Made by a program: the position numbers and the translations under genes
In this document: in pieces, positions 1-51,880 of the stretch
How positions within the stretch are numbered: the first letter of the stretch is position 1
Layout of the letters: each line of letters opens with the position of its first letter
Origin: Chitinophagales bacterium
Lineage (GTDB): Bacteria; Bacteroidota; Bacteroidia; Chitinophagales; Chitinophagaceae
Direction of reading: 5' to 3'
Assembly: GCA_044448365.1 (NCBI GenBank)
Contig: JBIOGV010000001.1
Span: forward strand, 1 to 51,880
Length of the DNA stretch: 51,880 nucleotides
The notes under the pieces: model-generated
What the model was told of the DNA's origin: nothing
What the model saw: the letters and a program-made list of their open reading frames with translations, nothing else
Database searches by the model: none

Positions 1-369
1 AATAAAATTGATATTTCAGGAGAACGAATAGCAAAAGAAAAATTCAAAGAGACTTTGAACCTGTTGTTTATTTCAGCGATCAACCCAAAGTATATTGAAA
101 CTTTAAAAGAACGAATGGTTGATATGGTGCTGGAAGGTCATGTGCAAACGGAAAGTACGATTGTTACCAATGCGCGGCATTTTGATGCACTGCAACAATT
201 ACATTCATCTTTAATGGATGTTACAAAAGGTCTTGATGATAAACTGCCCGGTGATCTGTTAGCGCTTGATATTCGGTTGTGTCTTCAATATCTTGGAGAA
301 ATCACCGGAGAGATCACGAACAAAGATCAGCTGGATTATATTTTTTCAAAGTTCTGTATCGGAAAGTAA
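1..369 (+). CDS. mnmE: tRNA modification GTPase MnmE, C-terminal part (5' end lies outside the window)
   Basis: Frame 1 is open from nt 1. The translation ends ...LGEITGEITNKDQLDYIFSKFCIGK*, the canonical MnmE/TrmE C-terminal CIGK motif. Confidence 0.85.
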   Translation, partial: NKIDISGERIAKEKFKETLNLLFISAINPKYIETLKERMVDMVLEGHVQTESTIVTNARHFDALQQLHSSLMDVTKGLDDKLPGDLLALDIRLCLQYLGEITGEITNKDQLDYIFSKFCIGK

Positions 370-782
370 CTGCATCGCGTCAGATGCAGATTCTACGCAG
401 TTTATGCGGATTCCAAACAAGTTATACTTGCTTTTCTTTGTTTTTATTTGCCTTTAGTCGCCTTTTTTTTTAGGTAGGAAAGTGGCCATTACTTTAAAAC
501 TAATGGACCTTCCCATTGTAAAGAGGAGAGATTATAGTACACAATGATACGGTATGATACATAATGATACGATAATTATCGGTTGAAAAACAGAAATCAC
601 AGCCAAAATAAAAGTATATGAGTAGTAATATAAGAGTAACTAAAGTATGTGAGTATTGCAGCCAGAAATTTATAGCGAAAACCATTCAAACGCGATATTG
701 TTCGCATAGTTGTAATAATAAAGCCTATAAGGAAGGTAAACGCAAAGGAAAGATTGAATCAGTAATCAATAAAACTAATCCG
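352..782 (+). repeat. Copy 1 of a ~430-bp direct repeat (mnmE terminal codons + hairpin + palindrome + ATGATAC triplet + 5' part of the Zn-ribbon gene)
   Basis: Aligns colinearly with 12578-13005, roughly 80-85% identical by eye. Confidence 0.85.
370..389 (+). other. 7-bp stem hairpin (CTGCATC-N6-GATGCAG) immediately after the mnmE stop; candidate terminator stem or recombination core
   Basis: Perfect inverted repeat seen in the sequence with no clear U-tract. It is conserved with loop variation at 12596-12615 and 13159-13178. Confidence 0.4.
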
Positions 783-923
783 CTAAATCATCCAAAACTT
801 AATTCCTCATCAATTAGCTATGGCAGTCTGAATGAAAAAGAATTTCTCACTATAAATGATTGCAGCCAGCTTTTGAATATCACTACAGTAGCCTTAAGAA
901 GGTGGATTAAAGAATTTTTTTAG
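618..923 (+). CDS. Small zinc-ribbon (CxxC...CxxxC) plus C-terminal HTH (excisionase/MerR-like) DNA-binding protein
   Basis: ATG start. The N-terminus is CEYCSQKF...YCSHSCNNK. The C-terminus FLTINDCSQLLNITTVALRRWIKE resembles HTH_17/Xis-type helices. A paralogous truncated copy lies at 12843. Confidence 0.55.
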   Translation: MSSNIRVTKVCEYCSQKFIAKTIQTRYCSHSCNNKAYKEGKRKGKIESVINKTNPLNHPKLNSSSISYGSLNEKEFLTINDCSQLLNITTVALRRWIKEFF

Positions 924-1122
924 ATCAATTTAGAATTTAGACAGTTGAGTTAAGCAACTATTTTATATAAGCCGGCGTTTTATATAATGACTACAAAAGA
1001 TTGTACGCTGCTTTAAAGAGATATTCCCCCCAACTGAATCCTTCACATGAGTTATTAACACGTAGACGAGTAGACAACTAGGGCTAAGTTTTATTTATTC
1101 ATAATTCAAAATTCTCAAAACA

Positions 1123-1965
1123 ATGAAACACTATTACAAAGAAGCTACATTGCTCATTGCTATTGTTTTTATTTTGGGCGAATTAGGAATTGCTCAAAAT
1201 TTATCTTACTGCCCTTCAAAAGGGAACAGTACACTTCACGGCTATATCGCAAAAGTTTCCATAGAAGGCATAAATAATGCCAGTGGTAACAATAACGGAT
1301 ACCACGATTTTACGAGCCTTTCTGCTAAACTTCAAAAAGGAGCCGATTATACTATCCAATTGAGTCCAGGATTTATTAATATTCCGAGTGGGGGAATTTA
1401 TTTTGAATACTGGTCCGTTTATATTGATTTTAATCAGAATGGTATTTTCGAATCAAATGAAATGGTGACCCATGGCAATTCGGCGATAAAAATTAATAAA
1501 GGCTTTCTCATCCCTGCAACAGCTTTAACAGGCTCGACAAGAATGCGTATTCAAATGCAACCAGGCGTTGAGCAAACAAATCCTTGTGCTGTATTTGCGT
1601 TTGGAGAAGTAGAAGATTATTCCGTCGTGCTGGTCAATAGTATCAACAAAATTGAAACTGCTGAAAAACAAAATGCATCGATTAGAAATTCAAAAGAAAT
1701 TTCAGAAGAAGATGACAAGATTCGCCTATTCCCAAATCCGGCAAAAAATAGCCTTGCTGTCCAATTAAACATAAATTTCAATGCAAATAATAAAATTGAA
1801 GTATATAATAGCTTAGGCAAGCAGGTTCTATCTGTTCAAAGCATTGAATCCAGCAATGGAGGAACCATTGCGATCAACACAAGCACGCTGGCAAATGGAA
1901 TTTATTTTATGAATATTATGAACAATCAACAAATCGTCAGAAAGAGATTTGTCATTTCCCGGTAG
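1123..1965 (+). CDS. Secreted GEVED-domain protein with T9SS type A C-terminal sorting domain
   Basis: N-terminal signal peptide, a GEVEDY motif, and the C-terminal tail LFPNPAKNSLAV...GIYFMNI...RKRFVI typical of Por/T9SS sorting domains. Confidence 0.8.
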   Translation: MKHYYKEATLLIAIVFILGELGIAQNLSYCPSKGNSTLHGYIAKVSIEGINNASGNNNGYHDFTSLSAKLQKGADYTIQLSPGFINIPSGGIYFEYWSVYIDFNQNGIFESNEMVTHGNSAIKINKGFLIPATALTGSTRMRIQMQPGVEQTNPCAVFAFGEVEDYSVVLVNSINKIETAEKQNASIRNSKEISEEDDKIRLFPNPAKNSLAVQLNINFNANNKIEVYNSLGKQVLSVQSIESSNGGTIAINTSTLANGIYFMNIMNNQQIVRKRFVISR

Positions 1966-2213
1966 CCAAAAATCAAAAGCGACTGCCAATTATGATTAGC
2001 AGCTGCTTTCATCTTTAACGGAGCTGACAGGACAAATATCGAACCTTCTACTTGAAGACCTTCAAAAGTTGCATGAACCACGGTTATCGAAAATGATACT
2101 GCCTAATAAAAAAATGGATAGTTGATTTTATATCCTTAATGCGACTCTGTAATTTCGGTCGGTAACAAAAAGCTGAACAGCGAATTGCCATTAATGCTGC
2201 ATCCCTTTAATCC

Positions 2214-2429
2214 TTATGAGCAGCAAAAAGTTTCTATTTGCGCAGGCGGACATTTTACAGTACCGTAACTACAAAAAACACAACAATCTCCTTGTTTGGG
2301 TTTTAATCTTGTCTTACAATTTTTACATTCGTAAAAAAATTGACAGGCATTTGTCGGCATTGTCTCTTCTTCGCTGTGTCCGCAAAATGGACAGGTTATT
2401 ATTGATGTCGGTTCTAAGTTTTTGTTCAT
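2214..2429 (-). CDS. GDCCVxC domain-containing small Cys-rich protein
   Basis: Contains CPFCGH, CKNCK and GDCCVFCSYG motifs that match the named GDCCVxC (seleno)protein family. The ATG at 2429 is preferred over the TTG at 2432. Confidence 0.75.
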   Translation of the reverse strand: MNKNLEPTSIITCPFCGHSEEETMPTNACQFFYECKNCKTRLKPKQGDCCVFCSYGTVKCPPAQIETFCCS

Positions 2430-2589
2430 CAATCTTATTCTTTTTTGCAGCCAATTAAAGTTACAAAAGTTGAAATAGATTTATGTCCTTCGTCCGTGAT
2501 TCGATCAGCCTGAACCATAGCTGAAGTGTCAATGTCCAGTACCACTTGCAACAATAATCTTGTTAGCTGTCTTTGCCGCGGTTTACCTC

Positions 2590-2668
2590 CTTCTTATTCT
2601 GTATCGCGACTCCAGAAATGTGGCTTCAACGGAATGATGGGTAGGCGAATTCACCGGAGAGATAATAA
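2590..2668 (+). repeat. mnmE-core repeat, A-type (core TTCTGTATCG at 2597-2606; upstream L module degenerate)
   Basis: Aligns with 4743-4812, 11088-11160 and 27358-27420. Confidence 0.7.
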
Positions 2669-2732
2669 ATTTCATCTGGAAGTTTTTGATCACACGTAAA
2701 GAGTATGCACAAAGTACCCTCAATGACCCTGT

Positions 2733-2795
2733 TCAGCTTTTTGGCGCAGCTTGACATTTACCGTTGAGCAACAGAATAAATTTTTATCTTTAGTA
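2733..2795 (+). repeat. Module P (CAGCTTTT...TTGACATTTACC...TTTTTATCTTTAGT), copy 1
   Basis: Shared with 4488-4548. It sits ~100 nt upstream of the S41 peptidase start, so it is promoter-like, but this is unproven. Confidence 0.5.
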
Positions 2796-2897
2796 ATAAT
2801 GCTAGGCATTCGCTACCGCGGGCGACGAATAGATGACCCCAATAGCCATCGGGACCCCAACAGCCTGGAGGTTGGGCGTCATGCTTGAACAACCCTA

Positions 2898-4379
2898 ATG
2901 ACGATTATGAACATTCGCAAAATACCATTCACCTTTTTTTTTCTGACATCTGTGATTATTTCACCAGCACAAAATTTCCATAATCTGAATTTTGAACAGA
3001 CTTGCGACACTTCCAAAACAGGCCTTTGTTATTGGGATTTATCATGGGGCAGTAAGGGTGCAGTAAAACAGGATGTAGTTAATGGGATAAGATGCCTGCT
3101 ACTACAGGGAAATAAAACTAATTCTGTCGGATGGACAGAGCAAACATCCATCATTCCAGCTTTCAAAAGTATAAAGATAATTACCATTATTGCAAACATC
3201 AGTTCAGAAAATATTGAAGGCAAGGGTGCAGGTTTTAATATAAATATTTATGATAAGGATGAAAACCTTATTGCTACAAAAGATATGGGAGGTTTTTATT
3301 CCATAGAATGGATACGAGGAACAACATCTTGGAAAAAGTATTTAATTTCCCTTGTATGTCCTATTGATGCAGCGAAAATAAAAATTGGCGCCATACTTTA
3401 TGGTAAAGGGAAAGCCTGGTTTAAAAATTACAAAGTAGTTTTTGCTTCCACAGAAGGAAGAAAAGTTAGTGTTCTTGCAAAAAAATATATTGCTGCCGCA
3501 TGTGACACAATTAGACTTAATTCATTAGTAAGGGATTCAATTAACATTAGCTCCCTTAAAGAAACAGCTCTGAGAATTGCTGGCCCTGCAAAAAAATACA
3601 GCGACTGCTACCTCGCTGTGAGTTATCTTCTGGAATCTTTAAGGCCTTACGGCGATCATCATTCATTTTTTATGAAAGCGGATGAAGTTATGAATTGGAA
3701 AAATGGGGGCTCTGCGGTCAGCAAAATTGAGCTCCCATCTTATAAGGTTATTGAGAACTGTGGTTATATACTTGTTCCCCCTTTCCATGGTGGAAATCAA
3801 AATACAATACTTGCTTATGCTGACAGTTTGCAGCTTGCGCTTAAAAAACTAGATAATATGGGTGTTAAAGGTTGGGTTATTGACCTTCGTTTAAATACTG
3901 GCGGCAATCAAGAGCCCATGATTGCCGGACTTGGTCCTTTATTTAGTGGAGAAATGCTTGGTTCATTAGTAGACTTAAATGGAAAAGCACATACATGGAA
4001 TTATAAAAATGGGAAATATTATGGGAATGATTTTGAAGGTTGGAATGTTTCAAACCCCACAATTTTGACATCAAAATTACCTATAGCCGTTTTGACAAGT
4101 GGTCAGACAGGTAGCTCAGGTGAAGTAGTAACAATCTCTTTTATCGGTAATGATAAAACAAAATCATTTGGACAACCAACCTGGGGATTGACAACTGGTA
4201 ACGGGAGTTTTGACTTAGCAGACGGTGCCAAAATGTTTTTGGCTTCAACTATAATGGCAGACAGAAATGGTAAGCAATATACCAGTAGCATAGTGCCCGA
4301 TGTGCAGTTTGATAATATGATTGTTGATAATGTAGATGTGGTATTAATGAAAGCAATAGAATGGGTAAAATCACAATAA
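2898..4379 (+). CDS. S41 family peptidase (C-terminal processing peptidase-like), secreted
   Basis: Signal peptide. GWVIDLRLNTGGN and TSGQTGSSGE motifs are typical of the Peptidase_S41 Ser nucleophile region. Confidence 0.75.
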   Translation: MTIMNIRKIPFTFFFLTSVIISPAQNFHNLNFEQTCDTSKTGLCYWDLSWGSKGAVKQDVVNGIRCLLLQGNKTNSVGWTEQTSIIPAFKSIKIITIIANISSENIEGKGAGFNINIYDKDENLIATKDMGGFYSIEWIRGTTSWKKYLISLVCPIDAAKIKIGAILYGKGKAWFKNYKVVFASTEGRKVSVLAKKYIAAACDTIRLNSLVRDSINISSLKETALRIAGPAKKYSDCYLAVSYLLESLRPYGDHHSFFMKADEVMNWKNGGSAVSKIELPSYKVIENCGYILVPPFHGGNQNTILAYADSLQLALKKLDNMGVKGWVIDLRLNTGGNQEPMIAGLGPLFSGEMLGSLVDLNGKAHTWNYKNGKYYGNDFEGWNVSNPTILTSKLPIAVLTSGQTGSSGEVVTISFIGNDKTKSFGQPTWGLTTGNGSFDLADGAKMFLASTIMADRNGKQYTSSIVPDVQFDNMIVDNVDVVLMKAIEWVKSQ

Positions 4380-4487
4380 GAAAAAACCGTGATAATACGA
4401 TTTGTAAAAGCACAAATTTGGGTTTGTGTAAACGGGGGCTGACGGAATCTGTGTTTCGACTTTTTTCAAGCCTGGTCATAACGCTAT

Positions 4488-4548
4488 ACAGCTTTTGTCC
4501 CGACTTGACATTTACCATTTAGCGAAAGAATAATTTTTTATCTTTAGT
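4488..4548 (+). repeat. Module P, copy 2
   Basis: Aligns with 2733-2795. Confidence 0.5.
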
Positions 4549-4812
4549 GTATGTCGTCAAAACAAATTGGACTTTTTGTTAGATACAGCTTTGTGATTAC
4601 AAGCGTAAATTTTAGGTGTATTTCATTCCCGACCAATCACAAAAGACTTAGTGTGTAACCCAAGGTTTTTTCGAGAGTTTACATTAATACTTTAATTCTG
4701 CCATTAATTTCTCTAAACACGGATAAGTACTCGATGAATACATTCTGTATCGTGGCTCCAGAAATGTGACTTGGAGGGAATGATGAAAGGGTGAGATCAC
4801 CGGAGAAATAAC
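4549..4812 (+). repeat. X-L-core-A composite repeat, copy 1 (core TTCTGTATCG at 4743-4752)
   Basis: About 265 bp colinear with 10893-11168, roughly 85-90% identical by eye. It contains a conserved 10-bp stem (TTTGTGATT...AATCACAAAA). Confidence 0.9.
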
Positions 4813-5250
4813 ATCACGAACACAAAGCCCTTCAGCTTTTCTTTCCGGGCTGGCGTTTATCTCATAGGCAATAACTCAGCCTGCCCGGTGTAATCATTGC
4901 AAGAAATCATTTTAGTAAAGTGATCCTGCTATTAGTTTCTAGTCAATGAAATAATTTTCATTGTCTTTTTTTGTCTCCCCTAAAACTTGCAAAGAGGCGT
5001 CCGAAAGACCTACCTTTAATTTCAAATGGAATAGGGTACCGGAAAAAATTTATTCATCAGCATTATCCTGTTACTGGCTTTGCTATTAATAGCTCTGGTG
5101 ATTTGGATTTATGCTACGAGAATAAAAAATATTGAAAAAGAACTTTAGGCCGGTTACCTTCATAGAAATTCCACCGGGATTTTCGGGAATTGTTTGAGGA
5201 GGAATGGTACCATAACCTGTTTTCTTTTTTTAATAAAAAATATTTTCCTG

Positions 5251-8200
5251 ATGAAAGGCGCATCTCGGTTTACTTCCTACAGCCATCTTGCCTTCCAGGT
5301 GGGATGCTTTATGTATTTTTTTTTCCTATCACCACTGGTTTCAAATGGCCAGCCCCAATCAGAAAAAGGGCTTCCATTTATAACAAATTATGCTGCTAAG
5401 ACTTTTAATGCACTTCCTCAAACCTGGAGCGTGCAGCAGGATGAAAATGGAATAATGTATTTCGGCGTTCAAAATTACATACTGGAATATGATGGTATAA
5501 GATGGCGAAAATTAACGTTTCAAAATAATTCAAGTACAAATATATGCCGGTCAATGACAATGGCTGAAAACGGAGTCATTTATTACGGTGGATTTGGTGA
5601 TTTAGGTTACTTGGGTAATGATAGCCTTGGACAAAAAAGAACTAATTCCCTTCTGCGCCTGGTTCCGCCAGAATACCGCAATTTTTTGGATGTATGGTCA
5701 GCCTATTCTACAGAGTCGGGAGTCTATTTTCAGTCCCGGGAATACATTATCCGGTATGATGATTCAAAGCATGAGCCTGGTGAAAAGAGAATGATGAAGG
5801 TTTGGATACCAAAAACCAAGTTCATGTACGCCTTTTATCTCGATGGGAATTATTTTGTTCATCAGCAGGGGTTGGGTCTTTTTAAAATGGTAAATGACTC
5901 ACTTGTTTTAATACCCGGCAGTGAATTTCTCGGAAAAGAAAGAATGCAGATTATGCTTCCCTACCCGTCAGCGACAGGGGAAAAACAATACCTCATAGGG
6001 CTGTTTTATAGTGGTCTGTATCTTTACGATGGAAAAACATTTCGACGGTTCATTACTCAGGCTGATCCGATCTTTAGATCGGGAATTAATTTGTACAAAG
6101 GCCTTCAGTTGAAGAACGGTTCTTATGTTCTTTCAACCACAGGAAAAGGCCTCGTTATTATAGATGCACAGGGTATCATCCAGCAAAAAATTAACAGGGA
6201 TGTAGGGCTGCAGGATGAAACCATTTACGCAACGTTTATAGATAAACGTGGGTCGCTTTGGTTAGGATTGGATAATGGAATTTCAAGGGTCGAAATAGCT
6301 TCGCCGGTCACAAAATTCGGATCGCAATCCGGAATAAATTCCGGAGTTCTTAGTATTAACAGGTTTGGGGGAGATCTTTATATTGGAATATCGAATGGGC
6401 TTTTAGTATTCAATAATAAAACAGCTCATTTTGAGCGGGTACCCGGTATGCTTGGGAACCAGGTATTTCAGATGTTACAGGTAGGAAATGAATTGATAAT
6501 ACCTGCTGATGGTCTGTTTGGAGTCAGGAATATGAAAGCCCATGCTATTCGTGCTTCTGTGAGCGCAGACCTCACATTAAACGGTGTATATCATTCCAAA
6601 AAATATCCTAATGTCCTGTTATGCGCTGGAAATTTCGGGGTCGCAGTTTTTGAAAAGAAGAGTGAGCCATCTTCATCCAATGGTTCAGGAACATGGCATT
6701 TCACAGGGTACATTCCGGGTATCAAAGACCAGTTATGGACGCTGGCTGAAAATTCAGATGGAACCATTTGGGCGGGAACCCAGGTTGGGCGCTCATACCT
6801 GATCAGGTTGGCATTTGATGCAAAGGATAGTATTGATTTGAAAAATACAAAATTTGAAATATACGGGCCCGGGAATGGTTATAAGAATGGCCTTGGCAAT
6901 GTCTTTTCCATAAAAGGATCAAATTATTTCCCCGGTGATTCCGCTCTATACACTTTCGACGATAAACAGAAAAAATTTAGAATTGACAGCACTTTTGGAA
7001 TTTTTAAGAAAGGTGGAGGCTTTACTGAATTTGACATGGATGAAGATGCCCGGGGCAGGGTTTGGATTCGTCTTGGCAAAGAGTTAAGGTTGGCGGTTCC
7101 CAGGCCAGAAGGAGGTTATTTCATCGATACAACGGAAATGCGTGAAATCAATGATTTTACTATTCAAAAAATTTATCCTGAAAAAACCGGAATTGTCTGG
7201 ATATGCACTACTGATGGCTTGATGCGATATGATGAAAAACTTAGAAAGGAGAATGATCCGTCCTTTAAAACTCTACTTCGTTTCGTTTCCGCCGGTAAGA
7301 GCGAACTGAACACGGCCATCAGCCAGGATGAGAAACTTGTCTCTGTTTCTTTTAAAAAGCGTACTCTTCGGTTTGAATATGCTGCACCTTTCTTTGAACA
7401 GGAAGAAAAAACACTATATCAAACCTGGTTAGAAGGATTTGAAAAAAACTGGTCGGATTTTGATTATAACTACTATAAGGAATACACAAATCTTCCTGCA
7501 GGTAAATACCATTTTCATGTGCGTGCAAAAAATGTTTATGAGAAATTAAGCGAAGAAGCTGTTTATTCTTTTTCGATACGACCACCCTGGTATGCAAGCG
7601 GGTGGGCATATTTATTATACATCCTGACTGCACTTGCAATTGTTTATACTATTATCCGCTGGAGAACCCGCCAATTACACGAAAAACATCGCGAACTTGA
7701 AAAAATTGTGGCAGAGCGTACCGTACAATTAAGTCTCCGCCTGGATGAACTCGCTGTGATAAACAGTGTGCAGGGTGGCCTGGTAAGAGAAATGGATATT
7801 CAGGGAATCTATGAACTGGTGGGAGAAAAGATCAGGGAAATTTTTCATGCCCAGATATTCGATATCGTAACCTACGATAGTAAGACCAATTTACTCGAGG
7901 ATCACTATTCTTATGAAAATGGTGACCGGACACTGGTAGGAAAATGGGAACCAAGCGGATTCAGGAAAATTGTAATAGATACCCAACAAGTATTATTGAT
8001 CAATAAAGATCTTGATAAAAGAAGCCAGGAAATAAACAACAAAGTGATCAGCGGAGAACAGCCAAAATCTGCCCTTTTTGTTCCTTTGATTTCAGGTGGT
8101 CATGTGACCGGTATGATCAGCCTGCAGGATCTTGACAGGGAAAATGCTTTTCCTGAATCATCCGTCAATTTACTTACTACGCTGGCAAACAGCATGAGTG

Positions 8201-10776
8201 TGGCTTTGGAAAGCGCCCGCCGGTTTGATGAAACCAAATTATTATTGACAGAAACCGCAAAAGGCAAGAAAAATGTTGAATTGCTGAGTGATATAGGAAA
8301 AAAAATAACTGCTTCCCTCGATTATGAAACGATTTTTTATGAACTATATGGACACATTAATCAATTGGTTGACGCAAGCATTTTTGGCGTAGGTATTTAT
8401 CATGCTGAGCGGCAGCAAATAGAATATAGTTTTGCAATAGAAAATGGAAGGAGGTATCAACCTTATACAAGGGATACTTCAGACAAGAACCAGTTACCTG
8501 TGTGGTGCATTGAAAACCGGATGCCAATATTATTAAATGATGTGCCTAATGAATATAGCCGTTATATAAACAGTTATGAGACTACAGAAAGACTTTTGGA
8601 AGATGGTTCAGTTTCACTACCTCCTTTATCAATTATATATATTCCATTGATTGTAAAAGATAAGGTTCTAGGGATTATTTCAATTCAGAGTTTCCGGAAG
8701 AATGCATACACCGAATATCATCTCAATCTTCTGCAAAACCTTGCTACATATACAAGCATAGCGCTGGATAATGCCAGTGCTTATCGCCAACTGAACAAAC
8801 GTGAACAGGAAATAGCGCAGCGAGCTACAGAGCTTTCTACGGTGAATACTATCAGCAAGGCCCTCGCCTCTCAATTAGATACCGATGTGTTGATAAAAAT
8901 GGTTGGCGACCATTTGAAAGATTTATTTAAAGCCAACCTTGTTTACCTCGCATTATTAAATCAAAAAACCAAAATCATTCATTTCCTTTATCAGTATGGT
9001 GATAAAATGCGACCCATAAAATTAGGAGAAGGGCTTACTTCTAAAATTATATTGAATGGAGAGCCTCTTCTTATTAATAAAGACTTACCCAAGCATAGGG
9101 CACAGTTGGGAGTTGAAAGGATCGGACTAGCAGCCACTTCCTACCTGGGTGTTCCAATTCCGGTAGGTGGTGAAAATATTGGTGTACTGAGTGTACAAAG
9201 CACGGAGAAGGAGAACCGGTTTAACGAAAATGACCTGCGGCTCTTATCTACCATTGCATCATCAGTCGGAGTTGCTTTGAGGAATGCAACACTTTTTGAA
9301 GATGTGAAGCTCGCTAAAATGGAAGCCGAAGCAGCCAGCAAAGCAGCAGAAAAAGCCAATGAAGCAAAAAGTGCTTTTCTTTCTACTGTAAGCCATGAAC
9401 TTAGAACTCCGCTTACTTCTGTGCTTGGGTTTGCCAAAATCATTAAGAAAAGACTGGAAGAAAAACTATTTCCACTTATTGATCACTCGGATCCAAAGAC
9501 AGAAAAAACCATTCAGCAGGTATCTGAAAATCTCAATGTAGTAGTTTCGGAAGGTGAACGCCTGACGCACCTTATCAATGATGTGCTGGACCTTGCCAAG
9601 ATAGAAGCCGGTAAAATGGAATGGAACATGGAACCGATTCCTATGCCTGAAATCGTCGAAAGGGCAATTGCTGCTACTTCTTCTCTCTTTGAACAAAAGC
9701 GTCTTACACTGAAAAGGGAAATCGAAAATGACCTGCCTGTGATTACCGGCGACCGTGATAAACTGATCCAGGTAGTAGTAAATCTTTTATCAAACGCTGT
9801 GAAATTTACTGACTCAGGATCCATTATCTGCCGTGTTTTTCAAAAAGACAATGAAGTTATTGTTGGTATTATGGATACAGGCATTGGCATAGCCCCCAAG
9901 GATCATGCGACTGTATTCGAACAATTTAAACAAGTGGGTGATACATTAATCGACAAACCAAAAGGGACCGGTTTAGGCTTACCGATTTGCAAAGAGATTG
10001 TTGAGCACCAAGGTGGTCACATTTGGCTGGAAAGTGAATTGGGCAAAGGGAGTACTTTCTTTTTTGCATTGCCAGTGAACAAGACAGAGGTCATCAAGCC
10101 CATAAATCTGGATGAACTGGTGAAACAGTTAAAAGAGCAAATGGCCCGGTCTCAATTGAATATGAAAGAACAGGGAATCACCATTCTCGTTGTGGATGAT
10201 GAGGAATCTATTCGTTCATTGCTTCGTCAGGAACTTAGTGATGCGGGATATAATGTTGAAGAAGCAGGCAATGGTAAAGAAGCGTTAGGCAGAATCCGGG
10301 CAAATAAACCTGATCTGATTATCCTTGATGTGATGATGCCTGAGATGAATGGTTTTGAAGTTGCCAGCATTTTGAAAAACGATCCTCAAACGATGGATAT
10401 CCCAATCATTATTTTATCTATTGTGCAGGATAAGGCAAGGGGCTTTCGCATAGGGGTTGACCGCTATCTTACAAAACCTATTGATAGTGCCGAACTATTC
10501 GCTGAAGTGGGCACTTTGCTTGAACAAGGCAAGTCTAAGAAGAAGGTAATGATCGTGGATGAGGACAGTGCTGCCGTTAGATCACTGACTGAAGTGTTGG
10601 AAACAAAGGGGTATAATGTGGTGGAATCGGACGGAAAAGAACTGATGAAGAAGGCTATTTCAACACTTCCTGATATCATCATTCTTAATTCTCTGTTTTC
10701 CGAAAAGCAGCAGATAGTACAGTCTCTCCGTTTCGAAAAGGGGTTGGAAAATGTATTGTTTTTGATTTATCAATAA
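5251..10776 (+). CDS. Hybrid sensor histidine kinase: Reg_prop beta-propeller repeats, Y_Y_Y, TM, multiple GAF, HisKA, HATPase_c, receiver, plus truncated pseudo-receiver
   Basis: The ATG at 5251 gives a signal-like N-terminus (the track ORF starts at the TTG at 5194). Motifs include YQTWLEGFEKNWS...YHFHVRA (Y_Y_Y), SHELRTPL (H-box), GTGLGLPICK (G2) and DLIILDVMMP (receiver Asp). Confidence 0.85.
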   Translation: MKGASRFTSYSHLAFQVGCFMYFFFLSPLVSNGQPQSEKGLPFITNYAAKTFNALPQTWSVQQDENGIMYFGVQNYILEYDGIRWRKLTFQNNSSTNICRSMTMAENGVIYYGGFGDLGYLGNDSLGQKRTNSLLRLVPPEYRNFLDVWSAYSTESGVYFQSREYIIRYDDSKHEPGEKRMMKVWIPKTKFMYAFYLDGNYFVHQQGLGLFKMVNDSLVLIPGSEFLGKERMQIMLPYPSATGEKQYLIGLFYSGLYLYDGKTFRRFITQADPIFRSGINLYKGLQLKNGSYVLSTTGKGLVIIDAQGIIQQKINRDVGLQDETIYATFIDKRGSLWLGLDNGISRVEIASPVTKFGSQSGINSGVLSINRFGGDLYIGISNGLLVFNNKTAHFERVPGMLGNQVFQMLQVGNELIIPADGLFGVRNMKAHAIRASVSADLTLNGVYHSKKYPNVLLCAGNFGVAVFEKKSEPSSSNGSGTWHFTGYIPGIKDQLWTLAENSDGTIWAGTQVGRSYLIRLAFDAKDSIDLKNTKFEIYGPGNGYKNGLGNVFSIKGSNYFPGDSALYTFDDKQKKFRIDSTFGIFKKGGGFTEFDMDEDARGRVWIRLGKELRLAVPRPEGGYFIDTTEMREINDFTIQKIYPEKTGIVWICTTDGLMRYDEKLRKENDPSFKTLLRFVSAGKSELNTAISQDEKLVSVSFKKRTLRFEYAAPFFEQEEKTLYQTWLEGFEKNWSDFDYNYYKEYTNLPAGKYHFHVRAKNVYEKLSEEAVYSFSIRPPWYASGWAYLLYILTALAIVYTIIRWRTRQLHEKHRELEKIVAERTVQLSLRLDELAVINSVQGGLVREMDIQGIYELVGEKIREIFHAQIFDIVTYDSKTNLLEDHYSYENGDRTLVGKWEPSGFRKIVIDTQQVLLINKDLDKRSQEINNKVISGEQPKSALFVPLISGGHVTGMISLQDLDRENAFPESSVNLLTTLANSMSVALESARRFDETKLLLTETAKGKKNVELLSDIGKKITASLDYETIFYELYGHINQLVDASIFGVGIYHAERQQIEYSFAIENGRRYQPYTRDTSDKNQLPVWCIENRMPILLNDVPNEYSRYINSYETTERLLEDGSVSLPPLSIIYIPLIVKDKVLGIISIQSFRKNAYTEYHLNLLQNLATYTSIALDNASAYRQLNKREQEIAQRATELSTVNTISKALASQLDTDVLIKMVGDHLKDLFKANLVYLALLNQKTKIIHFLYQYGDKMRPIKLGEGLTSKIILNGEPLLINKDLPKHRAQLGVERIGLAATSYLGVPIPVGGENIGVLSVQSTEKENRFNENDLRLLSTIASSVGVALRNATLFEDVKLAKMEAEAASKAAEKANEAKSAFLSTVSHELRTPLTSVLGFAKIIKKRLEEKLFPLIDHSDPKTEKTIQQVSENLNVVVSEGERLTHLINDVLDLAKIEAGKMEWNMEPIPMPEIVERAIAATSSLFEQKRLTLKREIENDLPVITGDRDKLIQVVVNLLSNAVKFTDSGSIICRVFQKDNEVIVGIMDTGIGIAPKDHATVFEQFKQVGDTLIDKPKGTGLGLPICKEIVEHQGGHIWLESELGKGSTFFFALPVNKTEVIKPINLDELVKQLKEQMARSQLNMKEQGITILVVDDEESIRSLLRQELSDAGYNVEEAGNGKEALGRIRANKPDLIILDVMMPEMNGFEVASILKNDPQTMDIPIIILSIVQDKARGFRIGVDRYLTKPIDSAELFAEVGTLLEQGKSKKKVMIVDEDSAAVRSLTEVLETKGYNVVESDGKELMKKAISTLPDIIILNSLFSEKQQIVQSLRFEKGLENVLFLIYQ

Positions 10777-10892
10777 ACTTGAAAATGGGAGATAAAATAT
10801 GAATGAAAATAATTTTTAAATAGTTGAATGGGTTAATCTAAACATCAGAATTTGAAAAAATAAAATGGAACAAAAATTATTAATTGTTGATT

Positions 10893-11168
10893 GTATGTGG
10901 TCAAAACAAATTGGACTTTTTGTTAGAGACAGTTTTGTGATTGCAAGTGTAAATTTTAGGTGCATTTCATTCCCGACTAATCACAAAAGACTTAGTGTGT
11001 GACCTAAGGATTTTTCGAGAGTGCACATTAATACTTTAATTCTGCCATTAATTTTGCTAAAACACCGATAAATACTCGATCAATACATTCTGTATCGCAG
11101 CTCCAGAAATGTAGCGTTGACGGAATGATGAGGGGGTGAGATCATCGGGGAGAAAAGGAGAAATTAAT
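10893..11168 (+). repeat. X-L-core-A composite repeat, copy 2 (core at 11088-11097; ends with GGAGAAATTAAT)
   Basis: Colinear with 4549-4812. Confidence 0.9.
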
Positions 11169-11366
11169 ACTTATGAAACCTGGATTTAATGATCGCAAGA
11201 TAAAGATTGAAGGTGGATTAAAGCGGCTCGAATTGTATTGTTAAATTACTTCTTGTTGTATATACATTTTGCCCTTACGTCGCAAAATATAGCGAAGGTG
11301 ATCTTTAATCAATAATATTGTGTTTCCGGCAATATTGCCAAGTTTCAATCAAACATCATCCATCAA

Positions 11367-12377
11367 ATGAAAAAATATTTCATGCTTTCTGCGTTTCTGT
11401 TGATAGGAGCACTGGCTTCCAATGCCCAAAAACAATCAGCTTATCATATAAGCGGCGTATATCCTATCCTAAGCGGGGGAGGGTACGATTACCTTACAGT
11501 TGACAGTGCCTCCGATAATTTATATATTTCGCATGGATCTCAGGTGAATGTGCTAAATAAAAACACCGGCGATTCTCTTGGTGTTATTAAAACCGAGAAG
11601 GATGTACATGGCATAGCGCTGGTACACGCTTTAGGCAAGGGTTATATTTCTAATGGAACACTCAATAAAGTGTTGGTGTTTGACCTAAAATCCAATAAGG
11701 TACTTGGCTACGTGCCAACAGGAAAATTTGCCGACGGCATTTTTTATGATGATTTCTCCAAAAAAGTAATTAGTTGTAACGGCATGAGCAAGAACATGAC
11801 AGTAATTGATCCTTCTACGGATACAGTATTTGCTACTGTTCAATTAACCGGCTGGCCTGAGACTGCTGTAAGTGACGGTAAAGGAAACATATATGTGAAC
11901 AATGCAGAGAAAGCTGAAATGGATGTAGTAGATGCCACTACCTTTAAAGTCATTCATCAGTGGCCCAACGAGCCTGGTAAAGGTGCATCAGGGCTGGCAA
12001 TTGATCGGGAAACAATGCGTTTGTTTGCAGGTTGCGAGAATAAATTGATGATTGTGATGAATGCAACCAACGGTAATGTAATAGCCAGTTTGCCAATCGG
12101 CGATGAGTGCGACGGAGTGGGCTTTGATAACCAACGGAAGATTGCCTTTTCTGCAAATGGTGATGGCACGCTGACTGTTGTGAAAGAGCAATCTGCAGGT
12201 AGCTTTGTTGTAGCTGAAAATGTACAAACCAAACAAGGTGCACGCACCATTGCTGTTGACCAAAAAACGCACAAGGTTTACCTGCCTTCTGCAATGTTTA
12301 AACCTGCTTCAAAAAAATCTTTTCGCCCGGAAATTATACCTGGCACCTTTAAAATTTTAGCAGTAGAAAGAAATTGA
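11367..12377 (+). CDS. Secreted YVTN/YncE-like beta-propeller repeat protein
   Basis: Signal peptide and repeated blade-like segments. It resembles the YncE/YVTN family, and a paralogue-like gene lies at 28863-29912. Confidence 0.65.
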   Translation: MKKYFMLSAFLLIGALASNAQKQSAYHISGVYPILSGGGYDYLTVDSASDNLYISHGSQVNVLNKNTGDSLGVIKTEKDVHGIALVHALGKGYISNGTLNKVLVFDLKSNKVLGYVPTGKFADGIFYDDFSKKVISCNGMSKNMTVIDPSTDTVFATVQLTGWPETAVSDGKGNIYVNNAEKAEMDVVDATTFKVIHQWPNEPGKGASGLAIDRETMRLFAGCENKLMIVMNATNGNVIASLPIGDECDGVGFDNQRKIAFSANGDGTLTVVKEQSAGSFVVAENVQTKQGARTIAVDQKTHKVYLPSAMFKPASKKSFRPEIIPGTFKILAVERN

Positions 12378-12531
12378 TTATAAGTTATCTCACTATGGTG
12401 GCGCAATGGTAACCTTCGTTATCTGAAACAAAGTTTATTGGAAAGATTGAAGGGCTTTTTGATAATACCACGACAAAAAAATCTGTCAGCCGGATGTAAT
12501 TGAATCAAGAAATTATTTTAGTACAGTAATT

Positions 12532-13005
12532 CTGCCATTAATTTTTCTAAAACACTTAGAAATAGTCGAAAAGTACATTTTGTATCGGAAAGTAACTGCA
12601 TCACGTCAGATGCAGATTCTACGCAGTTTCTGCATGTTCTCTGCAAGTTGTATTTGCTTTTCTTTGTTTTTATTTGCCTTTAGTAGCATTTTTTTGGGTA
12701 GAAAAGTGGTCATTAGTTTAAAACTAATGGCTACTTTCCCATCGTGAAGAGGAGAGATTATAGCACACAATGATAGGGTATGATACATAATGATACAATA
12801 GTTATCAGTTGAAAATCCAATTTAGAACCAAAAAACCACGCTATGAGTAGTAATTTAAGAGTAACTAAAATATGTGAGTACTGCAGCCAGGAATTTATTG
12901 CAAAAACTATTCAATCGAAATATTGTTCGCATAGCTGCAATAACAAAACCTATAAGGAAGCCAAGCGCAAAGAAAAGGTTGAATCAGTAGTCAGTAAAAC
13001 TAATC
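12532..13005 (+). repeat. L module fused through the core (TTTTGTATCGG, 12578-12588) to copy 2 of the ~430-bp mnmE-trailer repeat
   Basis: 12578-13005 aligns with 352-782. 12532-12577 aligns with the L modules at 4698, 11042, 18572 and 24008. Confidence 0.85.
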
Positions 13006-13025
13006 AGGCCAATCGTCAGCAATAA
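12843..13025 (+). pseudogene. Truncated paralogue of the Zn-ribbon/HTH gene (60 codons, HTH part missing)
   Basis: MSSNLRVTKICEYCSQEFIAKTIQSKYCSHSCNNKTYKEAKRK aligns with the 618-923 product, then diverges and stops. Confidence 0.6.
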
Positions 13026-13087
13026 GTCCGCCAAGGCCGATGCAATCATTATAAGCCATTATTTATTCATCTATTGGTACATTATTT

Positions 13088-13190
13088 TTGCTATTAATTT
13101 CGCTAAAACCCTGAGAAATACCCGATGAGTACATTCTTTATCCTTTATCAGAAAGTAACTGCATCGCAAACAATGCAGATTCTATGCAGT
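13088..13190 (+). repeat. L-core-trailer repeat, short copy (internal CTTTATC duplication, stop at 13156-13158, hairpin at 13159-13178)
   Basis: Aligns with 12532-12640 and with 352-400. Confidence 0.75.
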
Positions 13191-13420
13191 TGTTAGGGTG
13201 GCTGTTTATAATAATAAAATCTTTTGATGAACACCAACAACGGCGTAAGTCAACAAAACTTGCAGTAAAATAAATCTGTGTGATTTTATGGTTTTTTGTT
13301 CCGGCACCCTACTTTTGTCGCAACTGTCCGTGTCAGTTGCTATCATGGAGTTAGCAGCTCATAAAAAGATATTTCGCTAAAATTTTGTTTCCTGGTGAAT
13401 GTACTTTTATGTTCTAAAAA

Positions 13421-14389
13421 ATGATTGTGATGAACAAATATTTTCTTATTGGATTAATATTCCTTGCAGCGTGTCATCAAAGATCATCGTCCGTTCCCGT
13501 TGTTGGTTTTGCGGATGCCTTTCAGGATAATACAATCGAACAGGCAAAGATTGGTTTTATGGATGCACTAAAAAAGAACGGATTCGATGAAAAAGACGGG
13601 GCCATAAAAATAATTTATAGGAACGCCCAGGGAAATATCCCTACCCTTACCCAGATCATGAATTATTTTATTAGTGAAAAGGTAACGCTGATCGCAGCCA
13701 ATGCTTCCTTAACCGCAATAACCGCAGTTCAGAAAACAAAAACGATCCCTATTTTCATGATGGTGGCTCCCACTCCTTCTCTAATGAAAGTGCTGGATGA
13801 TAAAGGCGCTCCTCCGGCGAATCTGTTTGGTGTGAGCGATAACCTGGATTATATTGATACTTCATTCTTGCTGATACCTAAAATCATCAAACCAAAATCA
13901 GGGAAACTAACGGTTGGGATGATATTTAATCAGTCAGAGCCGCAATCTGTTGAAGCCATCGACAGGATAGAAGAACTGGCAAAGAAAAATGATATCAATC
14001 TTGTTTCCCTTCCGGTGAACAGTTCCGCTGATGTGCAACTGGTAACTTCTGCACTTCTAAATAAAAACATTGATGCTTTTTTTGCTAACCCTGATAATGT
14101 TGTCTTTTCATCTTTTGAATCTATCGACAAATTGTGTAAGCAGGCTAAGGTCCCGATATTCACCAGTGAGGCAGGGCTTGTTTCGAGAGGCGCACTGGTT
14201 GCTTTCGGGGCAGACATCTATCAATGGGGTTACCAGGCCGGCGAGCAAGCCGCTCAATACCTTAAATCAAAAGACACGACAGGGATTCATTGGGAAATGG
14301 TAAAAATCAGAAAAAGAGTTTTTAATCCTGTAGTCGCAAAATATTATGATTTAACAATACCTTCCGATTTTCAACCCATAACCCCATAA
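13421..14389 (+). CDS. ABC transporter substrate-binding lipoprotein (ABC_sub_bind/PF04392-like)
   Basis: Lipobox LAAC (alternative ATG at 13430). The fold signature resembles the uncharacterised ABC_sub_bind family. Its stop overlaps the permease ATG (TAATG). Confidence 0.7.
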   Translation: MIVMNKYFLIGLIFLAACHQRSSSVPVVGFADAFQDNTIEQAKIGFMDALKKNGFDEKDGAIKIIYRNAQGNIPTLTQIMNYFISEKVTLIAANASLTAITAVQKTKTIPIFMMVAPTPSLMKVLDDKGAPPANLFGVSDNLDYIDTSFLLIPKIIKPKSGKLTVGMIFNQSEPQSVEAIDRIEELAKKNDINLVSLPVNSSADVQLVTSALLNKNIDAFFANPDNVVFSSFESIDKLCKQAKVPIFTSEAGLVSRGALVAFGADIYQWGYQAGEQAAQYLKSKDTTGIHWEMVKIRKRVFNPVVAKYYDLTIPSDFQPITP

Positions 14390-15261
14390 TGGATTTTTAT
14401 TTACAGGCTTTGCAGCTTTCGCTTTGTCTCGGGACGATGTGCATGGGGGTGTTCATTTCTATGAAGATTTTCAATATTCCAGATATCACTACAGATGGGA
14501 GCTATACATTGGGCGCATCGGTCACTGCGGTCTTATTATCGCACCACTATCCAATGATATATGTGATGCTGGTAAGCATGTTGATGGGTTCTGTTGCCGG
14601 CACCCTTACAGGTTTTATTCACACAAAACTTAAAATCGATGCGTTGCTTGCAGGCATATTGGTAATGACCGGGCTTTATTCCATAAACCTGATCATCCTG
14701 GGCCGCTCCAATATTCCTTTGATTGGCACCGCATCCATATTTAACCTGCTGACATTTTTCGACAATCAGGTCTACAACGATCTCATCATCGGGTTGATTA
14801 TTATTATTGGTTTGATGCTTTTACTGACCTATATATTAAAGACTGATTTTGGCATCGCTATGCGGGCTACCGGCAACAGTGAAACTATGACCAAAGCACT
14901 TGGCATAAACAATAACAGGATGAAGATTATTGGTCTTGCCATGGCTAATGCATTAACCGCACTTAGCGGTTTTCTTGTTTCGCAATACCAGGGTTTTACG
15001 GATATCAATATGGGTATTGGAATTGTGATCGTGGGCCTGGGCTCAGTGCTGATTGGTAATACGTTGAAAAATTGGTTCAATATAAAATCTATTGCAGCGC
15101 AATTGGTCCTTGTGATTGCGGGCAGTCTTATTTTTCAAATGGTGCTTGCGATTACCCTTGCATCGGGTGTAGATCCCAATTTGTTGAAATTGGTGACTGC
15201 TCTTTTTGTTCTTTTGATTGTAGCGCTGCCGAGGCTGAGTAAAAGCCTGAAAAAAAATTGA
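14389..15261 (+). CDS. ABC transporter permease
   Basis: Polytopic membrane protein, translationally coupled on both sides. Confidence 0.75.
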   Translation: MDFYLQALQLSLCLGTMCMGVFISMKIFNIPDITTDGSYTLGASVTAVLLSHHYPMIYVMLVSMLMGSVAGTLTGFIHTKLKIDALLAGILVMTGLYSINLIILGRSNIPLIGTASIFNLLTFFDNQVYNDLIIGLIIIIGLMLLLTYILKTDFGIAMRATGNSETMTKALGINNNRMKIIGLAMANALTALSGFLVSQYQGFTDINMGIGIVIVGLGSVLIGNTLKNWFNIKSIAAQLVLVIAGSLIFQMVLAITLASGVDPNLLKLVTALFVLLIVALPRLSKSLKKN

Positions 15262-16010
15262 TGATTTCTTTCAAAAACATATCAAAAGTATTCAATAAGG
15301 GAGAAGCGAATGAAGTGACTGCACTCCGCAATATCCACCTGCATATTCAAAAAGGCGAGTATGTTGTGATTATCGGAGCCAACGGTTCGGGAAAGACAAC
15401 GCTACTGAATATTCTTTCAGGTGCAGAGAAGGTCAGCGGTGGAAAAGTGATCATCGATGGCAAAGATGTGACCAACCTGACAGAATTTAAAAGAAGCAAA
15501 TGGATTGCCAGGGTATTCCAAAATCCATATACAGGTACAGCATCTGAACTCACCATACTTGACAATTTCCGGCTGGCGGCACTAAGAACGCAACGCAAAA
15601 AATTAACGATTGGCGTGAATGCTGCATTCAGGAACAAGGTTCAGGACATGGTAGCGAAATTGAACATGGGGCTGGAAAATAAAATTGATCAATTAATGGG
15701 TTCTCTGTCTGGCGGCCAACGCCAGGCACTTACACTGTTGATGAGTGTGATGGATGAGGCAAACATACTTTTGCTTGATGAGCCTGCAGCTGCATTAGAT
15801 CCGAAATCATCCGCATTGATACTTGAGCTCGCTGACCAGCTGATTAAAGAATTCCATTTAACTGTTCTGTGTATAACCCACAATTTAAAGGACACGCAAC
15901 AGTATGGCACAAGGCTAATACAATTTCAGGAAGGTAACCTGGTGAGGGATTTGAATGCGGAGCAAAAGTCAAAAATTGTTTTGCAGGATATGTTCCGCTG
16001 GTTTGAGTAG
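15261..16010 (+). CDS. ABC transporter ATP-binding protein
   Basis: Walker A GANGSGKTT, signature LSGGQRQ and Walker B LLLDEP. The ATG at 15261 overlaps the permease stop (TGATG); the track start at 15258 is a TTG. Confidence 0.85.
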   Translation: MISFKNISKVFNKGEANEVTALRNIHLHIQKGEYVVIIGANGSGKTTLLNILSGAEKVSGGKVIIDGKDVTNLTEFKRSKWIARVFQNPYTGTASELTILDNFRLAALRTQRKKLTIGVNAAFRNKVQDMVAKLNMGLENKIDQLMGSLSGGQRQALTLLMSVMDEANILLLDEPAAALDPKSSALILELADQLIKEFHLTVLCITHNLKDTQQYGTRLIQFQEGNLVRDLNAEQKSKIVLQDMFRWFE

Positions 16011-16165
16011 ATCCGCAACAATTGCTTAAAGCACTCCTCGTCTTTACAGGAATTACAACGGTCAAAACTAAATACCAAAAATTTTAAAGTTTTACATTTT
16101 ACACTTTAATCATCAGGTGATCATTGAATGATTATTAATATTTAACTTTCATAATAAATGCTCCG

Positions 16166-17416
16166 ATGTTTCCGATTCATCAACACTTTTACTCCAATTG
16201 TAAAGCATTTATCAGGTTCGTGCTTACAATATTTGTATCATTCATTGCTATTGATTGCGCCGCACAAGATGCCCAGATTGACACCAAGCTTGCAAATACG
16301 TTGAATTTTTATAAAATCTGTACCGGCAATAATTATTTGCGACTGGTTTCGGATATACGCGATAAGAAAGTCACCGAAGGATTTGACGTTTTACATTATT
16401 GCGATAAGGCAATCATTTTGGATGTTGCCAATTACAAAGGTGAGCCTGAGCAGTATGTTGAACGACTTCATCACGACATATCAGGGCTACTGCCCGAATT
16501 AGCATTTACCGGTTTTCGCGCTGTTGTTTCCTTAGACAGTACGGCTTCAAATGAGTTTGGACAAAGTTACAATACTATAGTATCACTGCATGCCAACGGC
16601 AGAGTGTATAAAGAAAAGGACCTGATAATAAAAGGTACTGAGTTAGGTATTGGGTATTCCGGAAAGATCGAAAATAATTTTTACGAAGTTTTTAATAAAA
16701 TATTAGTTGATATACAATCTCCCTACCGGATATATATTGTGAACAGAAATGAAGTTGACTTTACAAAATTGGGAGTTATAGCACTTACTAAACAACAATA
16801 TTCTGAACGGGAAGCAGACACAACTAACATACCGGTTGATGTTTTGAATTATAAGGAAGATTTGTATTATCATTATGATGATACGTTGACTTCACAAAAG
16901 ATTGAAGAAGCACTAACCAGCTTCCGTAAAATCGGATTATTTAATCATTTGACGGAAGAGCAAATAATAAATTCAACGGAAATTGTAAACGAGAAAAACA
17001 TTTTGAACCCCACCGATGCGCTGGTTCAGTTTCCGGGCGTGCTGGAAAGTTTCAGTGTTGAATTTCAAAATGATGATACCCCTTATACTGAGCTAACCAA
17101 AAAAGTTTTCACGTTGTTACACGTGGGTTTTACTCCAACACAGTTTCATGAGAACATTGCCACCCCCGTAAATGGAAAAGCAACATTTGGTTTTTCAGTC
17201 AAGGGAAAATTATATACTACCCAACAACTGGACAAGAAAAACTTTCTATCATTTTTAAACAGGGTATTACAGGATAGTAATATCAAAGGTCAATTTTATT
17301 TGCTGGCATGGGGTGGCTCTACTGTAGAAGGAACACCGGTAATATTCTTAACCGATGCACAAAGTGAATATATAAAGGCAAATCATCTAATAGCATTCTA
17401 TGATTCAGACAATTGA
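16166..17416 (+). CDS. Hypothetical exported protein
   Basis: Long ORF with a hydrophobic N-terminus. No family recognised. Confidence 0.5.
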   Translation: MFPIHQHFYSNCKAFIRFVLTIFVSFIAIDCAAQDAQIDTKLANTLNFYKICTGNNYLRLVSDIRDKKVTEGFDVLHYCDKAIILDVANYKGEPEQYVERLHHDISGLLPELAFTGFRAVVSLDSTASNEFGQSYNTIVSLHANGRVYKEKDLIIKGTELGIGYSGKIENNFYEVFNKILVDIQSPYRIYIVNRNEVDFTKLGVIALTKQQYSEREADTTNIPVDVLNYKEDLYYHYDDTLTSQKIEEALTSFRKIGLFNHLTEEQIINSTEIVNEKNILNPTDALVQFPGVLESFSVEFQNDDTPYTELTKKVFTLLHVGFTPTQFHENIATPVNGKATFGFSVKGKLYTTQQLDKKNFLSFLNRVLQDSNIKGQFYLLAWGGSTVEGTPVIFLTDAQSEYIKANHLIAFYDSDN

Positions 17417-17582
17417 AGGATTTAATTTTTCTTTGCAATTTGGCTTTATATCCGGGTTGACGTTATTGTATTTGGTTAAAAGAAAATCATCCTTTTGTTA
17501 GATGCATACATGTTACTAAAAATCTGTCTTTACCTTTATTTGCTGATGTTTGCTTTTGAAGCCATAAATCGCACTACTATTC

Positions 17583-17772
17583 TTGTTACTAATTTCGCCA
17601 GAACCCTTATTAATAGCGGGTCGGTAAATTCTGTATCGGAAAATGATTTAATGATGAGTACCAGAGTGATTTTATCATGTGGGAGAGATTCATGAATAAA
17701 GCGACGAGTCCCTTTTAGCATTTTTAAGACCATTGCCTCATGCAGTTAGGAGGAGACTCGTCGGGGAAGAAA
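17583..17772 (+). repeat. L-core-B repeat (core at 17629-17639, reads TTC TGT ATC GGA AAA TGA)
   Basis: Aligns with 18572-18763 and 24008-24194. Its 3' end lies 3 nt from the stop of the convergent gene at 17776. Confidence 0.85.
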
Positions 17773-17775
17773 TCC

Positions 17776-18345
17776 TTATTTTTTCATCGGAGGCGGCGGT
17801 GGTGGCGCCGTCAGTTTTTGCTCAAATTCACTCCAGGACCTGACCTTATTATTTTTGATCTGAAAGTAAGCATGCCCACGGACTGAATCTACTTTGCCTT
17901 TCATGTCAGTTTCATATTCACGGTACCAAACCAGAACAAAATCCTCTTTTGCATCATTGGCATGCACGGGCATCCATCCGTCAAACGTTAACTTCACAGA
18001 TGCTAATGTTTTCCTGAACTGCTTGGCAAAGTTTATCATGCTGTCTGCGGTGTTGTCTCTGAATTTATTGCCGTCAGGAAAATCAATGCTTACTGAATCG
18101 GCCAACAGGGATTTAAAATCATCCACCTTACCATCTTCCCACATTTTGTATAGATCCAGCACCATTTTGGCGTGGTTGGCTTCACCCATGCTGAAATCAG
18201 AAGAATAGGCAGCCTTGTATGGATAGGTTATCGACGCAGATTCTTTTTTCTCTTCCGTTTTGCCGGAGGTTTCATCGGTCTTTTTGTCGTTATTGCAGGC
18301 AAACAAGACTGAAGCTGCAAACAATGCAATTGATAATCGTTTCAT
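17776..18345 (-). CDS. NTF2/SnoaL-like lipoprotein with C-terminal poly-Pro tail
   Basis: Lipobox LFAC. The size and pattern fit a SnoaL-like fold (weak call). The protein ends PPPPPPMKK. Confidence 0.55.
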   Translation of the reverse strand: MKRLSIALFAASVLFACNNDKKTDETSGKTEEKKESASITYPYKAAYSSDFSMGEANHAKMVLDLYKMWEDGKVDDFKSLLADSVSIDFPDGNKFRDNTADSMINFAKQFRKTLASVKLTFDGWMPVHANDAKEDFVLVWYREYETDMKGKVDSVRGHAYFQIKNNKVRSWSEFEQKLTAPPPPPPMKK

Positions 18346-18571
18346 GTTTAAAAAATGTTTTAGTTAAGAAATATGTGTGATCGAAAATAGAATCTGGATT
18401 AAAAGAAATGTTTTCAATTAGAAATTTCAGGGTAGTAAGAGCGACTAAAGTAAGAAAGATTATCCATTCCCCGTTGTGATTAGTGTTCTATAAAATAAAA
18501 ATGATCGAATGCTGTCAGGACACTGTATCGTCTGTGGCTACGGATCAATCCCCATATTATTTTTGACAGTA

Positions 18572-18763
18572 ATCCTGCTATTAATTTCTCCAAAACACTG
18601 ATAAATACTCGATCAGTACATTCTGTATCGGAAAATGATTTAATGATGAACAACAGAGTGATTTTATCACGCGGGAGAGATGCATGAATAAAGCGAGGAG
18701 CCTCTCTTAGTTTTCTTGATATCACTTTTAACGCAGTTAGGAGGAGACCCGTCGTGGAAGAAA
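18572..18763 (+). repeat. L-core-B repeat (core at 18621-18631)
   Basis: Aligns with 17583-17772. Its 3' end is flush with the stop codon of the convergent kinase gene (18764-18766). Confidence 0.85.
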
Positions 18764-21700
18764 TTATACTGATACCGGCAAATGAACCACAAACTCAGTA
18801 AATTCTTCTTCCCGGGTGTTTACCTTTATTTCTCCGCCATGTGCTTTTACAATATCATAGCTCAGGCTCAAACCCAATCCTGTTCCTTGTCCTGTTGGTT
18901 TGGTAGTGAAAAAGGGTTGGAAGATTTTATCCAATACTTTTTGAGGAATGCCGGGTCCATTATCTCTGACACTTATTAAAACTTTATCAGCAACTTTCTT
19001 TGTGCTTACCAAAACTGTAGGTTCATATCCTGAAATATTTTGTTTATGCTTTTCGTTCACGGCATAAAATGCATTGTTGAATAAATTTATAAAGACACGG
19101 ACGATTTCCTGTTGCATAAGCGGGAACTTATTAATGCTTTCATCAAAATCCGTTTTAAGATTAGCCTGGAAAGATTTGTCTTTTGCACGAAGACCGTGGT
19201 AACTTAATCTTAAGCATTCGTCTGCAATTGCATTGATATTCACAAGTTCTTTCTGACCGGTGCCTGACCGTGAATGTTGCAGCATTCCTTTTACAATCGC
19301 ATCGGCACGTTTGCCGTGATGATTTATTTTTTCTTCATTATCTATTACGTCATTTACAATAGCATCCACTACATTCATGTTTCCCTTCTTAATTTCATCT
19401 TTCATTTCAACCAATAATTCTTTATTCACTTCTGAAAAATTATTGACAAAGTTTAACGGGTTTTGTATCTCATGCGCAATGCCTGCAGTGAGTTCTCCGA
19501 GAGATGCCATTTTTTCGGATTGAATAAGTTGGGATTGTGTGGACTTTAAATCTTCAAAAGATTGTTTCAACTCAGCCGTTCTTTCGTCAACAATTTTTCC
19601 CAGTTTTTCTTTTTCATTTCTTAGATTTTTTTCCCTCCATTTACTGAAAACCCGCAATGCAAATAAAAAAAGCAAGACATAAACCAGGTAGGCCCACCAT
19701 GTGCGATACCAGGGTGGCAAGACAACAAAACTATATTTAATGGGATCGCTCCAAACGCCCGATGGGCTTAGCGCTCTTACATCAAACTGATATGTGCCTT
19801 CATAAATATTTCCAAACGCAGCAGAGGTAATGTTGGCCGGGGTACTCCAATTTTTGTCGTAACCTTCCATTTTGTATTGGTATTGTACGAGCGAAGGCTT
19901 TGCAGGTTCAATGGCTGCAAATTCAATGGTTATATTATTGTGGCTGTAGGGTAATATCAAATTTTGAGGAACCGGGTAAAACCTGCTTATTGCGTCAAAT
20001 TCAATTCCCTTATACTTTGCCCGCATATCTTCGCGTTGTGCAACATTTAAGGGTTTGCCAAAAGTAGTTACCTCTTCTGTTACAGAAGCCGGTGTGACAG
20101 CGCTGTCAGATTTCAATTTTGATTTATAAGTATTGTTTTTAGTGTTCACTAAATCATTCCAGCAAATCGCCTCATTATCTACCTTTATGGCTAATATATT
20201 TAATTCGGGAGGAGTATTATTTTTATTTAACGATGTATAATCAAACCGCATCAAACCACTTTTTTCAGAGCCAGTTGCAATCCATAACATTCCTTTACTG
20301 TCTAAAAATATAGCATGTTGCCCCCTGTTTACATCCTTAACCGGGTAACCGGTTTTTGAATTATATTTTTCAAAAACAGGAGTATAATTTTGCAAATCCG
20401 CGTTACTTAAACTATTCTGTGGCGGATAGTTATTCTCATCAGCTTTATTGTTTGAATTATTTGTTGAGGTGGTTGTAACAGGCTTATACCCGGTGAGTAT
20501 GGCCACGCCGTTATTAGTTCCAATCACAATATTTCCTTCATGTGTTAATGCAACCTGGGTAACTACATTGTCAGGAAGCCCCTGCCCGGTTGTATAGGTC
20601 AAAACCGATTTGCCGTCATACCTGTTTAACCCGCCACCCTGGGTGCCCATCCAAATATTTCCATCATTATCCTTTATGAGCGACCTGATATAATTACCTC
20701 CTTCCGCATGGGATAAACGATAGTTGGTAAAAGACTTTCCATCAAAATGGCTAAGCCCGCGGTCAGTACCTATCCAAAAATCACCAGGTTTGTCTTCTGC
20801 AATTGCCGAAATGTAGTCACCTGCCAATCCCTGCTTTATAGTGTAGGTGGTAAAAGTTTTTCCATCGAATTTACTCAGCCCGTTCCGTGTTCCAATCCAA
20901 AGATTACCTTCACTGTCCTGCAAAATATTCTTTACTGAGTTATCGGGCAACCCATTCAAATCGGTATAAAAAGTAAAATATTTTCCGTCAAATTTTATCA
21001 ATCCATCATACTCGCAGCCCATCCAGATATTACCGGTTTTGTCCTGAAACAGCGACCAGAATGAAATGTTAAGTTTATAGTTGGTGAAGTATTCGCCATC
21101 AAATCTGGTCATTAATCCCCCGTACCCGGCGAACCAAAGATCTCCCTTTTTATCTTCAAAAATGCTCCTGATACGATTGTAGGTTAGTCTTTGAAATGAT
21201 GGCCCGGAATAGCTGAATATTCCGTTTGCTGCTGAGCTAAACCATAAATTTCCATCTTTATCTTCACAAATGCTGTGTATCTCGCCCATTATAACTCCAT
21301 TCGAATTATTTATATGGGAAAATGTCTTTCCATTATAATAAAGTATTTCCCCCCTTCCTGAGCTTAAACAAATGTTGCCAAAATGATCTTCATATACAAA
21401 AGGAACAATTTGCTCATCAGCAGGGTAGGTGATGATATCGGCACCATTATATTTAATGTAACCCATTTTGGTACCGGCCCAGGTATTTCCACTGTTATCT
21501 GTACAAATCGTATGAACCTCCTGATTGCTTAAAGCAATGTTAGTAAACGCTTTTCCGTCGTATTTACAAAGACCATTTTCTGTGCCGATCCATATTATCC
21601 CTTTTTTATCTTCCTTTATTTCGTATACATTATTTCCCGGAAGCCCATCTGATTTTGAATAGGTACTGATTGAGTCGCCTGCATATTTATAAAGACCATA

Positions 21701-22333
21701 ACCTTCTGTGCCAAACCAAAAGTTTCCGGCCTTATCTTCCAAGATGCTGTTTATCTTTTTTATAATTCGAAACCTTGAGACAGTAGCGCCGTCAAATATA
21801 TTTGCCCCGTTATCTGTACCAAACCATAAATTTCCTTTATTGTCTTCCGTAATGCTGTTGATACCATTACTGCTTAAGCCCTGCGAGGTTGTATAGTTAG
21901 TAAAGAATTGTCCATCGTACTTACTTACCCCGCCCGTGTAAGTACCAAACCACAGGTTGCCTTTTTTATCAGCATAGGAACATGAAATTGCGTCTAAGAC
22001 AAGACCCTGTTCAGTTGTGTAATTTTGCATGATCGATGAAAATTCGGCCTTCACTTTTTCAATAGGGCTAAAATGGATCGTTTCGGATCGCGATTGGTAA
22101 GGAATTGTATAGTCAACAGGCTTGTGCGGGATTGAAATTCTTTCCGGCACCGGTGTATTCTCAACAAGAATCGTTTTTGGTTGCAGACTATCGGGTAAGT
22201 TAGCCAGTAGTGTTACTTGAGGACTTACAGAACTATATTGTTTGGATTCGTTGACAACAGTTTTATTTTCCTTTTTATCGTTACAGGAAAAGAGGATTAG
22301 TACAGCAAGGAAAAGGATTTTAGAATTTGGCAT
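18764..22333 (-). CDS. Sensor histidine kinase with Reg_prop beta-propeller repeats, Y_Y_Y, TM, HisKA-like and HATPase_c domains (no receiver)
   Basis: Lipoprotein-like signal (LFSC). Many GNLWFGT...YDG repeats, YQYKMEGYDKNWS, the H-box GIAHEIQNPLNFV and GTGLGLSLSYDIV. Confidence 0.85.
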   Translation of the reverse strand: MPNSKILFLAVLILFSCNDKKENKTVVNESKQYSSVSPQVTLLANLPDSLQPKTILVENTPVPERISIPHKPVDYTIPYQSRSETIHFSPIEKVKAEFSSIMQNYTTEQGLVLDAISCSYADKKGNLWFGTYTGGVSKYDGQFFTNYTTSQGLSSNGINSITEDNKGNLWFGTDNGANIFDGATVSRFRIIKKINSILEDKAGNFWFGTEGYGLYKYAGDSISTYSKSDGLPGNNVYEIKEDKKGIIWIGTENGLCKYDGKAFTNIALSNQEVHTICTDNSGNTWAGTKMGYIKYNGADIITYPADEQIVPFVYEDHFGNICLSSGRGEILYYNGKTFSHINNSNGVIMGEIHSICEDKDGNLWFSSAANGIFSYSGPSFQRLTYNRIRSIFEDKKGDLWFAGYGGLMTRFDGEYFTNYKLNISFWSLFQDKTGNIWMGCEYDGLIKFDGKYFTFYTDLNGLPDNSVKNILQDSEGNLWIGTRNGLSKFDGKTFTTYTIKQGLAGDYISAIAEDKPGDFWIGTDRGLSHFDGKSFTNYRLSHAEGGNYIRSLIKDNDGNIWMGTQGGGLNRYDGKSVLTYTTGQGLPDNVVTQVALTHEGNIVIGTNNGVAILTGYKPVTTTSTNNSNNKADENNYPPQNSLSNADLQNYTPVFEKYNSKTGYPVKDVNRGQHAIFLDSKGMLWIATGSEKSGLMRFDYTSLNKNNTPPELNILAIKVDNEAICWNDLVNTKNNTYKSKLKSDSAVTPASVTEEVTTFGKPLNVAQREDMRAKYKGIEFDAISRFYPVPQNLILPYSHNNITIEFAAIEPAKPSLVQYQYKMEGYDKNWSTPANITSAAFGNIYEGTYQFDVRALSPSGVWSDPIKYSFVVLPPWYRTWWAYLVYVLLFLFALRVFSKWREKNLRNEKEKLGKIVDERTAELKQSFEDLKSTQSQLIQSEKMASLGELTAGIAHEIQNPLNFVNNFSEVNKELLVEMKDEIKKGNMNVVDAIVNDVIDNEEKINHHGKRADAIVKGMLQHSRSGTGQKELVNINAIADECLRLSYHGLRAKDKSFQANLKTDFDESINKFPLMQQEIVRVFINLFNNAFYAVNEKHKQNISGYEPTVLVSTKKVADKVLISVRDNGPGIPQKVLDKIFQPFFTTKPTGQGTGLGLSLSYDIVKAHGGEIKVNTREEEFTEFVVHLPVSV

Positions 22334-22441
22334 GGGAAAACAATATAAGGTGTCTTAGCCCCTTAATATCTGGTCTAAGTTTGAAATTTAATTTAGGCAC
22401 TTTAATTTAGGATTATGTCAAGGCAAAGACGCAAGTTTTCT

Positions 22442-23698
22442 TCAAAATACTTCTCCAAGGTTACCAACAAACCCCCTCGAACCTTTTGTGCCAATGCCGT
22501 AATCGAGACATGCATTTGTTCCGGAAAATTTATTGAATTTAATTCGAAGCCCTATACCAACAGCCGGTGAGATCACCTCCAGTTTATTACTCCCCAATTC
22601 TGAAAGTGATTCTGCATTCCCGAATATTACTCCTCCTACAAGTCCATTCCTGGAAATCTTAAACCGGAGTTCTGCTTCGAGGTCAACCATTTTTTTCCCG
22701 ATGAACCTGCTTTGTTCATATCCTCTGCCTGTGTTATTATAAGTATCGGAACCGGTACCCGGAAGATCCAGATACGGCGGGTTTCCGCCCAGGATAAATT
22801 CGTTATAGGACCATAATGCCAACACGGTATGAAATGGCATTTTAAAATATTTTCGCAAGTCAATTATAACTGAATTCCAGTTTGCGTCAGATCCAAACAC
22901 GGTGGCTTTCTGACTGAATTCTAAATTGACATAAACACTCCTTCCTTCGGGATTAATAGAATTTTCTCTTGAATCATAAACCAGGTTCAATTCAAATCCT
23001 GACGATATAGAAGTTTTGCTGAATCCATATTTTTCAAAATCTGTAACCCGCCCGGGCTGAACATCTAATTCTTTGATGCCCCAATGATAATCCAGTTGAT
23101 AGCCGAAACCAAGGTATAAGTTCTTCCTGATGCTCTTTAATACAAGTTCATATAGCCGCAGATACTGATAATTCAAAATGTATTTATCATTCAAAGTGGT
23201 AAATCCGCCAAACCCATAGATATCCTGCGGGTAATTAAGATAACGCCAATCTCCTACAAGGTTAAATTTATTTCCGGGGGTCCAGATGGCAGATTGCAGG
23301 GGAAACAGGAATTGTTTTTTTTGAGTATACTTTATCGCCCCCACGATAGTGGAAGTATTGGTTTTTTCCTTTGCACTGGTCAGAAAAGCCACATTGCCGC
23401 CAATACCGGGAGAAAATCCGGTTGCTATTGTAAATTCAACTATTGGAGCCACCGAAAAACGCCAGTGAGTGTTTATATTTCCGGTACTATCCAGTCTTAC
23501 ATCCGGATTTTTATGAAATGCCTGGTAAAATAAGTCAATCAGATCTTTCTGATACTTGAAGCTTTGATCCTCCTTTGGGATTAAAGTATCTATCCCATTT
23601 CCCAGAAGTATGGAACTAACTTGTCCATTCAGGTTAAAATAACAGGCCATCATTATACTTATCCATAAACCATAGCTTCTAAATGGTTTCCCTTTCAT
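22442..23698 (-). CDS. Omp85/BamA-TamA-like outer membrane beta-barrel protein
   Basis: The internal ATG at 23698 gives a signal peptide. It has alternating beta-strand character and a C-terminal ...GNLGEVF with terminal Phe. Confidence 0.6.
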   Translation of the reverse strand: MKGKPFRSYGLWISIMMACYFNLNGQVSSILLGNGIDTLIPKEDQSFKYQKDLIDLFYQAFHKNPDVRLDSTGNINTHWRFSVAPIVEFTIATGFSPGIGGNVAFLTSAKEKTNTSTIVGAIKYTQKKQFLFPLQSAIWTPGNKFNLVGDWRYLNYPQDIYGFGGFTTLNDKYILNYQYLRLYELVLKSIRKNLYLGFGYQLDYHWGIKELDVQPGRVTDFEKYGFSKTSISSGFELNLVYDSRENSINPEGRSVYVNLEFSQKATVFGSDANWNSVIIDLRKYFKMPFHTVLALWSYNEFILGGNPPYLDLPGTGSDTYNNTGRGYEQSRFIGKKMVDLEAELRFKISRNGLVGGVIFGNAESLSELGSNKLEVISPAVGIGLRIKFNKFSGTNACLDYGIGTKGSRGFVGNLGEVF

Positions 23699-24007
23699 AT
23701 TTAAGAATTCATTGAGCAATCCAAACGCAATTTTAATTATTCCGGGTGTTAATTTAATACTCTCACGCCGTATCCATATTCTAAAACTAAGTGGTGAGGT
23801 GTTCATCTGAAAGCAATCTTCTGTAAAATCAAATACTGCTCCATTAGAATATCTTTAATTATAAACAGATTTGTAAAATCTGTTAAGATTTTATGACTGC
23901 AAGATATTTACCCGGCTAACAAATTAAATCACAAATTTTTTTTGTCTTTTGATATTAACGCTATCAATCACCCCTCATTCTTCGAATGTAGTCTTATCGT
24001 ACATTAG

Positions 24008-24194
24008 TTGGCCATTAATTTCTCTAAAATCCTGATAAATACCAGGGAAATACTTTTTGTACCGGGAAGTGAATTAATAATGAACAACAGAGTGATTGTA
24101 TCATATGGAGCTGTTTGAATAAAGCGATGAGCTTCTTTAGTTTTTCTAAGAAGACTTCTCATTCCGTTGGAGGAGACTCGTTGGAGAAGAAATA
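24008..24194 (+). repeat. L-core-B repeat, more diverged (core reads TTT TGT ACC GGG AAG TGA at 24055-24072)
   Basis: Aligns with 17583-17772 and 18572-18763. Confidence 0.8.
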
Positions 24195-24342
24195 GTAAAT
24201 AAAAGTTTGCGCCAGTCCCCAAAGCAAAAACAACGTAATCACACAACCTTTCTGATCCAAAAACATTATATACTTTTGTTCAGGTCCACTTAACTGGTGA
24301 CCTTTTATTCCTTTTTTTCCTCTTCACATAAATGTTAATTGC

Positions 24343-26412
24343 ATGAAACCTGGTATTGTCGTTTTACTTATTGTCATTTGTGGGTTTACTGTCGATGCAC
24401 AACAAAAATTTACCCCGCCCGCAACAAAATCCATCCCTGTTGTGGATACTTTACACGGAGTTTTAATTACCGATGATTACCGGTGGCTGGAAGATAAGAC
24501 TGACCCGAATGTGGTTGAATGGACAAAAACCCAGCACGATTATGGAATTGAATATCTGAATGCAACACAAAAAACCCATCCGGGTTTGCGGGAAGATATT
24601 GCGGCTTTTATTGACCTTGATTATGAAGGCCCGCTGCAGAAGGAAGGTAAAAGGGTATTTCAGACCATTAAGAAAAAAGGTGATAAACAAAATAAATTAT
24701 ACACGATTATTAATAGTAAAAAAATATTGATCTGGGATCCAGTGCAACTGGATACTTCAGGCAGCACTTCCACCAACAGTGTTGCTTACACTTATGATGG
24801 TGAACGTGCAGCAGTCAGTGTTCAAAAAAGCGGGGCTGAAATTTCCACCACTTATATTATTGATACAAGGACAGGAAAAATTCTTTACCCGCCTTTGAAA
24901 AACACTTTTGACTATCAATGGACAAAAGATCAGCAACATGCTTATTTTACTTTGCGCAGCCAGGATGATGTAAACAAACAATTGCCACTGAAAACGTACT
25001 GGTGGAGAATAGGTGACCCTGCTGATAAGGCGGTATTCACAGGCACAACAACAGATGCTAAAAACAGCTATTATATTTATGATAACCGTTACAGCGACGT
25101 AAGTTTTTCGGGTGAATCCGACTTTTATTCCAATAACTGTTACATGCGCAAAACAGGCACTCAGGATAAAGGTGAATTGATTTATGAAAGTAAAAAATCA
25201 AATGCTTATCCCGAAGCTATTGGTGACAAATTGTACATTTTTACGAATGATAATGCGCCTAATTACAAATTGATGGTGGCTGATGAAAATAATGCAGAGT
25301 ACAAAAACTGGAAAGTATTAATACCCGAGAGTGAAACAGTGATGCAGAGTGATGTGATAACCAAAAACAATATCATCATCCAGGATAAAAAAGATATTCA
25401 AAGCAGGTTGACATTATATGGCCTGGATGGAAAAAGAATAAATCAGATTGAATTACCCGAAACAGGAAATGTTTCAGGTATCAGGTACGACAGGGAGGAA
25501 GATTCTGTTTATATCACACTTAACACTTTCACTTCAACATCAAAAACGTTTGTGGCCTCTCCTTCCAATTTTAAATGGCGTTTGTATTATCAGCGCAATT
25601 TGCCTGTTGATATGAGCAATATTGCCGGGGAAATTAAATTTTATATATCCAAAGACAGCACAAGGGTCCCGGTATTTGTTGTTCATCGCAAAGACATGAA
25701 ACTTGATGATAATAACCCTGTTTTATTAACTGCTTACGGAGGTTTTAATATTGGTATCGAGCCGGATTATTTCGGGTTTTATGCACCTTTGATCAACCGG
25801 GGAGTAATTGTGGTGGAAGCAGGAATTCGCGGGGGAGATGAGTATGGGGAAAAATGGCACCAGGGCGGAATGTTAGCGAACAAACAAAATTGTTTTGATG
25901 ATTTCAATAGTTGCACTGAATGGCTTATCAGAGAAAAATATACCAACCCATCAAAGATAGTAGCTCTCGGGGGCAGCAATGGTGGGTTGTTGATGGGAGC
26001 CATTGCTACTCAAAGACCCGATTTATATAAAGCAATCGTTTGTGAAGTTCCTTTGCTCGATATGTTGCGGTATCAGAAATTTTTAATCGCACGTTACTGG
26101 ATCCCTGAATATGGTTCGTCGGAAAATGATGCAGATTTCCGGTGGTTGCTTCGTTATTCTCCGTATCAAAATATCAGGAAGGGAATAAACATGCCCACCA
26201 TGCTGGTAACTGCAGGGGCAAACGACAGTCGTGTTGACCCGATGAATGCAAAAAAATTTGTTGCAGCCGCACAGAATAATGAAGGACAAATAAATCCTGT
26301 TATTCTGCACATAGATTACAATAGCGGGCATGGAAGCGGACAAAGCACAAAGCAAATTATTGACAACTGGAATTTCATTTTTGAATTTATCACCAATCAA
26401 TTAGGAATATAA
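24343..26412 (+). CDS. Prolyl oligopeptidase (S9A family serine peptidase)
   Basis: N-terminal DDYRWLED motif, catalytic GGSNGGLL, C-terminal D and H region, and a signal peptide. Confidence 0.9.
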   Translation: MKPGIVVLLIVICGFTVDAQQKFTPPATKSIPVVDTLHGVLITDDYRWLEDKTDPNVVEWTKTQHDYGIEYLNATQKTHPGLREDIAAFIDLDYEGPLQKEGKRVFQTIKKKGDKQNKLYTIINSKKILIWDPVQLDTSGSTSTNSVAYTYDGERAAVSVQKSGAEISTTYIIDTRTGKILYPPLKNTFDYQWTKDQQHAYFTLRSQDDVNKQLPLKTYWWRIGDPADKAVFTGTTTDAKNSYYIYDNRYSDVSFSGESDFYSNNCYMRKTGTQDKGELIYESKKSNAYPEAIGDKLYIFTNDNAPNYKLMVADENNAEYKNWKVLIPESETVMQSDVITKNNIIIQDKKDIQSRLTLYGLDGKRINQIELPETGNVSGIRYDREEDSVYITLNTFTSTSKTFVASPSNFKWRLYYQRNLPVDMSNIAGEIKFYISKDSTRVPVFVVHRKDMKLDDNNPVLLTAYGGFNIGIEPDYFGFYAPLINRGVIVVEAGIRGGDEYGEKWHQGGMLANKQNCFDDFNSCTEWLIREKYTNPSKIVALGGSNGGLLMGAIATQRPDLYKAIVCEVPLLDMLRYQKFLIARYWIPEYGSSENDADFRWLLRYSPYQNIRKGINMPTMLVTAGANDSRVDPMNAKKFVAAAQNNEGQINPVILHIDYNSGHGSGQSTKQIIDNWNFIFEFITNQLGI

Positions 26413-26590
26413 CTGATCGCTAACACGCATTTTGTGTCGCAATATGCCAGTAGGATTTTAATGGTGCTTTCAAATTAATCTATGAATTGGTCAGCAGGAA
26501 CCTGTTTATGAGTTTGTGAATGGGATGTCTTCAAATTTTTCAATTGTTGACACAAGACGCATGGCCCGTCTATTTTTTATTGGATTTATA

Positions 26591-26782
26591 TTACTGGTAA
26601 ATTTTGACAGGAATAAAGTCATCTGGTTTTTTCACAATCTTGTTACTGAAAATCTCTGTATTAGCTTTTAGCTGCTGATGATTCCTTTTGTTCTCCCGGG
26701 TTTTGTCACCAGGATATAACCAGGATCCATGAAACTCTTCGTTTTTTAATTCCTGTAAAAATCCATTAACTTCATAGTGCAT
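26591..26782 (-). CDS. Hypothetical small protein
   Basis: An isolated 63-codon ORF divergent from 26832. No family recognised. Confidence 0.25.
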   Translation of the reverse strand: MHYEVNGFLQELKNEEFHGSWLYPGDKTRENKRNHQQLKANTEIFSNKIVKKPDDFIPVKIYQ

Positions 26783-26831
26783 TCTAAAACACTTCTTTAT
26801 TTTTTATTTCTTCACTTCTAAATTCAACGAT

Positions 26832-27212
26832 ATGAGAAAGAGTTTTATCAAACAAATTTCAGGCATTGCAGTTCTTGGAATTTTCTTATTGTCATTGGGA
26901 TCATTCATCAATAAAAATGACGGTACTAAAACCGTAACCGGGGAAATCCTGGATATGAAATGTTATATGGCTTCGGGCGCTCATGGTGCAGATCATAAAG
27001 AATGCGCTGCTACATGCATCAATGGCGGTTCTCCGATGGGCATCCTTTGTGATGATGGTAAAGTTTACCTGTTGATCAAAGACGATAAAAAAGAGGATGC
27101 TTATAATGATGCCAAAAAGTATGCAGGCGAAAACGTTATATTGACCGGCACTGAATCAGTAAAAGGCGGCGTACAGGCATTGATTGTAGCCGAAGTTAAA
27201 ATGAAAAAATAA
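26832..27212 (+). CDS. Hypothetical exported Cys-containing protein
   Basis: ATG start, signal/TM segment, 126 aa. No family recognised. Confidence 0.5.
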   Translation: MRKSFIKQISGIAVLGIFLLSLGSFINKNDGTKTVTGEILDMKCYMASGAHGADHKECAATCINGGSPMGILCDDGKVYLLIKDDKKEDAYNDAKKYAGENVILTGTESVKGGVQALIVAEVKMKK

Positions 27213-27312
27213 ATGCCTTCTTCGCGACGAATCTCCTTCGAATTTTTAGAAATTCTTTTTTAAGAAATTAAGAGGTAGCCGGGACCGGGAAAAATTAATA
27301 AGATCAACAATC

Positions 27313-27420
27313 TTATTATTAATTTCTCTGGAATACTTATAAATGCCCGATGAGAGATTCTGTATCGCCGCTCCCAAAATGTGAGCTAAAAAAATAATTA
27401 CGAGACGACGTCACCTGGAA
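27313..27420 (+). repeat. L-core-A' repeat (core at 27358-27367, reads TTC TGT ATC GCC GCT CCC AAA ATG TGA)
   Basis: Aligns with 4698-4770 and 11042-11115. The 3' part is diverged. Confidence 0.7.
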
Positions 27421-27670
27421 ATATTTTTTTTGCCGATGTACTATGCATTAAATAAAATGATTTTTAAAATTTAATTAAAGGATCAACAGGTTGTGGAGTG
27501 GATATTGGAAATAATATGCCGGGATAAACCGTAATCAGTAGCTTGTCAAAAGCAGTTGTTGCAAAAAATAACAGGTAGCTGTTTTTCATGCCAGCCCCGA
27601 ACACCTAATTTGTTTACTCAAAACCAGCTTAGTAAGTTTACAGAGAGCAATAACATATTAAAATCATGCC

Positions 27671-28042
27671 ATGAAGAATAAAATCTGGATTACTATGCCT
27701 GAAGAACATGATTTTCCGGCAGCACTTGATTTTTTAGGTTTATTGTATCCAGATGCCATAGCCCGGGAAATTGTAGACCGTTTAAAGAACAGTGAAACAA
27801 TAAGGAAAAAAGCAAAAGACATATTGCGGGCGAGTGAATTACCATTGCTGCCCAAAGACAATATTCATGTAAAGCAAGATTTGCAAAAAGTAAAAAATGG
27901 CAAAAAACTATCGCCAATTTTATTAGTTAAAGATGGTAAATTAATTATTGCCGATGGATACCACAGAGTATGCTGCATTTATTACCTGTCGGAGGACTTA
28001 GAGGTGCCTTGCCGGATAACGGATAAAACGATGCCTGTTTAA
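27671..28042 (+). CDS. Hypothetical protein, possibly ParB/Srx-fold
   Basis: SPILLVKDGKLIIADGYHRVCC resembles the ParB N-terminal/sulfiredoxin DGxHR segment. This is a weak call. Confidence 0.35.
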   Translation: MKNKIWITMPEEHDFPAALDFLGLLYPDAIAREIVDRLKNSETIRKKAKDILRASELPLLPKDNIHVKQDLQKVKNGKKLSPILLVKDGKLIIADGYHRVCCIYYLSEDLEVPCRITDKTMPV

Positions 28043-28108
28043 TGATCGGTTCCTGCCTATTCATTTGCCGGGTCAATTGAGAGTATCATTAACTTTAAAA
28101 TATGTTTT

Positions 28109-28738
28109 ATGGATTATGAAATAGTAGTCCGTTTTTTACTTGCCGCTTTATGGGGTGGTATTGTTGGAGCAGAGCGGGAGTACCGGAGTAAGTCGGCCGG
28201 CTTCCGCACGATGATCATGATATCAATGGGATCTTGTCTTTTCACGATTCTGTCGGAATCAATCGGTGCACATGGTAATCCGGATCGTATTGCATCCAAC
28301 ATTGTTACAGGCATAGGCTTCTTAGGCGCTGGGGTAATATTCAGAGGGGAGAATCGTGTAAATGGTATAACTACTGCTGCAACGATCTGGGCTGTTGCGG
28401 CTGTTGGCATGGGAATCGGTTCAGGACTTTATTTTGGGTCGGCATGTGCCAGTGTACTGATCTTAATAGTGCTGTCTGTTTTACCTTTTTTGGAAAACCT
28501 GATTGATCAATTCAACCAATCAAAAGAATATACTATTGAATGTGATTTTTCCGGAGAGAAAAAAAATCATTATGAAAAACTGCTGAGACAGTTTAATTTA
28601 AGATTTAAACTGGTAAACCAGTCAAAAGTAGGAAATGATCTATCATTTACATGGCAAACCCAGGGTCATGCAAAAAATCACGAACAATTTATTACTGTCA
28701 TGATGGAAGAGGCCAGTGTAAAAAGGTTTGAATACTAA
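28109..28738 (+). CDS. mgtC: MgtC/SapB family membrane protein
   Basis: LLAALWGGIVGAEREYRSKSAGFRT...IVTGIGFLGAGVIF is the characteristic MgtC N-terminal domain. Confidence 0.85.
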   Translation: MDYEIVVRFLLAALWGGIVGAEREYRSKSAGFRTMIMISMGSCLFTILSESIGAHGNPDRIASNIVTGIGFLGAGVIFRGENRVNGITTAATIWAVAAVGMGIGSGLYFGSACASVLILIVLSVLPFLENLIDQFNQSKEYTIECDFSGEKKNHYEKLLRQFNLRFKLVNQSKVGNDLSFTWQTQGHAKNHEQFITVMMEEASVKRFEY

Positions 28739-28862
28739 ACATGAGGGATTTTTAGTTTCATGTACAATTTGTTTTTGCCATAGAAATCAACTGCGTAAAT
28801 ATTCTTCGTCTTGAAATTTTTTTTTGTTTCAGATAAAAGAATAGTTGGATTTCTTTAAGAAG

Positions 28863-29912
28863 CTACTGTTGAACTGCCCACGCAAGACCGTCAGGCCCTC
28901 CGCCAACATCAATGTGGTTGGTAACTTCTAAAGTTTTAAGATCTATAACAGCTACATAGTTATCAGCTGTACAGGCAACAAACACACGTAAACCATCGGG
29001 GTCCATGAGAATTCCTGCCGCACCATGACCAATTTTCAATCGTTTCACTTCCGTATGTGACTTTGCATCATAAATGGTCAGGTCGCCTGATTGAAGACTC
29101 GAGATGAATACTAGCTTGCCATCTGGCGTAAACTTCAGTCGGTTAGCACCAAAAACCTTTGCATCAATTTTTGTTGCTAATTTTTTCGCTCCAAGATCGA
29201 TGATGGAAATTGTTCCATCCTCACTTGATGCAGTCCATAATTCACTGCCGTCGGGTGACACATCAAATCCCTCCGAACCCCTGACAACGGGAACAACAGT
29301 TTGGGTCCAATCTTCGTGTGGCTTAGCATCACGGGGTGCAAATTTTCCGGGCGGGATCAGCGTATCAACAACAATGCTGACAGTTCCGGAAGAAACGTTT
29401 GTCGTGTAAATCTTTTTTCCGTCCGCAGAAACATAGATCATATGTGTTCTGTCCTGGCCTGTTCCCATGCTCCAGTCAAGTTTTCCGGTTACAGGATCAT
29501 AGCGACCAATGGATTTGGAACCTTCCGCAGTAAACCATGCCTTTCCGTTAACAAACGTCAAACCATGCGGACCAAACAACGGTCTTGTGTCAATGTTGAG
29601 TAAAGGCTTTTGCGCAACAAGGTCAATGACGTTTAGTTCGTGTAAACTGCCGCCACCATAAATAGAAACATAAGCCGTTCTCCCGTCTGAAGAGGCGATG
29701 ACTTCGTGTGGATCCTCGCCAACAGGAATGCGGGCGATAACATTTAATGTAACAGGATCTACGATCGCCAGCGTATGGTTGGTCTTTGAAAGTGCAAGCA
29801 ATGATTGCCTCGGCATGGATTGTGCTTTACATTCTGTTGCTGAGAAAATTAATGCCACCAGGAAAATATTGACAGCAATCAGCCGGAACTTATGGTATTT
29901 TAAATTCTTCAT
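28863..29912 (-). CDS. Secreted YVTN family beta-propeller repeat protein
   Basis: Signal peptide and a repeated blade pattern (DG..L.V/T....G.V.VID). Confidence 0.7.
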   Translation of the reverse strand: MKNLKYHKFRLIAVNIFLVALIFSATECKAQSMPRQSLLALSKTNHTLAIVDPVTLNVIARIPVGEDPHEVIASSDGRTAYVSIYGGGSLHELNVIDLVAQKPLLNIDTRPLFGPHGLTFVNGKAWFTAEGSKSIGRYDPVTGKLDWSMGTGQDRTHMIYVSADGKKIYTTNVSSGTVSIVVDTLIPPGKFAPRDAKPHEDWTQTVVPVVRGSEGFDVSPDGSELWTASSEDGTISIIDLGAKKLATKIDAKVFGANRLKFTPDGKLVFISSLQSGDLTIYDAKSHTEVKRLKIGHGAAGILMDPDGLRVFVACTADNYVAVIDLKTLEVTNHIDVGGGPDGLAWAVQQ

Positions 29913-30229
29913 AGCCTGAATATTTTATTGTAATGATACGCCTTCTTATCGGCAATTTCTGTTTGACCACGCAAACCTATTTCATGCAAAAAAACAAATT
30001 TTTAAAATGCGATAAACCGGCAAAAATTTGCGATGAACTCCACTAACTTAAGACTGGATTCTTCTTCTTTTGAAATTACCGGGCTAATTTTTACGTAATG
30101 ACGTCTAAAGAAACTCCACGCAGAGCAGAGATAGTACATTGTTTGAAAATCGTAACTATCTCTTTGAACTTCGTTACAGTGAGTTTACAAAGTGAAGTTC
30201 TTTTGCATATTAAAATCATAGTTATACCA

Positions 30230-30997
30230 ATGCAAAAGACCACTGTTTTACTCGCCTTGTTCCTCTTAATGTTAGGTAAATCTTCTTTTTCGCAAAAGAC
30301 AGATAGCACAAAAACCACCAGTCATTTTTCCGGATCAATAGGTATTACCGATAATGGCATTTCTTTGATACCTACTTTCTCACTGAACAAACCGGCTATC
30401 GTCTTTGATTTGTCAATCGGTAAAAAGAAACTCAGTTTTGAACCGGAATTCAGTTTCAGTTATGACAGCAAACCCTGGAATTTTCTTTTCTGGTGGCGGT
30501 ATAAACTCGTGCACACCAAAAAATTTTTCATGAATTTGGGTGCCCATCCTGCCTTTGCCTTTCAAACTATTCCCGTTATTTCCAATGGCGTGTCAAAAAA
30601 TGTTCTGGTACCTCAGCGATACTTCGCACTCGAACTTACTCCCAATTATTTCCCCGGTAAAAATGTTAGCGTGGGAATTTACTACCTGTATTCCCGCGGG
30701 CTGGATAATAATTCAATTAATATCACTCATTTTCTCACATTGAACAGCACTGTTTCGGGAATACCATTGGGCAACCAGTTATCCTTTAGGTTTACTCCGC
30801 AATTCTACTATTTAAAGCTGGATACACAGGATGGTTTTTATTTTACCTCATCATTTACTGTTGATAAGAAAGAATTTCCGCTTTCGGTTTCAGCGATCAT
30901 CAACAAAACAATTAAGACAGATATCGTGGGAAGCAAAAACTTTGTTTGGAATGTAAGCGTGATTTACTCCTTCAATCAAACTTATGTCAAACACTAG
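30230..30997 (+). CDS. Hypothetical outer-membrane beta-barrel-like protein
   Basis: The internal ATG at 30230 gives the signal peptide MQKTTVLLALFLLMLGKSSFSQ. Alternating hydrophobic pattern. Confidence 0.5.
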   Translation: MQKTTVLLALFLLMLGKSSFSQKTDSTKTTSHFSGSIGITDNGISLIPTFSLNKPAIVFDLSIGKKKLSFEPEFSFSYDSKPWNFLFWWRYKLVHTKKFFMNLGAHPAFAFQTIPVISNGVSKNVLVPQRYFALELTPNYFPGKNVSVGIYYLYSRGLDNNSINITHFLTLNSTVSGIPLGNQLSFRFTPQFYYLKLDTQDGFYFTSSFTVDKKEFPLSVSAIINKTIKTDIVGSKNFVWNVSVIYSFNQTYVKH

Positions 30998-31028
30998 GAA
31001 TCGCCGGGAAATAGTAAGTTTGTGGAAC

Positions 31029-31925
31029 ATGCGTAACGTGGAAACCATAGAAGAATTTTACAAAAGAAAATTCGAAGGGGTGCCCGAGAATATCCGAAGT
31101 GAAATTGGACATTTCAATGTGTTCAGGCTGGATCCTTTTGTCGGGAGTAATGCTAAGCCGGTTCCTTACAGCAGGAGAGATTATTTTAAGATCATGCTGG
31201 TGATAGGTAATTACAGGATGCACTATGCTGATGAAGTCATCGAAATACGAAGACAGGCATTGGCATTTTCAAATCCGCAGATACCGTATAGCTGTGAATA
31301 TACTGACAGGATTCAAAGCGGTTTTTTTTGCGTGTTCACCCCGGCTTTTTTTCATCAATACGGAAACTTAAATCAATATACCGTTTTTCAACCGGGCGGA
31401 ACACATGTATTTGAGCTGACAGATGAACAGGTGAGCAAGGTAACCGGTATTTATAAAAGCATGTTTGAAGAAATTGATTCTGATTACATGCATAAATACG
31501 ATGTGTTACGCACTCTTGTTTTTGAATTGTTGCATTTCGCAATGAAATTGCCGTCTGCAAAATTTGATAAGCAGCCGATGAATGCATCCCAAAGAATTTC
31601 CACACTTTTTTTTGAATTATTAGAACGCCAGTTCCCGATTGATGACAATCACCAAACATTAGGCCTTCGTTCCGCATCGGACTTCGCAAAACAGTTAAAT
31701 GTTCATGTGAACCATTTGAACAGGGCAGTAAAAGAGACCACGGAGAAAACAACATCGCAAATTATTGCCGAACGCATTTTACGGGAATCAAAAATCCTGT
31801 TGAAGCATAGTGCGTGGAATGTATCTGAAATTGCCTATGCACTGGGCTTTACTGAAACAACTCATTTCAACAACTTCTTTAAAAAGCATATCCAGTTAAG
31901 TCCGCTTAAATTCCGTAATGTTTGA
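31029..31925 (+). CDS. AraC family transcriptional regulator
   Basis: C-terminal HTH_18 pattern (...SEIAYALGFTETTHFNNFFKKH...). The ATG at 31029 avoids overlap with the upstream gene. Confidence 0.85.
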   Translation: MRNVETIEEFYKRKFEGVPENIRSEIGHFNVFRLDPFVGSNAKPVPYSRRDYFKIMLVIGNYRMHYADEVIEIRRQALAFSNPQIPYSCEYTDRIQSGFFCVFTPAFFHQYGNLNQYTVFQPGGTHVFELTDEQVSKVTGIYKSMFEEIDSDYMHKYDVLRTLVFELLHFAMKLPSAKFDKQPMNASQRISTLFFELLERQFPIDDNHQTLGLRSASDFAKQLNVHVNHLNRAVKETTEKTTSQIIAERILRESKILLKHSAWNVSEIAYALGFTETTHFNNFFKKHIQLSPLKFRNV

Positions 31926-31992
31926 ATTTCGTAATTAGTTATTTCGTTTTTGTTATTTCCTGACCTGCCTTCTATTTAGCTTTGTTCCATAA

Positions 31993-33006
<1,014 letters not shown>

Positions 33007-33030
33007 TTGTTCGGACGAATGAACTAAATA

Positions 33031-33609
33031 ATGAAAAATGTAATCATCCTCGGTGCCAGTGGTAATATTGCAACGCATGTTATTGATATTTTAGTAAAAA
33101 AAGATGACATCAACCTGACCTTGTTTTTGCGAAACAAAAATAGGCTAAGAAATAAGGATGTTTCAAGGTGTCATATCATTGAAGGGGATGTTTTAAATAT
33201 CAGTCAACTAAAAGAAGCAATAAAAGGACAGGATATAGTGTATGCAAATCTTTCAGGTGACCTGGAGGCGATGGCAAAAAACATTGTGAGAGCAATGAGA
33301 GAAACAGGAGTTAAGAAACTCATCTTCATCAGCTCGATAGGTATCTACGACGTTCCTTTAAGACCCGTTTTAAAAACTTATCGAAAAGCTGCAGATGTAA
33401 TTGAAGCATCCAACCTCGAATACACTATCCTGAGACCAACCTGGTTTACGAATGCGGATGAAGTGGATTATGAGACAACCAGGAAAGGCGAAGCGGAAAA
33501 AGGATCGGTAATTTCTCAGAAAAGCCTCGCAACTTTGATTACGAAAACTATTGAATCTCCTGAAAAATACTTTCGTGAAAATCTCGGGATTAACAAACCA
33601 AACTCTTAA
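33031..33609 (+). CDS. NAD(P)H-binding (NmrA/atypical SDR-like) oxidoreductase
   Basis: N-terminal IILGASGNIA Rossmann motif, ~190 aa. Confidence 0.75.
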   Translation: MKNVIILGASGNIATHVIDILVKKDDINLTLFLRNKNRLRNKDVSRCHIIEGDVLNISQLKEAIKGQDIVYANLSGDLEAMAKNIVRAMRETGVKKLIFISSIGIYDVPLRPVLKTYRKAADVIEASNLEYTILRPTWFTNADEVDYETTRKGEAEKGSVISQKSLATLITKTIESPEKYFRENLGINKPNS

Positions 33610-33614
33610 TAGTT

Positions 33615-34025
33615 ATGAATACTTCAGAAAATCAATACCAGGTTTTTGAAAAAGGTGAAAAAGCTCCGGCTGATTATTTCACCGGCGCAGCATGGGTAAA
33701 AATGCTGGTGCCCAATGATCCTATTCTCAATTGCCAAATAGCGAATGTTGTATTTGAACCCGCTGCAAGGAACAACTGGCATACCCATCCGGGCGGACAA
33801 ATTTTATTGGTAACAGATGGCATTGGGTATTACCAGGAAAAAGGTAAGCCGATACAGTTACTTCATAAAGGTGATGTAGTTAAAATTTCTCCTGGTGTAG
33901 TACATTGGCATGGCGCTTCACCTGGTGGCGAGTTTACTCACATCGCAATTAATACGAACACGCAATCAGGATTAGTGGTATGGTTACAAAGAGTGACAGG
34001 CGAAGAATACAGCAGCTTTAAATAA
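33615..34025 (+). CDS. Cupin domain protein
   Basis: NNWHTHPGGQILLVTDG...VHWHGA are cupin_2 His motifs. Confidence 0.8.
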   Translation: MNTSENQYQVFEKGEKAPADYFTGAAWVKMLVPNDPILNCQIANVVFEPAARNNWHTHPGGQILLVTDGIGYYQEKGKPIQLLHKGDVVKISPGVVHWHGASPGGEFTHIAINTNTQSGLVVWLQRVTGEEYSSFK

Positions 34026-34247
34026 AAGTTTACAAAAGCCTTTACTTCACTACCGGCACAGATCGCAGGCTTGCCTGGTTGTTATTCGCCCATGCGAATT
34101 TTAATAGAAGATCGGTTTCAGTTCGTTCATACATGAAATGATGATTGCACTATTTTTGAAACTCTCATTTTTAGCTGCCACATCATGCAGTATTTGCATT
34201 TCAGTTACCTGTAAATCATAAATATTTTGCTTTTAGTTGGGCGGATA

Positions 34248-34332
34248 TATGAATAAAGCGACAGATTTCTTTTAATTTTCTTAAAATGAATTTTAATACG
34301 GTCAGGAGGAGACTTCGTCGGCGAAGAAAAAG
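34248..34332 (+). repeat. B-module-only repeat (TGAATAAAGCGAC...GGAGGAGACTTCGTCGGCGAAGAAA)
   Basis: Aligns with the 3' halves of 17583-17772, 18572-18763 and 24008-24194. Confidence 0.7.
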
Positions 34333-34382
34333 TATTTGACTGCATTGTCATATTTTAGATGAATCTAATTTAATTGAGGCAT

Positions 34383-35834
34383 ATGAAAATAGTATTGATC
34401 TTAAAGATGCTGATGATGCTGGCAGTAGTATCCGATGCACAAACTAAAGTAGAATGGATTTCAACATCGCAGCAAGAGCCATGGAAAGTAGAAAAGAGTT
34501 TACAACCTTCCTTAGCAATCGTCAGTGCAGATGTGGAAGTACAATTTAACCGGCCAGGGCAAATAATTGAAGGCTTTGGGACGTGCTTCAATGAACTCGG
34601 ATGGACTTCGTTGAGTCTATTAAGCATAAAGGACAGGGAAAGTATAATGAAAGAATTATTTGCTCCCGGTGTTGGAGCAAACTTTACTATTTGTCGGATG
34701 CCTGTCGGAGCAAATGATTTTTCACGCAAATGGTATTCTTATGATGAAACCGATGGGGATTTTGAAATGAAGAATTTTAGCATTGCAAATGACCTGGAAA
34801 CGCTTATTCCATTTATAAAAAATGCTCAGAAATTTAATCCATCTCTGAAGCTTTGGGCCTCCCCCTGGTCTCCACCAGCCTGGATGAAATATAATAAACA
34901 TTATGCAGCCCGAAGCGTATTGGGGGATGTTAACTTTAAATCAGATGAATTTGGTATGGATCTCACCCGGATCAACAACGGTTTAGAGCCGGGTAAAGAA
35001 GGAAAAGAAGGTACAGATATGTTTATACAAAACGAAAAATATTACAAAGCGTATGCTGTATACTTTGAAAAATTTATACAGGCATACAGGCGGCAAAACA
35101 TAAAAATAAATACGGTGATGCCTCAGAATGAATTTAATTCAGCACAGGTATTTCCGAGTTGTACGTGGACAGCAGCAGGTCTCGCAAAGTTCATCAGTTA
35201 TTTAGGCCCCCGGATGCAGTCACTTGGTGTTAGTGTATTCTTTGGAACTGTTGAACGGGCAAACCCAAAGATGGTTGATACTATTTTAACAAGCCCTGAA
35301 AGCAGTAAATACATTAAAGGTGCAGGTTTTCAATGGGCAGGAAAAGGGGCTATTGCCGCTATTCACCAACAATACCCGGCACTTACACTATACCAAACCG
35401 AGCAGGAATGCGGCAATGGTAAAAATGATTGGAAATATTGTGTATATACCTGGAGTTTGATGGAGCATTATTTTAAAAATGGAGCGAATGCCTACATGTA
35501 TTGGAATACATCTTTAAAACAAGGCGGCATTAGTACATGGGGCTGGAAGCAAAATTCATTGGTTAGCGTTGACACAGTAAATAAAACTTATAAATACAAT
35601 TATGAGTATTATTTGATGAAACATGTAAGCCATTTTGTCAAGCCCGGGGCAAAAAGGCTGAATACAACCGGCTCGTTTGATAATTTGCTCGCATTTATTA
35701 ACCCGGATAAAAGCATTGTCATTGTAACTCAAAACAACGGCAATGAAGAAAAGAAGATAATCGTTAAGATCGGGAACAAAACAATCGCCCCGGTTTTGAA
35801 ACCAAATACATTTAATACATTTTTGATAAAGTAA
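34383..35834 (+). CDS. Glycoside hydrolase family 30 (glucosylceramidase-like)
   Basis: ATG at 34383 with a signal peptide. GFGTCFNE and ASPWSPPAWMK motifs are typical of GH30. Confidence 0.85.
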   Translation: MKIVLILKMLMMLAVVSDAQTKVEWISTSQQEPWKVEKSLQPSLAIVSADVEVQFNRPGQIIEGFGTCFNELGWTSLSLLSIKDRESIMKELFAPGVGANFTICRMPVGANDFSRKWYSYDETDGDFEMKNFSIANDLETLIPFIKNAQKFNPSLKLWASPWSPPAWMKYNKHYAARSVLGDVNFKSDEFGMDLTRINNGLEPGKEGKEGTDMFIQNEKYYKAYAVYFEKFIQAYRRQNIKINTVMPQNEFNSAQVFPSCTWTAAGLAKFISYLGPRMQSLGVSVFFGTVERANPKMVDTILTSPESSKYIKGAGFQWAGKGAIAAIHQQYPALTLYQTEQECGNGKNDWKYCVYTWSLMEHYFKNGANAYMYWNTSLKQGGISTWGWKQNSLVSVDTVNKTYKYNYEYYLMKHVSHFVKPGAKRLNTTGSFDNLLAFINPDKSIVIVTQNNGNEEKKIIVKIGNKTIAPVLKPNTFNTFLIK

Positions 35835-35898
35835 AAATAGATATCCGCGAGTAGTTTGTTATATATTCTGTCATATTTGTTTTTGCCACGAAACAGGG

Positions 35899-35990
35899 TT
35901 GAACAATGCTTTCCCGACGAATCCATTTTAGTTTTCCTAAAATAATGTTTCATGAGGTCAGAAGAAAACTCGTTGGTGAAGAAAAATATA
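35899..35990 (+). repeat. B-module-only repeat, diverged
   Basis: CCGACGAATCCATTTTAGTTTTCCTAAAA...GGTCAGAAGAAAACTCGTTGGTGAAGAAA aligns with the other B modules. Confidence 0.6.
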
Positions 35991-36160
35991 TCTCGCAATT
36001 ATAAGAACGACCTATCCTGATCATCCACAAAATAAATTTTATCTTTATTCGGCAGCCGTCTCCGGGACTGATCGATAGATGAATCCTGGTAGCTACCGGG
36101 ATCGGACACCGCAAGAACCGGACATAAGCAGCCATTTTAACTTTGTATTTATATAGCTCA

Positions 36161-36673
36161 ATGAAAATAGTTCCGGCGCAGGAAATAAAGCAATTAGAAA
36201 TTATTGAGAGACTTGCTTGGGAAATTATACCAGAATTCTATGCTCCTTATGTTCCCCTTGATCATTGTATTTTCTTTGTGGAGAAATTTCAAACAGTAAC
36301 AGCAATACAAAAACAAATAGTGGAAGGATTTGAATACTACTTACTAAATTACAAGGAAAACATTGCCGGCTACCTGGGGATTCACGCCACAAATGAAATC
36401 CTGCTGCTAAGCAAACTATATTTATTAAAGGAATTCCGGGGAAAAGGGATTGGCGACAAAGTAATGTCATTTGTATATAAACGTGCACATGAGTTAAAAT
36501 CTTCAACAATTGAACTCATTGTAAACAGGCAAAATAAAGGGGCAATAGACTTTTATGAAAAAAGAGGATTTACAATCGTTCAACCCATAGTCAGCAAATT
36601 TGAAAATGGTCATTCAACAGAAGAATTCAAAATGGAAAAGAACATCGATCGGGAAGTGCACAGTGGCAGCTGA
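36161..36673 (+). CDS. GNAT family N-acetyltransferase
   Basis: The RGKGIG...motif A region and size fit GNAT. The ATG at 36161 is preferred over the TTG at 36143. Confidence 0.8.
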   Translation: MKIVPAQEIKQLEIIERLAWEIIPEFYAPYVPLDHCIFFVEKFQTVTAIQKQIVEGFEYYLLNYKENIAGYLGIHATNEILLLSKLYLLKEFRGKGIGDKVMSFVYKRAHELKSSTIELIVNRQNKGAIDFYEKRGFTIVQPIVSKFENGHSTEEFKMEKNIDREVHSGS

Positions 36674-36744
36674 CATTGGATGTCGCTACCGGGTACGACT
36701 CAAAGCGTCGTTATTTATAAGAACAGAACCCTTTAAATAATAAT

Positions 36745-37359
36745 ATGGCAGAAACAAACCCCAACTCACGATTAGAAACTTTTTGCGATGGAGTATTTGC
36801 AATAGCATTAACCTTATTGATTATTGATATCAAAATCCCTGCATCAGTCAGTATCAATACCAATGCTGATTTCTGGCTTGCGCTTAGGCATATTGCTCCG
36901 CCTATATTTGCATTTGTTTTAAGTTTCGCTATCATCCTCATAACCTGGGTTAACCACCACAATGCATTGAAACTGGTGAATAAATCATCTGCCTCATTTA
37001 TCTATGCAAATGGTTTTTTGCTGCTTACTGTTGCTTTTTTGCCATTCCCGACCTCCTTGCTGGGGGAATTTCTTTTAACTGATCATGCCGCCCCCGCTGT
37101 AGTTCTTTATGAATCTACTATGGCATTTCAGGCAATCAGCTGGATTTTGATATCCAGAACAGCAGTTAAAAATCAGTTAGCTAAAAATGAAAAATCAAAC
37201 CTGGCAACTCGAGAAAACGGTAAATACGGATACTTTGCATTCGCTCTTTATTCTCTTTGTACCATCACGGCATTTTGGTTTCCTCTTACTATTGCCATTG
37301 TTACGACCTTAATCTGGATTTTTTGGCTGATATGGGGAATTAATCTTAAGCATGAATAA
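36745..37359 (+). CDS. TMEM175/DUF1211 family potassium channel-like membrane protein
   Basis: N-terminal RLETFCDGVFAIALTLLIID matches the RxxxFSD-type signature helix. Six TM-like segments. Confidence 0.8.
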   Translation: MAETNPNSRLETFCDGVFAIALTLLIIDIKIPASVSINTNADFWLALRHIAPPIFAFVLSFAIILITWVNHHNALKLVNKSSASFIYANGFLLLTVAFLPFPTSLLGEFLLTDHAAPAVVLYESTMAFQAISWILISRTAVKNQLAKNEKSNLATRENGKYGYFAFALYSLCTITAFWFPLTIAIVTTLIWIFWLIWGINLKHE

Positions 37360-37403
37360 ATGAATTGACCAAATTGAACTTTCTTTTCGAAACAAACAGG
37401 TTA

Positions 37404-37492
37404 CTGAAAATAGATGTTTTTCGCCGTCTGGTCCTCTTAGTTTTCTTAGATAATTTCTCATGCAGTCAAGAGGAAACTCGCCCTGGAAGAGT
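37404..37492 (+). repeat. B-module-only repeat, most diverged copy
   Basis: GGTCCTCTTAGTTTTCTTAGAT...CATGCAGTCAAGAGGAAACTCGCCCTGGAAGA aligns with the other B modules. Confidence 0.55.
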
Positions 37493-37707
37493 GGGGTTGG
37501 AATATCCTGTATCCCCAATCCTCGGATAAACTATAGTGGGGTGATGAGTAGGGATTCAAAAAATAATGGCCAAGCTTATCAATGTTCCCCGGCAACTGGC
37601 GTAACTATCATTTCAATACCTGAGAAAGGTCACTAAAAATTTCTTTGAATAAGAGTATAATTGCTTAAACCCCAGGCTCGGGAATAGGAAATATTAAGCG
37701 CAGAGAT

Positions 37708-38856
37708 ATGAAAGAGACAAAAGTATTTGATCAACCCCTGATGACTCAGGAATACTCTTTGTCCTACAAAAAAAATCCGGCAATACAGGATCTTTTTTTG
37801 CAGTTATTAAAGAATTATCCTGACGGATCAATCAGCATTATCGACAGGAATTTCAATTTTATTTATACTGACGGAGAGTTATACCAGCAATTAAAGATCG
37901 ATCCGGCTGGACTGATCGGGGAAAAAGTGTTTTCTATTTTTCCTTACTCACTTCACCAAAAGATTAAATCCGAACTATCAGAAGTTTTTCATGGAAATAT
38001 TGTTTCTGACTTTGAATTGTCTGATTGTTGTTTAAGACCTGATAGCTATGCCATGGAAGCATTCCCGTTACTGGAACCCAATAACTCAATAGATAAAGTG
38101 GGCATCATCATAAGCAACATTACCAGGCTCAAAAAAGTGGAGGGAGATTTACTAAGAGCTCTTGAAAAAGAAAGGGAACTCAGTGAATTAAAATCAAGGT
38201 TTGTGTCAATGGCTTCACACGAATTCAGAACTCCGCTTAGTACTATTCTTTCTTCTGCTTATTTATTGTCAAAATATGCAAAAACAGAAGACCAGGCAAA
38301 AAGGGAAAAGCATCTGGAAAGGATCATCTCTTCAGTAAACACGCTTACCGATACGCTGAATGATTTCCTTTCCCTCGGTAAAATCGAAGAAGGAAAAATA
38401 TCAGTCAACCCGGTTGAAATAGATGTCTGCGAACTGATAAACAATATCATTGAGGAAATCAAACCTATTCTAAAGGAAAACCAGACCATTGTATATAAAC
38501 ATACGGGTAAGGGAACAGTGAGAATGGATAAAGGCTTGTTAAGGCATATTATTTCCAATCTCCTTTCCAATGCTATAAAATTCTCCAATAAAAATTCTGA
38601 AATAGAGATCAGGACAAAAATAGATGCTGAATTTATATTGTCAGTTAAGGACCATGGTATAGGCATTTCTGTGGAAGACCAGGAACATTTGTCGGAACGG
38701 TTTTTCCGTGGTACTAATGCGGCAAATATCCAGGGGACCGGGCTTGGATTACATATCGTTTACCGGTATGCTGAATTAATGAACGGAAAAGTAGATTTCA
38801 GGAGTCAATTGGATGAGGGAACCGAATTCACTGTTATTTTTAAGGATCAACTTTAG
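37708..38856 (+). CDS. PAS-domain sensor histidine kinase (cytoplasmic)
   Basis: H-box SHEFRTPL, N-box NLLSNAIKFS and G-box GTGLGLHIV. No TM segments seen. Confidence 0.9.
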   Translation: MKETKVFDQPLMTQEYSLSYKKNPAIQDLFLQLLKNYPDGSISIIDRNFNFIYTDGELYQQLKIDPAGLIGEKVFSIFPYSLHQKIKSELSEVFHGNIVSDFELSDCCLRPDSYAMEAFPLLEPNNSIDKVGIIISNITRLKKVEGDLLRALEKERELSELKSRFVSMASHEFRTPLSTILSSAYLLSKYAKTEDQAKREKHLERIISSVNTLTDTLNDFLSLGKIEEGKISVNPVEIDVCELINNIIEEIKPILKENQTIVYKHTGKGTVRMDKGLLRHIISNLLSNAIKFSNKNSEIEIRTKIDAEFILSVKDHGIGISVEDQEHLSERFFRGTNAANIQGTGLGLHIVYRYAELMNGKVDFRSQLDEGTEFTVIFKDQL

Positions 38857-38917
38857 AAAAAATTTGTTGATCGATGTCGCCTGCTGATCTGTATCCTTTT
38901 ATTTAAATAAATGTTTC

Positions 38918-39973
38918 ATGAAAAAGATTTTGCTGATAGAAGACAATGATGACGTTCGCAATAATACTGCTGAGATACTGGAACTGGCCAATTACAAAGT
39001 CCTCACTGCAGAAAACGGTAAAAGAGGAGTGGAAATAGCTTTGAAAGAAAACCCCGATCTGATTGTATGTGATATTATGATGCCGGTATTGGATGGATAT
39101 GGAGTATTACATGCGCTTCAAAAAAATAAAGAAACAATGAATACGCCCTTTATTTTCCTGACGGCAAAAACTGAAAAAGCAGAGGTTAGAAGAGGTATGG
39201 AATTGGGCGCGGATGATTATATTACGAAACCATTTTCAGGCACGGAACTTCTAAATGCCTTAGATGGCCGCTTAAAAAAGGCAGAACTTTTAAGACAACA
39301 ATTTTCACAGGGACCTGTTCAAAAAAATGAAACAGAAAAAACCCTGGCAAAAGGTATGCTCAGGGAGCTGATTGAAGGGAGAAACATAAATAAATACAAA
39401 AAAAAGCAAATCATTTACTTTGAAGGCAACAGGCCTGCGAGATTGTTTTATATCCAAAAAGGCAAAGTAAAAACTTACAAAACAAATGATGATGGAAAAG
39501 AATTAGTAGTTGAATTATTGAACAAGGGAGATTTCCTGGGTTATGCAGCTTTGCTGGAAGGTGCGAACTACAAAGAAACGGCTGAAACAATAGAAGATGC
39601 TGAATTGGCCATTGTTCCAAAAGAAGATTTTGATGAATTAATGAATAATAGCCATGAAGCAGCACGAACTTTCATCAGGCTGCTTACAAAAAACATCCAG
39701 GAAAAAGAAGAGCATTTGGTAGGACTAGCTTATAATTCATTACGAAAAAAGGTAGCTACTGCCTTACTCGAGCTTGACGAAAAATATAACCAGGATTCAC
39801 AAGCAAACTTTTCTATAAACATCAGTCGTGAGAATTTAGCCACAATTGCCGGTACAGCTACTGAATCACTGATCAGGACACTTGCTGATTTTAAGAAAGA
39901 ACAGCTTATTGATATGGATCACGGGGTCATTACCCTTCTGAATAAGCACAAACTCGAAAACATGTTTAACTAA
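38918..39973 (+). CDS. Response regulator with receiver + cNMP-binding + Crp/Fnr-type HTH output
   Basis: REC motifs (EDNDD, CDIMMP, LTA, KPF), then a cNMP-binding-like beta-roll (FEGN...LFYIQKGKVK...GDFLGY) and a C-terminal HTH (ISRENLATIAGTATESLIRTL). Confidence 0.85.
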   Translation: MKKILLIEDNDDVRNNTAEILELANYKVLTAENGKRGVEIALKENPDLIVCDIMMPVLDGYGVLHALQKNKETMNTPFIFLTAKTEKAEVRRGMELGADDYITKPFSGTELLNALDGRLKKAELLRQQFSQGPVQKNETEKTLAKGMLRELIEGRNINKYKKKQIIYFEGNRPARLFYIQKGKVKTYKTNDDGKELVVELLNKGDFLGYAALLEGANYKETAETIEDAELAIVPKEDFDELMNNSHEAARTFIRLLTKNIQEKEEHLVGLAYNSLRKKVATALLELDEKYNQDSQANFSINISRENLATIAGTATESLIRTLADFKKEQLIDMDHGVITLLNKHKLENMFN

Positions 39974-40187
39974 TGATTCCATAAATAGTTTATCTGATCA
40001 GGGTCACTATTTTTTTATAGCCATCATTTTTTACTCCTCACCTCTGAAAGTAGATTTGATGCTGAAAGTAGCATATGAAGCGAAATAACCGGTATATCAA
40101 AAAAGGGGAACAGAATTCCATCCGGTTATTACCAATAAAAACCGGAAGTCTTCGGTTAAGCGATACAAGAGCTTCTCGACCGGGAAC

Positions 40188-40212
40188 AAAAAAAGGATGC
40201 ACCATCCTTTTA
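40188..40212. terminator. Intrinsic terminator hairpin flanked by an A-run and a T-run (bidirectional; stronger on the minus strand)
   Basis: AAAAAAAGGATG-CAC-CATCCTTTT. On the minus strand the stem is followed by T7. Confidence 0.55.
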
Positions 40213-40354
40213 TACAAAATCAATCCATAAAGCCAGGAAGTACGACCTGTTGAGACAGGAACTGACTATACACGATTCTTTGACCTGATTATTATGACTG
40301 CTAAAATGGCAAGATTTTCCACTGCCTTTGTTTATCAGGCCTGCCGGGTAATAA

Positions 40355-40753
40355 TCAATTTTCGGTAAAACAAATGTCGAGGAACCTGTTAAAATCCTTT
40401 TTAAGTTCAATAGAATTAGTATCCAAAATTCTTAATTCCTTGCTTAATCGTTTTATCCAATGATTTACCTGCTTTTCATAATGATCATTTATTCCGGGAT
40501 CTTCCAACAATGATCTTTCAAGTTTTGTAAGATCTTTCCACATAAGCCTGAACGTTTCATCTTGCCGCAAAAACTGATTTTGATATCCTTCTGCTATTTC
40601 CAGCAGATCTTCGGCTTTCCCGTTGCTATTCTTTAGTATTTCCACCAGTTTATCTTTTTGAAGAAGATTCTCATGTTGAAGGAATACCAGTGTTTTTTTC
40701 CATGATTCTATTTCCTGGATCGTTTGTTTTAATGTAAAATTCATTTGATTCAT
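40355..40753 (-). CDS. Hypothetical coiled-coil-like protein
   Basis: 132-codon ORF with an ATG start, 12 nt downstream of the 40766-40981 ORF. No family recognised. Confidence 0.45.
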   Translation of the reverse strand: MNQMNFTLKQTIQEIESWKKTLVFLQHENLLQKDKLVEILKNSNGKAEDLLEIAEGYQNQFLRQDETFRLMWKDLTKLERSLLEDPGINDHYEKQVNHWIKRLSKELRILDTNSIELKKDFNRFLDICFTEN

Positions 40754-40765
40754 GGGTGAGTAAGA

Positions 40766-40981
40766 TTATTTTTTTATTGTCTCCGGCATGTCCAGGTAGG
40801 CATTTTCCCGGCTATCACTGGTACTGTCCTGAAAATATTTAAAAAGTTTTCCTTTGCTTATTGAATCCGTTAGGGGAATGTTTGCCCGCGCAGATTGTAT
40901 AGAATCTTTACCAGAAAGAGATAAGAGGAGACCGGCATACACAATGATCCAGCCGATTGATATTTCAGAATGAAGTTTCAT
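40766..40981 (-). CDS. Hypothetical small membrane/exported protein
   Basis: 71 codons with an N-terminal hydrophobic segment. It pairs with 40355-40753. Confidence 0.35.
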   Translation of the reverse strand: MKLHSEISIGWIIVYAGLLLSLSGKDSIQSARANIPLTDSISKGKLFKYFQDSTSDSRENAYLDMPETIKK

Positions 40982-41080
40982 TTTCTGTCATCAAATTGTG
41001 GGCTTACTTACATAGTTAGTTTACCGGTTCAAAAATTAATTTATATACGCAATGATATTTTACCCGGACCATATATTCAA

Positions 41081-41092
41081 TGACTGCTATCA
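41081..41092. promoter_or_regulatory. FNR/CRP-like box TGAC-TGCT-ATCA
   Basis: In the divergent region between the 40981(-) and 41228(+) starts. Matches TGAY-N4-RTCA. Confidence 0.45.
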
Positions 41093-41227
41093 ATGAAAAA
41101 TCCGATTGTTATCAGAAAAAAACGATTGATTATTTCATCAATGATATATGTCAGATTTTTAAGTGAGGGTGGTCATTTTCCGGGCGGCCACTTTTAATAA
41201 TCTTGAAGCGAGTAAATTATTTATTAT

Positions 41228-41695
41228 ATGAAAGGGAGCAAACAAATGATTGAAACGCTGAATGCACTTCTATCTGATGAATTGACCGCGGTGAATCAAT
41301 ACATCGTTCATTCTGAAATGTGCCAGAATTGGGGATACAAACATCTTCACGACATAATCAGGCAAAGAGCTATTGGGGAAATGAAGCATGCTGAAAAATT
41401 GATTGAACGCATCCTGTTTCTTGAGGGCATTCCTTCTGTTGACAGACTCAATAAGATTGCCATTGGCAATAGCATTGAAGAGCAATTCAAAAATGACCGG
41501 GCAGCAGAACAGGAAGCCCTTGAAGCTTACAATAATGCTATCAACCTGGCTGTAAGCTGTAATGATGATGGTACAGCGGAACTATTTTGTTCAATCCTTG
41601 CTGATGAAGAAAACCATCTTGATTGGTTAGAAACACAACTTGAACAGATTCACCAGGTAGAGCTTCCAAATTATTTATTAGAGCAAATCGCCTGA
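41228..41695 (+). CDS. bfr: Bacterioferritin
   Basis: MKGSKQMIETLNALLSDELTAVNQYIVHSEMCQNWGY...EMKHAEKLIERILFLEG is a typical Bfr sequence. Confidence 0.9.
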   Translation: MKGSKQMIETLNALLSDELTAVNQYIVHSEMCQNWGYKHLHDIIRQRAIGEMKHAEKLIERILFLEGIPSVDRLNKIAIGNSIEEQFKNDRAAEQEALEAYNNAINLAVSCNDDGTAELFCSILADEENHLDWLETQLEQIHQVELPNYLLEQIA

Positions 41696-41947
41696 TTTAT
41701 TTTGACGGCAAACAGAGATTTTTCTGATAACCATCATTGTTTCAGCACAGCAGCCAAATGTACTTTTGCATGGTTTCAATTCGGATGAGCCGATTAAGCA
41801 GGAAAGTAGAGATGGCAGTTTAAAAGACAGTAAACTAGAAATCCGAAACAGGATAAAAACTGTTAGCTTAATCAGGACGAGGTCGGATTAAACAGGCGAG
41901 TGCAGAAGCACAGTAAAGAAAAGGCGATAAACTGCATGAGCCGTTTG

Positions 41948-41980
41948 CAAGGCAGGTTTTATTACGCCTGCCTTGTTTTT
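41948..41980 (+). terminator. Rho-independent terminator
   Basis: AAGGCAGG-loop-CCTGCCTT followed by GTTTTTAT, ~250 nt downstream of the bfr stop. Confidence 0.7.
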
Positions 41981-42068
41981 ATAGTAACTCAAAAAATGGT
42001 AACCTTCAGGTAATTTTTTTAATCCCAGTTCCAAATTATCATTTTTTCCTACCGGTCATTTTTTTCTT

Positions 42069-42080
42069 TGACCATCATCA
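42069..42080. promoter_or_regulatory. FNR/CRP-like box TGAC-CATC-ATCA
   Basis: About 100 nt upstream of the 42178 ATG. The same 12-mer occurs in inverse orientation at 43621-43632. Confidence 0.5.
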
Positions 42081-42177
42081 TTTCCGGGCAAAGGGAGTAA
42101 CTCTAATTTTGATATATGTTTTTAATCATGCATTTATGATATTGAAAAATTCGATTTAATAATTTTAAAATTTTTTT

Positions 42178-42891
42178 ATGAAAAGGACTTTATTATTGTT
42201 GGTTGCCGTTCTATCATTATATATGACTGGAATGGCCCAGGAAAGAAGAGCAAGTCCTGAGAAAAAGGGGTTTTTGATCCTTTCGGCTGGCCCATCGTTT
42301 CCTGTCGGTGATTTTAGTTCAACCGATTTTCTTAACAACAGCCAGGCTGCTTATGCAAAAACCGGATTTGCAATTGATCTCCACGGAGGGTATAATTTCA
42401 TCAAAAATTTTGGACTTGGTGGATCAATATTTTATTCCCATTATTCGTTTGATGAACAACGGCTAAAAGATCAATTAGTGGCAGCAGGTGCCCCGAGTGA
42501 AATGAATATCTCTGTGGATCACTGGCAGTATTATGGTTTAGTAGTGGGTCCGATAATAACGGGGAATGTTTCCACTAAAACGATTGTAGATTTTAGTCTA
42601 ATGACTGGTGTTGCCCGTGCCAATTCACCAAAAGCAGAAGTAAGTATCGCTGGCACTTCGGGGTCAACGGCCGAAGATTGGGCCACTGCTGTTCCCATGA
42701 AGGTGAGTGGCGGAATACGTTTTCAGGTTGGACAAAATGGCTATTTATTTACGGGGTTGGATTATATGTATATGGAACCGAAATTCAACTTCACTGCTTC
42801 AGGTGAATTGAACACTTCAGCAGAAAATGTTCCAGCCCGCCAAAAAATGACTTCCTTGAATTTCACAGTTGGTGCTGGAATCAGGTTCTGA
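42178..42891 (+). CDS. Outer membrane beta-barrel protein (OmpA-barrel/porin-like)
   Basis: Signal peptide, alternating strands, and a C-terminal ...FTVGAGIRF with terminal Phe. Confidence 0.7.
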   Translation: MKRTLLLLVAVLSLYMTGMAQERRASPEKKGFLILSAGPSFPVGDFSSTDFLNNSQAAYAKTGFAIDLHGGYNFIKNFGLGGSIFYSHYSFDEQRLKDQLVAAGAPSEMNISVDHWQYYGLVVGPIITGNVSTKTIVDFSLMTGVARANSPKAEVSIAGTSGSTAEDWATAVPMKVSGGIRFQVGQNGYLFTGLDYMYMEPKFNFTASGELNTSAENVPARQKMTSLNFTVGAGIRF

Positions 42892-42905
42892 GGATTTGGG
42901 CATCC

Positions 42906-42941
42906 AAAAAAAATACCCTTCGTTTTGAAGGGTATTTTTTT
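42906..42941. terminator. Bidirectional intrinsic terminator between convergent genes
   Basis: A-run, 9-bp stem ATACCCTTC/GAAGGGTAT, 5-nt loop, T-run. Confidence 0.8.
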
Positions 42942-43013
42942 GAAGCTTCTTTTCTTTTTAGCCAAATTGAATTTTAAAAATGAAAGTTGTTTAAAATATT
43001 TTTTGCTCTTTTC

Positions 43014-43499
43014 TTAGTCTCTCCTAAACAACCCGATCAGCTCTCCAAAACCAATAATATGGTCGTTCATTGCTTTTTCAAGATCATCTTTGTTTGAACT
43101 GACAGGAATATCAAGTTTACAATCCAGCGCATAAACCTTGAAAAAATACCGATGGGTTCCTTTGGGGGGACACGGACCTGAATAAATATGTTTGCCAAAA
43201 TCATTCATGCCCTGTATTCCGGGAGCTTCTTCTTCTTTCAGGTGATGTGTAATGGGAATATTCCACATCATCCAATGTAACCAGGTTCCAAGCGGTGCAT
43301 CGGGATCATCGACAATAATTGCAAGGCTTGCAGCTTTTTTGGGAATATGATCAATGTTCAATGAAGGATTCACATTTTTTCCATCACAGGTATATCGCCT
43401 GGGTATGAAATCATTCTGTTTAAACAATGCGGACGTAACATCAATTTTTTTATATGTTACCCCTGTCCTCTCTTCAGATTCAAAAGGATGATAGTTCAT
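43014..43499 (-). CDS. YbhB/YbcL family Raf kinase inhibitor-like (PEBP) protein
   Basis: DDPDAP...WLHW and GPCPPKGTHRYFFKVYALD motifs. Confidence 0.9.
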   Translation of the reverse strand: MNYHPFESEERTGVTYKKIDVTSALFKQNDFIPRRYTCDGKNVNPSLNIDHIPKKAASLAIIVDDPDAPLGTWLHWMMWNIPITHHLKEEEAPGIQGMNDFGKHIYSGPCPPKGTHRYFFKVYALDCKLDIPVSSNKDDLEKAMNDHIIGFGELIGLFRRD

Positions 43500-43620
43500 A
43501 AAAATTATTTGATAATTAGATAAAGATTTTGAAGTAGAGGTACTGCAATGGAAGTTTTAATTATTTACAAAAGAAGTTTATTAATCCGCAGTAATCAATG
43601 AGGGGAATCATCATTTTTTG

Positions 43621-43632
43621 TGATGATGGTCA
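43621..43632. promoter_or_regulatory. FNR/CRP-like box (minus-strand reading TGAC-CATC-ATCA)
   Basis: About 125 nt upstream of the PEBP ATG. It overlaps the palindrome ATCATCA-N7-TGATGAT (43607-43627). Confidence 0.5.
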
Positions 43633-43733
43633 TTTAAGGTATCAACTGGTGCATTTTTTAAAAATTGAAACACATCATTAAAATTATGATGCTGGCCTTA
43701 TTTTCAATAACAATGAGTACTGGCAAAAAACCA

Positions 43734-44051
43734 TCAATCAAGCAATGATTGCAAGTGTTCCAGGATTTCATGGGCCGATGAGATCCCATTTTTTCTCCAT
43801 ATCGCCTGCCCTTTATGAAAAATGATCAGGGTGGGTACTGTTTGTATATTATGAAATTCAGCTAACTCCTGTTCTTTCTCAACATCTATATTCAGAATGG
43901 CCGCTCTTTCACCGACTTTCTCTTTTACCTCCTGAAATATTGGTGCCATCAGTTTGCTGGGTTGCGACCATTCAGCAAAAAAATCAATTACAACCGGTCT
44001 GTTGCCCTGTATGTGTGATTCATAATTCATAAACAATTGTAGTAACTCCAA
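43734..44051 (-). CDS. Thioredoxin-fold protein lacking both active-site cysteines (WSQPSK instead of WCGPCK)
   Basis: VVIDFFAEWSQPSKLMAPIF...VPTLIIF follows the Trx pattern. The start is the TTG at 44051 or the ATG at 44030. Confidence 0.75.
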   Translation of the reverse strand: MELLQLFMNYESHIQGNRPVVIDFFAEWSQPSKLMAPIFQEVKEKVGERAAILNIDVEKEQELAEFHNIQTVPTLIIFHKGQAIWRKNGISSAHEILEHLQSLLD

Positions 44052-44110
44052 TAAATCAATTAACTAAAGTAGCCTCCTTCGTCAGTGATATTTCATAGCA
44101 GGATGCATTT

Positions 44111-44779
44111 TTAAAAAACGCCAATTTCTTCTTCAACAATCAACCTGTTATCTACTGTAGTTACACCGGGTGCCGGCCACACTGCATTTTCGGCATCTTC
44201 TTTTTCGGCCAATGATCTGACGATTCCTTTCAGAATTACTTTTGAGCCAATTATTTCTGCCGTGACCTTTTCAGCATCAATCGTTGCATGGCGGTGGAAT
44301 GCTGCGCTGATCTTCTTTTCTATATCCTTTGCTGCCACTTTCGGTTTAACAATGATAAAATTGAAAACATCCCGTACTCCCGGAAGGTTTTCAATAGCAG
44401 TAACAGCGGCTTTGCGTTGATATTCCCATTCAACATCACCCTCAAGTGTTACTGTTCCATTTTCGACCTTGATCCTGATCCTGTCTTCCATTACAGCCGT
44501 GTGTAACCTTAATGCATTGAGAACTGTTTCGGCAATTTCACTGTCCGTTTTTTTAAAGATTGGAGAAACGCCAACCTGAATGTTAGGGGCAACGGCCCTG
44601 ACACCGTATACTTTTCTGGCAGCTCTTTCTGCTTCCATCTTTTTTGTATACGTATCTACAATTCCTGAAAGGGTAACCACGCCATCTTTTACAGCCACTC
44701 CTATTTCTGACGCATTCAGTATAGGCTCCCAGTTAAGTTGGGCCATTACATTTTTTTGAATTTGATAATCGGTTTTCAT
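44111..44779 (-). CDS. BON domain protein (three BON repeats, OsmY-like)
   Basis: Repeated ...V.V.DG.VTL.G.V... modules. The ATG at 44779 is preferred (MKTDYQIQ...). Confidence 0.8.
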   Translation of the reverse strand: MKTDYQIQKNVMAQLNWEPILNASEIGVAVKDGVVTLSGIVDTYTKKMEAERAARKVYGVRAVAPNIQVGVSPIFKKTDSEIAETVLNALRLHTAVMEDRIRIKVENGTVTLEGDVEWEYQRKAAVTAIENLPGVRDVFNFIIVKPKVAAKDIEKKISAAFHRHATIDAEKVTAEIIGSKVILKGIVRSLAEKEDAENAVWPAPGVTTVDNRLIVEEEIGVF

Positions 44780-44866
44780 GATCAAGAATTTTAGTTACCA
44801 ATAAATTTTGATTCGAAACTATATCTATGATTATTTCCAATCAATGCCTGTTGTCACATTTAAGAA

Positions 44867-44878
44867 TGACAGGTATCA
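44867..44878. promoter_or_regulatory. FNR/CRP-like box TGAC-AGGT-ATCA
   Basis: About 90 nt upstream of the BON gene start. Confidence 0.45.
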
Positions 44879-44980
44879 GGAATAACGATTTCATAAAGGA
44901 TGTAAAATGATCCCAATAAGATGCTGTCAAACTGCGCTTCTTAATCATTAAAATATTCGTGAGGCGTTCAGCATTTAGAA

Positions 44981-45802
44981 CTACTCAAGGATAGAAAGAA
45001 CAGGGACACGGGGATGACGAATAAGTTGCTTCGATTTGCTTTTATGAAAAAGTCGCGCAAAAAATCCATATTTTGCCGGTATTGTCACAAGCAGGTCCGG
45101 ATGGTTTTGTTCAATATACTCATCAATAGCTTCTGTCACTTTGTCTTCATAAATAAAATGAAATTCAGGATTGAACTGTTCCAACTCATTTTGCAATGCT
45201 ATCGTACCGGCGGCATATTCCGGCTTATTTTGAAATTTTTTAACCACATTCACAATATCCAGTTTTGCATTAAATAGTTTTATCCAATCCTTCAGAAATT
45301 GCAAAGGCGTGATTTTTCCAGGTTCTCTTAAATCTGCGGCGAGTACAATTTTTCTGATGTTTTTATAAGAGGTTTGTTCAGGAACAATTAAAACGGGAGT
45401 TGAAATTCCATGTATAGCGGCCAAAGCGTGGTTTTCAGTAAACAAGTGTTCGATTGCTGTTGTTTTATCTGTTCCCAAAACAATGGCAAAGGCTTTTTTT
45501 TCCCGGGCTTCTTCCTGTAATAAGCCGGGTACAGATCCAATGGGTATTTTAGTATCAATTTTTATTTTATTTTTTACATGTTCTGCCAATTTATCCCTGA
45601 GTTTTTTGAGTTCTTCTTCCGAGTCTTCGATCATCTCATCGAAAGCATAACCGGATATGGGAATTTCACTGATAGTAACGGGCAGCTGTACTATATTTAT
45701 CAATGATAATTCTGCATTCATAGCTGCTGCTAAATCAGCTGCGTAGTATGCCGCATTGTATGAAACCGGGGAAAAATCTGTGGCCGCGATGATCGTTCTC
45801 AT
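44981..45802 (-). CDS. Universal stress protein (tandem USP domains)
   Basis: Two UspA-like halves (IIAATDFS..., KIVLAADL...), ~273 aa. Confidence 0.85.
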   Translation of the reverse strand: MRTIIAATDFSPVSYNAAYYAADLAAAMNAELSLINIVQLPVTISEIPISGYAFDEMIEDSEEELKKLRDKLAEHVKNKIKIDTKIPIGSVPGLLQEEAREKKAFAIVLGTDKTTAIEHLFTENHALAAIHGISTPVLIVPEQTSYKNIRKIVLAADLREPGKITPLQFLKDWIKLFNAKLDIVNVVKKFQNKPEYAAGTIALQNELEQFNPEFHFIYEDKVTEAIDEYIEQNHPDLLVTIPAKYGFFARLFHKSKSKQLIRHPRVPVLSILE

Positions 45803-45874
45803 AAACTTATTTTTTTGTAATTAAAAGTAGGCAAGACCTGGGAGATAAGAAATGATTTGAATTAAGGCCAAAAA

Positions 45875-45886
45875 TGATTGGGATCA
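45875..45886. promoter_or_regulatory. FNR/CRP-like box TGAT-TGGG-ATCA
   Basis: About 78 nt upstream of the USP start at 45802. Confidence 0.45.
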
Positions 45887-45922
45887 CACTCATTAAAAAT
45901 TCTTTTCTGATAGTTATTTTGA

Positions 45923-46408
45923 TCAATGGTACATAGTCAGCGGTGGAATTGAAGTGCTTTCAAACTTTCCGCTTTTTTCTTTCAAACAGATTTTGAATAC
46001 AATTCCCGGAATATCATTTAACCCATTTGAACCTTCTCCTGAAAATGGCCATGTTTTACCCAAATGGGTAGTAACACTTGAAGAAACGGGCAATCGCCTT
46101 TGGAGAAGGATCTTCAATATTTTTATTTTTTCTTCCTTATCATTTATTTCCTCAAACTCACCCCAGGTGATCACGCTTTTCCAATTGGCCATATCTTTCA
46201 TGTCATCAATCTGGAAACAAACCTTTGGATTCTTACGCATCATTTCCATCTTTTTGCCTTCATAAGTGTGACAATAGATATTGCAGCCATCATAGGCATA
46301 GCTGATCGGAACAACATATACAACATCGTTGTCATAACAACCTATGCGACCAACACATTGCTTTGAAAGCAGGTTTTCAATTTCTTCAGATGATAATTTC
46401 CCGATCAT
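45923..46408 (-). CDS. Pyridoxamine 5'-phosphate oxidase family (FMN-binding split barrel) protein
   Basis: MIGKLSSEEIENLLSKQCVGRIGC...VYVVPISYAYDG pattern. The ATG at 46408 is preferred over the TTG at 46426. Confidence 0.8.
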   Translation of the reverse strand: MIGKLSSEEIENLLSKQCVGRIGCYDNDVVYVVPISYAYDGCNIYCHTYEGKKMEMMRKNPKVCFQIDDMKDMANWKSVITWGEFEEINDKEEKIKILKILLQRRLPVSSSVTTHLGKTWPFSGEGSNGLNDIPGIVFKICLKEKSGKFESTSIPPLTMYH

Positions 46409-46660
46409 AAATTTTTTCTGAATCAAAATTATATTCTCTTCTTTATGGACTAAATGACGACTGTCAGAACTACTGCTGATTGTGATTTCTCCTTAAAAGT
46501 TTAGGCGTTTTCTAAGAAATATGTGCCAACAATCATCAATTTCAATGATGGTGCTCACGGTTTACTGGTCATCCTTTAAATACCTTCGGAAATATGAATA
46601 AAAATGAGTAAGGGAAAGTCCGAAACCTTTTTACAAAGCAGGCAATTAAATAATTGTTAT

Positions 46661-47302
46661 ATGAAAGCTCTGAAAAAAATCAGTGTTATTGCGGTGTTCT
46701 TGATTTCGCTGTATTGTTTACCCGGATGCAGTACTCCTTCCTATACGGCCTTTGATGTTCATTACACAAATCCTTTATGGGCTCCGCCTTATTATGAAGG
46801 TGTCAGGTATTACTATCTTCCCGATATTGAAGTGTATTACGATCTGACTGATGAAGAGTTTGCATACCTGGACAATGGTCAATGGTTTTTTTCGTCAGTA
46901 TTACCACCCATGTATAGTAACTATGACCTTTTTAATGGCTTTGTGATTGCTCTCAATGTGAATGTATTCCAGCCATGGAGGCATCACCAATATTATGTTT
47001 CTCACTATCCGCGCTATTACTATCACAGCTTTTACCGCAATGCAGATATTTCTAATCTGAGAGGCTTCAATGAAAATGAGCGCAAAGAGATCTATTGGAA
47101 ACAGGAAGAAAGAAACAGGATTAATGACTTACGAAAAAATTTTACACCGGAAAAGAAAAAGGAAATATCCGTTCAACCGCAGCAACCTGATTATCGGGGA
47201 AAAAAAATTGGTCATCCTGTTAAGGTAAGGCCTGAAATGAGGGAAAATAAGAACGGCAACAGAAGGCCGGGAGATCATTCTAATAAACCAAGACACGGTT
47301 AA
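46661..47302 (+). CDS. Hypothetical Tyr-rich lipoprotein with basic C-terminal tail
   Basis: The ATG at 46661 gives the lipobox LPGC. No family recognised. Confidence 0.55.
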   Translation: MKALKKISVIAVFLISLYCLPGCSTPSYTAFDVHYTNPLWAPPYYEGVRYYYLPDIEVYYDLTDEEFAYLDNGQWFFSSVLPPMYSNYDLFNGFVIALNVNVFQPWRHHQYYVSHYPRYYYHSFYRNADISNLRGFNENERKEIYWKQEERNRINDLRKNFTPEKKKEISVQPQQPDYRGKKIGHPVKVRPEMRENKNGNRRPGDHSNKPRHG

Positions 47303-47355
47303 ACAGCCAGGCCTTTAAGGCGATTTCCTGAAGCTTTTTATTTTCGAAAGAATGA

Positions 47356-47502
47356 GAAGAATTTTTAAGAATAGCTTCTTTGGTTCCTATTAAAAATGAA
47401 ACACAAACGTTCCCATTAAGCAAAACAAATGATGCTTTAGAAAGTTTCAGGAAAGGAAAAATTCAGGGAGCTGCGGTATTAGTAATGGATCGGATGCTTT
47501 GA
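47356..47502 (+). pseudogene. Remnant of the C-terminus of a zinc-type alcohol dehydrogenase (about 48 codons, no start)
   Basis: The translation EEFLRIASLVPIKNETQTFPLSKTNDALESFRKGKIQGAAVLVMD resembles the ADH C-terminal consensus (...FPL...N.A......GK..GRAVLV). An in-frame stop lies immediately upstream. Confidence 0.55.
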
Positions 47503-47537
47503 TGTGATGTTTAGTTTTGTTCCCTGAGTTAGTTGAA

Positions 47538-48326
47538 TCATCTGAACGCTTTTTCCATTTGCCTTTTCAATTCAAACGGCGACCATAAACCCGAAACCAT
47601 TATGCGTCTTATCGTAAATAGTGGTTCATTCGCGCTCGTCTTTCCTGACAACTGGAATGCCGCTTTAAGATTTCTTTTTTTTAATTCATGAATCGAAACC
47701 TCATTCCATACTCCATATGGGTAGGCAAAAAAATTGACCGGTTTGCCTGTTAATTTCTCAAGTTTCGATCCCGGCTTGCCAATTTGTTCTTCCCAGTCTT
47801 TTCCCGTGAGTGTAGTTATTTTTGGGTGATTCCGGGTGTGATTTCCAATCGTATGACCATCATCTGAAAGTTCTTTGATCTGAGCAGATGTTAGATAGTT
47901 TGACTTATCAATGCATACTGTCATTATAAAAAATACAGCCTTAAATCCATATTTTTCAAGGATTGTTTTTGCAATTGAAAAATCCTCCTCATGGGTATCA
48001 TCAAAACTCAGCAAAATCGGTTTTGAGGGTAAGCCAGCAGCAAGAGTTAAATACTTGTATAACTGATCAGGTAAAATTGAATGATAACCGCTGTCGTATA
48101 AAAGCTTTAATTGTGCATCCAGATGCGCTTCACTAATTGTCAGGAAATCTTCCCGTTTTGGATTTTTTTTAATGTTGTGATAACAGAGTACAGGCACTTG
48201 TTTATTAATTTCCTCAATTTTTTTTGCAACTGATTTTTTGGGTGAATTATTTTGTGCAGGCGGGTTTTTTTTATCAATCACCGGATATAAAATAAAAAGC
48301 GAAAAAAAAAGAAGAATCATTTTCAT
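47538..48326 (-). CDS. Polysaccharide deacetylase (NodB homology) family protein
   Basis: LSFDDTHEEDF and GNHTRNHP motifs. The ATG at 48326 lies 1 nt after the upstream stop. Confidence 0.85.
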   Translation of the reverse strand: MKMILLFFSLFILYPVIDKKNPPAQNNSPKKSVAKKIEEINKQVPVLCYHNIKKNPKREDFLTISEAHLDAQLKLLYDSGYHSILPDQLYKYLTLAAGLPSKPILLSFDDTHEEDFSIAKTILEKYGFKAVFFIMTVCIDKSNYLTSAQIKELSDDGHTIGNHTRNHPKITTLTGKDWEEQIGKPGSKLEKLTGKPVNFFAYPYGVWNEVSIHELKKRNLKAAFQLSGKTSANEPLFTIRRIMVSGLWSPFELKRQMEKAFR

Positions 48327-48327
48327 T

Positions 48328-48963
48328 TTAACCAACTTTTTTCATTTCTCTTCTTAATCTTTCAAGGTAATAGATAACTTCATTGTCAGTCACCTGTTCG
48401 AAGTTTTCATAAAAACTATCTACGCCGGAGAATATTTCAGGTTCGAGAACAGATACAACATCATCAACTTCCTTACTTAACTTTTGTATCGCATCAGCAG
48501 AAGCAACGGGAACAGCAATCACTATTTTTGAAGGTTCTTTTTTCTTCAACATTCTCACTGTTACCAGTAAAGTATTCCCGGTCGCTATTCCATCATCAAT
48601 TACAATGATTGTTTTCCCTTTCCAATCTTTGACTTCTTCATCCTCAGAAAATTTGGGATACATTTTTTTCAGACTCCTGCGTATCCGGTCGATTTCTTCA
48701 TCAACATATTCCTGTGACGCTCCCGGGTCAGGGATCACGAATTCATCTGTCAGGCTAACAGCGCCAATAGCATATTCTTTATTCATCGGGTGCCCCAGTT
48801 TTTTTACAAGGATCAGATCCATCGGAAGATCCAGTTCTTTTGCTACTGTATATGCAACAACCACACCTCCCCTGGGTACAGCGAGGATGATCCCGGGACT
48901 GTCCTTGTATTTTCTTAATTTTTTTGCAAGCTGCAAACCTGCATCAATTCTATCATGAAACAT
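48328..48963 (-). CDS. Phosphoribosyltransferase family protein
   Basis: PRPP-binding motif IIVIDDGIATGNT. Confidence 0.85.
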   Translation of the reverse strand: MFHDRIDAGLQLAKKLRKYKDSPGIILAVPRGGVVVAYTVAKELDLPMDLILVKKLGHPMNKEYAIGAVSLTDEFVIPDPGASQEYVDEEIDRIRRSLKKMYPKFSEDEEVKDWKGKTIIVIDDGIATGNTLLVTVRMLKKKEPSKIVIAVPVASADAIQKLSKEVDDVVSVLEPEIFSGVDSFYENFEQVTDNEVIYYLERLRREMKKVG

Positions 48964-48972
48964 ATATTGATA

Positions 48973-49637
48973 TTAATAGGTCAACAAAGCCCTTGTTAAT
49001 GGTTGTAAATACTTTTTGAACCAATTACCTGCTTTTTCACATACAAGTCTCATTTTCCCATTCTCTTCAAATAAATGCGAGGCGCCTTCAATCACCTCAG
49101 TTTTTTTTCACAAATCAATTGTGCATAGGCTTTTTTGTTCAGATCTAAAACTTCCGGATCAAGGCTTCCTACGATCAATAAAGTGGGAGCTTTTACACCT
49201 CTCAATGATTCCATAACCAGGTCAGGCCTTCCACCACGTGAAACGATAGCTTGTATATTTGGTAAAGATGCTCCAGCCTTTAATGCGGATGCAGCGCCTG
49301 TGCTGGCGCCAAAATATCCAATACTTAAATGACGTGAGGGTTCGAAATTTTCAATCCATTTTGTTGTATCGATTAACCTGTGCGTTAACAATTCAGTATT
49401 AAACCGATTGTAAAAATGATCGTCTTCCTCTTTTGTGAGAAGATCGAATAAAAGAGTTGCAAAATTATTTTTGTGAAAATAGTCAGCAACAATTTTATTC
49501 CTGGGGCTTAACCGGCTGCTTCCACTCCCGTGTGAAAAAATAATAATGCTTGTTGCTTTTGGTGGGATGTTCAATTCACCTTTTAGTGAAGCTTTTGAAA
49601 GCAGCACTTCCACTTCACTGTGATAGCGGAATTCCAT
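48973..49637 (-). pseudogene. Dienelactone hydrolase family protein interrupted by a -1 frameshift in an A8 run (T8 on the plus strand, 49101-49108)
   Basis: The N-terminal 181 codons end at 49092. The next frame continues TEVIEGASHLFEENGKMRLVCEKAGNWFKKYL..., which is the expected catalytic-His C-terminus. One extra A restores a 221-aa ORF. Confidence 0.75.
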
Positions 49638-49703
49638 GATTTTCTTTTTTCAAAACTATTTATTAAACGGATCAATGGAAATGATGATCATTAGCATATT
49701 CTT

Positions 49704-49715
49704 TGACGGCGGTCA
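49704..49715. promoter_or_regulatory. FNR/CRP-like box TGAC-GGCG-GTCA (perfect palindromic halves)
   Basis: About 72 nt upstream of the hydrolase-operon ATG (49637). Confidence 0.45.
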
Positions 49716-49773
49716 TCGATGATAATCTTATACCAGTTAACCCGTAATAAGTAATTATAAACTCAATAATCTT

Positions 49774-49785
49774 TGACGACAATCA
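49774..49785. promoter_or_regulatory. FNR/CRP-like box TGAC-GACA-ATCA
   Basis: About 76 nt upstream of the USP ATG at 49856. Confidence 0.45.
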
Positions 49786-49855
49786 TTGAAACTGTTGTTT
49801 CCGGTCATTCAATATTTCTATCATTAACAGTATTTTAGATATGAAATTTTTCAAT

Positions 49856-50680
49856 ATGAAAAAGATACTCCTGGCTTTTGACGGGACTAACTTCTCCGAA
49901 GGAGCTTTTGAATTTGCAAAACGAATGAATGAACAATCGCCTATACTTGTTGTTGGCGTTTTTCTTCCACAGATCAATTACGCGAATGTCTGGAGCTATG
50001 CGGAAGGAGTAGCAGGATCTTTATTTATACCACTCCTGGAGAAAGAAGATACAATTGCGGTGCAGAAAAATATTGCTGAGTTTGAATCCCTTTGTCAGAA
50101 GAATAATATGGAATACAGAACTCACAGGAATTTTTCTGATTTTGCCTTACCTATGCTCAAAAAGGAAACGAGATTTGCCGATTTGTTAATTATAGGAAGT
50201 GAATCGTTTTATGAAAATCTTGGCATCAACCAACCTAATGAAAGTTTGAAGGACACATTGCATGATTCCGAATGTCCTGTATTGGTTGTACCGGAAATAT
50301 TTGAATTTCCAGAGAGTAATATTCTCACCTACAACGGTACCGATGATTCAGTTTATGCCATCAGGCAATTCACTTACCTGTTTCCTGAATTGTGCAAGAA
50401 TAAAACCTTGCTTGTATATGCAAAAGAAGAGCATGAAAAAGAGTTCCCGGATGTGGTGTACATAGAAGAATTAGCGGCCAGGCATTTTCCGGATCTTACT
50501 TTGTTCAGGTTGCCTGCAAATCCGAAACAATTCTTTCACAAATGGGCAAGCGAAAAAAAAGCGTCTGTTTTGATCAGTGGGGCTTTCAACCGGTCCATTT
50601 TTTCCCACATGTTTAAGAAAAGTTTTGTTGCGGATGTCATAAGGGATCATAAATTACCTGTCTTTGTGGCTCACAGATAG
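49856..50680 (+). CDS. Universal stress protein (tandem USP domains)
   Basis: MKKILLAFDGTNFSEGAFEFA... and a second half ending ...KLPVFVAHR. An alternative ATG lies at 49841. Confidence 0.8.
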   Translation: MKKILLAFDGTNFSEGAFEFAKRMNEQSPILVVGVFLPQINYANVWSYAEGVAGSLFIPLLEKEDTIAVQKNIAEFESLCQKNNMEYRTHRNFSDFALPMLKKETRFADLLIIGSESFYENLGINQPNESLKDTLHDSECPVLVVPEIFEFPESNILTYNGTDDSVYAIRQFTYLFPELCKNKTLLVYAKEEHEKEFPDVVYIEELAARHFPDLTLFRLPANPKQFFHKWASEKKASVLISGAFNRSIFSHMFKKSFVADVIRDHKLPVFVAHR

Positions 50681-50878
50681 AAATAATTGCCTGGGTTATA
50701 AAAGCAGGCAATCGGCGTCATTTTCATATCTATTCTCCTAAGTGGGACAAACGTTACGATTATTTCTTAGCAAATAAAACCGGATCTCTTCTTTATTTGA
50801 TAACAATCACTTTTATCCGTGACCATTTTCATAATTATTCTTAGAAAAAAAGAATAAAATTCGTTTATCATTTAATGC

Positions 50879-51649
50879 ATGGAACAGGCAACCTCATGGC
50901 GAAATTTCTTTAATGAGGCAGGACATCTCTCCCGCTTTACAGCCCGTTTTTTTTCAAGATGGTTCAGACCCCGTTATGAGATAGAAGAATTTTTTTGGCA
51001 ATGTTTTATTATCGGGTATAAATCATTGCCGCTGGTGGGTTTAACAGGTTTCATTATGGGATTGGTGTTAACCATGCAATTAAGGCCATCCATGGTAGAT
51101 TATGGCGTTGAATCCCAACTGCCGGCTATTGTAGGTATTGCTATCGTAAGAGAGGTAGGCCCGGTTATCACGGCATTGATATTTGCAGGAAAGATCGGCA
51201 GTAGTATCGGCGCTGAGTTGGGCTCGATGAGAGTAACTGAACAGATCGATGCAATGGAGGTAAGTGGAACCAATCCTTTCAAATATCTGGTTGTTACAAG
51301 AGTGCTTGCATCCACGTTCATGTTACCGGTATTAGTAGTGTTAGGCGATGCAATTTCATTGTATGGTTCTTATCTTGGTGTGAATATCCGCGGAACAACA
51401 AGTTTTCATTTGTTTTGGTCACAGGTATTTGCCAATCTTTCTTTCGGAGATGTTATTCCTGCGTTTTTAAAATCTTATTTTTTTGGTTTTGCAGTGGGTA
51501 TTATTGGATGTTATAAAGGATATAACTCAAGCAAAGGAACAGAAGGTGTTGGTCGATCAGCGAATTCAGCTGTAGTTGTTTCATCCGTAATGATTTTTGT
51601 TATTGACCTGGTTGCAGTACAGATCTCTGACCTTTTAGGACTTAATTAA
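50879..51649 (+). CDS. mlaE: MlaE family ABC transporter permease
   Basis: Typical MlaE/Ttg2B sequence (...VREVGPVITALIFAGKIGSSIGAELGSMRVTEQIDAMEV...). Confidence 0.85.
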   Translation: MEQATSWRNFFNEAGHLSRFTARFFSRWFRPRYEIEEFFWQCFIIGYKSLPLVGLTGFIMGLVLTMQLRPSMVDYGVESQLPAIVGIAIVREVGPVITALIFAGKIGSSIGAELGSMRVTEQIDAMEVSGTNPFKYLVVTRVLASTFMLPVLVVLGDAISLYGSYLGVNIRGTTSFHLFWSQVFANLSFGDVIPAFLKSYFFGFAVGIIGCYKGYNSSKGTEGVGRSANSAVVVSSVMIFVIDLVAVQISDLLGLN

Positions 51650-51652
51650 ACT

Positions 51653-51880
51653 ATGCTTGCAGAAGAAAAAATATTAAAAAATGCAAAGCTGGATTCCGGT
51701 GAAGAATTGTTAATGATCCGGCATCTGTATAAATCGTTTGAAACGAATCATGTTCTCATTGATTTTAACATGGATCTCAAAAAAGGAGAAAATTTAGTGA
51801 TACTGGGCAGATCCGGTTCCGGGAAATCTGTACTGATCAAATGTATTATTGGTCTCTTAAAACCTGATTATGGAACCATT
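51653..51880 (+). CDS. mlaF: ABC transporter ATP-binding protein, MlaF-like (3' end outside the window)
   Basis: The ATG lies 4 nt after mlaE. Walker A is GRSGSGKSV. The ORF runs off the window. Confidence 0.75.
   Translation, partial: MLAEEKILKNAKLDSGEELLMIRHLYKSFETNHVLIDFNMDLKKGENLVILGRSGSGKSVLIKCIIGLLKPDYGTI

Follow-up and report, generated by a model that had tools for sequence, protein, structure and literature searches.

In the contig of an uncultured soil Chitinophagaceae bacterium analysed here (51,880 nt, in the following called the window), the last codons of mnmE recur again and again downstream of the gene, which raises the question of how these repeats arose. The repeats divide about 27 kb into a stack of nine small gene blocks with an att-type scar at each boundary. 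They are probably att junctions, left when units recombined site-specifically into the final 10-18 bp of mnmE, with tandem accretion and decay at this one site.

The nine junctions lie on one strand between 2.6 and 27.4 kb. Each is composed of a left module L, a core of 10-18 nt that repeats the end of mnmE (TTCTGTATCG...), and a right module of type A, B or C. The features of the window are as follows:

1..369, +, mnmE 3' end, where the contig begins inside the gene: last 122 codons, ...FCIGK* (translation, PF12631 homologues, MnmE alignment)
352..369, +, mnmE-proximal core (attL-like), the last 18 bp of mnmE, TTCTGTATCGGAAAGTAA
370..923, +, C module with trailer hairpin, canonical left arm of the integrase-bearing element; direct repeats ATGATAC x3 at ~555-585
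618-923, +, HTH_17 excisionase-family gene, C-terminally truncated (101 aa vs ~123 aa at full length)
2545..2668, +, Junction 1: degenerate L (~24 nt shorter), core 2597-2606, A 2607-2668
4526..4940, +, Junction 2: long L (extension type 1), core 4743-4752, A to 4814
4862-4940, second partial L, core-less, extension type 2, ~55 nt past the A of Junction 2
10869..11157, +, Junction 3: long L (87% identity to 4526-4806), core 11088-11097, A
12485..13017, +, Junction 4: L, 18-bp core 12578-12595 (TTTTGTATCGGAAAGTAA), C arm
12843-13007, second, shorter HTH_17 fragment in the C arm of Junction 4
13044..13191, +, Junction 5: L, core with 7-nt tandem duplication (CTTTATC CTTTATC, 13136-13149), first 49 nt of C
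17533..17774, +, Junction 6: L, core 17629 (FCIGK, stop TGA), B up to the stop of convergent gene 17776-18345
18523..18764, +, Junction 7: L, core 18621, B up to the stop of convergent gene 18764-22333 (histidine kinase)
23960..24194, +, Junction 8: L, decayed core 24055 (TTTTGTACCGGGAAGTGA), B
27218-27278, -, inverted piece from the 3' part of B, directly at the stop of gene 26832-27212 (inverted repeat; nhmmer E=0.0024; alignment)
27270..27426, +, Junction 9, the last one carrying L: L, core 27358, diverged A
32008..34025, +, aldo-keto reductase, NAD-binding and cupin genes (amino-acid identity to genes of L011)
34190..34331, +, B fragment without L or core (profile E=3.9e-33, a value that includes its own seed, since this copy is among the four seeds of the B profile)
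35899..35985, +, B 3' fragment without L or core (profile E=6.8e-11)
37432..37490, +, B 3' fragment without L or core (profile E=5.9e-9)

With at most one mismatch, TTCTGTATCGG occurs eight times in the window, always on the + strand, compared to a chance expectation of 0.61; the core copies at 13134 and 24055 comprise two mismatches each and were found via repeat and profile searches. The L profile search of the window yielded eight full copies (4651-4752, 10994-11098, 12485-12588, 13044-13142, 17533-17639, 18523-18631, 23960-24065 and 27270-27368), every one of them in + orientation, and a partial copy at 4889-4940. Right module A was located at 2597, 4743, 11088 and 27358, and B at 17630, 18622 and 24057. 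Module C is duplicated (352-780 vs 12578-13005, 85% identity), and its start occurs once more (354-402 vs 13143-13191, 84% identity). Between the paralogous junctions of the window the identity is 65-88%, i.e. they are fairly diverged.

Repeat and profile searches thus agree that the modular repeat described in the initial annotation is real; likewise, all copies are intergenic within the window and none was found past 37.5 kb. Of the proposed at least 13 copies built on the mnmE end, this description holds for the nine junctions plus mnmE, but not for the B-only fragments, which contain no mnmE codons. The single orientation applies to the L/core junctions, with the B fragment at 27218-27278 lying on the minus strand, and the conserved L is present with a length of ~110-220 nt instead of 55 nt and with at least three alternative upstream extensions. 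The units between the junctions comprise 0.56-6.3 kb and up to four genes, part of them on the opposite strand, and include no mobility genes. Their cargo is miscellaneous, so that the suggested predominance of exported and envelope proteins is only loosely reflected.

The same L continues into any of three right modules unrelated to each other, the switch lying exactly at TTCTGTATCG, and the sequence left of the core in mnmE is not L. Since the copy of 352-780 at 12578-13005 has L in front, it represents a tandem-element junction; Junction 4 is the attP-like boundary of two tandem units. Module A aligns with mnmE from ~111 to 48 nt before the end of the stop codon (ALDIR..LGEITGEI), with scores of up to 7.9 sd over shuffles. 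This alignment confirms the resemblance to mnmE noticed initially, and A is a captured, decayed piece of the gene. The conserved columns of L+A are clustered in blocks (47 runs vs 74.4 +/- 5.9 in shuffles), as would be predicted for binding sites. Between genomes, the L+A junctions are 75-93% conserved and adjoin unrelated cargo.

Since B and C each provide G-K-stop, an insertion of these arms next to mnmE preserves the FCIGK end. Module A does not provide it: placed at mnmE, this arm would turn the protein end into FCIAAPEM*, and A adjoining mnmE was never seen in the mnmE-adjacent sequences examined. The 3' part of B is also found without L or core, in one copy inverted, a behaviour of which the att-junction model gives no account.

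The origin of these modules can be explained by comparison with related contigs. There, mnmE with its core leads into a C-like trailer, after which come a gene of the HTH_17 excisionase family and then a tyrosine integrase. In L017, L018, L102, L103 and L104 the integrase comprises 382-405 aa, and the HTH_17 protein is encoded between mnmE and the integrase; in many integrase-bearing loci the HTH_17 gene lies ~250 nt past mnmE. Among 80 integrase homologues from Bacteroidota species-representative genomes, mnmE is located just upstream on the same strand in 63, and in 20 the 18-bp mnmE end recurs as a second copy at a distance of 5-13 kb downstream. These counts show an association of the integrase family with mnmE. 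The attR-side arms in L055 and L059, left of the second core, have CACTAATTTCTCT..AAAC and its spacing to the core in common with L, and L gives an nhmmer match on the L059 arm. Since the Chitinophagaceae arm left of the second 18-bp copy shares motif and spacing with L, L corresponds to the right arm of the element; alignment and profile match show its homology to the arm on the attR side in integrase-bearing elements. The alternative left arms are A, B and C.

The gene at 618-923 is a truncated member of the same HTH_17 excisionase family, and the integrase expected after it is absent. No integrase or integrase fragment was found in the whole 51.9-kb contig, and backbone remnants of the element are confined to the two C-type units. 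The A- and B-type units of the window showed no int or xis traces, which is odd if each of them decayed independently from a full-size element. Both steps of the assumed process are present in other genomes: in L032 (Chitinophaga polysaccharea) a second HTH_17 gene directly follows the attR-side core, which is tandem accretion in an isolate, and in L004, L006 and L010 an integrase N-terminal pseudogene adjoins an L+A junction on the left, which is decay in progress. The integrase family at the mnmE end, the second 18-bp copy and the identity of L as right arm bear out the initial idea of a stack of att relics. The same is true for the assumption that the recombinase was lost or is encoded elsewhere, with two truncated HTH_17 copies remaining in the window and a tyrosine integrase found at the mnmE-linked core, beside similar repeats, in related contigs.

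In L003, L013 and L016, too, L with core is found downstream of mnmE and on the same strand as the gene, and same-orientation arrays are present in L001, L006, L007, L009 and L010. At least four distinct metagenome arrays (L001/L002, L006/L010, L007, L009) comprise units of 1-2 kb with unrelated cargo. A unit of L+A and a 152-aa gene follows one left neighbour in L016 and another in L006. In the repeat-free relative L011, homologues of the reductase (65-76% amino-acid identity to the window) and the cupin (50%) adjoin mnmE, 1.3-3 kb downstream, whereas in the window the aldo-keto reductase and cupin genes are 32 kb away from it. The aldo-keto reductase, NAD-binding and cupin genes are therefore candidates for the ancestral mnmE neighbour, now displaced by ~30 kb, and the apparent insertion of ~30 kb between mnmE and the reductase/cupin genes is counted in favour of the accretion of att junctions. 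L006 and L007 diverge 15 nt past the stop of a cargo gene, at the junction's left edge; L013 and L006 are 93% identical through the whole junction and diverge ~155 nt right of the core. Breaks thus occur at the junction edges instead of the core itself, and since they lie off the core, homologous or illegitimate recombination also shapes the arrays.

According to the proposed mechanism, a family of integrative elements of Bacteroidota inserts at the mnmE end. The canonical arrangement is mnmE, core, ~250 nt trailer, HTH_17 excisionase-like gene, tyrosine integrase, cargo, right arm and second core, where L is the right arm (P arm, attR side), the core the stretch identical with mnmE, and A, B and C three alternative left arms (P' arms). 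New units would have integrated repeatedly at a core already flanked by an older unit; as a result of integration at a flanked core, all internal boundaries would be L-core-P', i.e. attP-like. Later deletions would have taken the integrase, the excisionase gene and most of the backbone, leaving nine integrase-less units comparable to cis-mobilizable elements (CIMEs). This order of events is presumed, and the units may still be mobile if an integrase is supplied elsewhere.

Such a supply is the basis of another explanation, which we regard as possible but considerably less probable. Here the array would be an active cassette platform, resembling integrons in logic and not in parts: each cassette would consist of a P' arm (A/B), 1-4 genes and L, a mnmE-targeting integrase encoded at another genomic locus or by a visiting element would excise units as circles and capture them either at the mnmE core or at junctions already present, and selection would keep the arms as recombination sites. 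The density of nine junctions per 27 kb with small units lacking mobility genes, the recurrence of this architecture with unrelated cargo in at least four metagenome arrays, the conservation of L+A, block-wise and despite unrelated flanks, and the 152-aa gene unit behind differing left neighbours all fit this explanation. As read from the alignment, L+A may also form an imperfect inverted repeat, ACATTCTG ... CAGAAATGT, with an 11-nt centre. However, neither circular forms nor empty sites were observed, strain breakpoints lie at the outer edges of the junctions, the paralogous junctions are diverged, and with an A arm the C-terminus of MnmE is not restored. Moreover, simple decay also predicts integrase-less units, and the integrase pseudogene beside L shows that decay occurs.

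It is very unlikely that the repeats belong to a dispersed REP/MITE-like family or serve many operons from an upstream position as a common regulatory leader or small RNA, with an incidental likeness to the mnmE end. Although the majority of copies lie upstream of + strand genes, and several metagenome copies share a conserved extension of ~100 nt downstream of A, the genes faced by three junctions are convergent or upstream-reversed, no Rfam family matched, the RNA fold is inconspicuous (z=0.11) and the B alignment contains no covariation. The homology of L to the attR-side arm, the demonstrable mnmE origin of core and A, and the confinement of all nine junctions to the first 27.4 kb of 51.9 kb, on the mnmE side, likewise contradict an incidental likeness. 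The least probable explanation, to which we give next to no weight, is a classical integron or CALIN, in which IntI would recombine the repeats as attC sites in folded, single-stranded form. Single orientation, intergenic copies and short gene blocks between them would agree with it, but the single-stranded DNA fold of L+A is no stabler than shuffled sequence (z=0.05), and the associated integrase reaches 59 bits compared to a cut-off of 265 for the integron-integrase model; on these two results it was rejected. In addition, the junction sequences show no evident R''/R' boxes and no overall dyad symmetry, the array begins at the stop codon of a housekeeping gene instead of an attI/intI platform, and the units are multi-gene with some genes on the opposite strand. 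The earlier term 'integron-like cassette array' is hence suitable as an analogy, not as a classification.

That analogy comprises cargo blocks split by a conserved, putative recombination site in one orientation, mostly co-oriented cargo that differs among related genomes, and cassettes without recombinase. Integron arrays and CALINs differ from the window in attC hairpins and IntI, as the sites here are linear arm-core-arm structures of lambda-type logic, anchored at the last codons of a housekeeping gene and separating multi-gene units.

The array is best read as a Bacteroidota counterpart of both SGI1-type trmE islands and integrase-less CIME arrays. Site-specific accretion and CIMEs are described for ICESt1/ICESt3 of Streptococcus thermophilus (PMC5704250). 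As integrase-less units, those of the window resemble CIMEs, their cis-mobilisation being putative. The known cases comprise two to three recognisably decayed ICEs/IMEs, in contrast to nine junctions here, most units here are without a backbone remnant, and the small-unit architecture recurs in several genomes. For SGI1, tandem arrays are known (PMC5704250), and MGIVchHai6 is flanked by attL TTCTGTATTGGGAAGTAA and attR TTCTGTATTGGCAAGTAA (PMC4958241). Like these islands, which target the last 18 bp of mnmE/trmE, the window has its core at this site, and window-related loci carry a tyrosine integrase and a small excisionase-type gene by the gene-proximal att site; the integrases are comparable at the level of the general tyrosine-recombinase fold. 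Unlike these islands of Gammaproteobacteria, the array in Chitinophagaceae (Bacteroidota) shows no SGI1 backbone and no integrase, and consists of nine small heterogeneous units instead of copies of one 40-kb island, with three alternative left arms, one from a captured mnmE piece. The analogy to SGI1 drawn initially is nevertheless apt, since the 18-bp targets are sequences of one kind: Bacteroidota elements use the last 18 bases of mnmE, the target of the Salmonella resistance island SGI1 in another phylum.

The array behind mnmE consists of direct repeats of the 3' end of this gene. With at most one mismatch, the 11-mer TTCTGTATCGG showed eight matches in the window, all on the + strand, compared to 0.61 expected by chance, which confirms the repeat reported in the initial annotation as real and non-random. 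The repeats bound inserted DNA: the 18-bp end of mnmE (352-369) was found again at 12578-12595, and eight further core copies of 10-18 nt occur in the window, all on the + strand. Repeat finding, self-BLAST and nhmmer profiles were used to define the modules around these cores, i.e. a left module (L) and three alternative right modules (A, B and C):

Core-side ends 4752, 11098, 12588, 13142, 17639, 18631, 24065 and 27368, + strand: eight full copies of L from the profile search
Before the core at 2597: degenerate copy of L
4889-4940: partial L without core
After the cores at 2597, 4743, 11088 and 27358: module A
After the cores at 17629, 18621 and 24055: module B
352-780 and 12578-13005: module C, the two copies matching at 85%
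13143-13191: further copy of the first 49 nt of C
34190-34331, 35899-35985 and 37432-37490: pieces of B without L or core
27218-27278: inverted fragment of B
17742-17775, 18733-18766 and 27211-27242: contacts of the B 3' end with stop codons, one of the three at the inverted copy

Nine out of nine junctions of L, core and right module (numbered 1 to 9) lie on the + strand within the first 27.4 kb, in the one contig of the genome that was examined. As stated before, every copy is intergenic and none was found past 37.5 kb. The earlier claim that every copy lies on the + strand does not hold for the B fragment at 27218-27278, and the proposed origin of the copies from the mnmE end applies to the junctions but not to the B-only pieces, which lack mnmE codons. 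The length of L, previously given as about 55 nt, is actually 110-220 nt, with at least three alternative upstream extensions.

The homology between the junction types changes exactly at TTCTGTATCG, the same L being joined to three unrelated right modules, and the core of mnmE itself has coding sequence on its left. Since B starts with GGAAAATGA and C with GGAAAGTAA, both complete F-C-I-G-K-stop, so that these arms restore the reading frame of the target by supplying G-K-stop. The A arm does not restore the frame and results in FCI(A/V)APEM-stop. The suspected resemblance of A to mnmE was found again as a colinear alignment to the region about 111 to 48 nt ahead of the stop codon (ALDIR...LGEITGEI), with local alignment scores of up to 7.9 sd above shuffles. 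Among 12 non-redundant L+A junctions the conserved columns are clustered in blocks (ATTAATTTC, AAAACAC, GTACATTCTGTATCG, GCTCCAGAAATGTG and GTGAGATCACC), giving 47 runs compared to 74.4 +/- 5.9 in shuffles.

Several further details of the modules were observed. The core of junction 5 carries a perfect 7-nt tandem duplication (13136-13149), CTTTATC CTTTATC; its length fits the overlap region of tyrosine recombinases and may mark CTGTATC as the candidate crossover segment. The C arm contains three ATGATAC direct repeats (555-585 and 12781-12811), and a related AATGAT(G/A) motif was found in A (GGAATGATGA), in B (AATGATTTAATGATGA) and, inverted, in one L extension (GTAATCATTGC), all of which are candidate arm-type binding sites. 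A long L extension is common to junctions 2 and 3 (4526-4690 and 10869-11035) and includes an inverted repeat of 9 bp (TTTGTGATT ... AATCACAAA) whose loop measures about 38 nt. Other junctions show different extensions (GGCAATAACTCAGCC...GTAATCATTGCAAGAAA), as do two related loci, L006 and L013 (GCGAATTTGCAGTATATAGG...). A 72-nt direct repeat of 80% identity (2723-2794 and 4478-4548) includes TTGACA...TATCTTTAG, a possible promoter. One copy is located 100 nt upstream of an S41 peptidase gene, and the second lies directly left of junction 2. The 3' end of B (GGAGGAGACTCGTCGNGGAAGAAAT) abuts the stop codons of three different convergent genes at a distance of 0-3 nt, and the 3' part of B also occurs solitarily at 34.3, 35.9 and 37.4 kb. 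A duplicated block of gene plus B was considered and rejected, since the two MKK*-ending genes before the B 3' part are not homologous.

The relation of these modules to a mobile element was deduced from loci still carrying an integrase. The first ORF after mnmE in the window (618-923) encodes a C-terminally truncated HTH_17 protein, and a second, shorter HTH_17 fragment is located at 12843-13007. Full-length homologues of the former are "excisionase family" proteins of about 123 aa, scoring 28.5 bits against TIGR01764, just under the cut-off of 28.8. Four related loci (L017, L018, L103 and L104) show the gene order TonB/ExbD genes, mnmE, core with C-like trailer, HTH_17 gene and tyrosine integrase, the latter comprising 382-405 aa with Phage_int_SAM_5 and Phage_integrase domains. 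The same order was found in L102, where the contig end cuts off the final gene, which lay outside the domain scan. The contigs of L102 and L103 stop shortly after the integrase gene, and the right ends of the L017 and L104 elements were not reached within the 10 kb covered. Both of the latter carry defence genes, namely HamA and a helicase (Hachiman-like) in L017 at 16515-20098, and SMODS, ThiF and JAB genes (CBASS-like) in L104 at 7845-10657.

A search of species-representative genomes with the integrase yielded 80 loci from Chitinophagaceae, Flavobacterium, Chryseobacterium, Epilithonimonas, Pedobacter, Dyadobacter and some Pyrinomonadales (Acidobacteriota) MAGs. At 63 of the 80, mnmE lies upstream on the same strand, and these span Chitinophagaceae, Flavobacterium, Chryseobacterium, Pedobacter, Dyadobacter and a few Pyrinomonadales MAGs. 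Therefore, the mnmE end is a general integration hotspot in Bacteroidota. The HTH_17 gene is typically located about 250 nt past mnmE, and 20 of the 80 loci contain a second 18-bp mnmE end 5-13 kb downstream. Two of the Chitinophagaceae loci (L055 and L059) show CACTAATTTCTCT..AAAC left of this second core with the same spacing to the core as in L, and the L profile matches L059. Judged from these sequence matches, L is the right arm of the element and C its canonical left arm. Chitinophaga polysaccharea, where a second HTH_17 gene directly follows the attR-side core, represents tandem accretion in an isolate. Three further loci (L004, L006 and L010) contain an N-terminal integrase pseudogene running straight into an L+A junction; the fragment (1901-2374, - strand, in L010) covers residues 25-182 of the mnmE-type integrase at 54-65% identity. 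These fragments represent an internally deleted element, the deletion being in progress.

Altogether, the array is a tandem accretion of att sites at the mnmE 3' end, best explained by site-specific integration of the lambda type through the mnmE-linked tyrosine-integrase family. The initial proposal of a stack of att relics was thus essentially correct, based on the junction anatomy and this integrase family. As to the order of events, we infer that later units would have integrated repeatedly into a core with an earlier unit already at its side, so that the internal boundaries would have become attP-like junctions of L, core and left arm (P'). Deletions would then have removed integrase, excisionase gene and backbone. 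Such an accretion scenario with cis-mobilizable elements (CIMEs) has been described for ICEs and IMEs (PMC5704250). The A arm may originate from an aberrant excision capturing about 100 nt of mnmE, as its alignment to this gene suggests. One observation does not fit neatly into accretion plus decay: backbone remnants, i.e. the HTH_17 fragments, are confined to C-type units and absent from A- and B-type units.

The window represents the entire contig, beginning within mnmE. The organism belongs to Bacteroidota, as shown by a T9SS sorting domain and by MnmE homologues under the names Chitinophagaceae or Sphingobacteriales. The assumption that the recombinase is lost or encoded elsewhere agrees with Pfam scans of the ORFs and a tblastn search with the related integrase, neither of which revealed a recombinase in the 51.9 kb. 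An integrase inside the element next to the att site, as present in L017, L018, L103, L104 and the mnmE-linked genome loci, is absent here. The cargo between the junctions is miscellaneous and includes an S41 peptidase, two large sensor kinases, beta-propellers, an ABC transporter, a prolyl oligopeptidase and MgtC. At 32.1-34.0 kb lie genes for an aldo-keto reductase and a cupin, with 50-76% amino acid identity to genes found 1.3-3 kb behind mnmE in L011, a relative without repeats whose MnmE shares 66% identity. From these sequence comparisons, an insertion of about 30 kb behind mnmE is suggested, but not proven. Between junctions 7 and 8, the 1189-aa sensor kinase (18764-22333) resembles in its kinase half the sole cargo gene of a one-unit island behind mnmE in L003 (731-2707; 73% nucleotide identity), the left arms being B in the window vs the first 50 nt of C in L003.

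A scan of 185,579 species genomes with the L pattern gave no match, and ten soil or rhizosphere metagenome stretches matched. The latter contain arrays of L+A and L+FCIGK* junctions in the same orientation with one or two genes between them, four copies each in L006 and L007 and two each in L001, L009 and L010; their cargo is unrelated and lacks recombinases. L-core copies were located downstream of mnmE, on its strand, in L003 (2.5 kb), L013 (8.3 kb) and L016 (5.1 kb). The mnmE loci of the more distant relatives L011, L012, L014 and L015 contain no L, A or B. The expected exchange of blocks at repeat boundaries was found in part: exchange between strains is modular, but the breakpoints lie away from the core. 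L006 and L007 share 99% identity over 4.1 kb and diverge 15 nt past the stop codon of a DUF2911 gene; L013 and L006 share 93% identity through this gene and across the complete junction, their divergence starting about 155 nt right of the core; L016 and L006 have L+A plus a 152-aa gene in common with unrelated left flanks. Therefore, homologous or illegitimate recombination also shapes the arrays. Fragments of 99-211 aa are frequent among the closest MnmE database entries, and frameshifts, apparently due to errors of sequencing or assembly, split mnmE in each of the four long contigs examined (L011, L012, L014 and L016). Partial duplicates of mnmE were thus rejected.

Since the integrase-less units are numerous and small and recur in other genomes, a cassette system with its integrase elsewhere has to be weighed. 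The mnmE stop codon would then be the entry point of a capture system in an uncultured soil clade of Chitinophagaceae, working with lambda-type att arms instead of attC hairpins, in which cassettes of 1-6 kb without integrase, each bounded by a conserved left arm (A or B) and by L as conserved right arm (P), are excised and inserted by a tyrosine integrase that targets mnmE and has its gene elsewhere. We regard this as unlikely; if true, gene capture resembling that of integrons would have been invented independently at mnmE. The integron-like cassette array suggested initially is, if taken literally, contradicted by the folding and the integrase type. The single-stranded L+A fold showed -9.0 kcal/mol vs -9.1 in shuffles (z=0.05), i.e. 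no attC-type folding, and the mnmE-linked integrase reached 59 bits compared to a TIGR02249 cut-off of 265. Accordingly, membership in integrons or in attC clusters without integrase (CALIN) was rejected, the window itself being free of an integrase.

Structured regulatory RNA was rejected as well. The RNA fold of L+A plus extension gave no signal (z=0.11), seven B 3' parts folded as a consensus reached -3.4 kcal/mol, the covariation term being unfavourable, and Rfam yielded nothing relevant, either for the window at the gathering threshold or for seven loci at an E-value threshold. As regards a dispersed REP/MITE repeat, for which copies in both orientations throughout the genome and terminal inverted repeats or palindromes would be expected, the junctions of the examined contig share one strand, and neither L+A nor the 3' part of B gave a folding or pairing signal. 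A small conserved minus-strand peptide in L and B (DTECTDRVFISVLEKL or IQNVLIEYLSVF) was rejected, because no frame stays open across the copies on either strand.

The results show a widespread tyrosine-integrase family in Bacteroidota using the same mnmE/trmE site as SGI1-type islands, a landing pad common to different phyla, and some of the mnmE-linked elements carry defence systems. The stacking is extreme, with nine junctions, no recombinase in the window and sister arrays in other contigs. What stands out is the phylum, together with the wide spread of the associated integrase family and the unusual length of the array without integrase. With this system it becomes testable how a single att site can turn into a cassette-like hypervariable region through accretion, decay and, possibly, mobilisation by an integrase from elsewhere.

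In Gammaproteobacteria, the conserved last 18 bp of mnmE/trmE are well known as the integration target of SGI1-type resistance islands. The likeness to this target proposed before is borne out by the window core, which is the same 18 bp at the trmE/mnmE end. Full-text literature searches returned no description of integration at this end outside Gammaproteobacteria. The attL of MGIVchHai6 is TTCTGTATTGGGAAGTAA (PMC4958241), compared to TTCTGTATCGGAAAGTAA here. Phylum, backbone and array structure differ, the likeness to SGI1 having been compared on the 18-bp target alone, and Pfam scans of the window ORFs gave no SGI1-type backbone genes. In SGI1 and MGIVchHai6, as in the related Bacteroidota loci, the gene-proximal site is accompanied by an integrase and a small gene of the excisionase type. 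The window shares with CIMEs and accretion arrays the att-flanked units without integration or transfer genes, comprising nine inter-junction units of 0.56-6.3 kb in which neither recombinase nor transfer genes occur.

Follow-up and report, generated by a model that had tools for sequence, protein, structure and literature searches.

Probable attachment sites of integrative elements stacked behind the 3' end of mnmE in a Chitinophagaceae genome

The DNA analysed here (hereinafter, the window) comprises 51,880 nucleotides of contig JBIOGV010000001.1 (GenBank assembly GCA_044448365.1) from a member of the Chitinophagaceae and begins within mnmE. A 10-bp core, TTCTGTATCG, is present at the stop codon of this gene and at nine further sites, all on the plus strand and within 27 kb (Table 1). 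The 10-mer TTYTGTAYCG has 10 matches in the window against 0.47 expected, a number that none of 100 shuffled sequences reached, and in the rest of the 3.87-Mb assembly the core is absent as a repeat. The codons that a preliminary description of this DNA gave for nine of the copies are all confirmed, whereas its match at 48482, which has neither flanking module, is a chance occurrence. That list also missed a degenerate copy (13134), in which a 7-nt duplication splits the core (TTCTTTATC-CTTTATC-AGAAAGTAA).

The core is the sole block common to all copies. A conserved module of about 70 nt (L) lies 5' of all of them except the mnmE copy and the one at 2597, and a profile search of the whole assembly with L plus core detects these 8 copies only, along with one weak match on contig C233. 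The L module holds the blocks ATTAATTTCTC and TGATAAATA, and the right arms hold GGAGAAATAA. The right flank designated M is the arm that lies 3' of the core in integrase-bearing elements; the A and B arms, which are mutually homologous, contain inverted-repeat partners of L. The earlier statement that the reading frame upstream of the core is broken is correct. Over 41 copies of L, a 3-base periodicity is lacking in every phase (p = 0.5-0.76); a minus-strand reading, DTECIDRVFISVLEKL, that looks protein-like in a few copies was accordingly rejected as coding sequence. The idea that L derives by decay from mnmE coding sequence 5' of the core is not convincing (about 55-60% identity by eye).

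Table 1. The 3' part of mnmE, the core-containing units and the excisionase-like genes in the window
Feature	Position	Strand	Remarks
mnmE, 3' part; product ends in FCIGK-stop	1..369	+	contig begins within gene; PF12631 MnmE_helical, E = 7.9e-25; 70-76% identity to MnmE of relatives in the genus
Putative attL-type junction: last 18 bp of mnmE, TTCTGTATCGGAAAGTAA (10-bp core plus Gly-Lys-stop)	352..369	+	same 18-mer class as the att sites of MGIVchHai6 and SGI1 (PMC4958241, PMC2297512)
M-type right flank, continuing into excisionase-like gene	370..617	+	352-780 versus 12578-13005, 85%; homologous flank 3' of mnmE in G003, G007, L084, L102
Excisionase-family gene (Zn-ribbon + HTH_17), 101 aa versus 120-125 in relatives	618..923	+	phrog_66 'excisionase and transcriptional regulator', E = 1.8e-5
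Core + A-type right module, without L module	2597..2665	+	
L module + core (4743) + A-type right module; attP-like internal junction	4680..4812	+	nhmmer E = 2e-17; alignment, inverted repeat
L module + core (11088) + A-type right module	11024..11156	+	
L module + core (12578, FCIGK-TAA) + second M-type flank, including excisionase-like remnant	12512..13022	+	
Excisionase-like remnant, 60 codons	12843-13022	+	
L module + degenerate core (13134, 7-nt duplication) + short M-type flank	13069..13191	+	
L module + core (17629, FCIGK-TGA) + B-type right module	17563..17695	+	
L module + core (18621, FCIGK-TGA) + B-type right module	18560..18690	+	
L module + core (24055, FCTGK-TGA) + B-type right module	23991..24120	+	
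L module + core (27358) + diverged A-type module; last copy detected in the window	27294..27384	+	

Among 185,579 species genomes scanned for the pattern, true copies are confined to the genus of the window (below, handles beginning with G, C and L followed by a number denote genomes, contigs and loci, respectively). Units of L plus core lie directly 3' of mnmE in two other species, G003 and G008, with further copies in G006 and G002, and 26 soil metagenome contigs add 41 copies. The genes upstream of mnmE are syntenic, and those between the repeats are unrelated from species to species.

Comparison of related loci locates the breakpoints. L062 and L059 share a stretch of 5,550 bp, at 99.86% identity, that begins exactly at the core; to its left lies mnmE in L062 and the L module of an extra cassette in L059. 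The same 400-bp cassette is first in L062 and internal in L059. Three of the roughly 8 mismatches fall within the first 18 nt of the shared stretch, which places this crossover at or beyond the stop codon, not inside the 10-bp core, unless strain polymorphism is the cause. Compared with G007, G003 contains an 8.6-kb insert between mnmE-core-M and L-core-M, with a boundary at the G003 copy 9825 that is not crisp. Flavisolibacter tropicus carries a 4.5-kb insert at mnmE with flanking 18-bp repeats (L101, 9726 and 14277). Direct repeats of the core flank inserts in the window (352/12578 and other copies), in G003 (378/8976) and in L102 (895/7272). All 10 mnmE ends that adjoin arrays or inserts read FCIGK-stop, so that the gene stays intact after insertion; none of the mnmE ends examined adjoins an A-type arm.

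An intact element is found in relatives. L102 and L103 share the order mnmE, core, M flank, excisionase-like gene (Zn-ribbon/HTH_17), 382-aa tyrosine integrase, more genes, and an L-like sequence followed by the core (7272), with a further core at 10651. The L102 integrase consists of Arm-DNA-bind_5, SAM_5 and catalytic domains (PF17293, PF13102 and PF00589, respectively), an architecture of the Bacteroidota type. An integrase and an excisionase-like gene side by side at the junction are seen in L102, L103 and an ENA contig; the window, G003 and G008 have truncated excisionase-like genes only. The truncated gene next to mnmE in the window, whose homologue adjoins the integrase in L102, reads as a C-terminally truncated remnant of an integrative element; its relative in L084, 38% identical, is full length (125 aa), and homologues of the latter carry PF12728. 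L059 retains an integrase pseudogene.

No recombinase is encoded in any cassette of the window, PF00589 scans of G000, G003 and G008 revealed no integrase inside or near the arrays, and a tblastn search with the four recombinases of this genome found none of them at any array locus. No cognate integrase was found in this assembly (88% complete) or in the nine other genomes of the genus, including G003 (100% completeness). Two candidates for an enzyme that co-occurs with the arrays were rejected, namely, a 432-aa integrase on C137, the orthologues of which show no pattern shared with the arrays across the genus, and the L102 integrase itself, which has no close relative in the ten genomes (best matches 25-35% identical); Xer recombinases are the only tyrosine recombinases common to all genomes. 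A 135-aa gene of the L102 element proved unrelated to the 135-aa gene that G003, G007 and G008 have in common.

The copies that encode FCIGK-stop (G-type) had been described as changing mostly synonymously with the stop codon kept, and a substitution-class test on 19 indel-free internal copies, from three genomes and the 26 metagenome contigs, bears this out. In this set, 25 of the 28 minority alleles fall at sites capable of synonymous change, and the six recurrently variable sites are exactly the codon third positions plus positions 2 and 3 of the stop codon (hypergeometric p = 3.8e-4; p = 1/70 for the 8 positions outside the search pattern alone). Conservation ends at the stop codon, beyond which there are at least nine unrelated right flanks, some of them identifiable as the native sequence downstream of mnmE in another lineage. 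The real mnmE ends of the genus show the same spectrum of variants. GGN-AAR-stop is retained in 17 of the 23 G-type copies, the other six being broken by indels or loss of the stop. By their sequence, the FCIGK-stop copies are apparently real or replacement mnmE ends.

The preliminary description extended both of its inferences, coding sequence under purifying selection and former service as mnmE 3' ends, to the A-type copies (FCIxAPEM), and for these neither is supported, even as both fit the G-type pattern. Across 19 A-type copies no codon pattern is apparent: in codons 5-8, minority alleles number 10, 7 and 5 at positions 1, 2 and 3, respectively, there are 16 versions of the peptide, and 4 copies have TGG in place of the stop. 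The seeming concentration of change in the fourth codon on the third base was a small-sample effect: among 19 distinct copies, the second base of this codon varies as well (10 C, 7 T and 2 A). No MnmE with the end FCIxAPEM was found among the 120 nearest MnmE cluster representatives, all of which end in FC(I/V)G(K/E), or at the mnmE ends on contigs. The A-type sequence CAGAAATGTG is an inverted repeat of the left half-site TACATTCTG, which would account for its conservation; hence, this motif is most likely recombinase-binding DNA rather than a peptide.

We consider it probable that the repeats are att sites of Chitinophagaceae integrative elements and of their decayed remnants, stacked at the terminal 18 bp of mnmE through site-specific recombination by a tyrosine integrase. 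The observations behind this reading are the location and orientation of the copies, the breakpoints at the core, the intact integrase-bearing element in relatives and the decayed remnants in the arrays. We infer the enzyme acting in this genome, the exact crossover position and the order of insertions within the following scheme. A circular element would carry an attP site in which the 10-bp core lies between a left arm (L) and a right arm in its M, A or B version. Recombination would occur inside the core, the only block shared by all copies. Every new insertion would shift the earlier junction downstream, yielding an array of the form mnmE-core-arm ... L-core-arm ... L-core-(former mnmE end and its downstream DNA). 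In most elements the integrase and excisionase genes would later have been lost, leaving cargo 'cassettes' between att sites, that is, remnants resembling cis-mobilizable elements. The bases to the right of the core in the FCIGK copies would either have been the real mnmE end before an insertion or have been needed to complete mnmE beside the element, and it is for this reason that these copies look coding. The copy at 2597, without an L module, points against the scheme, as do the failure to find a cognate integrase in the genomes of the genus, the many cassettes with no trace of mobility genes, the blurred boundary at G003 copy 9825 and the mismatches close to the core in L059 versus L062.

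A possible, if rather doubtful, reading is that the mnmE end serves Chitinophagaceae as an integron-like chromosomal platform for gene capture, whose att sites would be double-stranded and bear arms. Small cassettes without an integrase, each having an attP-like L-core-arm site of its own, would be inserted, excised and reshuffled in trans, at mnmE or at existing junctions, by the integrase of a transiently visiting element, and would not represent whole elements in decay. More than 40 cassettes of 0.4-6 kb lack mobility genes, and most hold one to four ordinary genes without any trace of such genes, so most may never have had mobility genes of their own. The homology of the A and B arms, with their inverted-repeat partners of L, and the differing position of the 400-bp cassette in L062 and L059 speak for capture, and the absence of A-type arms beside mnmE fits insertion at internal junctions. 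However, the excisionase-like and integrase remnants in the arrays imply that at least some units are decayed elements, and no integrase adjoins the array or is conserved across the array-bearing genomes. Capture overlaps with the accretion of elements at att sites and does not exclude it.

It is very unlikely that the units are a dispersed repeat (REP- or MITE-like, a terminator or a small RNA) that overlaps the mnmE stop codon by chance, or an array produced by duplication or homologous recombination. Part of the B module does occur without the core at 34.2, 35.9 and 37.4 kb, and a lone A module is present on contig C6. Nevertheless, L plus core is found at no other locus of the genome and on one strand, and in three species it invariably lies behind mnmE; the intervening segments are mutually unrelated and thus not duplications; near-identical strains break at the core; and there is neither an Rfam match nor a stable fold.

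A true integron or CALIN with single-stranded, attC-like sites is largely refuted and scarcely credible, even though the units, imperfectly palindromic and ending in inverted repeats (TTAATTTCTC ... GAGAAATAA), divide cassettes in one orientation. Single-strand DNA folds of six units are no better than those of shuffled sequences (z = -0.92 to +0.38), the consensus fold reaches just -9.4 kcal/mol with 2 compensatory pairs among 23, and no Rfam family matches. A structured RNA was rejected on the same folds and the lack of an Rfam match. The genes lie on both strands, and some cassettes are multi-gene. The integrase linked to the site in relatives is of the arm-binding Bacteroidota type, with no IntI feature seen in its domain architecture. 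No IntI was found beside mnmE: the homologous upstream locus of F. tropicus consists of Proton_antipo, MacB/FtsX, MotA/ExbB-ExbD and TonB genes, and the mutually syntenic upstream regions of G003 and G008 have no PF00589 match.

That the internal copies are silent alternative 3' ends under present coding selection, switched onto mnmE, is close to untenable: the retained GGN-AAR-stop with its synonymous variation would suit such ends, but every intact copy encodes the same FCIGK, so that switching changes nothing, six G-type copies are broken, the only differing 'peptide', that of the A-type, lacks any sign of coding and was seen on no MnmE, and the synonymous spectrum is inherited from real mnmE ends.

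If att-site accretion is the right reading, the terminal 18 bases of mnmE (trmE), where the resistance islands SGI1 and MGIVchHai6 insert in Gammaproteobacteria, are also used by an element family of a distant phylum, with an integrase domain architecture typical of Bacteroidota, and the near-invariant FCIGK-stop end would therefore be a convergent target. The arrays mark a locus that is hypervariable among uncultured Chitinophagaceae of soil and rhizosphere and at which cargo including sensor kinases, peptidases, transporters and secreted proteins is swapped between strains; if the capture platform were real, it would be a cassette-exchange system of soil Bacteroidota convergent with integrons. 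For sequence-only scans, the lesson is that coding-like substitutions in a repeat can come from its target gene, and that a conserved 'peptide plus stop' may equally be a recombinase half-site. The kind of event is known already; this is the first case in soil Chitinophagaceae and an unusually long array, and our literature search for an mnmE array in Bacteroidota found nothing.

With integrons and CALINs, the arrays share ordered, unrelated cargo cassettes, each with a conserved recombination site, in one orientation, as well as gain that seemingly occurs at the proximal position (L062 versus L059). Unlike in those systems, the sites do not fold as attC hairpins, no IntI was found, the insertion point lies within the 3' end of a protein-coding gene, and the cassettes have genes on both strands and in some cases whole operons.

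The IntDOT/NBU1-type elements of Bacteroides likewise have a tyrosine integrase with N-terminal arm-binding and SAM-like domains and an HTH_17 excisionase-family partner, and they, too, target a short identity segment where a conserved gene ends (3'). NBU1 integrates in the 3' end of a tRNA-Leu gene, a different target, and the L102 element is only about 6.4 kb long, with no recognisable relaxase among its products. To our knowledge, multi-cassette arrays have not been described for NBU elements.

In the accretion and decay to CIMEs (reviewed in PMC5704250), exemplified by islands related to ICESt1/ICESt3, elements integrate in the 3' end of a conserved gene, decay leaves segments that lack an integrase but retain att sites, and later elements join the same site to form composite islands (PMC5704250 and references 79-80 therein). 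At mnmE, too, we find att-bounded segments without integration and transfer genes and, in relatives, an integrase-bearing element at the same site. The stacked units are far more numerous here (at least nine att sites in 27 kb) and much smaller.

The closest counterpart of the site itself is that of SGI1, which targets the last 18 bp of thdF/trmE (that is, mnmE, with the end FCIGK-stop) and builds tandem arrays that contain internal attP sites (PMC2297512), and of MGIVchHai6, with the att sites TTCTGTATTGGGAAGTAA and TTCTGTATTGGCAAGTAA (PMC4958241), of which the first (attL) has two synonymous differences from the 18-mer of the window. These families of integrative mobilizable elements are mobilized by IncA/IncC plasmids. 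Common to both sides is an insert between imperfect 18-bp direct repeats; int and xis genes adjoin the trmE junction in those islands and, on the side of the Chitinophagaceae, in L102, L103 and the ENA contig. In contrast to those islands of Gammaproteobacteria, the hosts here are soil Chitinophagaceae (Bacteroidota), the linked integrase is of the Arm-DNA-bind_5 + SAM_5 type, as characterised by domain architecture, and was not found in the genome of the window, the conserved arms are of considerable length (L, about 70 nt), and instead of copies of one 40-kb island, up to about ten differing small cargo segments stand in line.

The 10-bp core repeat TTYTGTAYCG, the sole block common to all copies, has 10 matches on the + strand of the window compared to 0.47 expected, and none of 100 shuffles reached 10; the match at 48482 has no flanking similarity and was rejected as a chance hit. 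The codons listed for these copies in the preliminary description all proved correct. Self-comparison of the window adds a degenerate copy at 13134, with a 7-nt duplication in the core (TTCTTTATC-CTTTATC-AGAAAGTAA). This duplication is as long as the overlap region of tyrosine recombinases; it could be the footprint of an aberrant exchange and hints at a 7-bp overlap. The conserved left module L, of about 70 nt (consensus ...TAATTCTGCTATTAATTTCTCTAAAACACTGATAAATAC.CGATGAGTACA), precedes every copy except those at 352 (the mnmE stop) and 2597. The L+core profile detects 8 copies in the 3.87-Mb assembly, all within the first 27.4 kb of the contig, whose start falls inside mnmE (PF12631), and all on one strand, with an additional weak match on the 5.8-kb contig C233, a junction that may be a strain variant or another piece of the array. 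The right flanks are of three kinds (see the table), among which the A and B arms are alignable throughout, save for an 8-nt segment found in A alone. The B module's 3' half is a repeat in its own right, of ~85 nt; it occurs 3 times past the array without core or L and does not belong to the att site.

Coordinates and sequences of the features discussed in the text
Feature	Location	Sequence or remark
M right flank	352-780 and 12578-13005	Also after mnmE; 430 bp; 85% identical
A right flank		G-NN-GCTCCAGAAATGTGAC...GGAATGATG...GAGATCACCGGAGAAATAA
B right flank		GGAAAATGA-TTTAATGATGA...GAGTGATTTTATCA...GGGAGAGATGCA
Separate ~85-nt repeat (3' half of B module)	17690-17773, 18684-18764, 24110-24193, 34249-34332, 35899-35990, 37404-37492	TGAATAAAGCGA...TTTAG.TTT...AGGAGGAGAC.TCGT.G.GAAGAAA
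Exact 7-nt tandem duplication	13134-13160	CTTTATC CTTTATC, core positions 3-9
~70-nt module, 80-90% identical	2723-2794 and 4478-4548 (inside two cassettes); metagenome contig L084, 5179-5226	Shortly downstream of A arm or upstream of L module
Phased heptamers	544-570 and 12770-12796 (both M flanks)	Three ATGATAC, 10-bp phasing, upstream of excisionase-like gene
Excisionase-like gene	618-923	Within M flank; second copy of 60 codons at 12843-13022
M-type junction	Contig C233 (L099), minus strand, ~722	Degenerate L + TTTTGTATCG + GGA ATG TGA (FCIGM-stop), then phased GATAC-containing repeats, like the ATGATAC heptamers of the window
Solitary A-type right arm	Contig C6 of the same assembly, 32400-32446 (L100, 2390-2450)	AAGAAATGTGACTTCGACGGAATGAG...GAATTCACCGGTGAG, without core and without L
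Integrase-less insert	Flavisolibacter tropicus CP011390 (cultured), 9726-14294	18-bp direct repeats at both sides

The possibility that L is a gene fragment was rejected for lack of 3-base periodicity, and the reading of the units as attC sites or RNAs fails because their single-strand folds are no better than those of shuffled sequence and there are no Rfam matches.

The preliminary description saw in the repeat cores as a whole the pattern of coding sequence under purifying selection, and this view is supported for the FCIGK-stop copies but not for the A-type copies. Among 19 distinct, indel-free internal FCIGK-stop copies, 25 of the 28 minority alleles fall at the 7 synonymous-capable positions among 18. 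Only positions 3, 9, 12, 15, 17 and 18 vary recurrently (hypergeometric p = 3.8e-4), with positions 1-10 being partly fixed by the search pattern; positions 11-18 taken by themselves give a probability of 1/70. All three stop codons are present and TGG never appears, and conservation ends at the stop codon, beyond which there are at least 9 unrelated flanks. Ten real mnmE ends display the same variants (TTY, TGY, ATY, GGN, AAR, TAA/TGA/TAG). Six more G-type copies are broken, by 1-nt insertions (two), a 1-nt deletion, a 7-nt duplication, or stop loss (two, GAG and TTA). The FCIGK-stop blocks therefore are, or once were, working mnmE ends that are now slowly decaying; the synonymous signal is in part inherited from the real genes, so that selection on the internal copies themselves need not be invoked.

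The 19 distinct A-type copies yield 16 different peptide readings, and in 4 of these copies TGG replaces the stop. The fourth codon, described as varying mainly at its third base, in effect starts with G and is free at its other two bases (C in 10 copies, T in 7 and A in 2 at the second), and codons 5-8 have minority counts of 10 at position 1, 7 at position 2 and 5 at position 3. An MnmE ending in FCIAAPEM, as would befit an alternative 3' end of the gene, is not found among the 120 nearest MnmE cluster representatives, all of which end in FC(I/V)G(K/E), and on no contig examined is mnmE joined to an A arm. Where an A-like arm adjoins mnmE, in locus L062, it carries GGAAAGTAGGAC instead of GNNGCTCCAGAA, resulting in Gly-Lys-stop. 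Within the A arm, the conserved CAGAAATGTG is the inverted-repeat partner of TACATTCTG, which straddles the junction between L and the core; 9 pairs are retained in 9-10 of 10 sequences and none shows a compensatory change, and this inverted repeat looks like protein-binding half-sites.

Comparison of loci points to site-specific insertion. Loci L059 and L062 are 99.86% identical across 5,550 bp, with the core as the precise starting point of the identity; leftward of the core, L062 contains mnmE coding sequence, whereas L059 contains the L module that belongs to another cassette. The first 18 nt (L059 4296-4313, L062 2097-2114) hold 3 of the ~8 mismatches in this 5.5-kb alignment, all synonymous (TGT/TGC, AAA/AAG, TAA/TAG), and the 18-mer and the cassette after it seem to be of different origin. 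In this pair, the exchange may lie at or past the stop codon instead of within the core, unless strain polymorphism is the cause. In the congeneric genome G007, mnmE is followed by the core, an M-like flank and a gene for a 135-aa protein; in G003, mnmE-core-M is separated by 8.6 kb, including two internal L-core-A units, from L-core-M and the same gene (98% protein identity). The DNA to the right of some FCIGK-stop copies is what natively follows mnmE in another lineage: the G008-type flank occurs in L047 and L055, and the M type is common to the window's genome, G003, G007 and L084. A native flank after L+core is what an attR junction (element arm, core and old chromosomal flank) should look like. 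The closed genome of F. tropicus has 4.5 kb of inserted DNA behind mnmE, between TTCTGCATCGGAAAGTAA and TTCTGTATTGGAAAGTAA; the insert encodes an HTH_17 protein, two proteins of 677 and 319 aa and a RadC fragment, and would be a convenient entry point for laboratory work.

Close MnmE homologues bear names that assign the source of the window to the Chitinophagaceae. In a BLAST search of one unit against 60 relatives, copies were found in four other species of the genus only, along with two weaker matches outside it (E about 0.003-0.005). On the long contigs of G003 and G008, which are MAGs of uncultured Bacteroidetes, there are 4 copies each, directly downstream of mnmE and in the same orientation; L+core is absent downstream of mnmE in five other members of the genus, for which the DNA covered ranges from ~140 bp (G005) to 20 kb (G007). 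G003 and G008 are syntenic in the genes upstream of mnmE (76-95% identity), whereas the DNA between the repeats has nothing in common between the window and these two genomes and almost nothing between the two. A scan of 185,579 species (one genome each) for the exact pattern recovered true copies from G003 and G008 only, the ten other matches being rejected as chance; in metagenomes, the same pattern has 41 copies on 26 contigs, many of which come from JGI samples of soil and rhizosphere. The cargo between the repeats consists of ordinary accessory genes on both strands, including those for an S41 peptidase, a 1,860-aa hybrid sensor kinase and a second sensor kinase, a beta-propeller protein, an ABC transporter operon, a SnoaL-like protein, a prolyl oligopeptidase, and proteins with type IX secretion sorting domains.

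No recombinase gene was found in the arrays of the window's genome, G003, G008 or the 26 metagenome loci. The small gene in the M flank matches phrog_66, 'excisionase and transcriptional regulator' (E = 1.8e-5). In L084, its relative of 125 aa (38% identical) has a Zn-ribbon and then an HTH_17 domain in full; the 101-aa copy of the window stops inside the latter. The phased heptamers upstream probably serve the element as an operator or arm-type site. The genomic context of homologues leads to two JGI contigs (L102 and L103) and one ENA contig that share a single gene order: mnmE, core, M-like flank, HTH_17 gene, a gene for a 382-aa tyrosine integrase, 7 genes, L-like sequence with TTCTGTATCG (7272 in L102), one cassette, and the core again (10651). 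This integrase comprises Arm-DNA-bind_5, Phage_int_SAM_5 and Phage_integrase domains, and its arm-binding domain fits the long conserved arms and the short motif that is inverted between L (TTAATTTCTC) and the A and B arms (GAGAAATAA, GGGAGAGAT). A broken remnant of the integrase gene lies just upstream of an L-core junction in L059. Because the ten genomes of the genus encode no close relative of this integrase (best matches 25-35% identical), the arrays in the window, G003 and G008 are orphaned.

No description of such mnmE arrays in Bacteroidota was found in the searchable literature. The integration target of SGI1 is the terminal 18 bp of thdF (= trmE = mnmE), and the tandem arrays that it forms contain internal attP sites (PMC2297512); MGIVchHai6 resides at trmE, between attL TTCTGTATTGGGAAGTAA and attR TTCTGTATTGGCAAGTAA (PMC4958241), which differ from the 18-mer of the window at synonymous sites only. 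It is an established scheme that elements accrete at a single site and decay to CIMEs, which lack an integrase but retain their att sites (PMC5704250). The arrays described here follow the same logic in a new phylum. The linked integrase is of a Bacteroidota-type architecture, and the arrays are unusually long and built of small, dissimilar cargo segments.

Follow-up and report, generated by a model that had tools for sequence, protein, structure and literature searches.

A REP-like hairpin repeat of Chitinophagaceae that very probably belongs to a RAYT-type transposable unit

The window, by which we mean the whole 51,880-nucleotide stretch of contig JBIOGV010000001.1 (positions 1 to 51,880; assembly GCA_044448365.1, Chitinophagales bacterium), contains seven copies of an intergenic repeat, here termed B, among genes for a SnoaL-like protein, sensor kinases, an S9 peptidase, a cupin and a GH30 protein. 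A previous sequence-only reading had described six plus-strand copies, all of which we recovered at the same positions (nhmmer E 1e-16 to 1e-22; covariance model, CM, 58-97 bits), along with their placement: two end 0-3 nt short of minus-strand stop codons (17776 and 18764) and three lie upstream of plus-strand genes. The first copy (17702..17772, +; CM 96/86 bits) is the only intact one, with a 9+5-bp hairpin, a 30-nt loop and the tail GGGGAAGAAA; its stem CGACGAGTC/GACTCGTCG is found exactly at 17702-17710 and 17755-17763, as had been reported. It folds with an MFE of -26.3 kcal/mol (z -4.04) on the plus strand and -24.4 kcal/mol (z -4.27) on the minus strand, and is separated by 3 nt from the stop codon of the SnoaL-like ORF on the minus strand (17776-18345). 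The second copy (18694..18763, +; CM 96/81 bits) abuts the stop of a minus-strand ORF for a 1189-aa sensor kinase, and its stem has decayed through four mismatches (fold z +1.0 on the plus strand, +0.2 on the minus strand). The third (24125..24193, +; CM 86/69 bits) lies between divergent genes, upstream of the one for the S9 peptidase (24343), and retains its stem via G·U pairs (z -0.4 on both strands). The fourth (34259..34330, +; CM 89/74 bits; z +0.35), in the spacer between the cupin and GH30 genes, is decayed, as is the fifth (35915..35985, +; CM 80/65 bits; z +0.9), between the GH30 and GNAT genes, where the decay consists of G>A changes in the 3' arm. In the sixth (37424..37492, +; CM 77/58 bits; z +1.0), between TMEM175-like and PAS kinase genes, the outer stem is lost and the sole remaining pairing is the inner CCTCTT/AAGAGG. 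A seventh, degenerate copy missed by the earlier description lies on the minus strand (27213..27302; CM R2 25.7 bits, E 5e-4; nhmmer E 0.025), 6 nt from a repeat of the mnmE 3' end at 27309, and retains the 3' arm GAAGGAGATTCGTCG and the tail CGAAGAAGG beside a degenerate 5' arm. The window copies are relics, one intact and six decayed.

Several details of the earlier description required correction. The unit conserved across the B family is about 72 nt, shorter than the element first delimited: the hairpin part of the latter is family-wide, and the first 45-60 nt of that longer element, including TGAATAAAG, are a private linker present only in the window and common to the three copies that follow the core of the mnmE 3' end (ending FCIGK*). 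This linker joins the core to the hairpin at 17640..17701 (+; repeat families D1, D7 and D11), with equivalents at 18632-18693 and 24073-24124. A comparison of 24 copies taken from other genomes reveals no conserved sequence ahead of the stem, and hence no shared promoter is visible for B. Likewise TGAATAAAGCGAnGAG, said to be shared by all copies, is exact in only three, carries three mismatches in a fourth and is absent from the other two. Across the family the element is an imperfect hairpin of 14-15 bp, CGACGAGTCCCTC(TT) / (T)GGAGGAGACTCGTCG, in which a single A is bulged; the stem encloses a loop of about 30 nt and is followed on the 3' side by a conserved unpaired tail, GGGAAGAAA. A pseudoknot between loop and tail (UUUCUU with AAGAAA) was considered and rejected: the best complementary run averages 5.94 in the actual loop-tail pairs and 5.93±0.07 once tails have been reassigned at random between copies, which reflects composition only and no covariation.

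B is a conserved hairpin under structural constraint. Among 30 copies, double changes occur in 9 of the 15 stem pairs, and double-change cells number 12 versus 4.0±1.8 in shuffles. This part of the earlier interpretation stands, and compensatory changes are present in the stem, without strand bias. The arguments which it drew from the window copies themselves did not hold: the arms were said to change together, and the changes seen between copies are one-sided C>T changes yielding G·U. Nor do the G·U pairs single out the plus strand, as variable cells are about as often A·C as G·U (over the sets of 30 and 150 copies, 22+21 for G·U and 24+15 for A·C, 43 vs 39 in total). Of the six plus-strand copies, the one at 17702 is alone in folding better than shuffled sequence (z -4.0); for the rest z runs from -0.4 to +1.0. 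The minus strand pairs just as well (z -4.3 for the 17702 copy), an outcome that the reading itself had set against its RNA.

These results bear directly on the proposal that B is a plus-strand structured non-coding RNA, whether acting as a small RNA in its own right, as a 5' leader or as an antisense element directed into convergent genes. Such an RNA would be consistent with the compensatory changes in the hairpin, with the asymmetric purine tail kept in 172 copies, with the frequent U·G at the innermost pair, which pairs on a defined strand only, and with the location of six of the seven window copies on one strand. However, this last count is inflated: because three copies were duplicated as one composite, it reduces to about four plus to one minus independent events. 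The symmetry of G·U and A·C and the five of six copies that fold no better than shuffles also speak against an RNA, as does the lack of between-genome conservation upstream of the stem. Furthermore, convergent, divergent and co-directional spacers are all occupied, some copies form head-to-head dimers or tandem arrays that include partial units, and the distribution is patchy (12 of 150 genera). Searched against Rfam, the window gave nothing at gathering, and four loci gave only a chance miRNA match at E<=1; B itself has no Rfam match at either level. With no Rfam match, no constant gene context and pairing equal on both strands, the small RNA, leader and antisense terminator suggested earlier are not borne out, and we consider an RNA gene of any of these kinds very improbable. 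Separately, GC skew is weakly positive on the plus strand, and the independent B events are too few for an argument from same-strand bias.

Beyond the window, 6 of 9 congeneric genomes contain B, as do 12 of the 150 Chitinophagaceae genera sampled, a patchy distribution; a scan with an exact pattern returned 83 loci, every one from Chitinophagaceae or Bacteroidota. Copies number seven in the window, 30 across the genus and 146 in further Chitinophagaceae loci. Those examined are all intergenic, and copies occupy both strands, as singletons, head-to-head dimers or tandem arrays with a 70-nt period. Among the 146 copies, neighbors are oriented head-to-head in 30 cases, head-to-tail in 21 and tail-to-tail in 6. 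The genes beside B are unrelated, housekeeping genes among them, and all four gene arrangements are found around it, with no consistent position or orientation. The loops of about 30 nt in the tandem arrays are near-identical from unit to unit, and for this reason a CRISPR array was rejected.

A search of the intervals between B pairs about 680 nt apart, the only procedure by which the gene was detected, revealed that inverted B copies directly flank an ORF of about 190 aa of the RAYT type in three loci (L099, L051 and L075). In L099, for instance, a minus-strand B copy (3640-3729) is followed by the gene (3733-4308) and a plus-strand copy (4318-4408). Thus, in several MAGs of related Chitinophagaceae, the hairpin together with its GGGAAG tail brackets a RAYT gene in inverted orientation. 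Broken RAYT-type ORFs accompany B in two further loci (L084 and L088). RAYT remnants adjoin B in two congeners: at G006:C339 a 62-aa C-terminal piece sits precisely between a pair of B copies, and at G003:C2:1168k an N-terminal piece is separated from a B copy by 14 nt. Sister RAYT genes carry sister hairpins of the same architecture with different stems, which is the co-evolution expected of RAYT and REP. No B-cognate RAYT gene was found in the window's own genome (a MAG 88% complete), and tblastn recovered no RAYT remnants in the window. The only subclass member in that genome (C301:2698-3192) shows 44% identity, has one internal TGA and is flanked by different hairpins. The canonical Y1_Tnp genes of the genus were considered as the cognate enzyme and rejected, as four loci have short REPs of their own and no B.

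The B-flanked protein matches the NCBIfam model NF047646, 'REP-associated tyrosine transposase' (E 1e-16 and 3e-21), with scores of 61 and 75.7 that fall below the curated cut-off of 80 bits; Pfam Y1_Tnp likewise scores 18-22 against a cut-off of 23 bits. Its sole PDB match is the E. coli TnpA-REP (4er8). The motifs MPNHxH and Y(I/M)HxNP are invariant, reading MPNH(L/V)H and Y(I/M)H(N/L/H)NP in five aligned members, and in the region of the W motif the residue after W is K, I or E, or F stands in place of the W. Taken together, these similarities identify the protein as a predicted RAYT relative. According to Quentin et al. 2018 (PMC6006769), subclass 2.6 of TnpA_Y1 comprises Bacteroidetes genes with atypical secondary structures without GTAG on their flanks, and Table 1 of that paper gives its motifs as NH[LIV]H, YIH[QN]NP and WQ. 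The motifs of the B-flanked protein would fit this subclass, a placement made by motifs under which subclass 2.4 also fits YIxNNP.

The REPtrons of subclass 2.6 (Bertels group 5; PMC6006769) resemble the B loci in a gene of about 180-190 aa with NH[LIV]H and YIH[QN]NP, in flanking hairpins without a GT[AG]G foot, in further hairpin copies elsewhere in the genome and in a Bacteroidota host, and differ in having WQ where the B-flanked proteins have W[KIE]; B is likened to their 'atypical' structures by description. Neither GTAG nor GTGG occurs beside the B stem. The classical REP/BIME and REPIN elements that accompany RAYTs in E. coli and Pseudomonas (Di Nocera et al. 2013, PMC3733652) are, like B, extragenic imperfect palindromes with an unpaired conserved tag; they too show predominantly head-to-head dimers, clusters and inverted flanking of the transposase gene. 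In contrast to these, B combines a bulged stem of 14-15 bp with a loop of about 30 nt rather than 2-20 nt, carries a 3' GGGAAG tail in place of a 5' GTAG, and is present in tens of copies per genome as against hundreds. The low copy number of B (<=15 matches per genome, far fewer than in classical REP families), its much longer loop and the missing GT[AG]G foot count against classing it with REPs. The CGTC-tagged REPs of Bacteroidetes (PMC3733652) share with B the presence of CGTC, the host group and a majority of copies without an adjacent dedicated transposase, but their tag is unpaired and their stems of 8-9 bp close loops of 4-5 nt, whereas in B the CGTC lies within the stem; B, unlike them, also has an association with a transposase. 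TIRtrons, tyrosine transposase genes (TIRYT) flanked by long terminal inverted repeats (PMC3733652), are comparable in that inverted repeats of about 75-90 nt stand on either side of a Y1 gene and solo copies are moderately abundant, and differ in that each B arm is a REP-like hairpin and not a plain inverted-repeat arm.

The surroundings of the window copies raise the further possibility that B is an attC-like site delimiting the gene cassettes of an mnmE-linked island and used by a site-specific recombinase. Seven of the nine genomic copies lie within 20 kb, in the 17-37 kb stretch of accessory genes, and four adjoin the repeated core of the mnmE 3' end; the GH30 cargo is missing from five congeners, synteny between genomes G003 and G008 is lost no more than about 10 nt from a G003 copy, and attC sites are likewise imperfect hairpins with an extrahelical base. 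Against this, the mnmE-3' repeat array of G003 (contig C6) contains no B in the 16.9 kb examined, and the B copies of that genome lie on contig C2, distant from mnmE and from any integrase; with the two on separate contigs, a link of B to mnmE was rejected. Moreover, B elsewhere adjoins housekeeping genes and forms tandem arrays, both orientations are in use, the RYYYAAC/GTTRRRY cores are not conserved, no integrase occurs in the window or near the G003 clusters, and the gene with which B is directly associated encodes a Y1 transposase. An attC-like function thus appears to us highly doubtful. A variant in which RAYT-type hairpins fused to mnmE 3' ends serve as junction or processing sites that assemble or shuffle the island cassettes is also quite improbable; if true, it would account for the seven of nine copies at cassette borders and for the two similar clusters of G003. 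Simple REP dispersal leaves the strong clustering of B unexplained.

Individual copies could additionally have been co-opted as 3'-UTR stabilizers, terminators or stop-proximal modulators of translation for the convergent genes that they adjoin, roles that are documented for E. coli REPs. This would be compatible with B being a REP, and we regard it as unlikely. On the minus strand the first two window copies begin 0-3 nt past the stop codons of ORFs, several copies elsewhere in the family are <=30 nt from a stop in their own genomes, and the minus-strand hairpin of the first copy reaches -24 kcal/mol, but no U-run follows the hairpin on either strand, the second copy has lost its fold, and placement relative to stops is inconsistent across the family. 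An intrinsic terminator was rejected in view of the loop of about 30 nt and the purine tails or mixed sequence that follow the stem on both strands.

Based on these observations we propose that B is very probably a REP-like (repetitive extragenic palindrome) DNA element, the non-autonomous hairpin end of a small IS200-like 'REPtron' encoding a RAYT (HUH/Y1) of a Bacteroidota clade. That the hairpin flanks its own transposase gene in related bacteria points to ordinary repeat biology and not to a new regulatory RNA. The suggestion of a guide or recognition RNA of a mobile element accordingly pointed in the right direction as to recognition by such an element, with a single-strand DNA hairpin in place of a guide RNA. 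By analogy with the TnpA of IS200/IS605 and the E. coli TnpA-REP, the B hairpin would form in single-stranded DNA and be bound by the transposase, its unpaired tail may provide a sequence-specific foot or cleavage context, and the copies might be spread or maintained by the action of that enzyme. Internal decay of a unit of one gene and two hairpins leaves head-to-head dimers and singletons dispersed through intergenic DNA. Three of the window copies were duplicated passively within a composite of about 200 nt, 'mnmE-core + linker + B', of the mnmE-linked island, and any effects at the RNA level, for instance through a hairpin in the 3'-UTR of the SnoaL-like gene, would be incidental. The flanks of the C18 copy matched only paralogues, and in the one orthologous comparison, of G003 with G008, homology is lost on the far side, leaving a target duplication not definable; as these comparisons yielded no empty site or target duplication, the mobility of B is something we infer.

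The B family is very probably a further REP-like family of the known RAYT-associated type. It gives an explicit sequence and structural layout to one of the 'atypical' REP families that the literature on Bacteroidota RAYTs mentions only in passing, and makes visible a decay series from a transposase gene with two hairpins through a head-to-head dimer to a singleton. Within the composite repeats of the island B would be a hitch-hiking REP and not the attachment site proper. It also removes a false lead, in that a conserved, covarying intergenic hairpin in Chitinophagaceae is not necessarily an RNA gene.

The module B, described in the sequence-only reading as six plus-strand copies of about 100-130 nt at 17640-37492, was recovered at all six places, in each case on the plus strand, by a profile built from those copies (E 1e-16 to 1e-22). 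The same profile search detected only one good (C18) and one weak (C271) copy on other contigs of this Bacteroidota MAG, which comprises 3.87 Mb in 443 contigs with 39% G+C and includes the window as the complete contig C1. The window has a seventh copy at 27213-27302, which is degenerate, is on the minus strand and is separated by 6 nt from a repeated mnmE core. Seven of the nine genomic copies are clustered in a 20-kb part of the window, and the congeneric genome G003 has two clusters of 6-7. B had no match in Rfam, and TGAATAAAGCGAnGAG, taken to be a block shared by all copies, is matched exactly in just three.

In an alignment of 30 copies conservation begins at the 5' arm of a stem, CGACGAGTCCCTC(TT) / (T)GGAGGAGACTCGTCG, which has 15 pairs and one bulged A (87.5% paired), with a loop of about 30 nt and an unpaired tail, GGGAAGAAA, kept in 172 of the 180 copies examined. 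As these 30 copies share nothing 5' of the stem from one genome to another, the first 45-60 nt of the module as originally delimited are private to the window. Double changes affect nine stem pairs, and the double-change cells number 12 against 4.0±1.8 in shuffles, of which 0/500 reach 12; a further 150 copies gave 50 against 22.4±3.4. This excess in both copy sets implies that the hairpin is maintained. A pseudoknot between loop and tail was rejected, as it shows no covariation. The earlier argument that G-U pairs mark the plus strand as an RNA does not hold, as the pairing is not strand-specific: with the two innermost stem pairs left out, the two copy sets contain 22 + 21 variable G·U and 24 + 15 variable A·C cells. 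The arms said to covary within the window in fact differ by one-sided C>T changes. The stem coordinates proposed for the copy at 17702-17772 (+) proved exact, and this is the sole window copy that folds better than shuffled sequence (z -4.04 on the plus and -4.27 on the minus strand), the remainder giving z of -0.5 to +1.6 on either strand. The B copies of the window are relics, one intact and six decayed.

At several loci two inverted B copies lie about 680 nt apart, and between them is an ORF of about 190 aa (loci L099, L051 and L075; frameshifted in L084 and L088), which the hairpins adjoin at both sides with their tails facing outward. The encoded protein matches the NCBIfam model 'REP-associated tyrosine transposase' (RAYT) with E 1e-16 and 3e-21, at 61 and 75.7 bits, below the 80-bit equivalog cut-off; its match to Pfam Y1_Tnp is weak, and in the PDB it matches E. 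coli TnpA-REP (4er8) and no other entry. Its HUH motif, MPNHxH, and its tyrosine motif, Y(I/M)HxNP, do not vary among the five members aligned, and judging from motifs, length and host the protein appears to fit TnpA_Y1 subclass 2.6, for which genes of Bacteroidetes with atypical flanking secondary structures devoid of GTAG are described (PMC6006769). Two remnants were seen within the genus: 62 C-terminal residues exactly between the two B copies of another congener (G006:C339), and, at G003:C2:1168k, an N-terminal piece with 14 nt between it and a B copy; within the window no RAYT remnant was found. Related genes of the genus, intact in G007:C7 and with one internal TGA at G003:C2:914.9k, are flanked by sister hairpins of the same build as B with different stems. 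The only member of the B-related subclass in the window's own MAG (G000:C301:2698-3192; 44% identical, internal TGA) has different hairpins at its sides, of the type CCCGGGGTCT...AGACCCTGGG, which form a REP family that is sister to B. Canonical Y1_Tnp genes of the genus, inspected at L036 (G000:C3:13721-17065), L035 and L037, carry short flanking palindromes of their own, such as GCGTTCCGCAGGAACGC, AACGTTCCATTGGAACGTT and AGCCCCGTAGGGGCGAC, so that several unrelated REP families coexist in these genomes. The B-rich region G003:C2:905001-965000 (L030-L032) also contains at least two further short interspersed repeat families, of about 60-110 nt and 4-6 copies each, and a 465-nt tandem repeat at about 936.5-938.3 kb.

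With a covariance model from the six window copies, B was found in six of nine other species of the genus and, under strict filters, in none of 31 genomes outside it. An exact-pattern scan of species-representative genomes returned 83 loci, all in Chitinophagaceae or unclassified Bacteroidota, with carriers including Ferruginibacter, Terrimonas and MAGs labelled 'Chitinophaga sp.'; within the family the distribution is patchy (12/150 genera, 1-15 matches per genome). Some of these loci are tandem arrays of 70-nt period with near-identical loops and partial units. The flanking genes are mutually unrelated, in the window (sensor kinases, SnoaL-like, S9 peptidase, GH30, GNAT, TMEM175-like, PAS kinase) as elsewhere (TonB receptor, pirin, lipoyl synthase, ROK kinase, beta-lactamase, photolyase-related protein), and ORFs up- and downstream occur in all four relative orientations. 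Other genomes have B on both strands, and neighbouring pairs among 146 non-redundant copies are arranged 30 head-to-head, 21 head-to-tail and 6 tail-to-tail, as has been described for REP families (PMC3733652). The search for an empty site, which would define precisely where the element ends and what it targets, was without result.

The window copies at 17.6, 18.6 and 24.1 kb are each preceded by a repeated 'A' module, a copy of the mnmE 3' end terminating in TTCTGTATCGGAAAATGA (FCIGK*), the genuine mnmE gene ending at 369. A 50-nt linker, common to these three copies only, separates core from hairpin. The three were multiplied passively along with this composite, and the apparent preference for one strand thereby largely disappears. 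B is not part of the mnmE attachment site as such, since the B clusters of G003 lie on another contig than its mnmE array, of which the 16.9 kb searched contained no B. At 24000-27354 a segment with the S9 peptidase and a 126-aa ORF lies between direct mnmE-core repeats, with a plus-strand B copy just inside the left core and the degenerate minus-strand copy just inside the right, an arrangement unique among segments. Downstream of the G003 mnmE gene a comparable array (L034, G003:C6:400001-416860; cores at about 9873, 10857, 14814 and 15687) extends to the contig end, and the G003 gene orthologous to the response-regulator/Crp gene of the window is on another contig, 26 kb from the start of that contig; hence a variable island separating mnmE from the stress cluster seems to be characteristic of the genus.

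We consider it highly probable that B is a hairpin of the REP type belonging to a RAYT clade of Bacteroidota. By analogy with IS200/IS605 and E. coli TnpA-REP, the hairpin would be recognized in single-stranded DNA by the HUH transposase, and the constraint on its stem is of the kind that such recognition may be expected to impose.

Follow-up and report, generated by a model that had tools for sequence, protein, structure and literature searches.

A short palindromic box recurs upstream of one stress-related gene after another in a 51,880-nt stretch of Chitinophagales DNA (contig JBIOGV010000001.1; the whole stretch is called the window here), raising the question of what these boxes are, what forms their functional unit, and which protein reads them. 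The initial annotation listed seven TGAY-N4-RTCA 12-mers and judged their recurrence non-random. All seven are found at the positions it gave, including the one at 43621, which is the reverse complement of the one at 42069. In the whole window the pattern TGAYNNNNRTCA is found 16 times, compared with 4.5 times in dinucleotide shuffles (maximum 10; 0/100 shuffles reach 16). Twelve of the 16 occurrences lie in the cluster intergenic DNA of 39974-50878 (3054 nt, ~3.05 kb), where the Markov-1 expectation for TGAYN4RTCA is 0.26 and 0/5000 simulations reach 12. The remaining 8585 nt (~8.6 kb) of intergenic DNA in the window contains none, and the 40.2 kb of coding DNA only four. Five exact boxes (39995, 41142, 41725, 46455 and 50798) were absent from the earlier list. 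The boxes are confirmed as genuine, and the observation is stronger than first reported: the presence of CRP/FNR-type operator boxes before almost all transcription units in the cluster is supported by enrichment, confinement, conservation and a fixed distance to the -7 element.

The unit of function is the pair, not the single box. The single boxes proposed before do exist, and every box in the window, except that at 39995, has a partner starting exactly 22 bp (approximately two helical turns) away, often with 1-2 mismatches. Pairs of exact boxes number 29 at 22-bp spacing versus at most two at any other spacing, and a partner with at most one mismatch lies at +/-22 for 86-92 of 385 boxes, compared with 1-4 at other offsets. 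The consensus box of the tandem is aTGAYnnnnRTCAt. Matches of at least 12 bits to the tandem PWM all fall within 41081-50831 of the window (shuffled windows give 0-1), and comprise 12 tandem operators, one before each transcription unit, while a thirteenth, at 39995, is decayed. We found no published description of such a paired-box system in the literature.

A perfect TAnnTTTG element starts 23 nt past the proximal box in 55/149 tandems and 24 nt past it in 7/149, with at most one occurrence at each other offset. Since mapped flavobacterial promoters have the -7 box at -12 to -5 (PMC9723704), the 23-nt offset would centre the proximal box at ~-41.5 and the distal box at ~-63.5. No conserved -33 element is present in the tandem promoters, the positions between box and -7 element being without information, which suggests that these promoters depend on an activator. 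The predicted layout is class II activator geometry. Alternatively, the tandem could be a repressor or dual-function operator, with binding at -47 to -36 and -69 to -58 blocking polymerase or its UP/-33 contact until a signal relieves repression. The proximal box does cover the expected position of a -33 element, and some CRP/FNR proteins repress from overlapping sites. However, the -33 element is missing altogether and not just covered by the box, which is the mark of promoters that need an activator; class II contacts require the rigid -41.5 phasing seen in 62/149 sites, while steric repression allows variable positions; and in some contigs two divergent promoters share one tandem symmetrically. 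We consider repression improbable, and activation the better reading of the geometry.

The operators in the window, and one transcript, are as follows.

39995..40058, plus strand: decayed operator, with an exact distal box (39995-40006), an off-register proximal box (TTATAGCCATCA, 40015-40026, spacing 20) and a -7 box (TAGATTTG, 40051-40058)
41050..41114, minus strand: operator/promoter of the 40981-40355 operon (distal 41103-41114, proximal 41081-41092, -7 41050-41057)
41142..41205, plus strand: operator/promoter of a bacterioferritin-like gene, 41228-41695 (distal 41142-41153, proximal 41164-41175, -7 41198-41205)
41703..41768, plus strand: operator/promoter of a non-coding transcript (distal 41703-41714, proximal 41725-41736, perfect -7 41761-41768)
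41774..41992, plus strand: ~220-nt candidate for a regulated small RNA, with an intrinsic terminator hairpin at its end
42047..42111, plus strand: operator/promoter of a 237-aa putative outer-membrane protein, 42178-42891 (weak distal 42047-42058, exact proximal 42069-42080, perfect -7 42104-42111)
43568..43632, minus strand: operator/promoter of the PEBP gene, 43499-43014 (distal 43621-43632, proximal 43599-43610, -7 43568-43575)
44814..44878, minus strand: operator/promoter of the BON-thioredoxin operon, 44779-43734 (distal 44867-44878, proximal 44845-44856, -7 44814-44821)
45822..45886, minus strand: operator/promoter of the tandem-USP gene, 45802-44981 (distal 45875-45886, proximal 45853-45864, -7 45822-45829)
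46424..46488, minus strand: operator/promoter of a PNPOx/Nim-like gene, 46408-45923 (weak distal 46477-46488, exact proximal 46455-46466, perfect -7 46424-46431)
46524..46588, plus strand: operator/promoter of a 232-aa protein, 46604-47302 (distal 46524-46535, proximal 46546-46557, -7 46581-46588)
49651..49715, minus strand: operator/promoter of the hydrolase-phosphoribosyltransferase-polysaccharide deacetylase operon, 49637-47538 (distal 49704-49715, proximal 49682-49693, perfect -7 49651-49658)
49774..49838, plus strand: operator/promoter of the second USP gene (distal 49774-49785, proximal 49796-49807, -7 49831-49838)
50798..50862, plus strand: weaker operator of mlaE, 50879- (distal 50798-50809, proximal 50820-50831, -7 50855-50862)

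The distances from box to start codon measure ~67-133 nt, roughly the ~70-145 nt claimed earlier. The bacterioferritin-like gene is served by 41142/41164 and not by the box at 41081, which belongs to the divergent 40981 operon. This operon encodes a 71-aa and a 132-aa protein, the latter from the family most often found among regulated neighbours of the regulator described below. The boxes at 46524 and 46546 escaped the exact pattern because each carries one mismatch. For the second USP, a start at ATG 49856 is likely from the implied TSS near 49843 and agrees with the homologue N-terminus MKKILLAFDG. A search for RNA-seq runs from the window or from two cultured relatives gave none. The PEBP operator is the top-scoring tandem of the window. 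Upstream tandems are found for 12/26 USP homologues in other loci and for 7/10 PNPOx/Nim-like homologues elsewhere. The mlaE operator (20.7 bits, with a poor -7 box containing two mismatches) is the least certain member, because none of three MlaE homologues in other loci has a tandem.

Boxes are kept in orthologous promoters in which the flanking DNA has diverged. In the BON promoter, both boxes and the -7 element are kept in locus L001 against a diverged background (a phylogenetic footprint), and alignment of the decayed 39995 operator with its equivalent in L001, a perfect 22-bp tandem, reveals a 2-nt spacer deletion. The promoter of the non-coding transcript and its downstream sequence are also conserved in L001. 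The candidate small RNA (77% identical to L001, the terminator stem showing compensatory changes) contains no ORF longer than 41 aa, matches no Rfam family, and has a third copy in L134. Could the recurrence nevertheless be due to chance, base composition or a dispersed repeat (MITE or REP-like)? The window is AT-rich (~38% GC), TGAT and ATCA are common words, and the 12-mer TGACCATCATCA is present twice. This explanation is already refuted, by the simulations, by the sites themselves, in which conservation is limited to the eight core positions and the -7 element and both spacers and flanks vary freely, so that they are not copies of one element, and by the 188 composite promoters in 80 Bacteroidota loci and the window versus 0-1 in shuffled sequence, although the enrichment in those loci, chosen via regulator orthologues, is partly by design. 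The boxes are moreover kept in orthologous promoters of genomes where the regulator is only 53-77% identical, at the protein level, to that of the window.

The reader of the boxes is probably encoded at the head of the cluster, where a Crp-type regulator was noted earlier. The Crp module is indeed present, and the description is refined here to a response regulator with a receiver domain and a cognate PAS kinase.

37708..38856, plus strand: soluble PAS-HisKA-HATPase sensor kinase (Pfam PAS_4, HisKA, HATPase_c), the presumed partner of the regulator
38918..39973, plus strand: response regulator of 351 aa (Pfam Response_reg, cNMP_binding, HTH_Crp_2), the proposed box reader

The regulator combines REC, a cNMP-like domain and a Crp-HTH; a homologous kinase lies directly upstream of it in 69/80 loci. 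Across 13 orthologues no variation is seen in the receiver residues D9, D52, T/S82 and K104 or in the recognition helix TATESLIRTL. The invariant receiver residues, the HisKA and HATPase domains of the kinase and the adjacency of the two genes support a functional two-component pair. Alignment with CAP structures (E = 2e-15) indicates a common domain fold, but the cAMP-contacting residues E72, R82 and S83 of CAP are replaced (by Y, K/E and E), and the protein has no N-terminal Cys cluster and a single Cys overall. A cAMP- or Fe-S-type CRP/FNR protein was rejected on the basis of the domains and the CAP alignment, which identify a receiver-Crp response regulator. The CAP E181/R185 (FNR E209/R213) pair reads the TGA core and is retained in the recognition helix, while Ile replaces FNR Ser212, a substitution that fits the missing outer T of the motif. 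Of the FNR/CRP consensus core invoked in the initial annotation, the inner TGAY/RTCA positions hold and the outer T/A is not shared; likewise, TTGAC is found in three window boxes and is not a family feature: among 172 sites, 80% have A or C directly 5' of TGA and 13% have T.

The association between boxes and regulator holds in both directions. At least one composite site is present in 68/80 loci, and the sites peak less than 2 kb from the regulator gene. In an unbiased, pattern-first metagenome scan (120 matches listed, 689 kb), a full-length REC-Crp orthologue is found on 12 of the 120 contigs listed by DNA pattern alone, compared with roughly 0.15-0.3 expected for a single-copy gene. The sites might instead be genuine CRP/FNR activator sites read by a paralogue elsewhere in the genome (e.g. 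a FixK/FNR-like protein lacking a receiver), with the neighbouring response regulator just another regulon member or a binder of something else. The TGA-N6-TCA core is common to many CRP/FNR family members, the kinase-regulator operon of the window has no upstream tandem, and four of the 120 listed contigs carry only a receiver-less Crp homologue (28-32% identity), so proteins besides the REC-fused one can be associated with the operator. Against this stand the co-localisation and the excess of full-length orthologues, the invariance of the recognition helix in parallel with that of the motif, and the lack of another Crp-family gene in the window; composite sites also precede the kinase-regulator operon itself in several related loci. 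A paralogous reader is thus unlikely, though less so than repression, and the adjacent response regulator is preferred.

The proposed regulated set in the window comprises USPs, BON, PEBP, bacterioferritin, thioredoxin, the PNPOx/Nim-like protein, the hydrolase-PRTase operon, the outer-membrane protein and the candidate small RNA. In relatives, the genes behind the sites include ccoS/fixS, a fixI-type ATPase, ccoNO, hemN (TIGR00538, 440 bits), cytochrome c, Hsp20, USPs, Rrf2 and ScdA/RIC; cco and hemN genes are not found in the window. Most likely, the regulon is of a low-oxygen and dormancy type and is shared by many related bacteria, and from gene content alone we infer that low oxygen may be the signal. 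With a probability of about 0.7, the paired operator would be read by the adjacent phospho-activated response regulator in a low-oxygen circuit that resembles FixLJ-FixK but is reduced to a single two-component step. The soluble kinase would phosphorylate the regulator, leading to cooperative occupancy of both boxes, each a half-operator for a dimer of the CRP/FNR-family DNA-binding module. The cNMP-like domain would serve in dimerisation. At the tandem, the receiver domains would probably bridge two dimers into a tetramer, and RNA polymerase would be recruited by the proximal dimer.

Among known systems, the FNR/Anr/FixK2 anaerobox (TTGAT-N4-ATCAA, class II, -41.5) shares the palindromic TGAY-N4-RTCA core, the Glu/Arg pair of the recognition helix, a proximal site centred at ~-41.5 and overlapping targets (ccoNOQP/fixNOQP, fixGHIS, hemN, USPs). 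The system described here differs in its unconserved outer T/A, with A or C usual before TGA, in its obligatory-looking pairs of sites, in the Bacteroidota -7 element TAnnTTTG, and in having a receiver domain instead of an N-terminal Cys cluster. E. coli CRP class II/III promoters resemble it in domain fold and in the combination of a -41.5 site with an upstream helper site, but CRP retains the cAMP contacts, and its tandem sites are spaced at least ~30-50 bp, not 22 bp.

The Mycobacterium DosRST dormancy regulon and Burkholderia cenocepacia lxa show a similar gene content, including multiple USPs, Hsp20/alpha-crystallin, a BON/phospholipid-binding protein, PNPOx-type flavoproteins, a phosphoribosyltransferase and a hydrolase. 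FixK control via a TGAT...ATCA site was proposed for lxa, a locus activated by low oxygen (PMC12973609). DosR, however, is of the NarL type and has another motif, and lxa relies on separate FixLJ and FixK proteins; the likeness looks like convergent content under different regulator architectures. In the FixL-FixJ to FixK cascade of rhizobia, Caulobacter and Burkholderia, a PAS histidine kinase likewise feeds a phospho-relay ending in a CRP/FNR-type activator of high-affinity oxidase and stress genes. Unlike FixL, the kinase here has a PAS domain without detectable sequence similarity to heme-PAS oxygen sensors, and in this Bacteroidota lineage the receiver and the FixK-like module form one polypeptide, with no intermediate transcriptional step.

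In the 51.9-kb window the box pattern TGAYNNNNRTCA has 16 matches, where dinucleotide shuffles predict 4.5 and never exceed 10. When genes were called crudely from long ORFs and the matches sorted by location, 12 of the 16 fell in intergenic DNA of the 39974-50878 stretch (3054 nt), where a Markov-1 model predicts 0.26 and none of 5000 simulations reached 12. The initial annotation had listed seven of them (41081, 42069, 43621, 44867, 45875, 49704 and 49774), all of which recur at these positions, and had overlooked five exact copies (39995, 41142, 41725, 46455 and 50798). It had also asked whether the motif is equally dense in unrelated DNA; within the window it is not, with no box in the remaining 8585 nt of intergenic DNA and four in the 40.2 kb of coding DNA. 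A dispersed repeat as the source of the boxes was ruled out because only the core positions are conserved.

The cluster is headed by a kinase and a regulator, followed by two genes for small proteins:

37708-38856, plus strand, soluble PAS-HisKA-HATPase histidine kinase
38918-39973, plus strand, regulator of 351 amino acids (receiver, cNMP-binding-type domain and Crp-type HTH)
40355-40753, minus strand, 132-aa protein of no known family
40766-40981, minus strand, 71-aa protein of no known family

Pfam and NCBIfam returned nothing for the 132-, 71-, 237- and 232-aa proteins, and only a weak lactonase-like match for the 181-aa hydrolase. The window (∼38% GC) encodes a T9SS-sorted protein, and the nearest relatives of its proteins are in Chitinophagaceae and other Bacteroidota. 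It holds no other Crp-family gene, and its remainder is unrelated to the cluster, including two large sensors: a 1841-aa protein with Y_Y_Y, three GAF, HisKA, HATPase and receiver domains (5251-10776, plus strand) and a 1189-aa protein with a Reg_prop beta-propeller, Y_Y_Y and HATPase (18764-22333, minus strand).

The single box had been taken as the unit; the boxes are real, but the unit is a pair starting 22 bp apart. In 80 genome loci chosen through the regulator (orthologues of 53-77% identity, with 10-kb flanks), 29 pairs of exact boxes are 22 bp apart, and any other distance occurs at most twice. With one mismatch allowed, a partner is found at +22 or -22 for 86-92 of 385 boxes, and at other offsets for 1-4. 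In the window, each exact box except that at 39995 has a partner at 22 bp, either exact or with 1-2 mismatches. A tandem PWM trained on other genomes only gave 11 tandems of at least 12 bits, all within 41081-50831, compared with 0-1 in shuffled windows; a twelfth (42047/42069) comes from the mismatch criterion and is absent among these PWM matches. Each transcription unit in the cluster has its own predicted operator, with two per divergent intergenic region (starts of the two boxes are given):

41081/41103, minus strand, 40981 operon
41142/41164, plus strand, bfr (bacterioferritin-like protein)
41703/41725, plus strand, non-coding transcript
42047/42069, plus strand, putative outer-membrane protein
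43599/43621, minus strand, PEBP
44845/44867, minus strand, BON-Trx (BON-thioredoxin operon)
45853/45875, minus strand, USP (tandem USP)
46455/46477, minus strand, PNPOx (PNPOx/Nim-like flavoprotein)
46524/46546, plus strand, 232-aa protein
49682/49704, minus strand, hydrolase-phosphoribosyltransferase-polysaccharide deacetylase operon
49774/49796, plus strand, second USP
50798/50820, plus strand, mlaE (weak)

Among the seven boxes first listed, those at 41081 and 42069 are proximal to the promoter and the other five distal.

The tandems are phased with the Bacteroidota sigma-A -7 element. A perfect TAnnTTTG starts 23 nt past the proximal box in 55 of 149 tandems and 24 nt past it in seven, and any other offset occurs at most once. 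In mapped flavobacterial promoters TAnnTTTG occupies -12 to -5 (PMC9723704), which together with the 23-nt spacing places the proximal box at -47 to -36 (centre -41.5) and the centre of the distal box at -63.5. The matrix of 172 oriented sites reads aTGAYnnnnRTCAt - 8 free - TGAYnnnnRTCAT - 22 free - TAnnTTTG, with no information at the expected place of a -33 element; perfect distal boxes (123) outnumber perfect proximal ones (79). By this computed geometry, an activator site near -41.5 appears to replace the upstream promoter element, and the architecture, as read from sequence, combines an activator-dependent class II promoter with a helper site upstream. Action of the tandem in repression is unlikely, because the -33 element is missing and the phasing is rigid.

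Composite promoters, defined as a tandem with up to two mismatches plus a -7 element with up to one, number 188 in the 80 loci and the window, against 0-1 in Markov shuffles. Taken with the simulations and the restriction of conservation to the core, this excludes chance or a dispersed repeat as the origin of the pattern. The predicted transcription starts leave short leaders (∼9-30 nt). A look-up of sequencing runs, RNA-seq or DNA, came back empty for the window and for two relatives, a Chitinophaga pinensis MAG and the cultured Niastella vici. The PNPOx-like gene probably starts at ATG 46408 rather than TTG 46426, since its -7 box overlaps the latter, and for the second USP ATG 49856, in agreement with the homologue N-terminus, is more probable than ATG 49841. 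In four metagenome contigs (L084 12093-12188, L085 695-848, L117 4416-4511 and L158 3428-3523) one tandem has a -7 box 23 nt off on both sides, so that one operator may serve two divergent promoters; several of these two-sided tandems adjoin an Rrf2-family regulator gene.

Of the 14-bp FNR/FixK palindrome TTGAT-N4-ATCAA, the inner 4+4 positions agree with the boxes. The outer left base is A in 47%, C in 33% and T in 13%, and the outer right base is T/G instead of A. A base preference at the nominally free N4 positions is hinted at: the second N of the distal box favours A in 106 of 172 sites. The identical 12-mer TGACCATCATCA is found at two operators (42069-42080 and 43621-43632), and spacers similar to its own (CCATCATCA, CCACCATCA) recur in the Chitinophaga loci L045, L054 and L037.

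The regulator belongs to the CRP/FNR superfamily (Pfam cNMP_binding 5.7e-22, HTH_Crp_2 4.9e-14), with a beta-barrel followed by a winged HTH; residues ∼155-345 match 2gau, 4ev0, CAP, FNR, NtcA and FixK2 in the PDB. A PDB search found no solved structure combining its domains, and NCBIfam holds no model naming it. HMMER alignment to CAP puts its TESLIR opposite RETVGR, so that the Glu and Arg of CAP E181/R185 (FNR E209/R213) are kept, CAP R180 becomes Thr and the position of FNR Ser212 is Ile. In CAP and FNR this Glu/Arg pair recognises the TGA core, and the outer T is recognised by FNR Ser212. The kept pair and the Ile therefore agree with a motif that retains TGA and not the outer T. All 13 orthologues compared share the recognition helix TATESLIRTL without change, and among the peptides of the regulator AGTATESLI was automatically picked as one of the two best conserved.

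Its input differs from that of the classical members. CAP Gly71-Glu72 and Arg82-Ser83 align to G-Y and K-E(-T), so that the cAMP contacts E72, R82 and S83 are all exchanged. FNR ligates its [4Fe-4S] cluster through an N-terminal cysteine cluster and a central Cys; here a Response_reg domain forms the N-terminus, and the single Cys (C51) is within it. The regulator is thus not a cAMP receptor, nor is it an Fe-S FNR, and its input would have to come through the receiver. D9, D52, T/S82 and K104 of the receiver are invariant in the 13 orthologues, and a HisKA-HATPase kinase is adjacent in 69 of the 80 loci. In a search for a FixL-type heme-binding PAS, with its proximal His and FixL Arg residues, residues 1-158 of the kinase matched no PDB sequence below E = 0.29; the alignment of 70 orthologous kinases has the S-box pattern generic to PAS domains, and the window's kinase departs from it. 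The regulator has more than 8000 homologues.

Conservation in orthologous promoters, which the initial annotation had called for, is seen ahead of the BON gene: in L001, the locus of another genome, both boxes, the -7 element and the start codon are kept and the flanks have diverged. Across loci, tandems precede homologues of the USP273 type in 12 of 26 cases, the USP279 type in 7/14, PNPOx in 7/10 and PEBP in 3/4. At least one composite promoter is present in 68 of the 80 loci, with a peak less than 2 kb from the regulator gene.

The first ORFs behind the 188 composite promoters were clustered and annotated (counts are genome loci plus metagenome contigs where two are given). The families include the 132-aa family (22), PNPOx (7), CcoS/FixS (16 + 6), FixI-type P-type ATPase (7 + 3), USPs (17 + 13), Hsp20 (11 + 3), the kinase (7) and the regulator (3 + 2), along with fused CcoN-O, HemN (TIGR00538, 440 bits), cytochrome c, Rrf2, YceI, DoxX, DUF892, ScdA/RIC, CBS and an AhbD-like radical SAM enzyme. 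The presence of kinase and regulator genes behind composite promoters indicates autoregulation. The 132-aa family, the commonest gene behind a composite promoter near the regulator (22 loci), is usually convergent or adjacent, and the protein could be an accessory factor of the regulatory system. High-affinity oxidase and assembly genes and oxygen-independent heme synthesis are classical FNR/FixK targets, and the USPs, Hsp20, BON and PRTase-hydrolase genes recall the mycobacterial DosR regulon. The Burkholderia lxa locus likewise resembles the latter content (PMC12973609).

As an unbiased check, metagenome contigs were scanned with the DNA pattern alone. At least 120 contigs (689 kb) were selected, with the same families downstream of their composite sites; among those listed, 12 encode a full-length receiver-Crp orthologue and 10 the kinase. 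Among the matches listed, 12 orthologues in ∼0.15 genome equivalents is far above the yield of a single-copy gene. The boxes may instead be read by a receiver-less paralogue: four of the listed contigs carry such homologues only, and the window's own kinase-regulator operon is without an operator. These four (L135, L142, L143 and L187, selected by the composite pattern only) encode Crp-type homologues without a receiver, with 28-32% identity to residues 169-351 of the regulator, two of them adjoining AhbD-like radical SAM genes. A conventional Crp/Fnr protein may act on the same operator in other lineages.

The unpaired box at 39995 lies directly after the regulator stop codon (39995-40230, plus strand; L001 11065-11200) and is, judged against L001, the distal box of an operator that has decayed: the equivalent place in L001 has a perfect 22-bp tandem, and the window has a 2-nt spacer deletion. 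The -7 element and the first ∼30 transcribed bases are still conserved, and a conserved start, TATGAAGCGAAAyAACC, comes after the -7 box. A conserved 51-aa ORF behind this box (40075-40230) was considered and rejected, as the protein match with L001 ends after the first 5-8 codons despite DNA conservation. Behind the 41703/41725 tandem, which has a perfect -7 box, the predicted ∼220-nt transcript (41774-41992, plus strand) has counterparts in L001 (12452-12674) and L134 (3472-3703). It lacks a credible ORF. Conserved hairpins with A-rich loops (GCWGTTTAAAAGNCAG, CAGRATAAAAACTG) lie within it, and at its end is a terminator hairpin in which the genomes differ by compensatory changes. An Rfam scan of the whole window gave no family at gathering score. 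The transcript is a candidate small RNA of the regulon.

What the comparisons show is the arrangement of the DNA sites, how it is conserved and how it goes with the regulator; DNA binding, regulatory direction, oligomeric state and signal are inferred in the following scheme. In the inducing condition, which the regulon content suggests is low oxygen or redox stress, the PAS kinase would phosphorylate the receiver of the regulator. Crp-type dimers would then fill the distal box, the stronger of the two, and the weaker proximal one two helical turns off would be filled cooperatively, plausibly through receiver-receiver contacts that produce a dimer of dimers; the proximal dimer at -41.5 would recruit sigma-A polymerase to promoters lacking a -33 element. 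A further-reaching reading, to which we give a probability of roughly 0.45, is that REC-fused CRP/FNR proteins are a previously uncharacterised, phylum-wide class of Bacteroidota response regulators, in which phosphorylation leads to a dimer of dimers on a 34-bp bipartite operator (boxes 22 bp apart, at -41.5/-63.5), forming a one-step hypoxia/dormancy switch that in aerobic Bacteroidota replaces the proteobacterial FixLJ-FixK or FNR and also drives a conserved small RNA.

To our knowledge, oxygen-limitation sensing in aerobic soil, freshwater and wastewater Bacteroidota is essentially undescribed. For Flavobacterium psychrophilum, one study reported that oxygen limitation induces the cbb3 oxidase and named no regulator (PMC9723704). 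The circuit proposed here is directly testable, comprising a sensor kinase, an unusual receiver-Crp regulator, a precisely defined 34-bp operator with its promoter geometry and a regulon list. The system is widespread, and the composite pattern is specific enough for annotating regulon members in metagenomes. Such strict 22-bp pairing is unusual for the CRP/FNR family, and it suggests how a receiver domain could come to govern a DNA-binding module of Crp type. Full-text literature searches found no paper on the receiver-Crp regulator or this operator in Bacteroidota; the idea of a box and its regulator is classical, while the receiver-Crp regulator, the bipartite operator and the Bacteroidota hypoxia/stress regulon are without description in the literature searched. 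The proposed system would work in the manner of class II activation by FNR/FixK and of the FixLJ-FixK cascade, but differs from them in that the sensor input is a fused receiver, the operator is an obligatory-looking 22-bp tandem without the outer T/A, and the promoter type and lineage are different.
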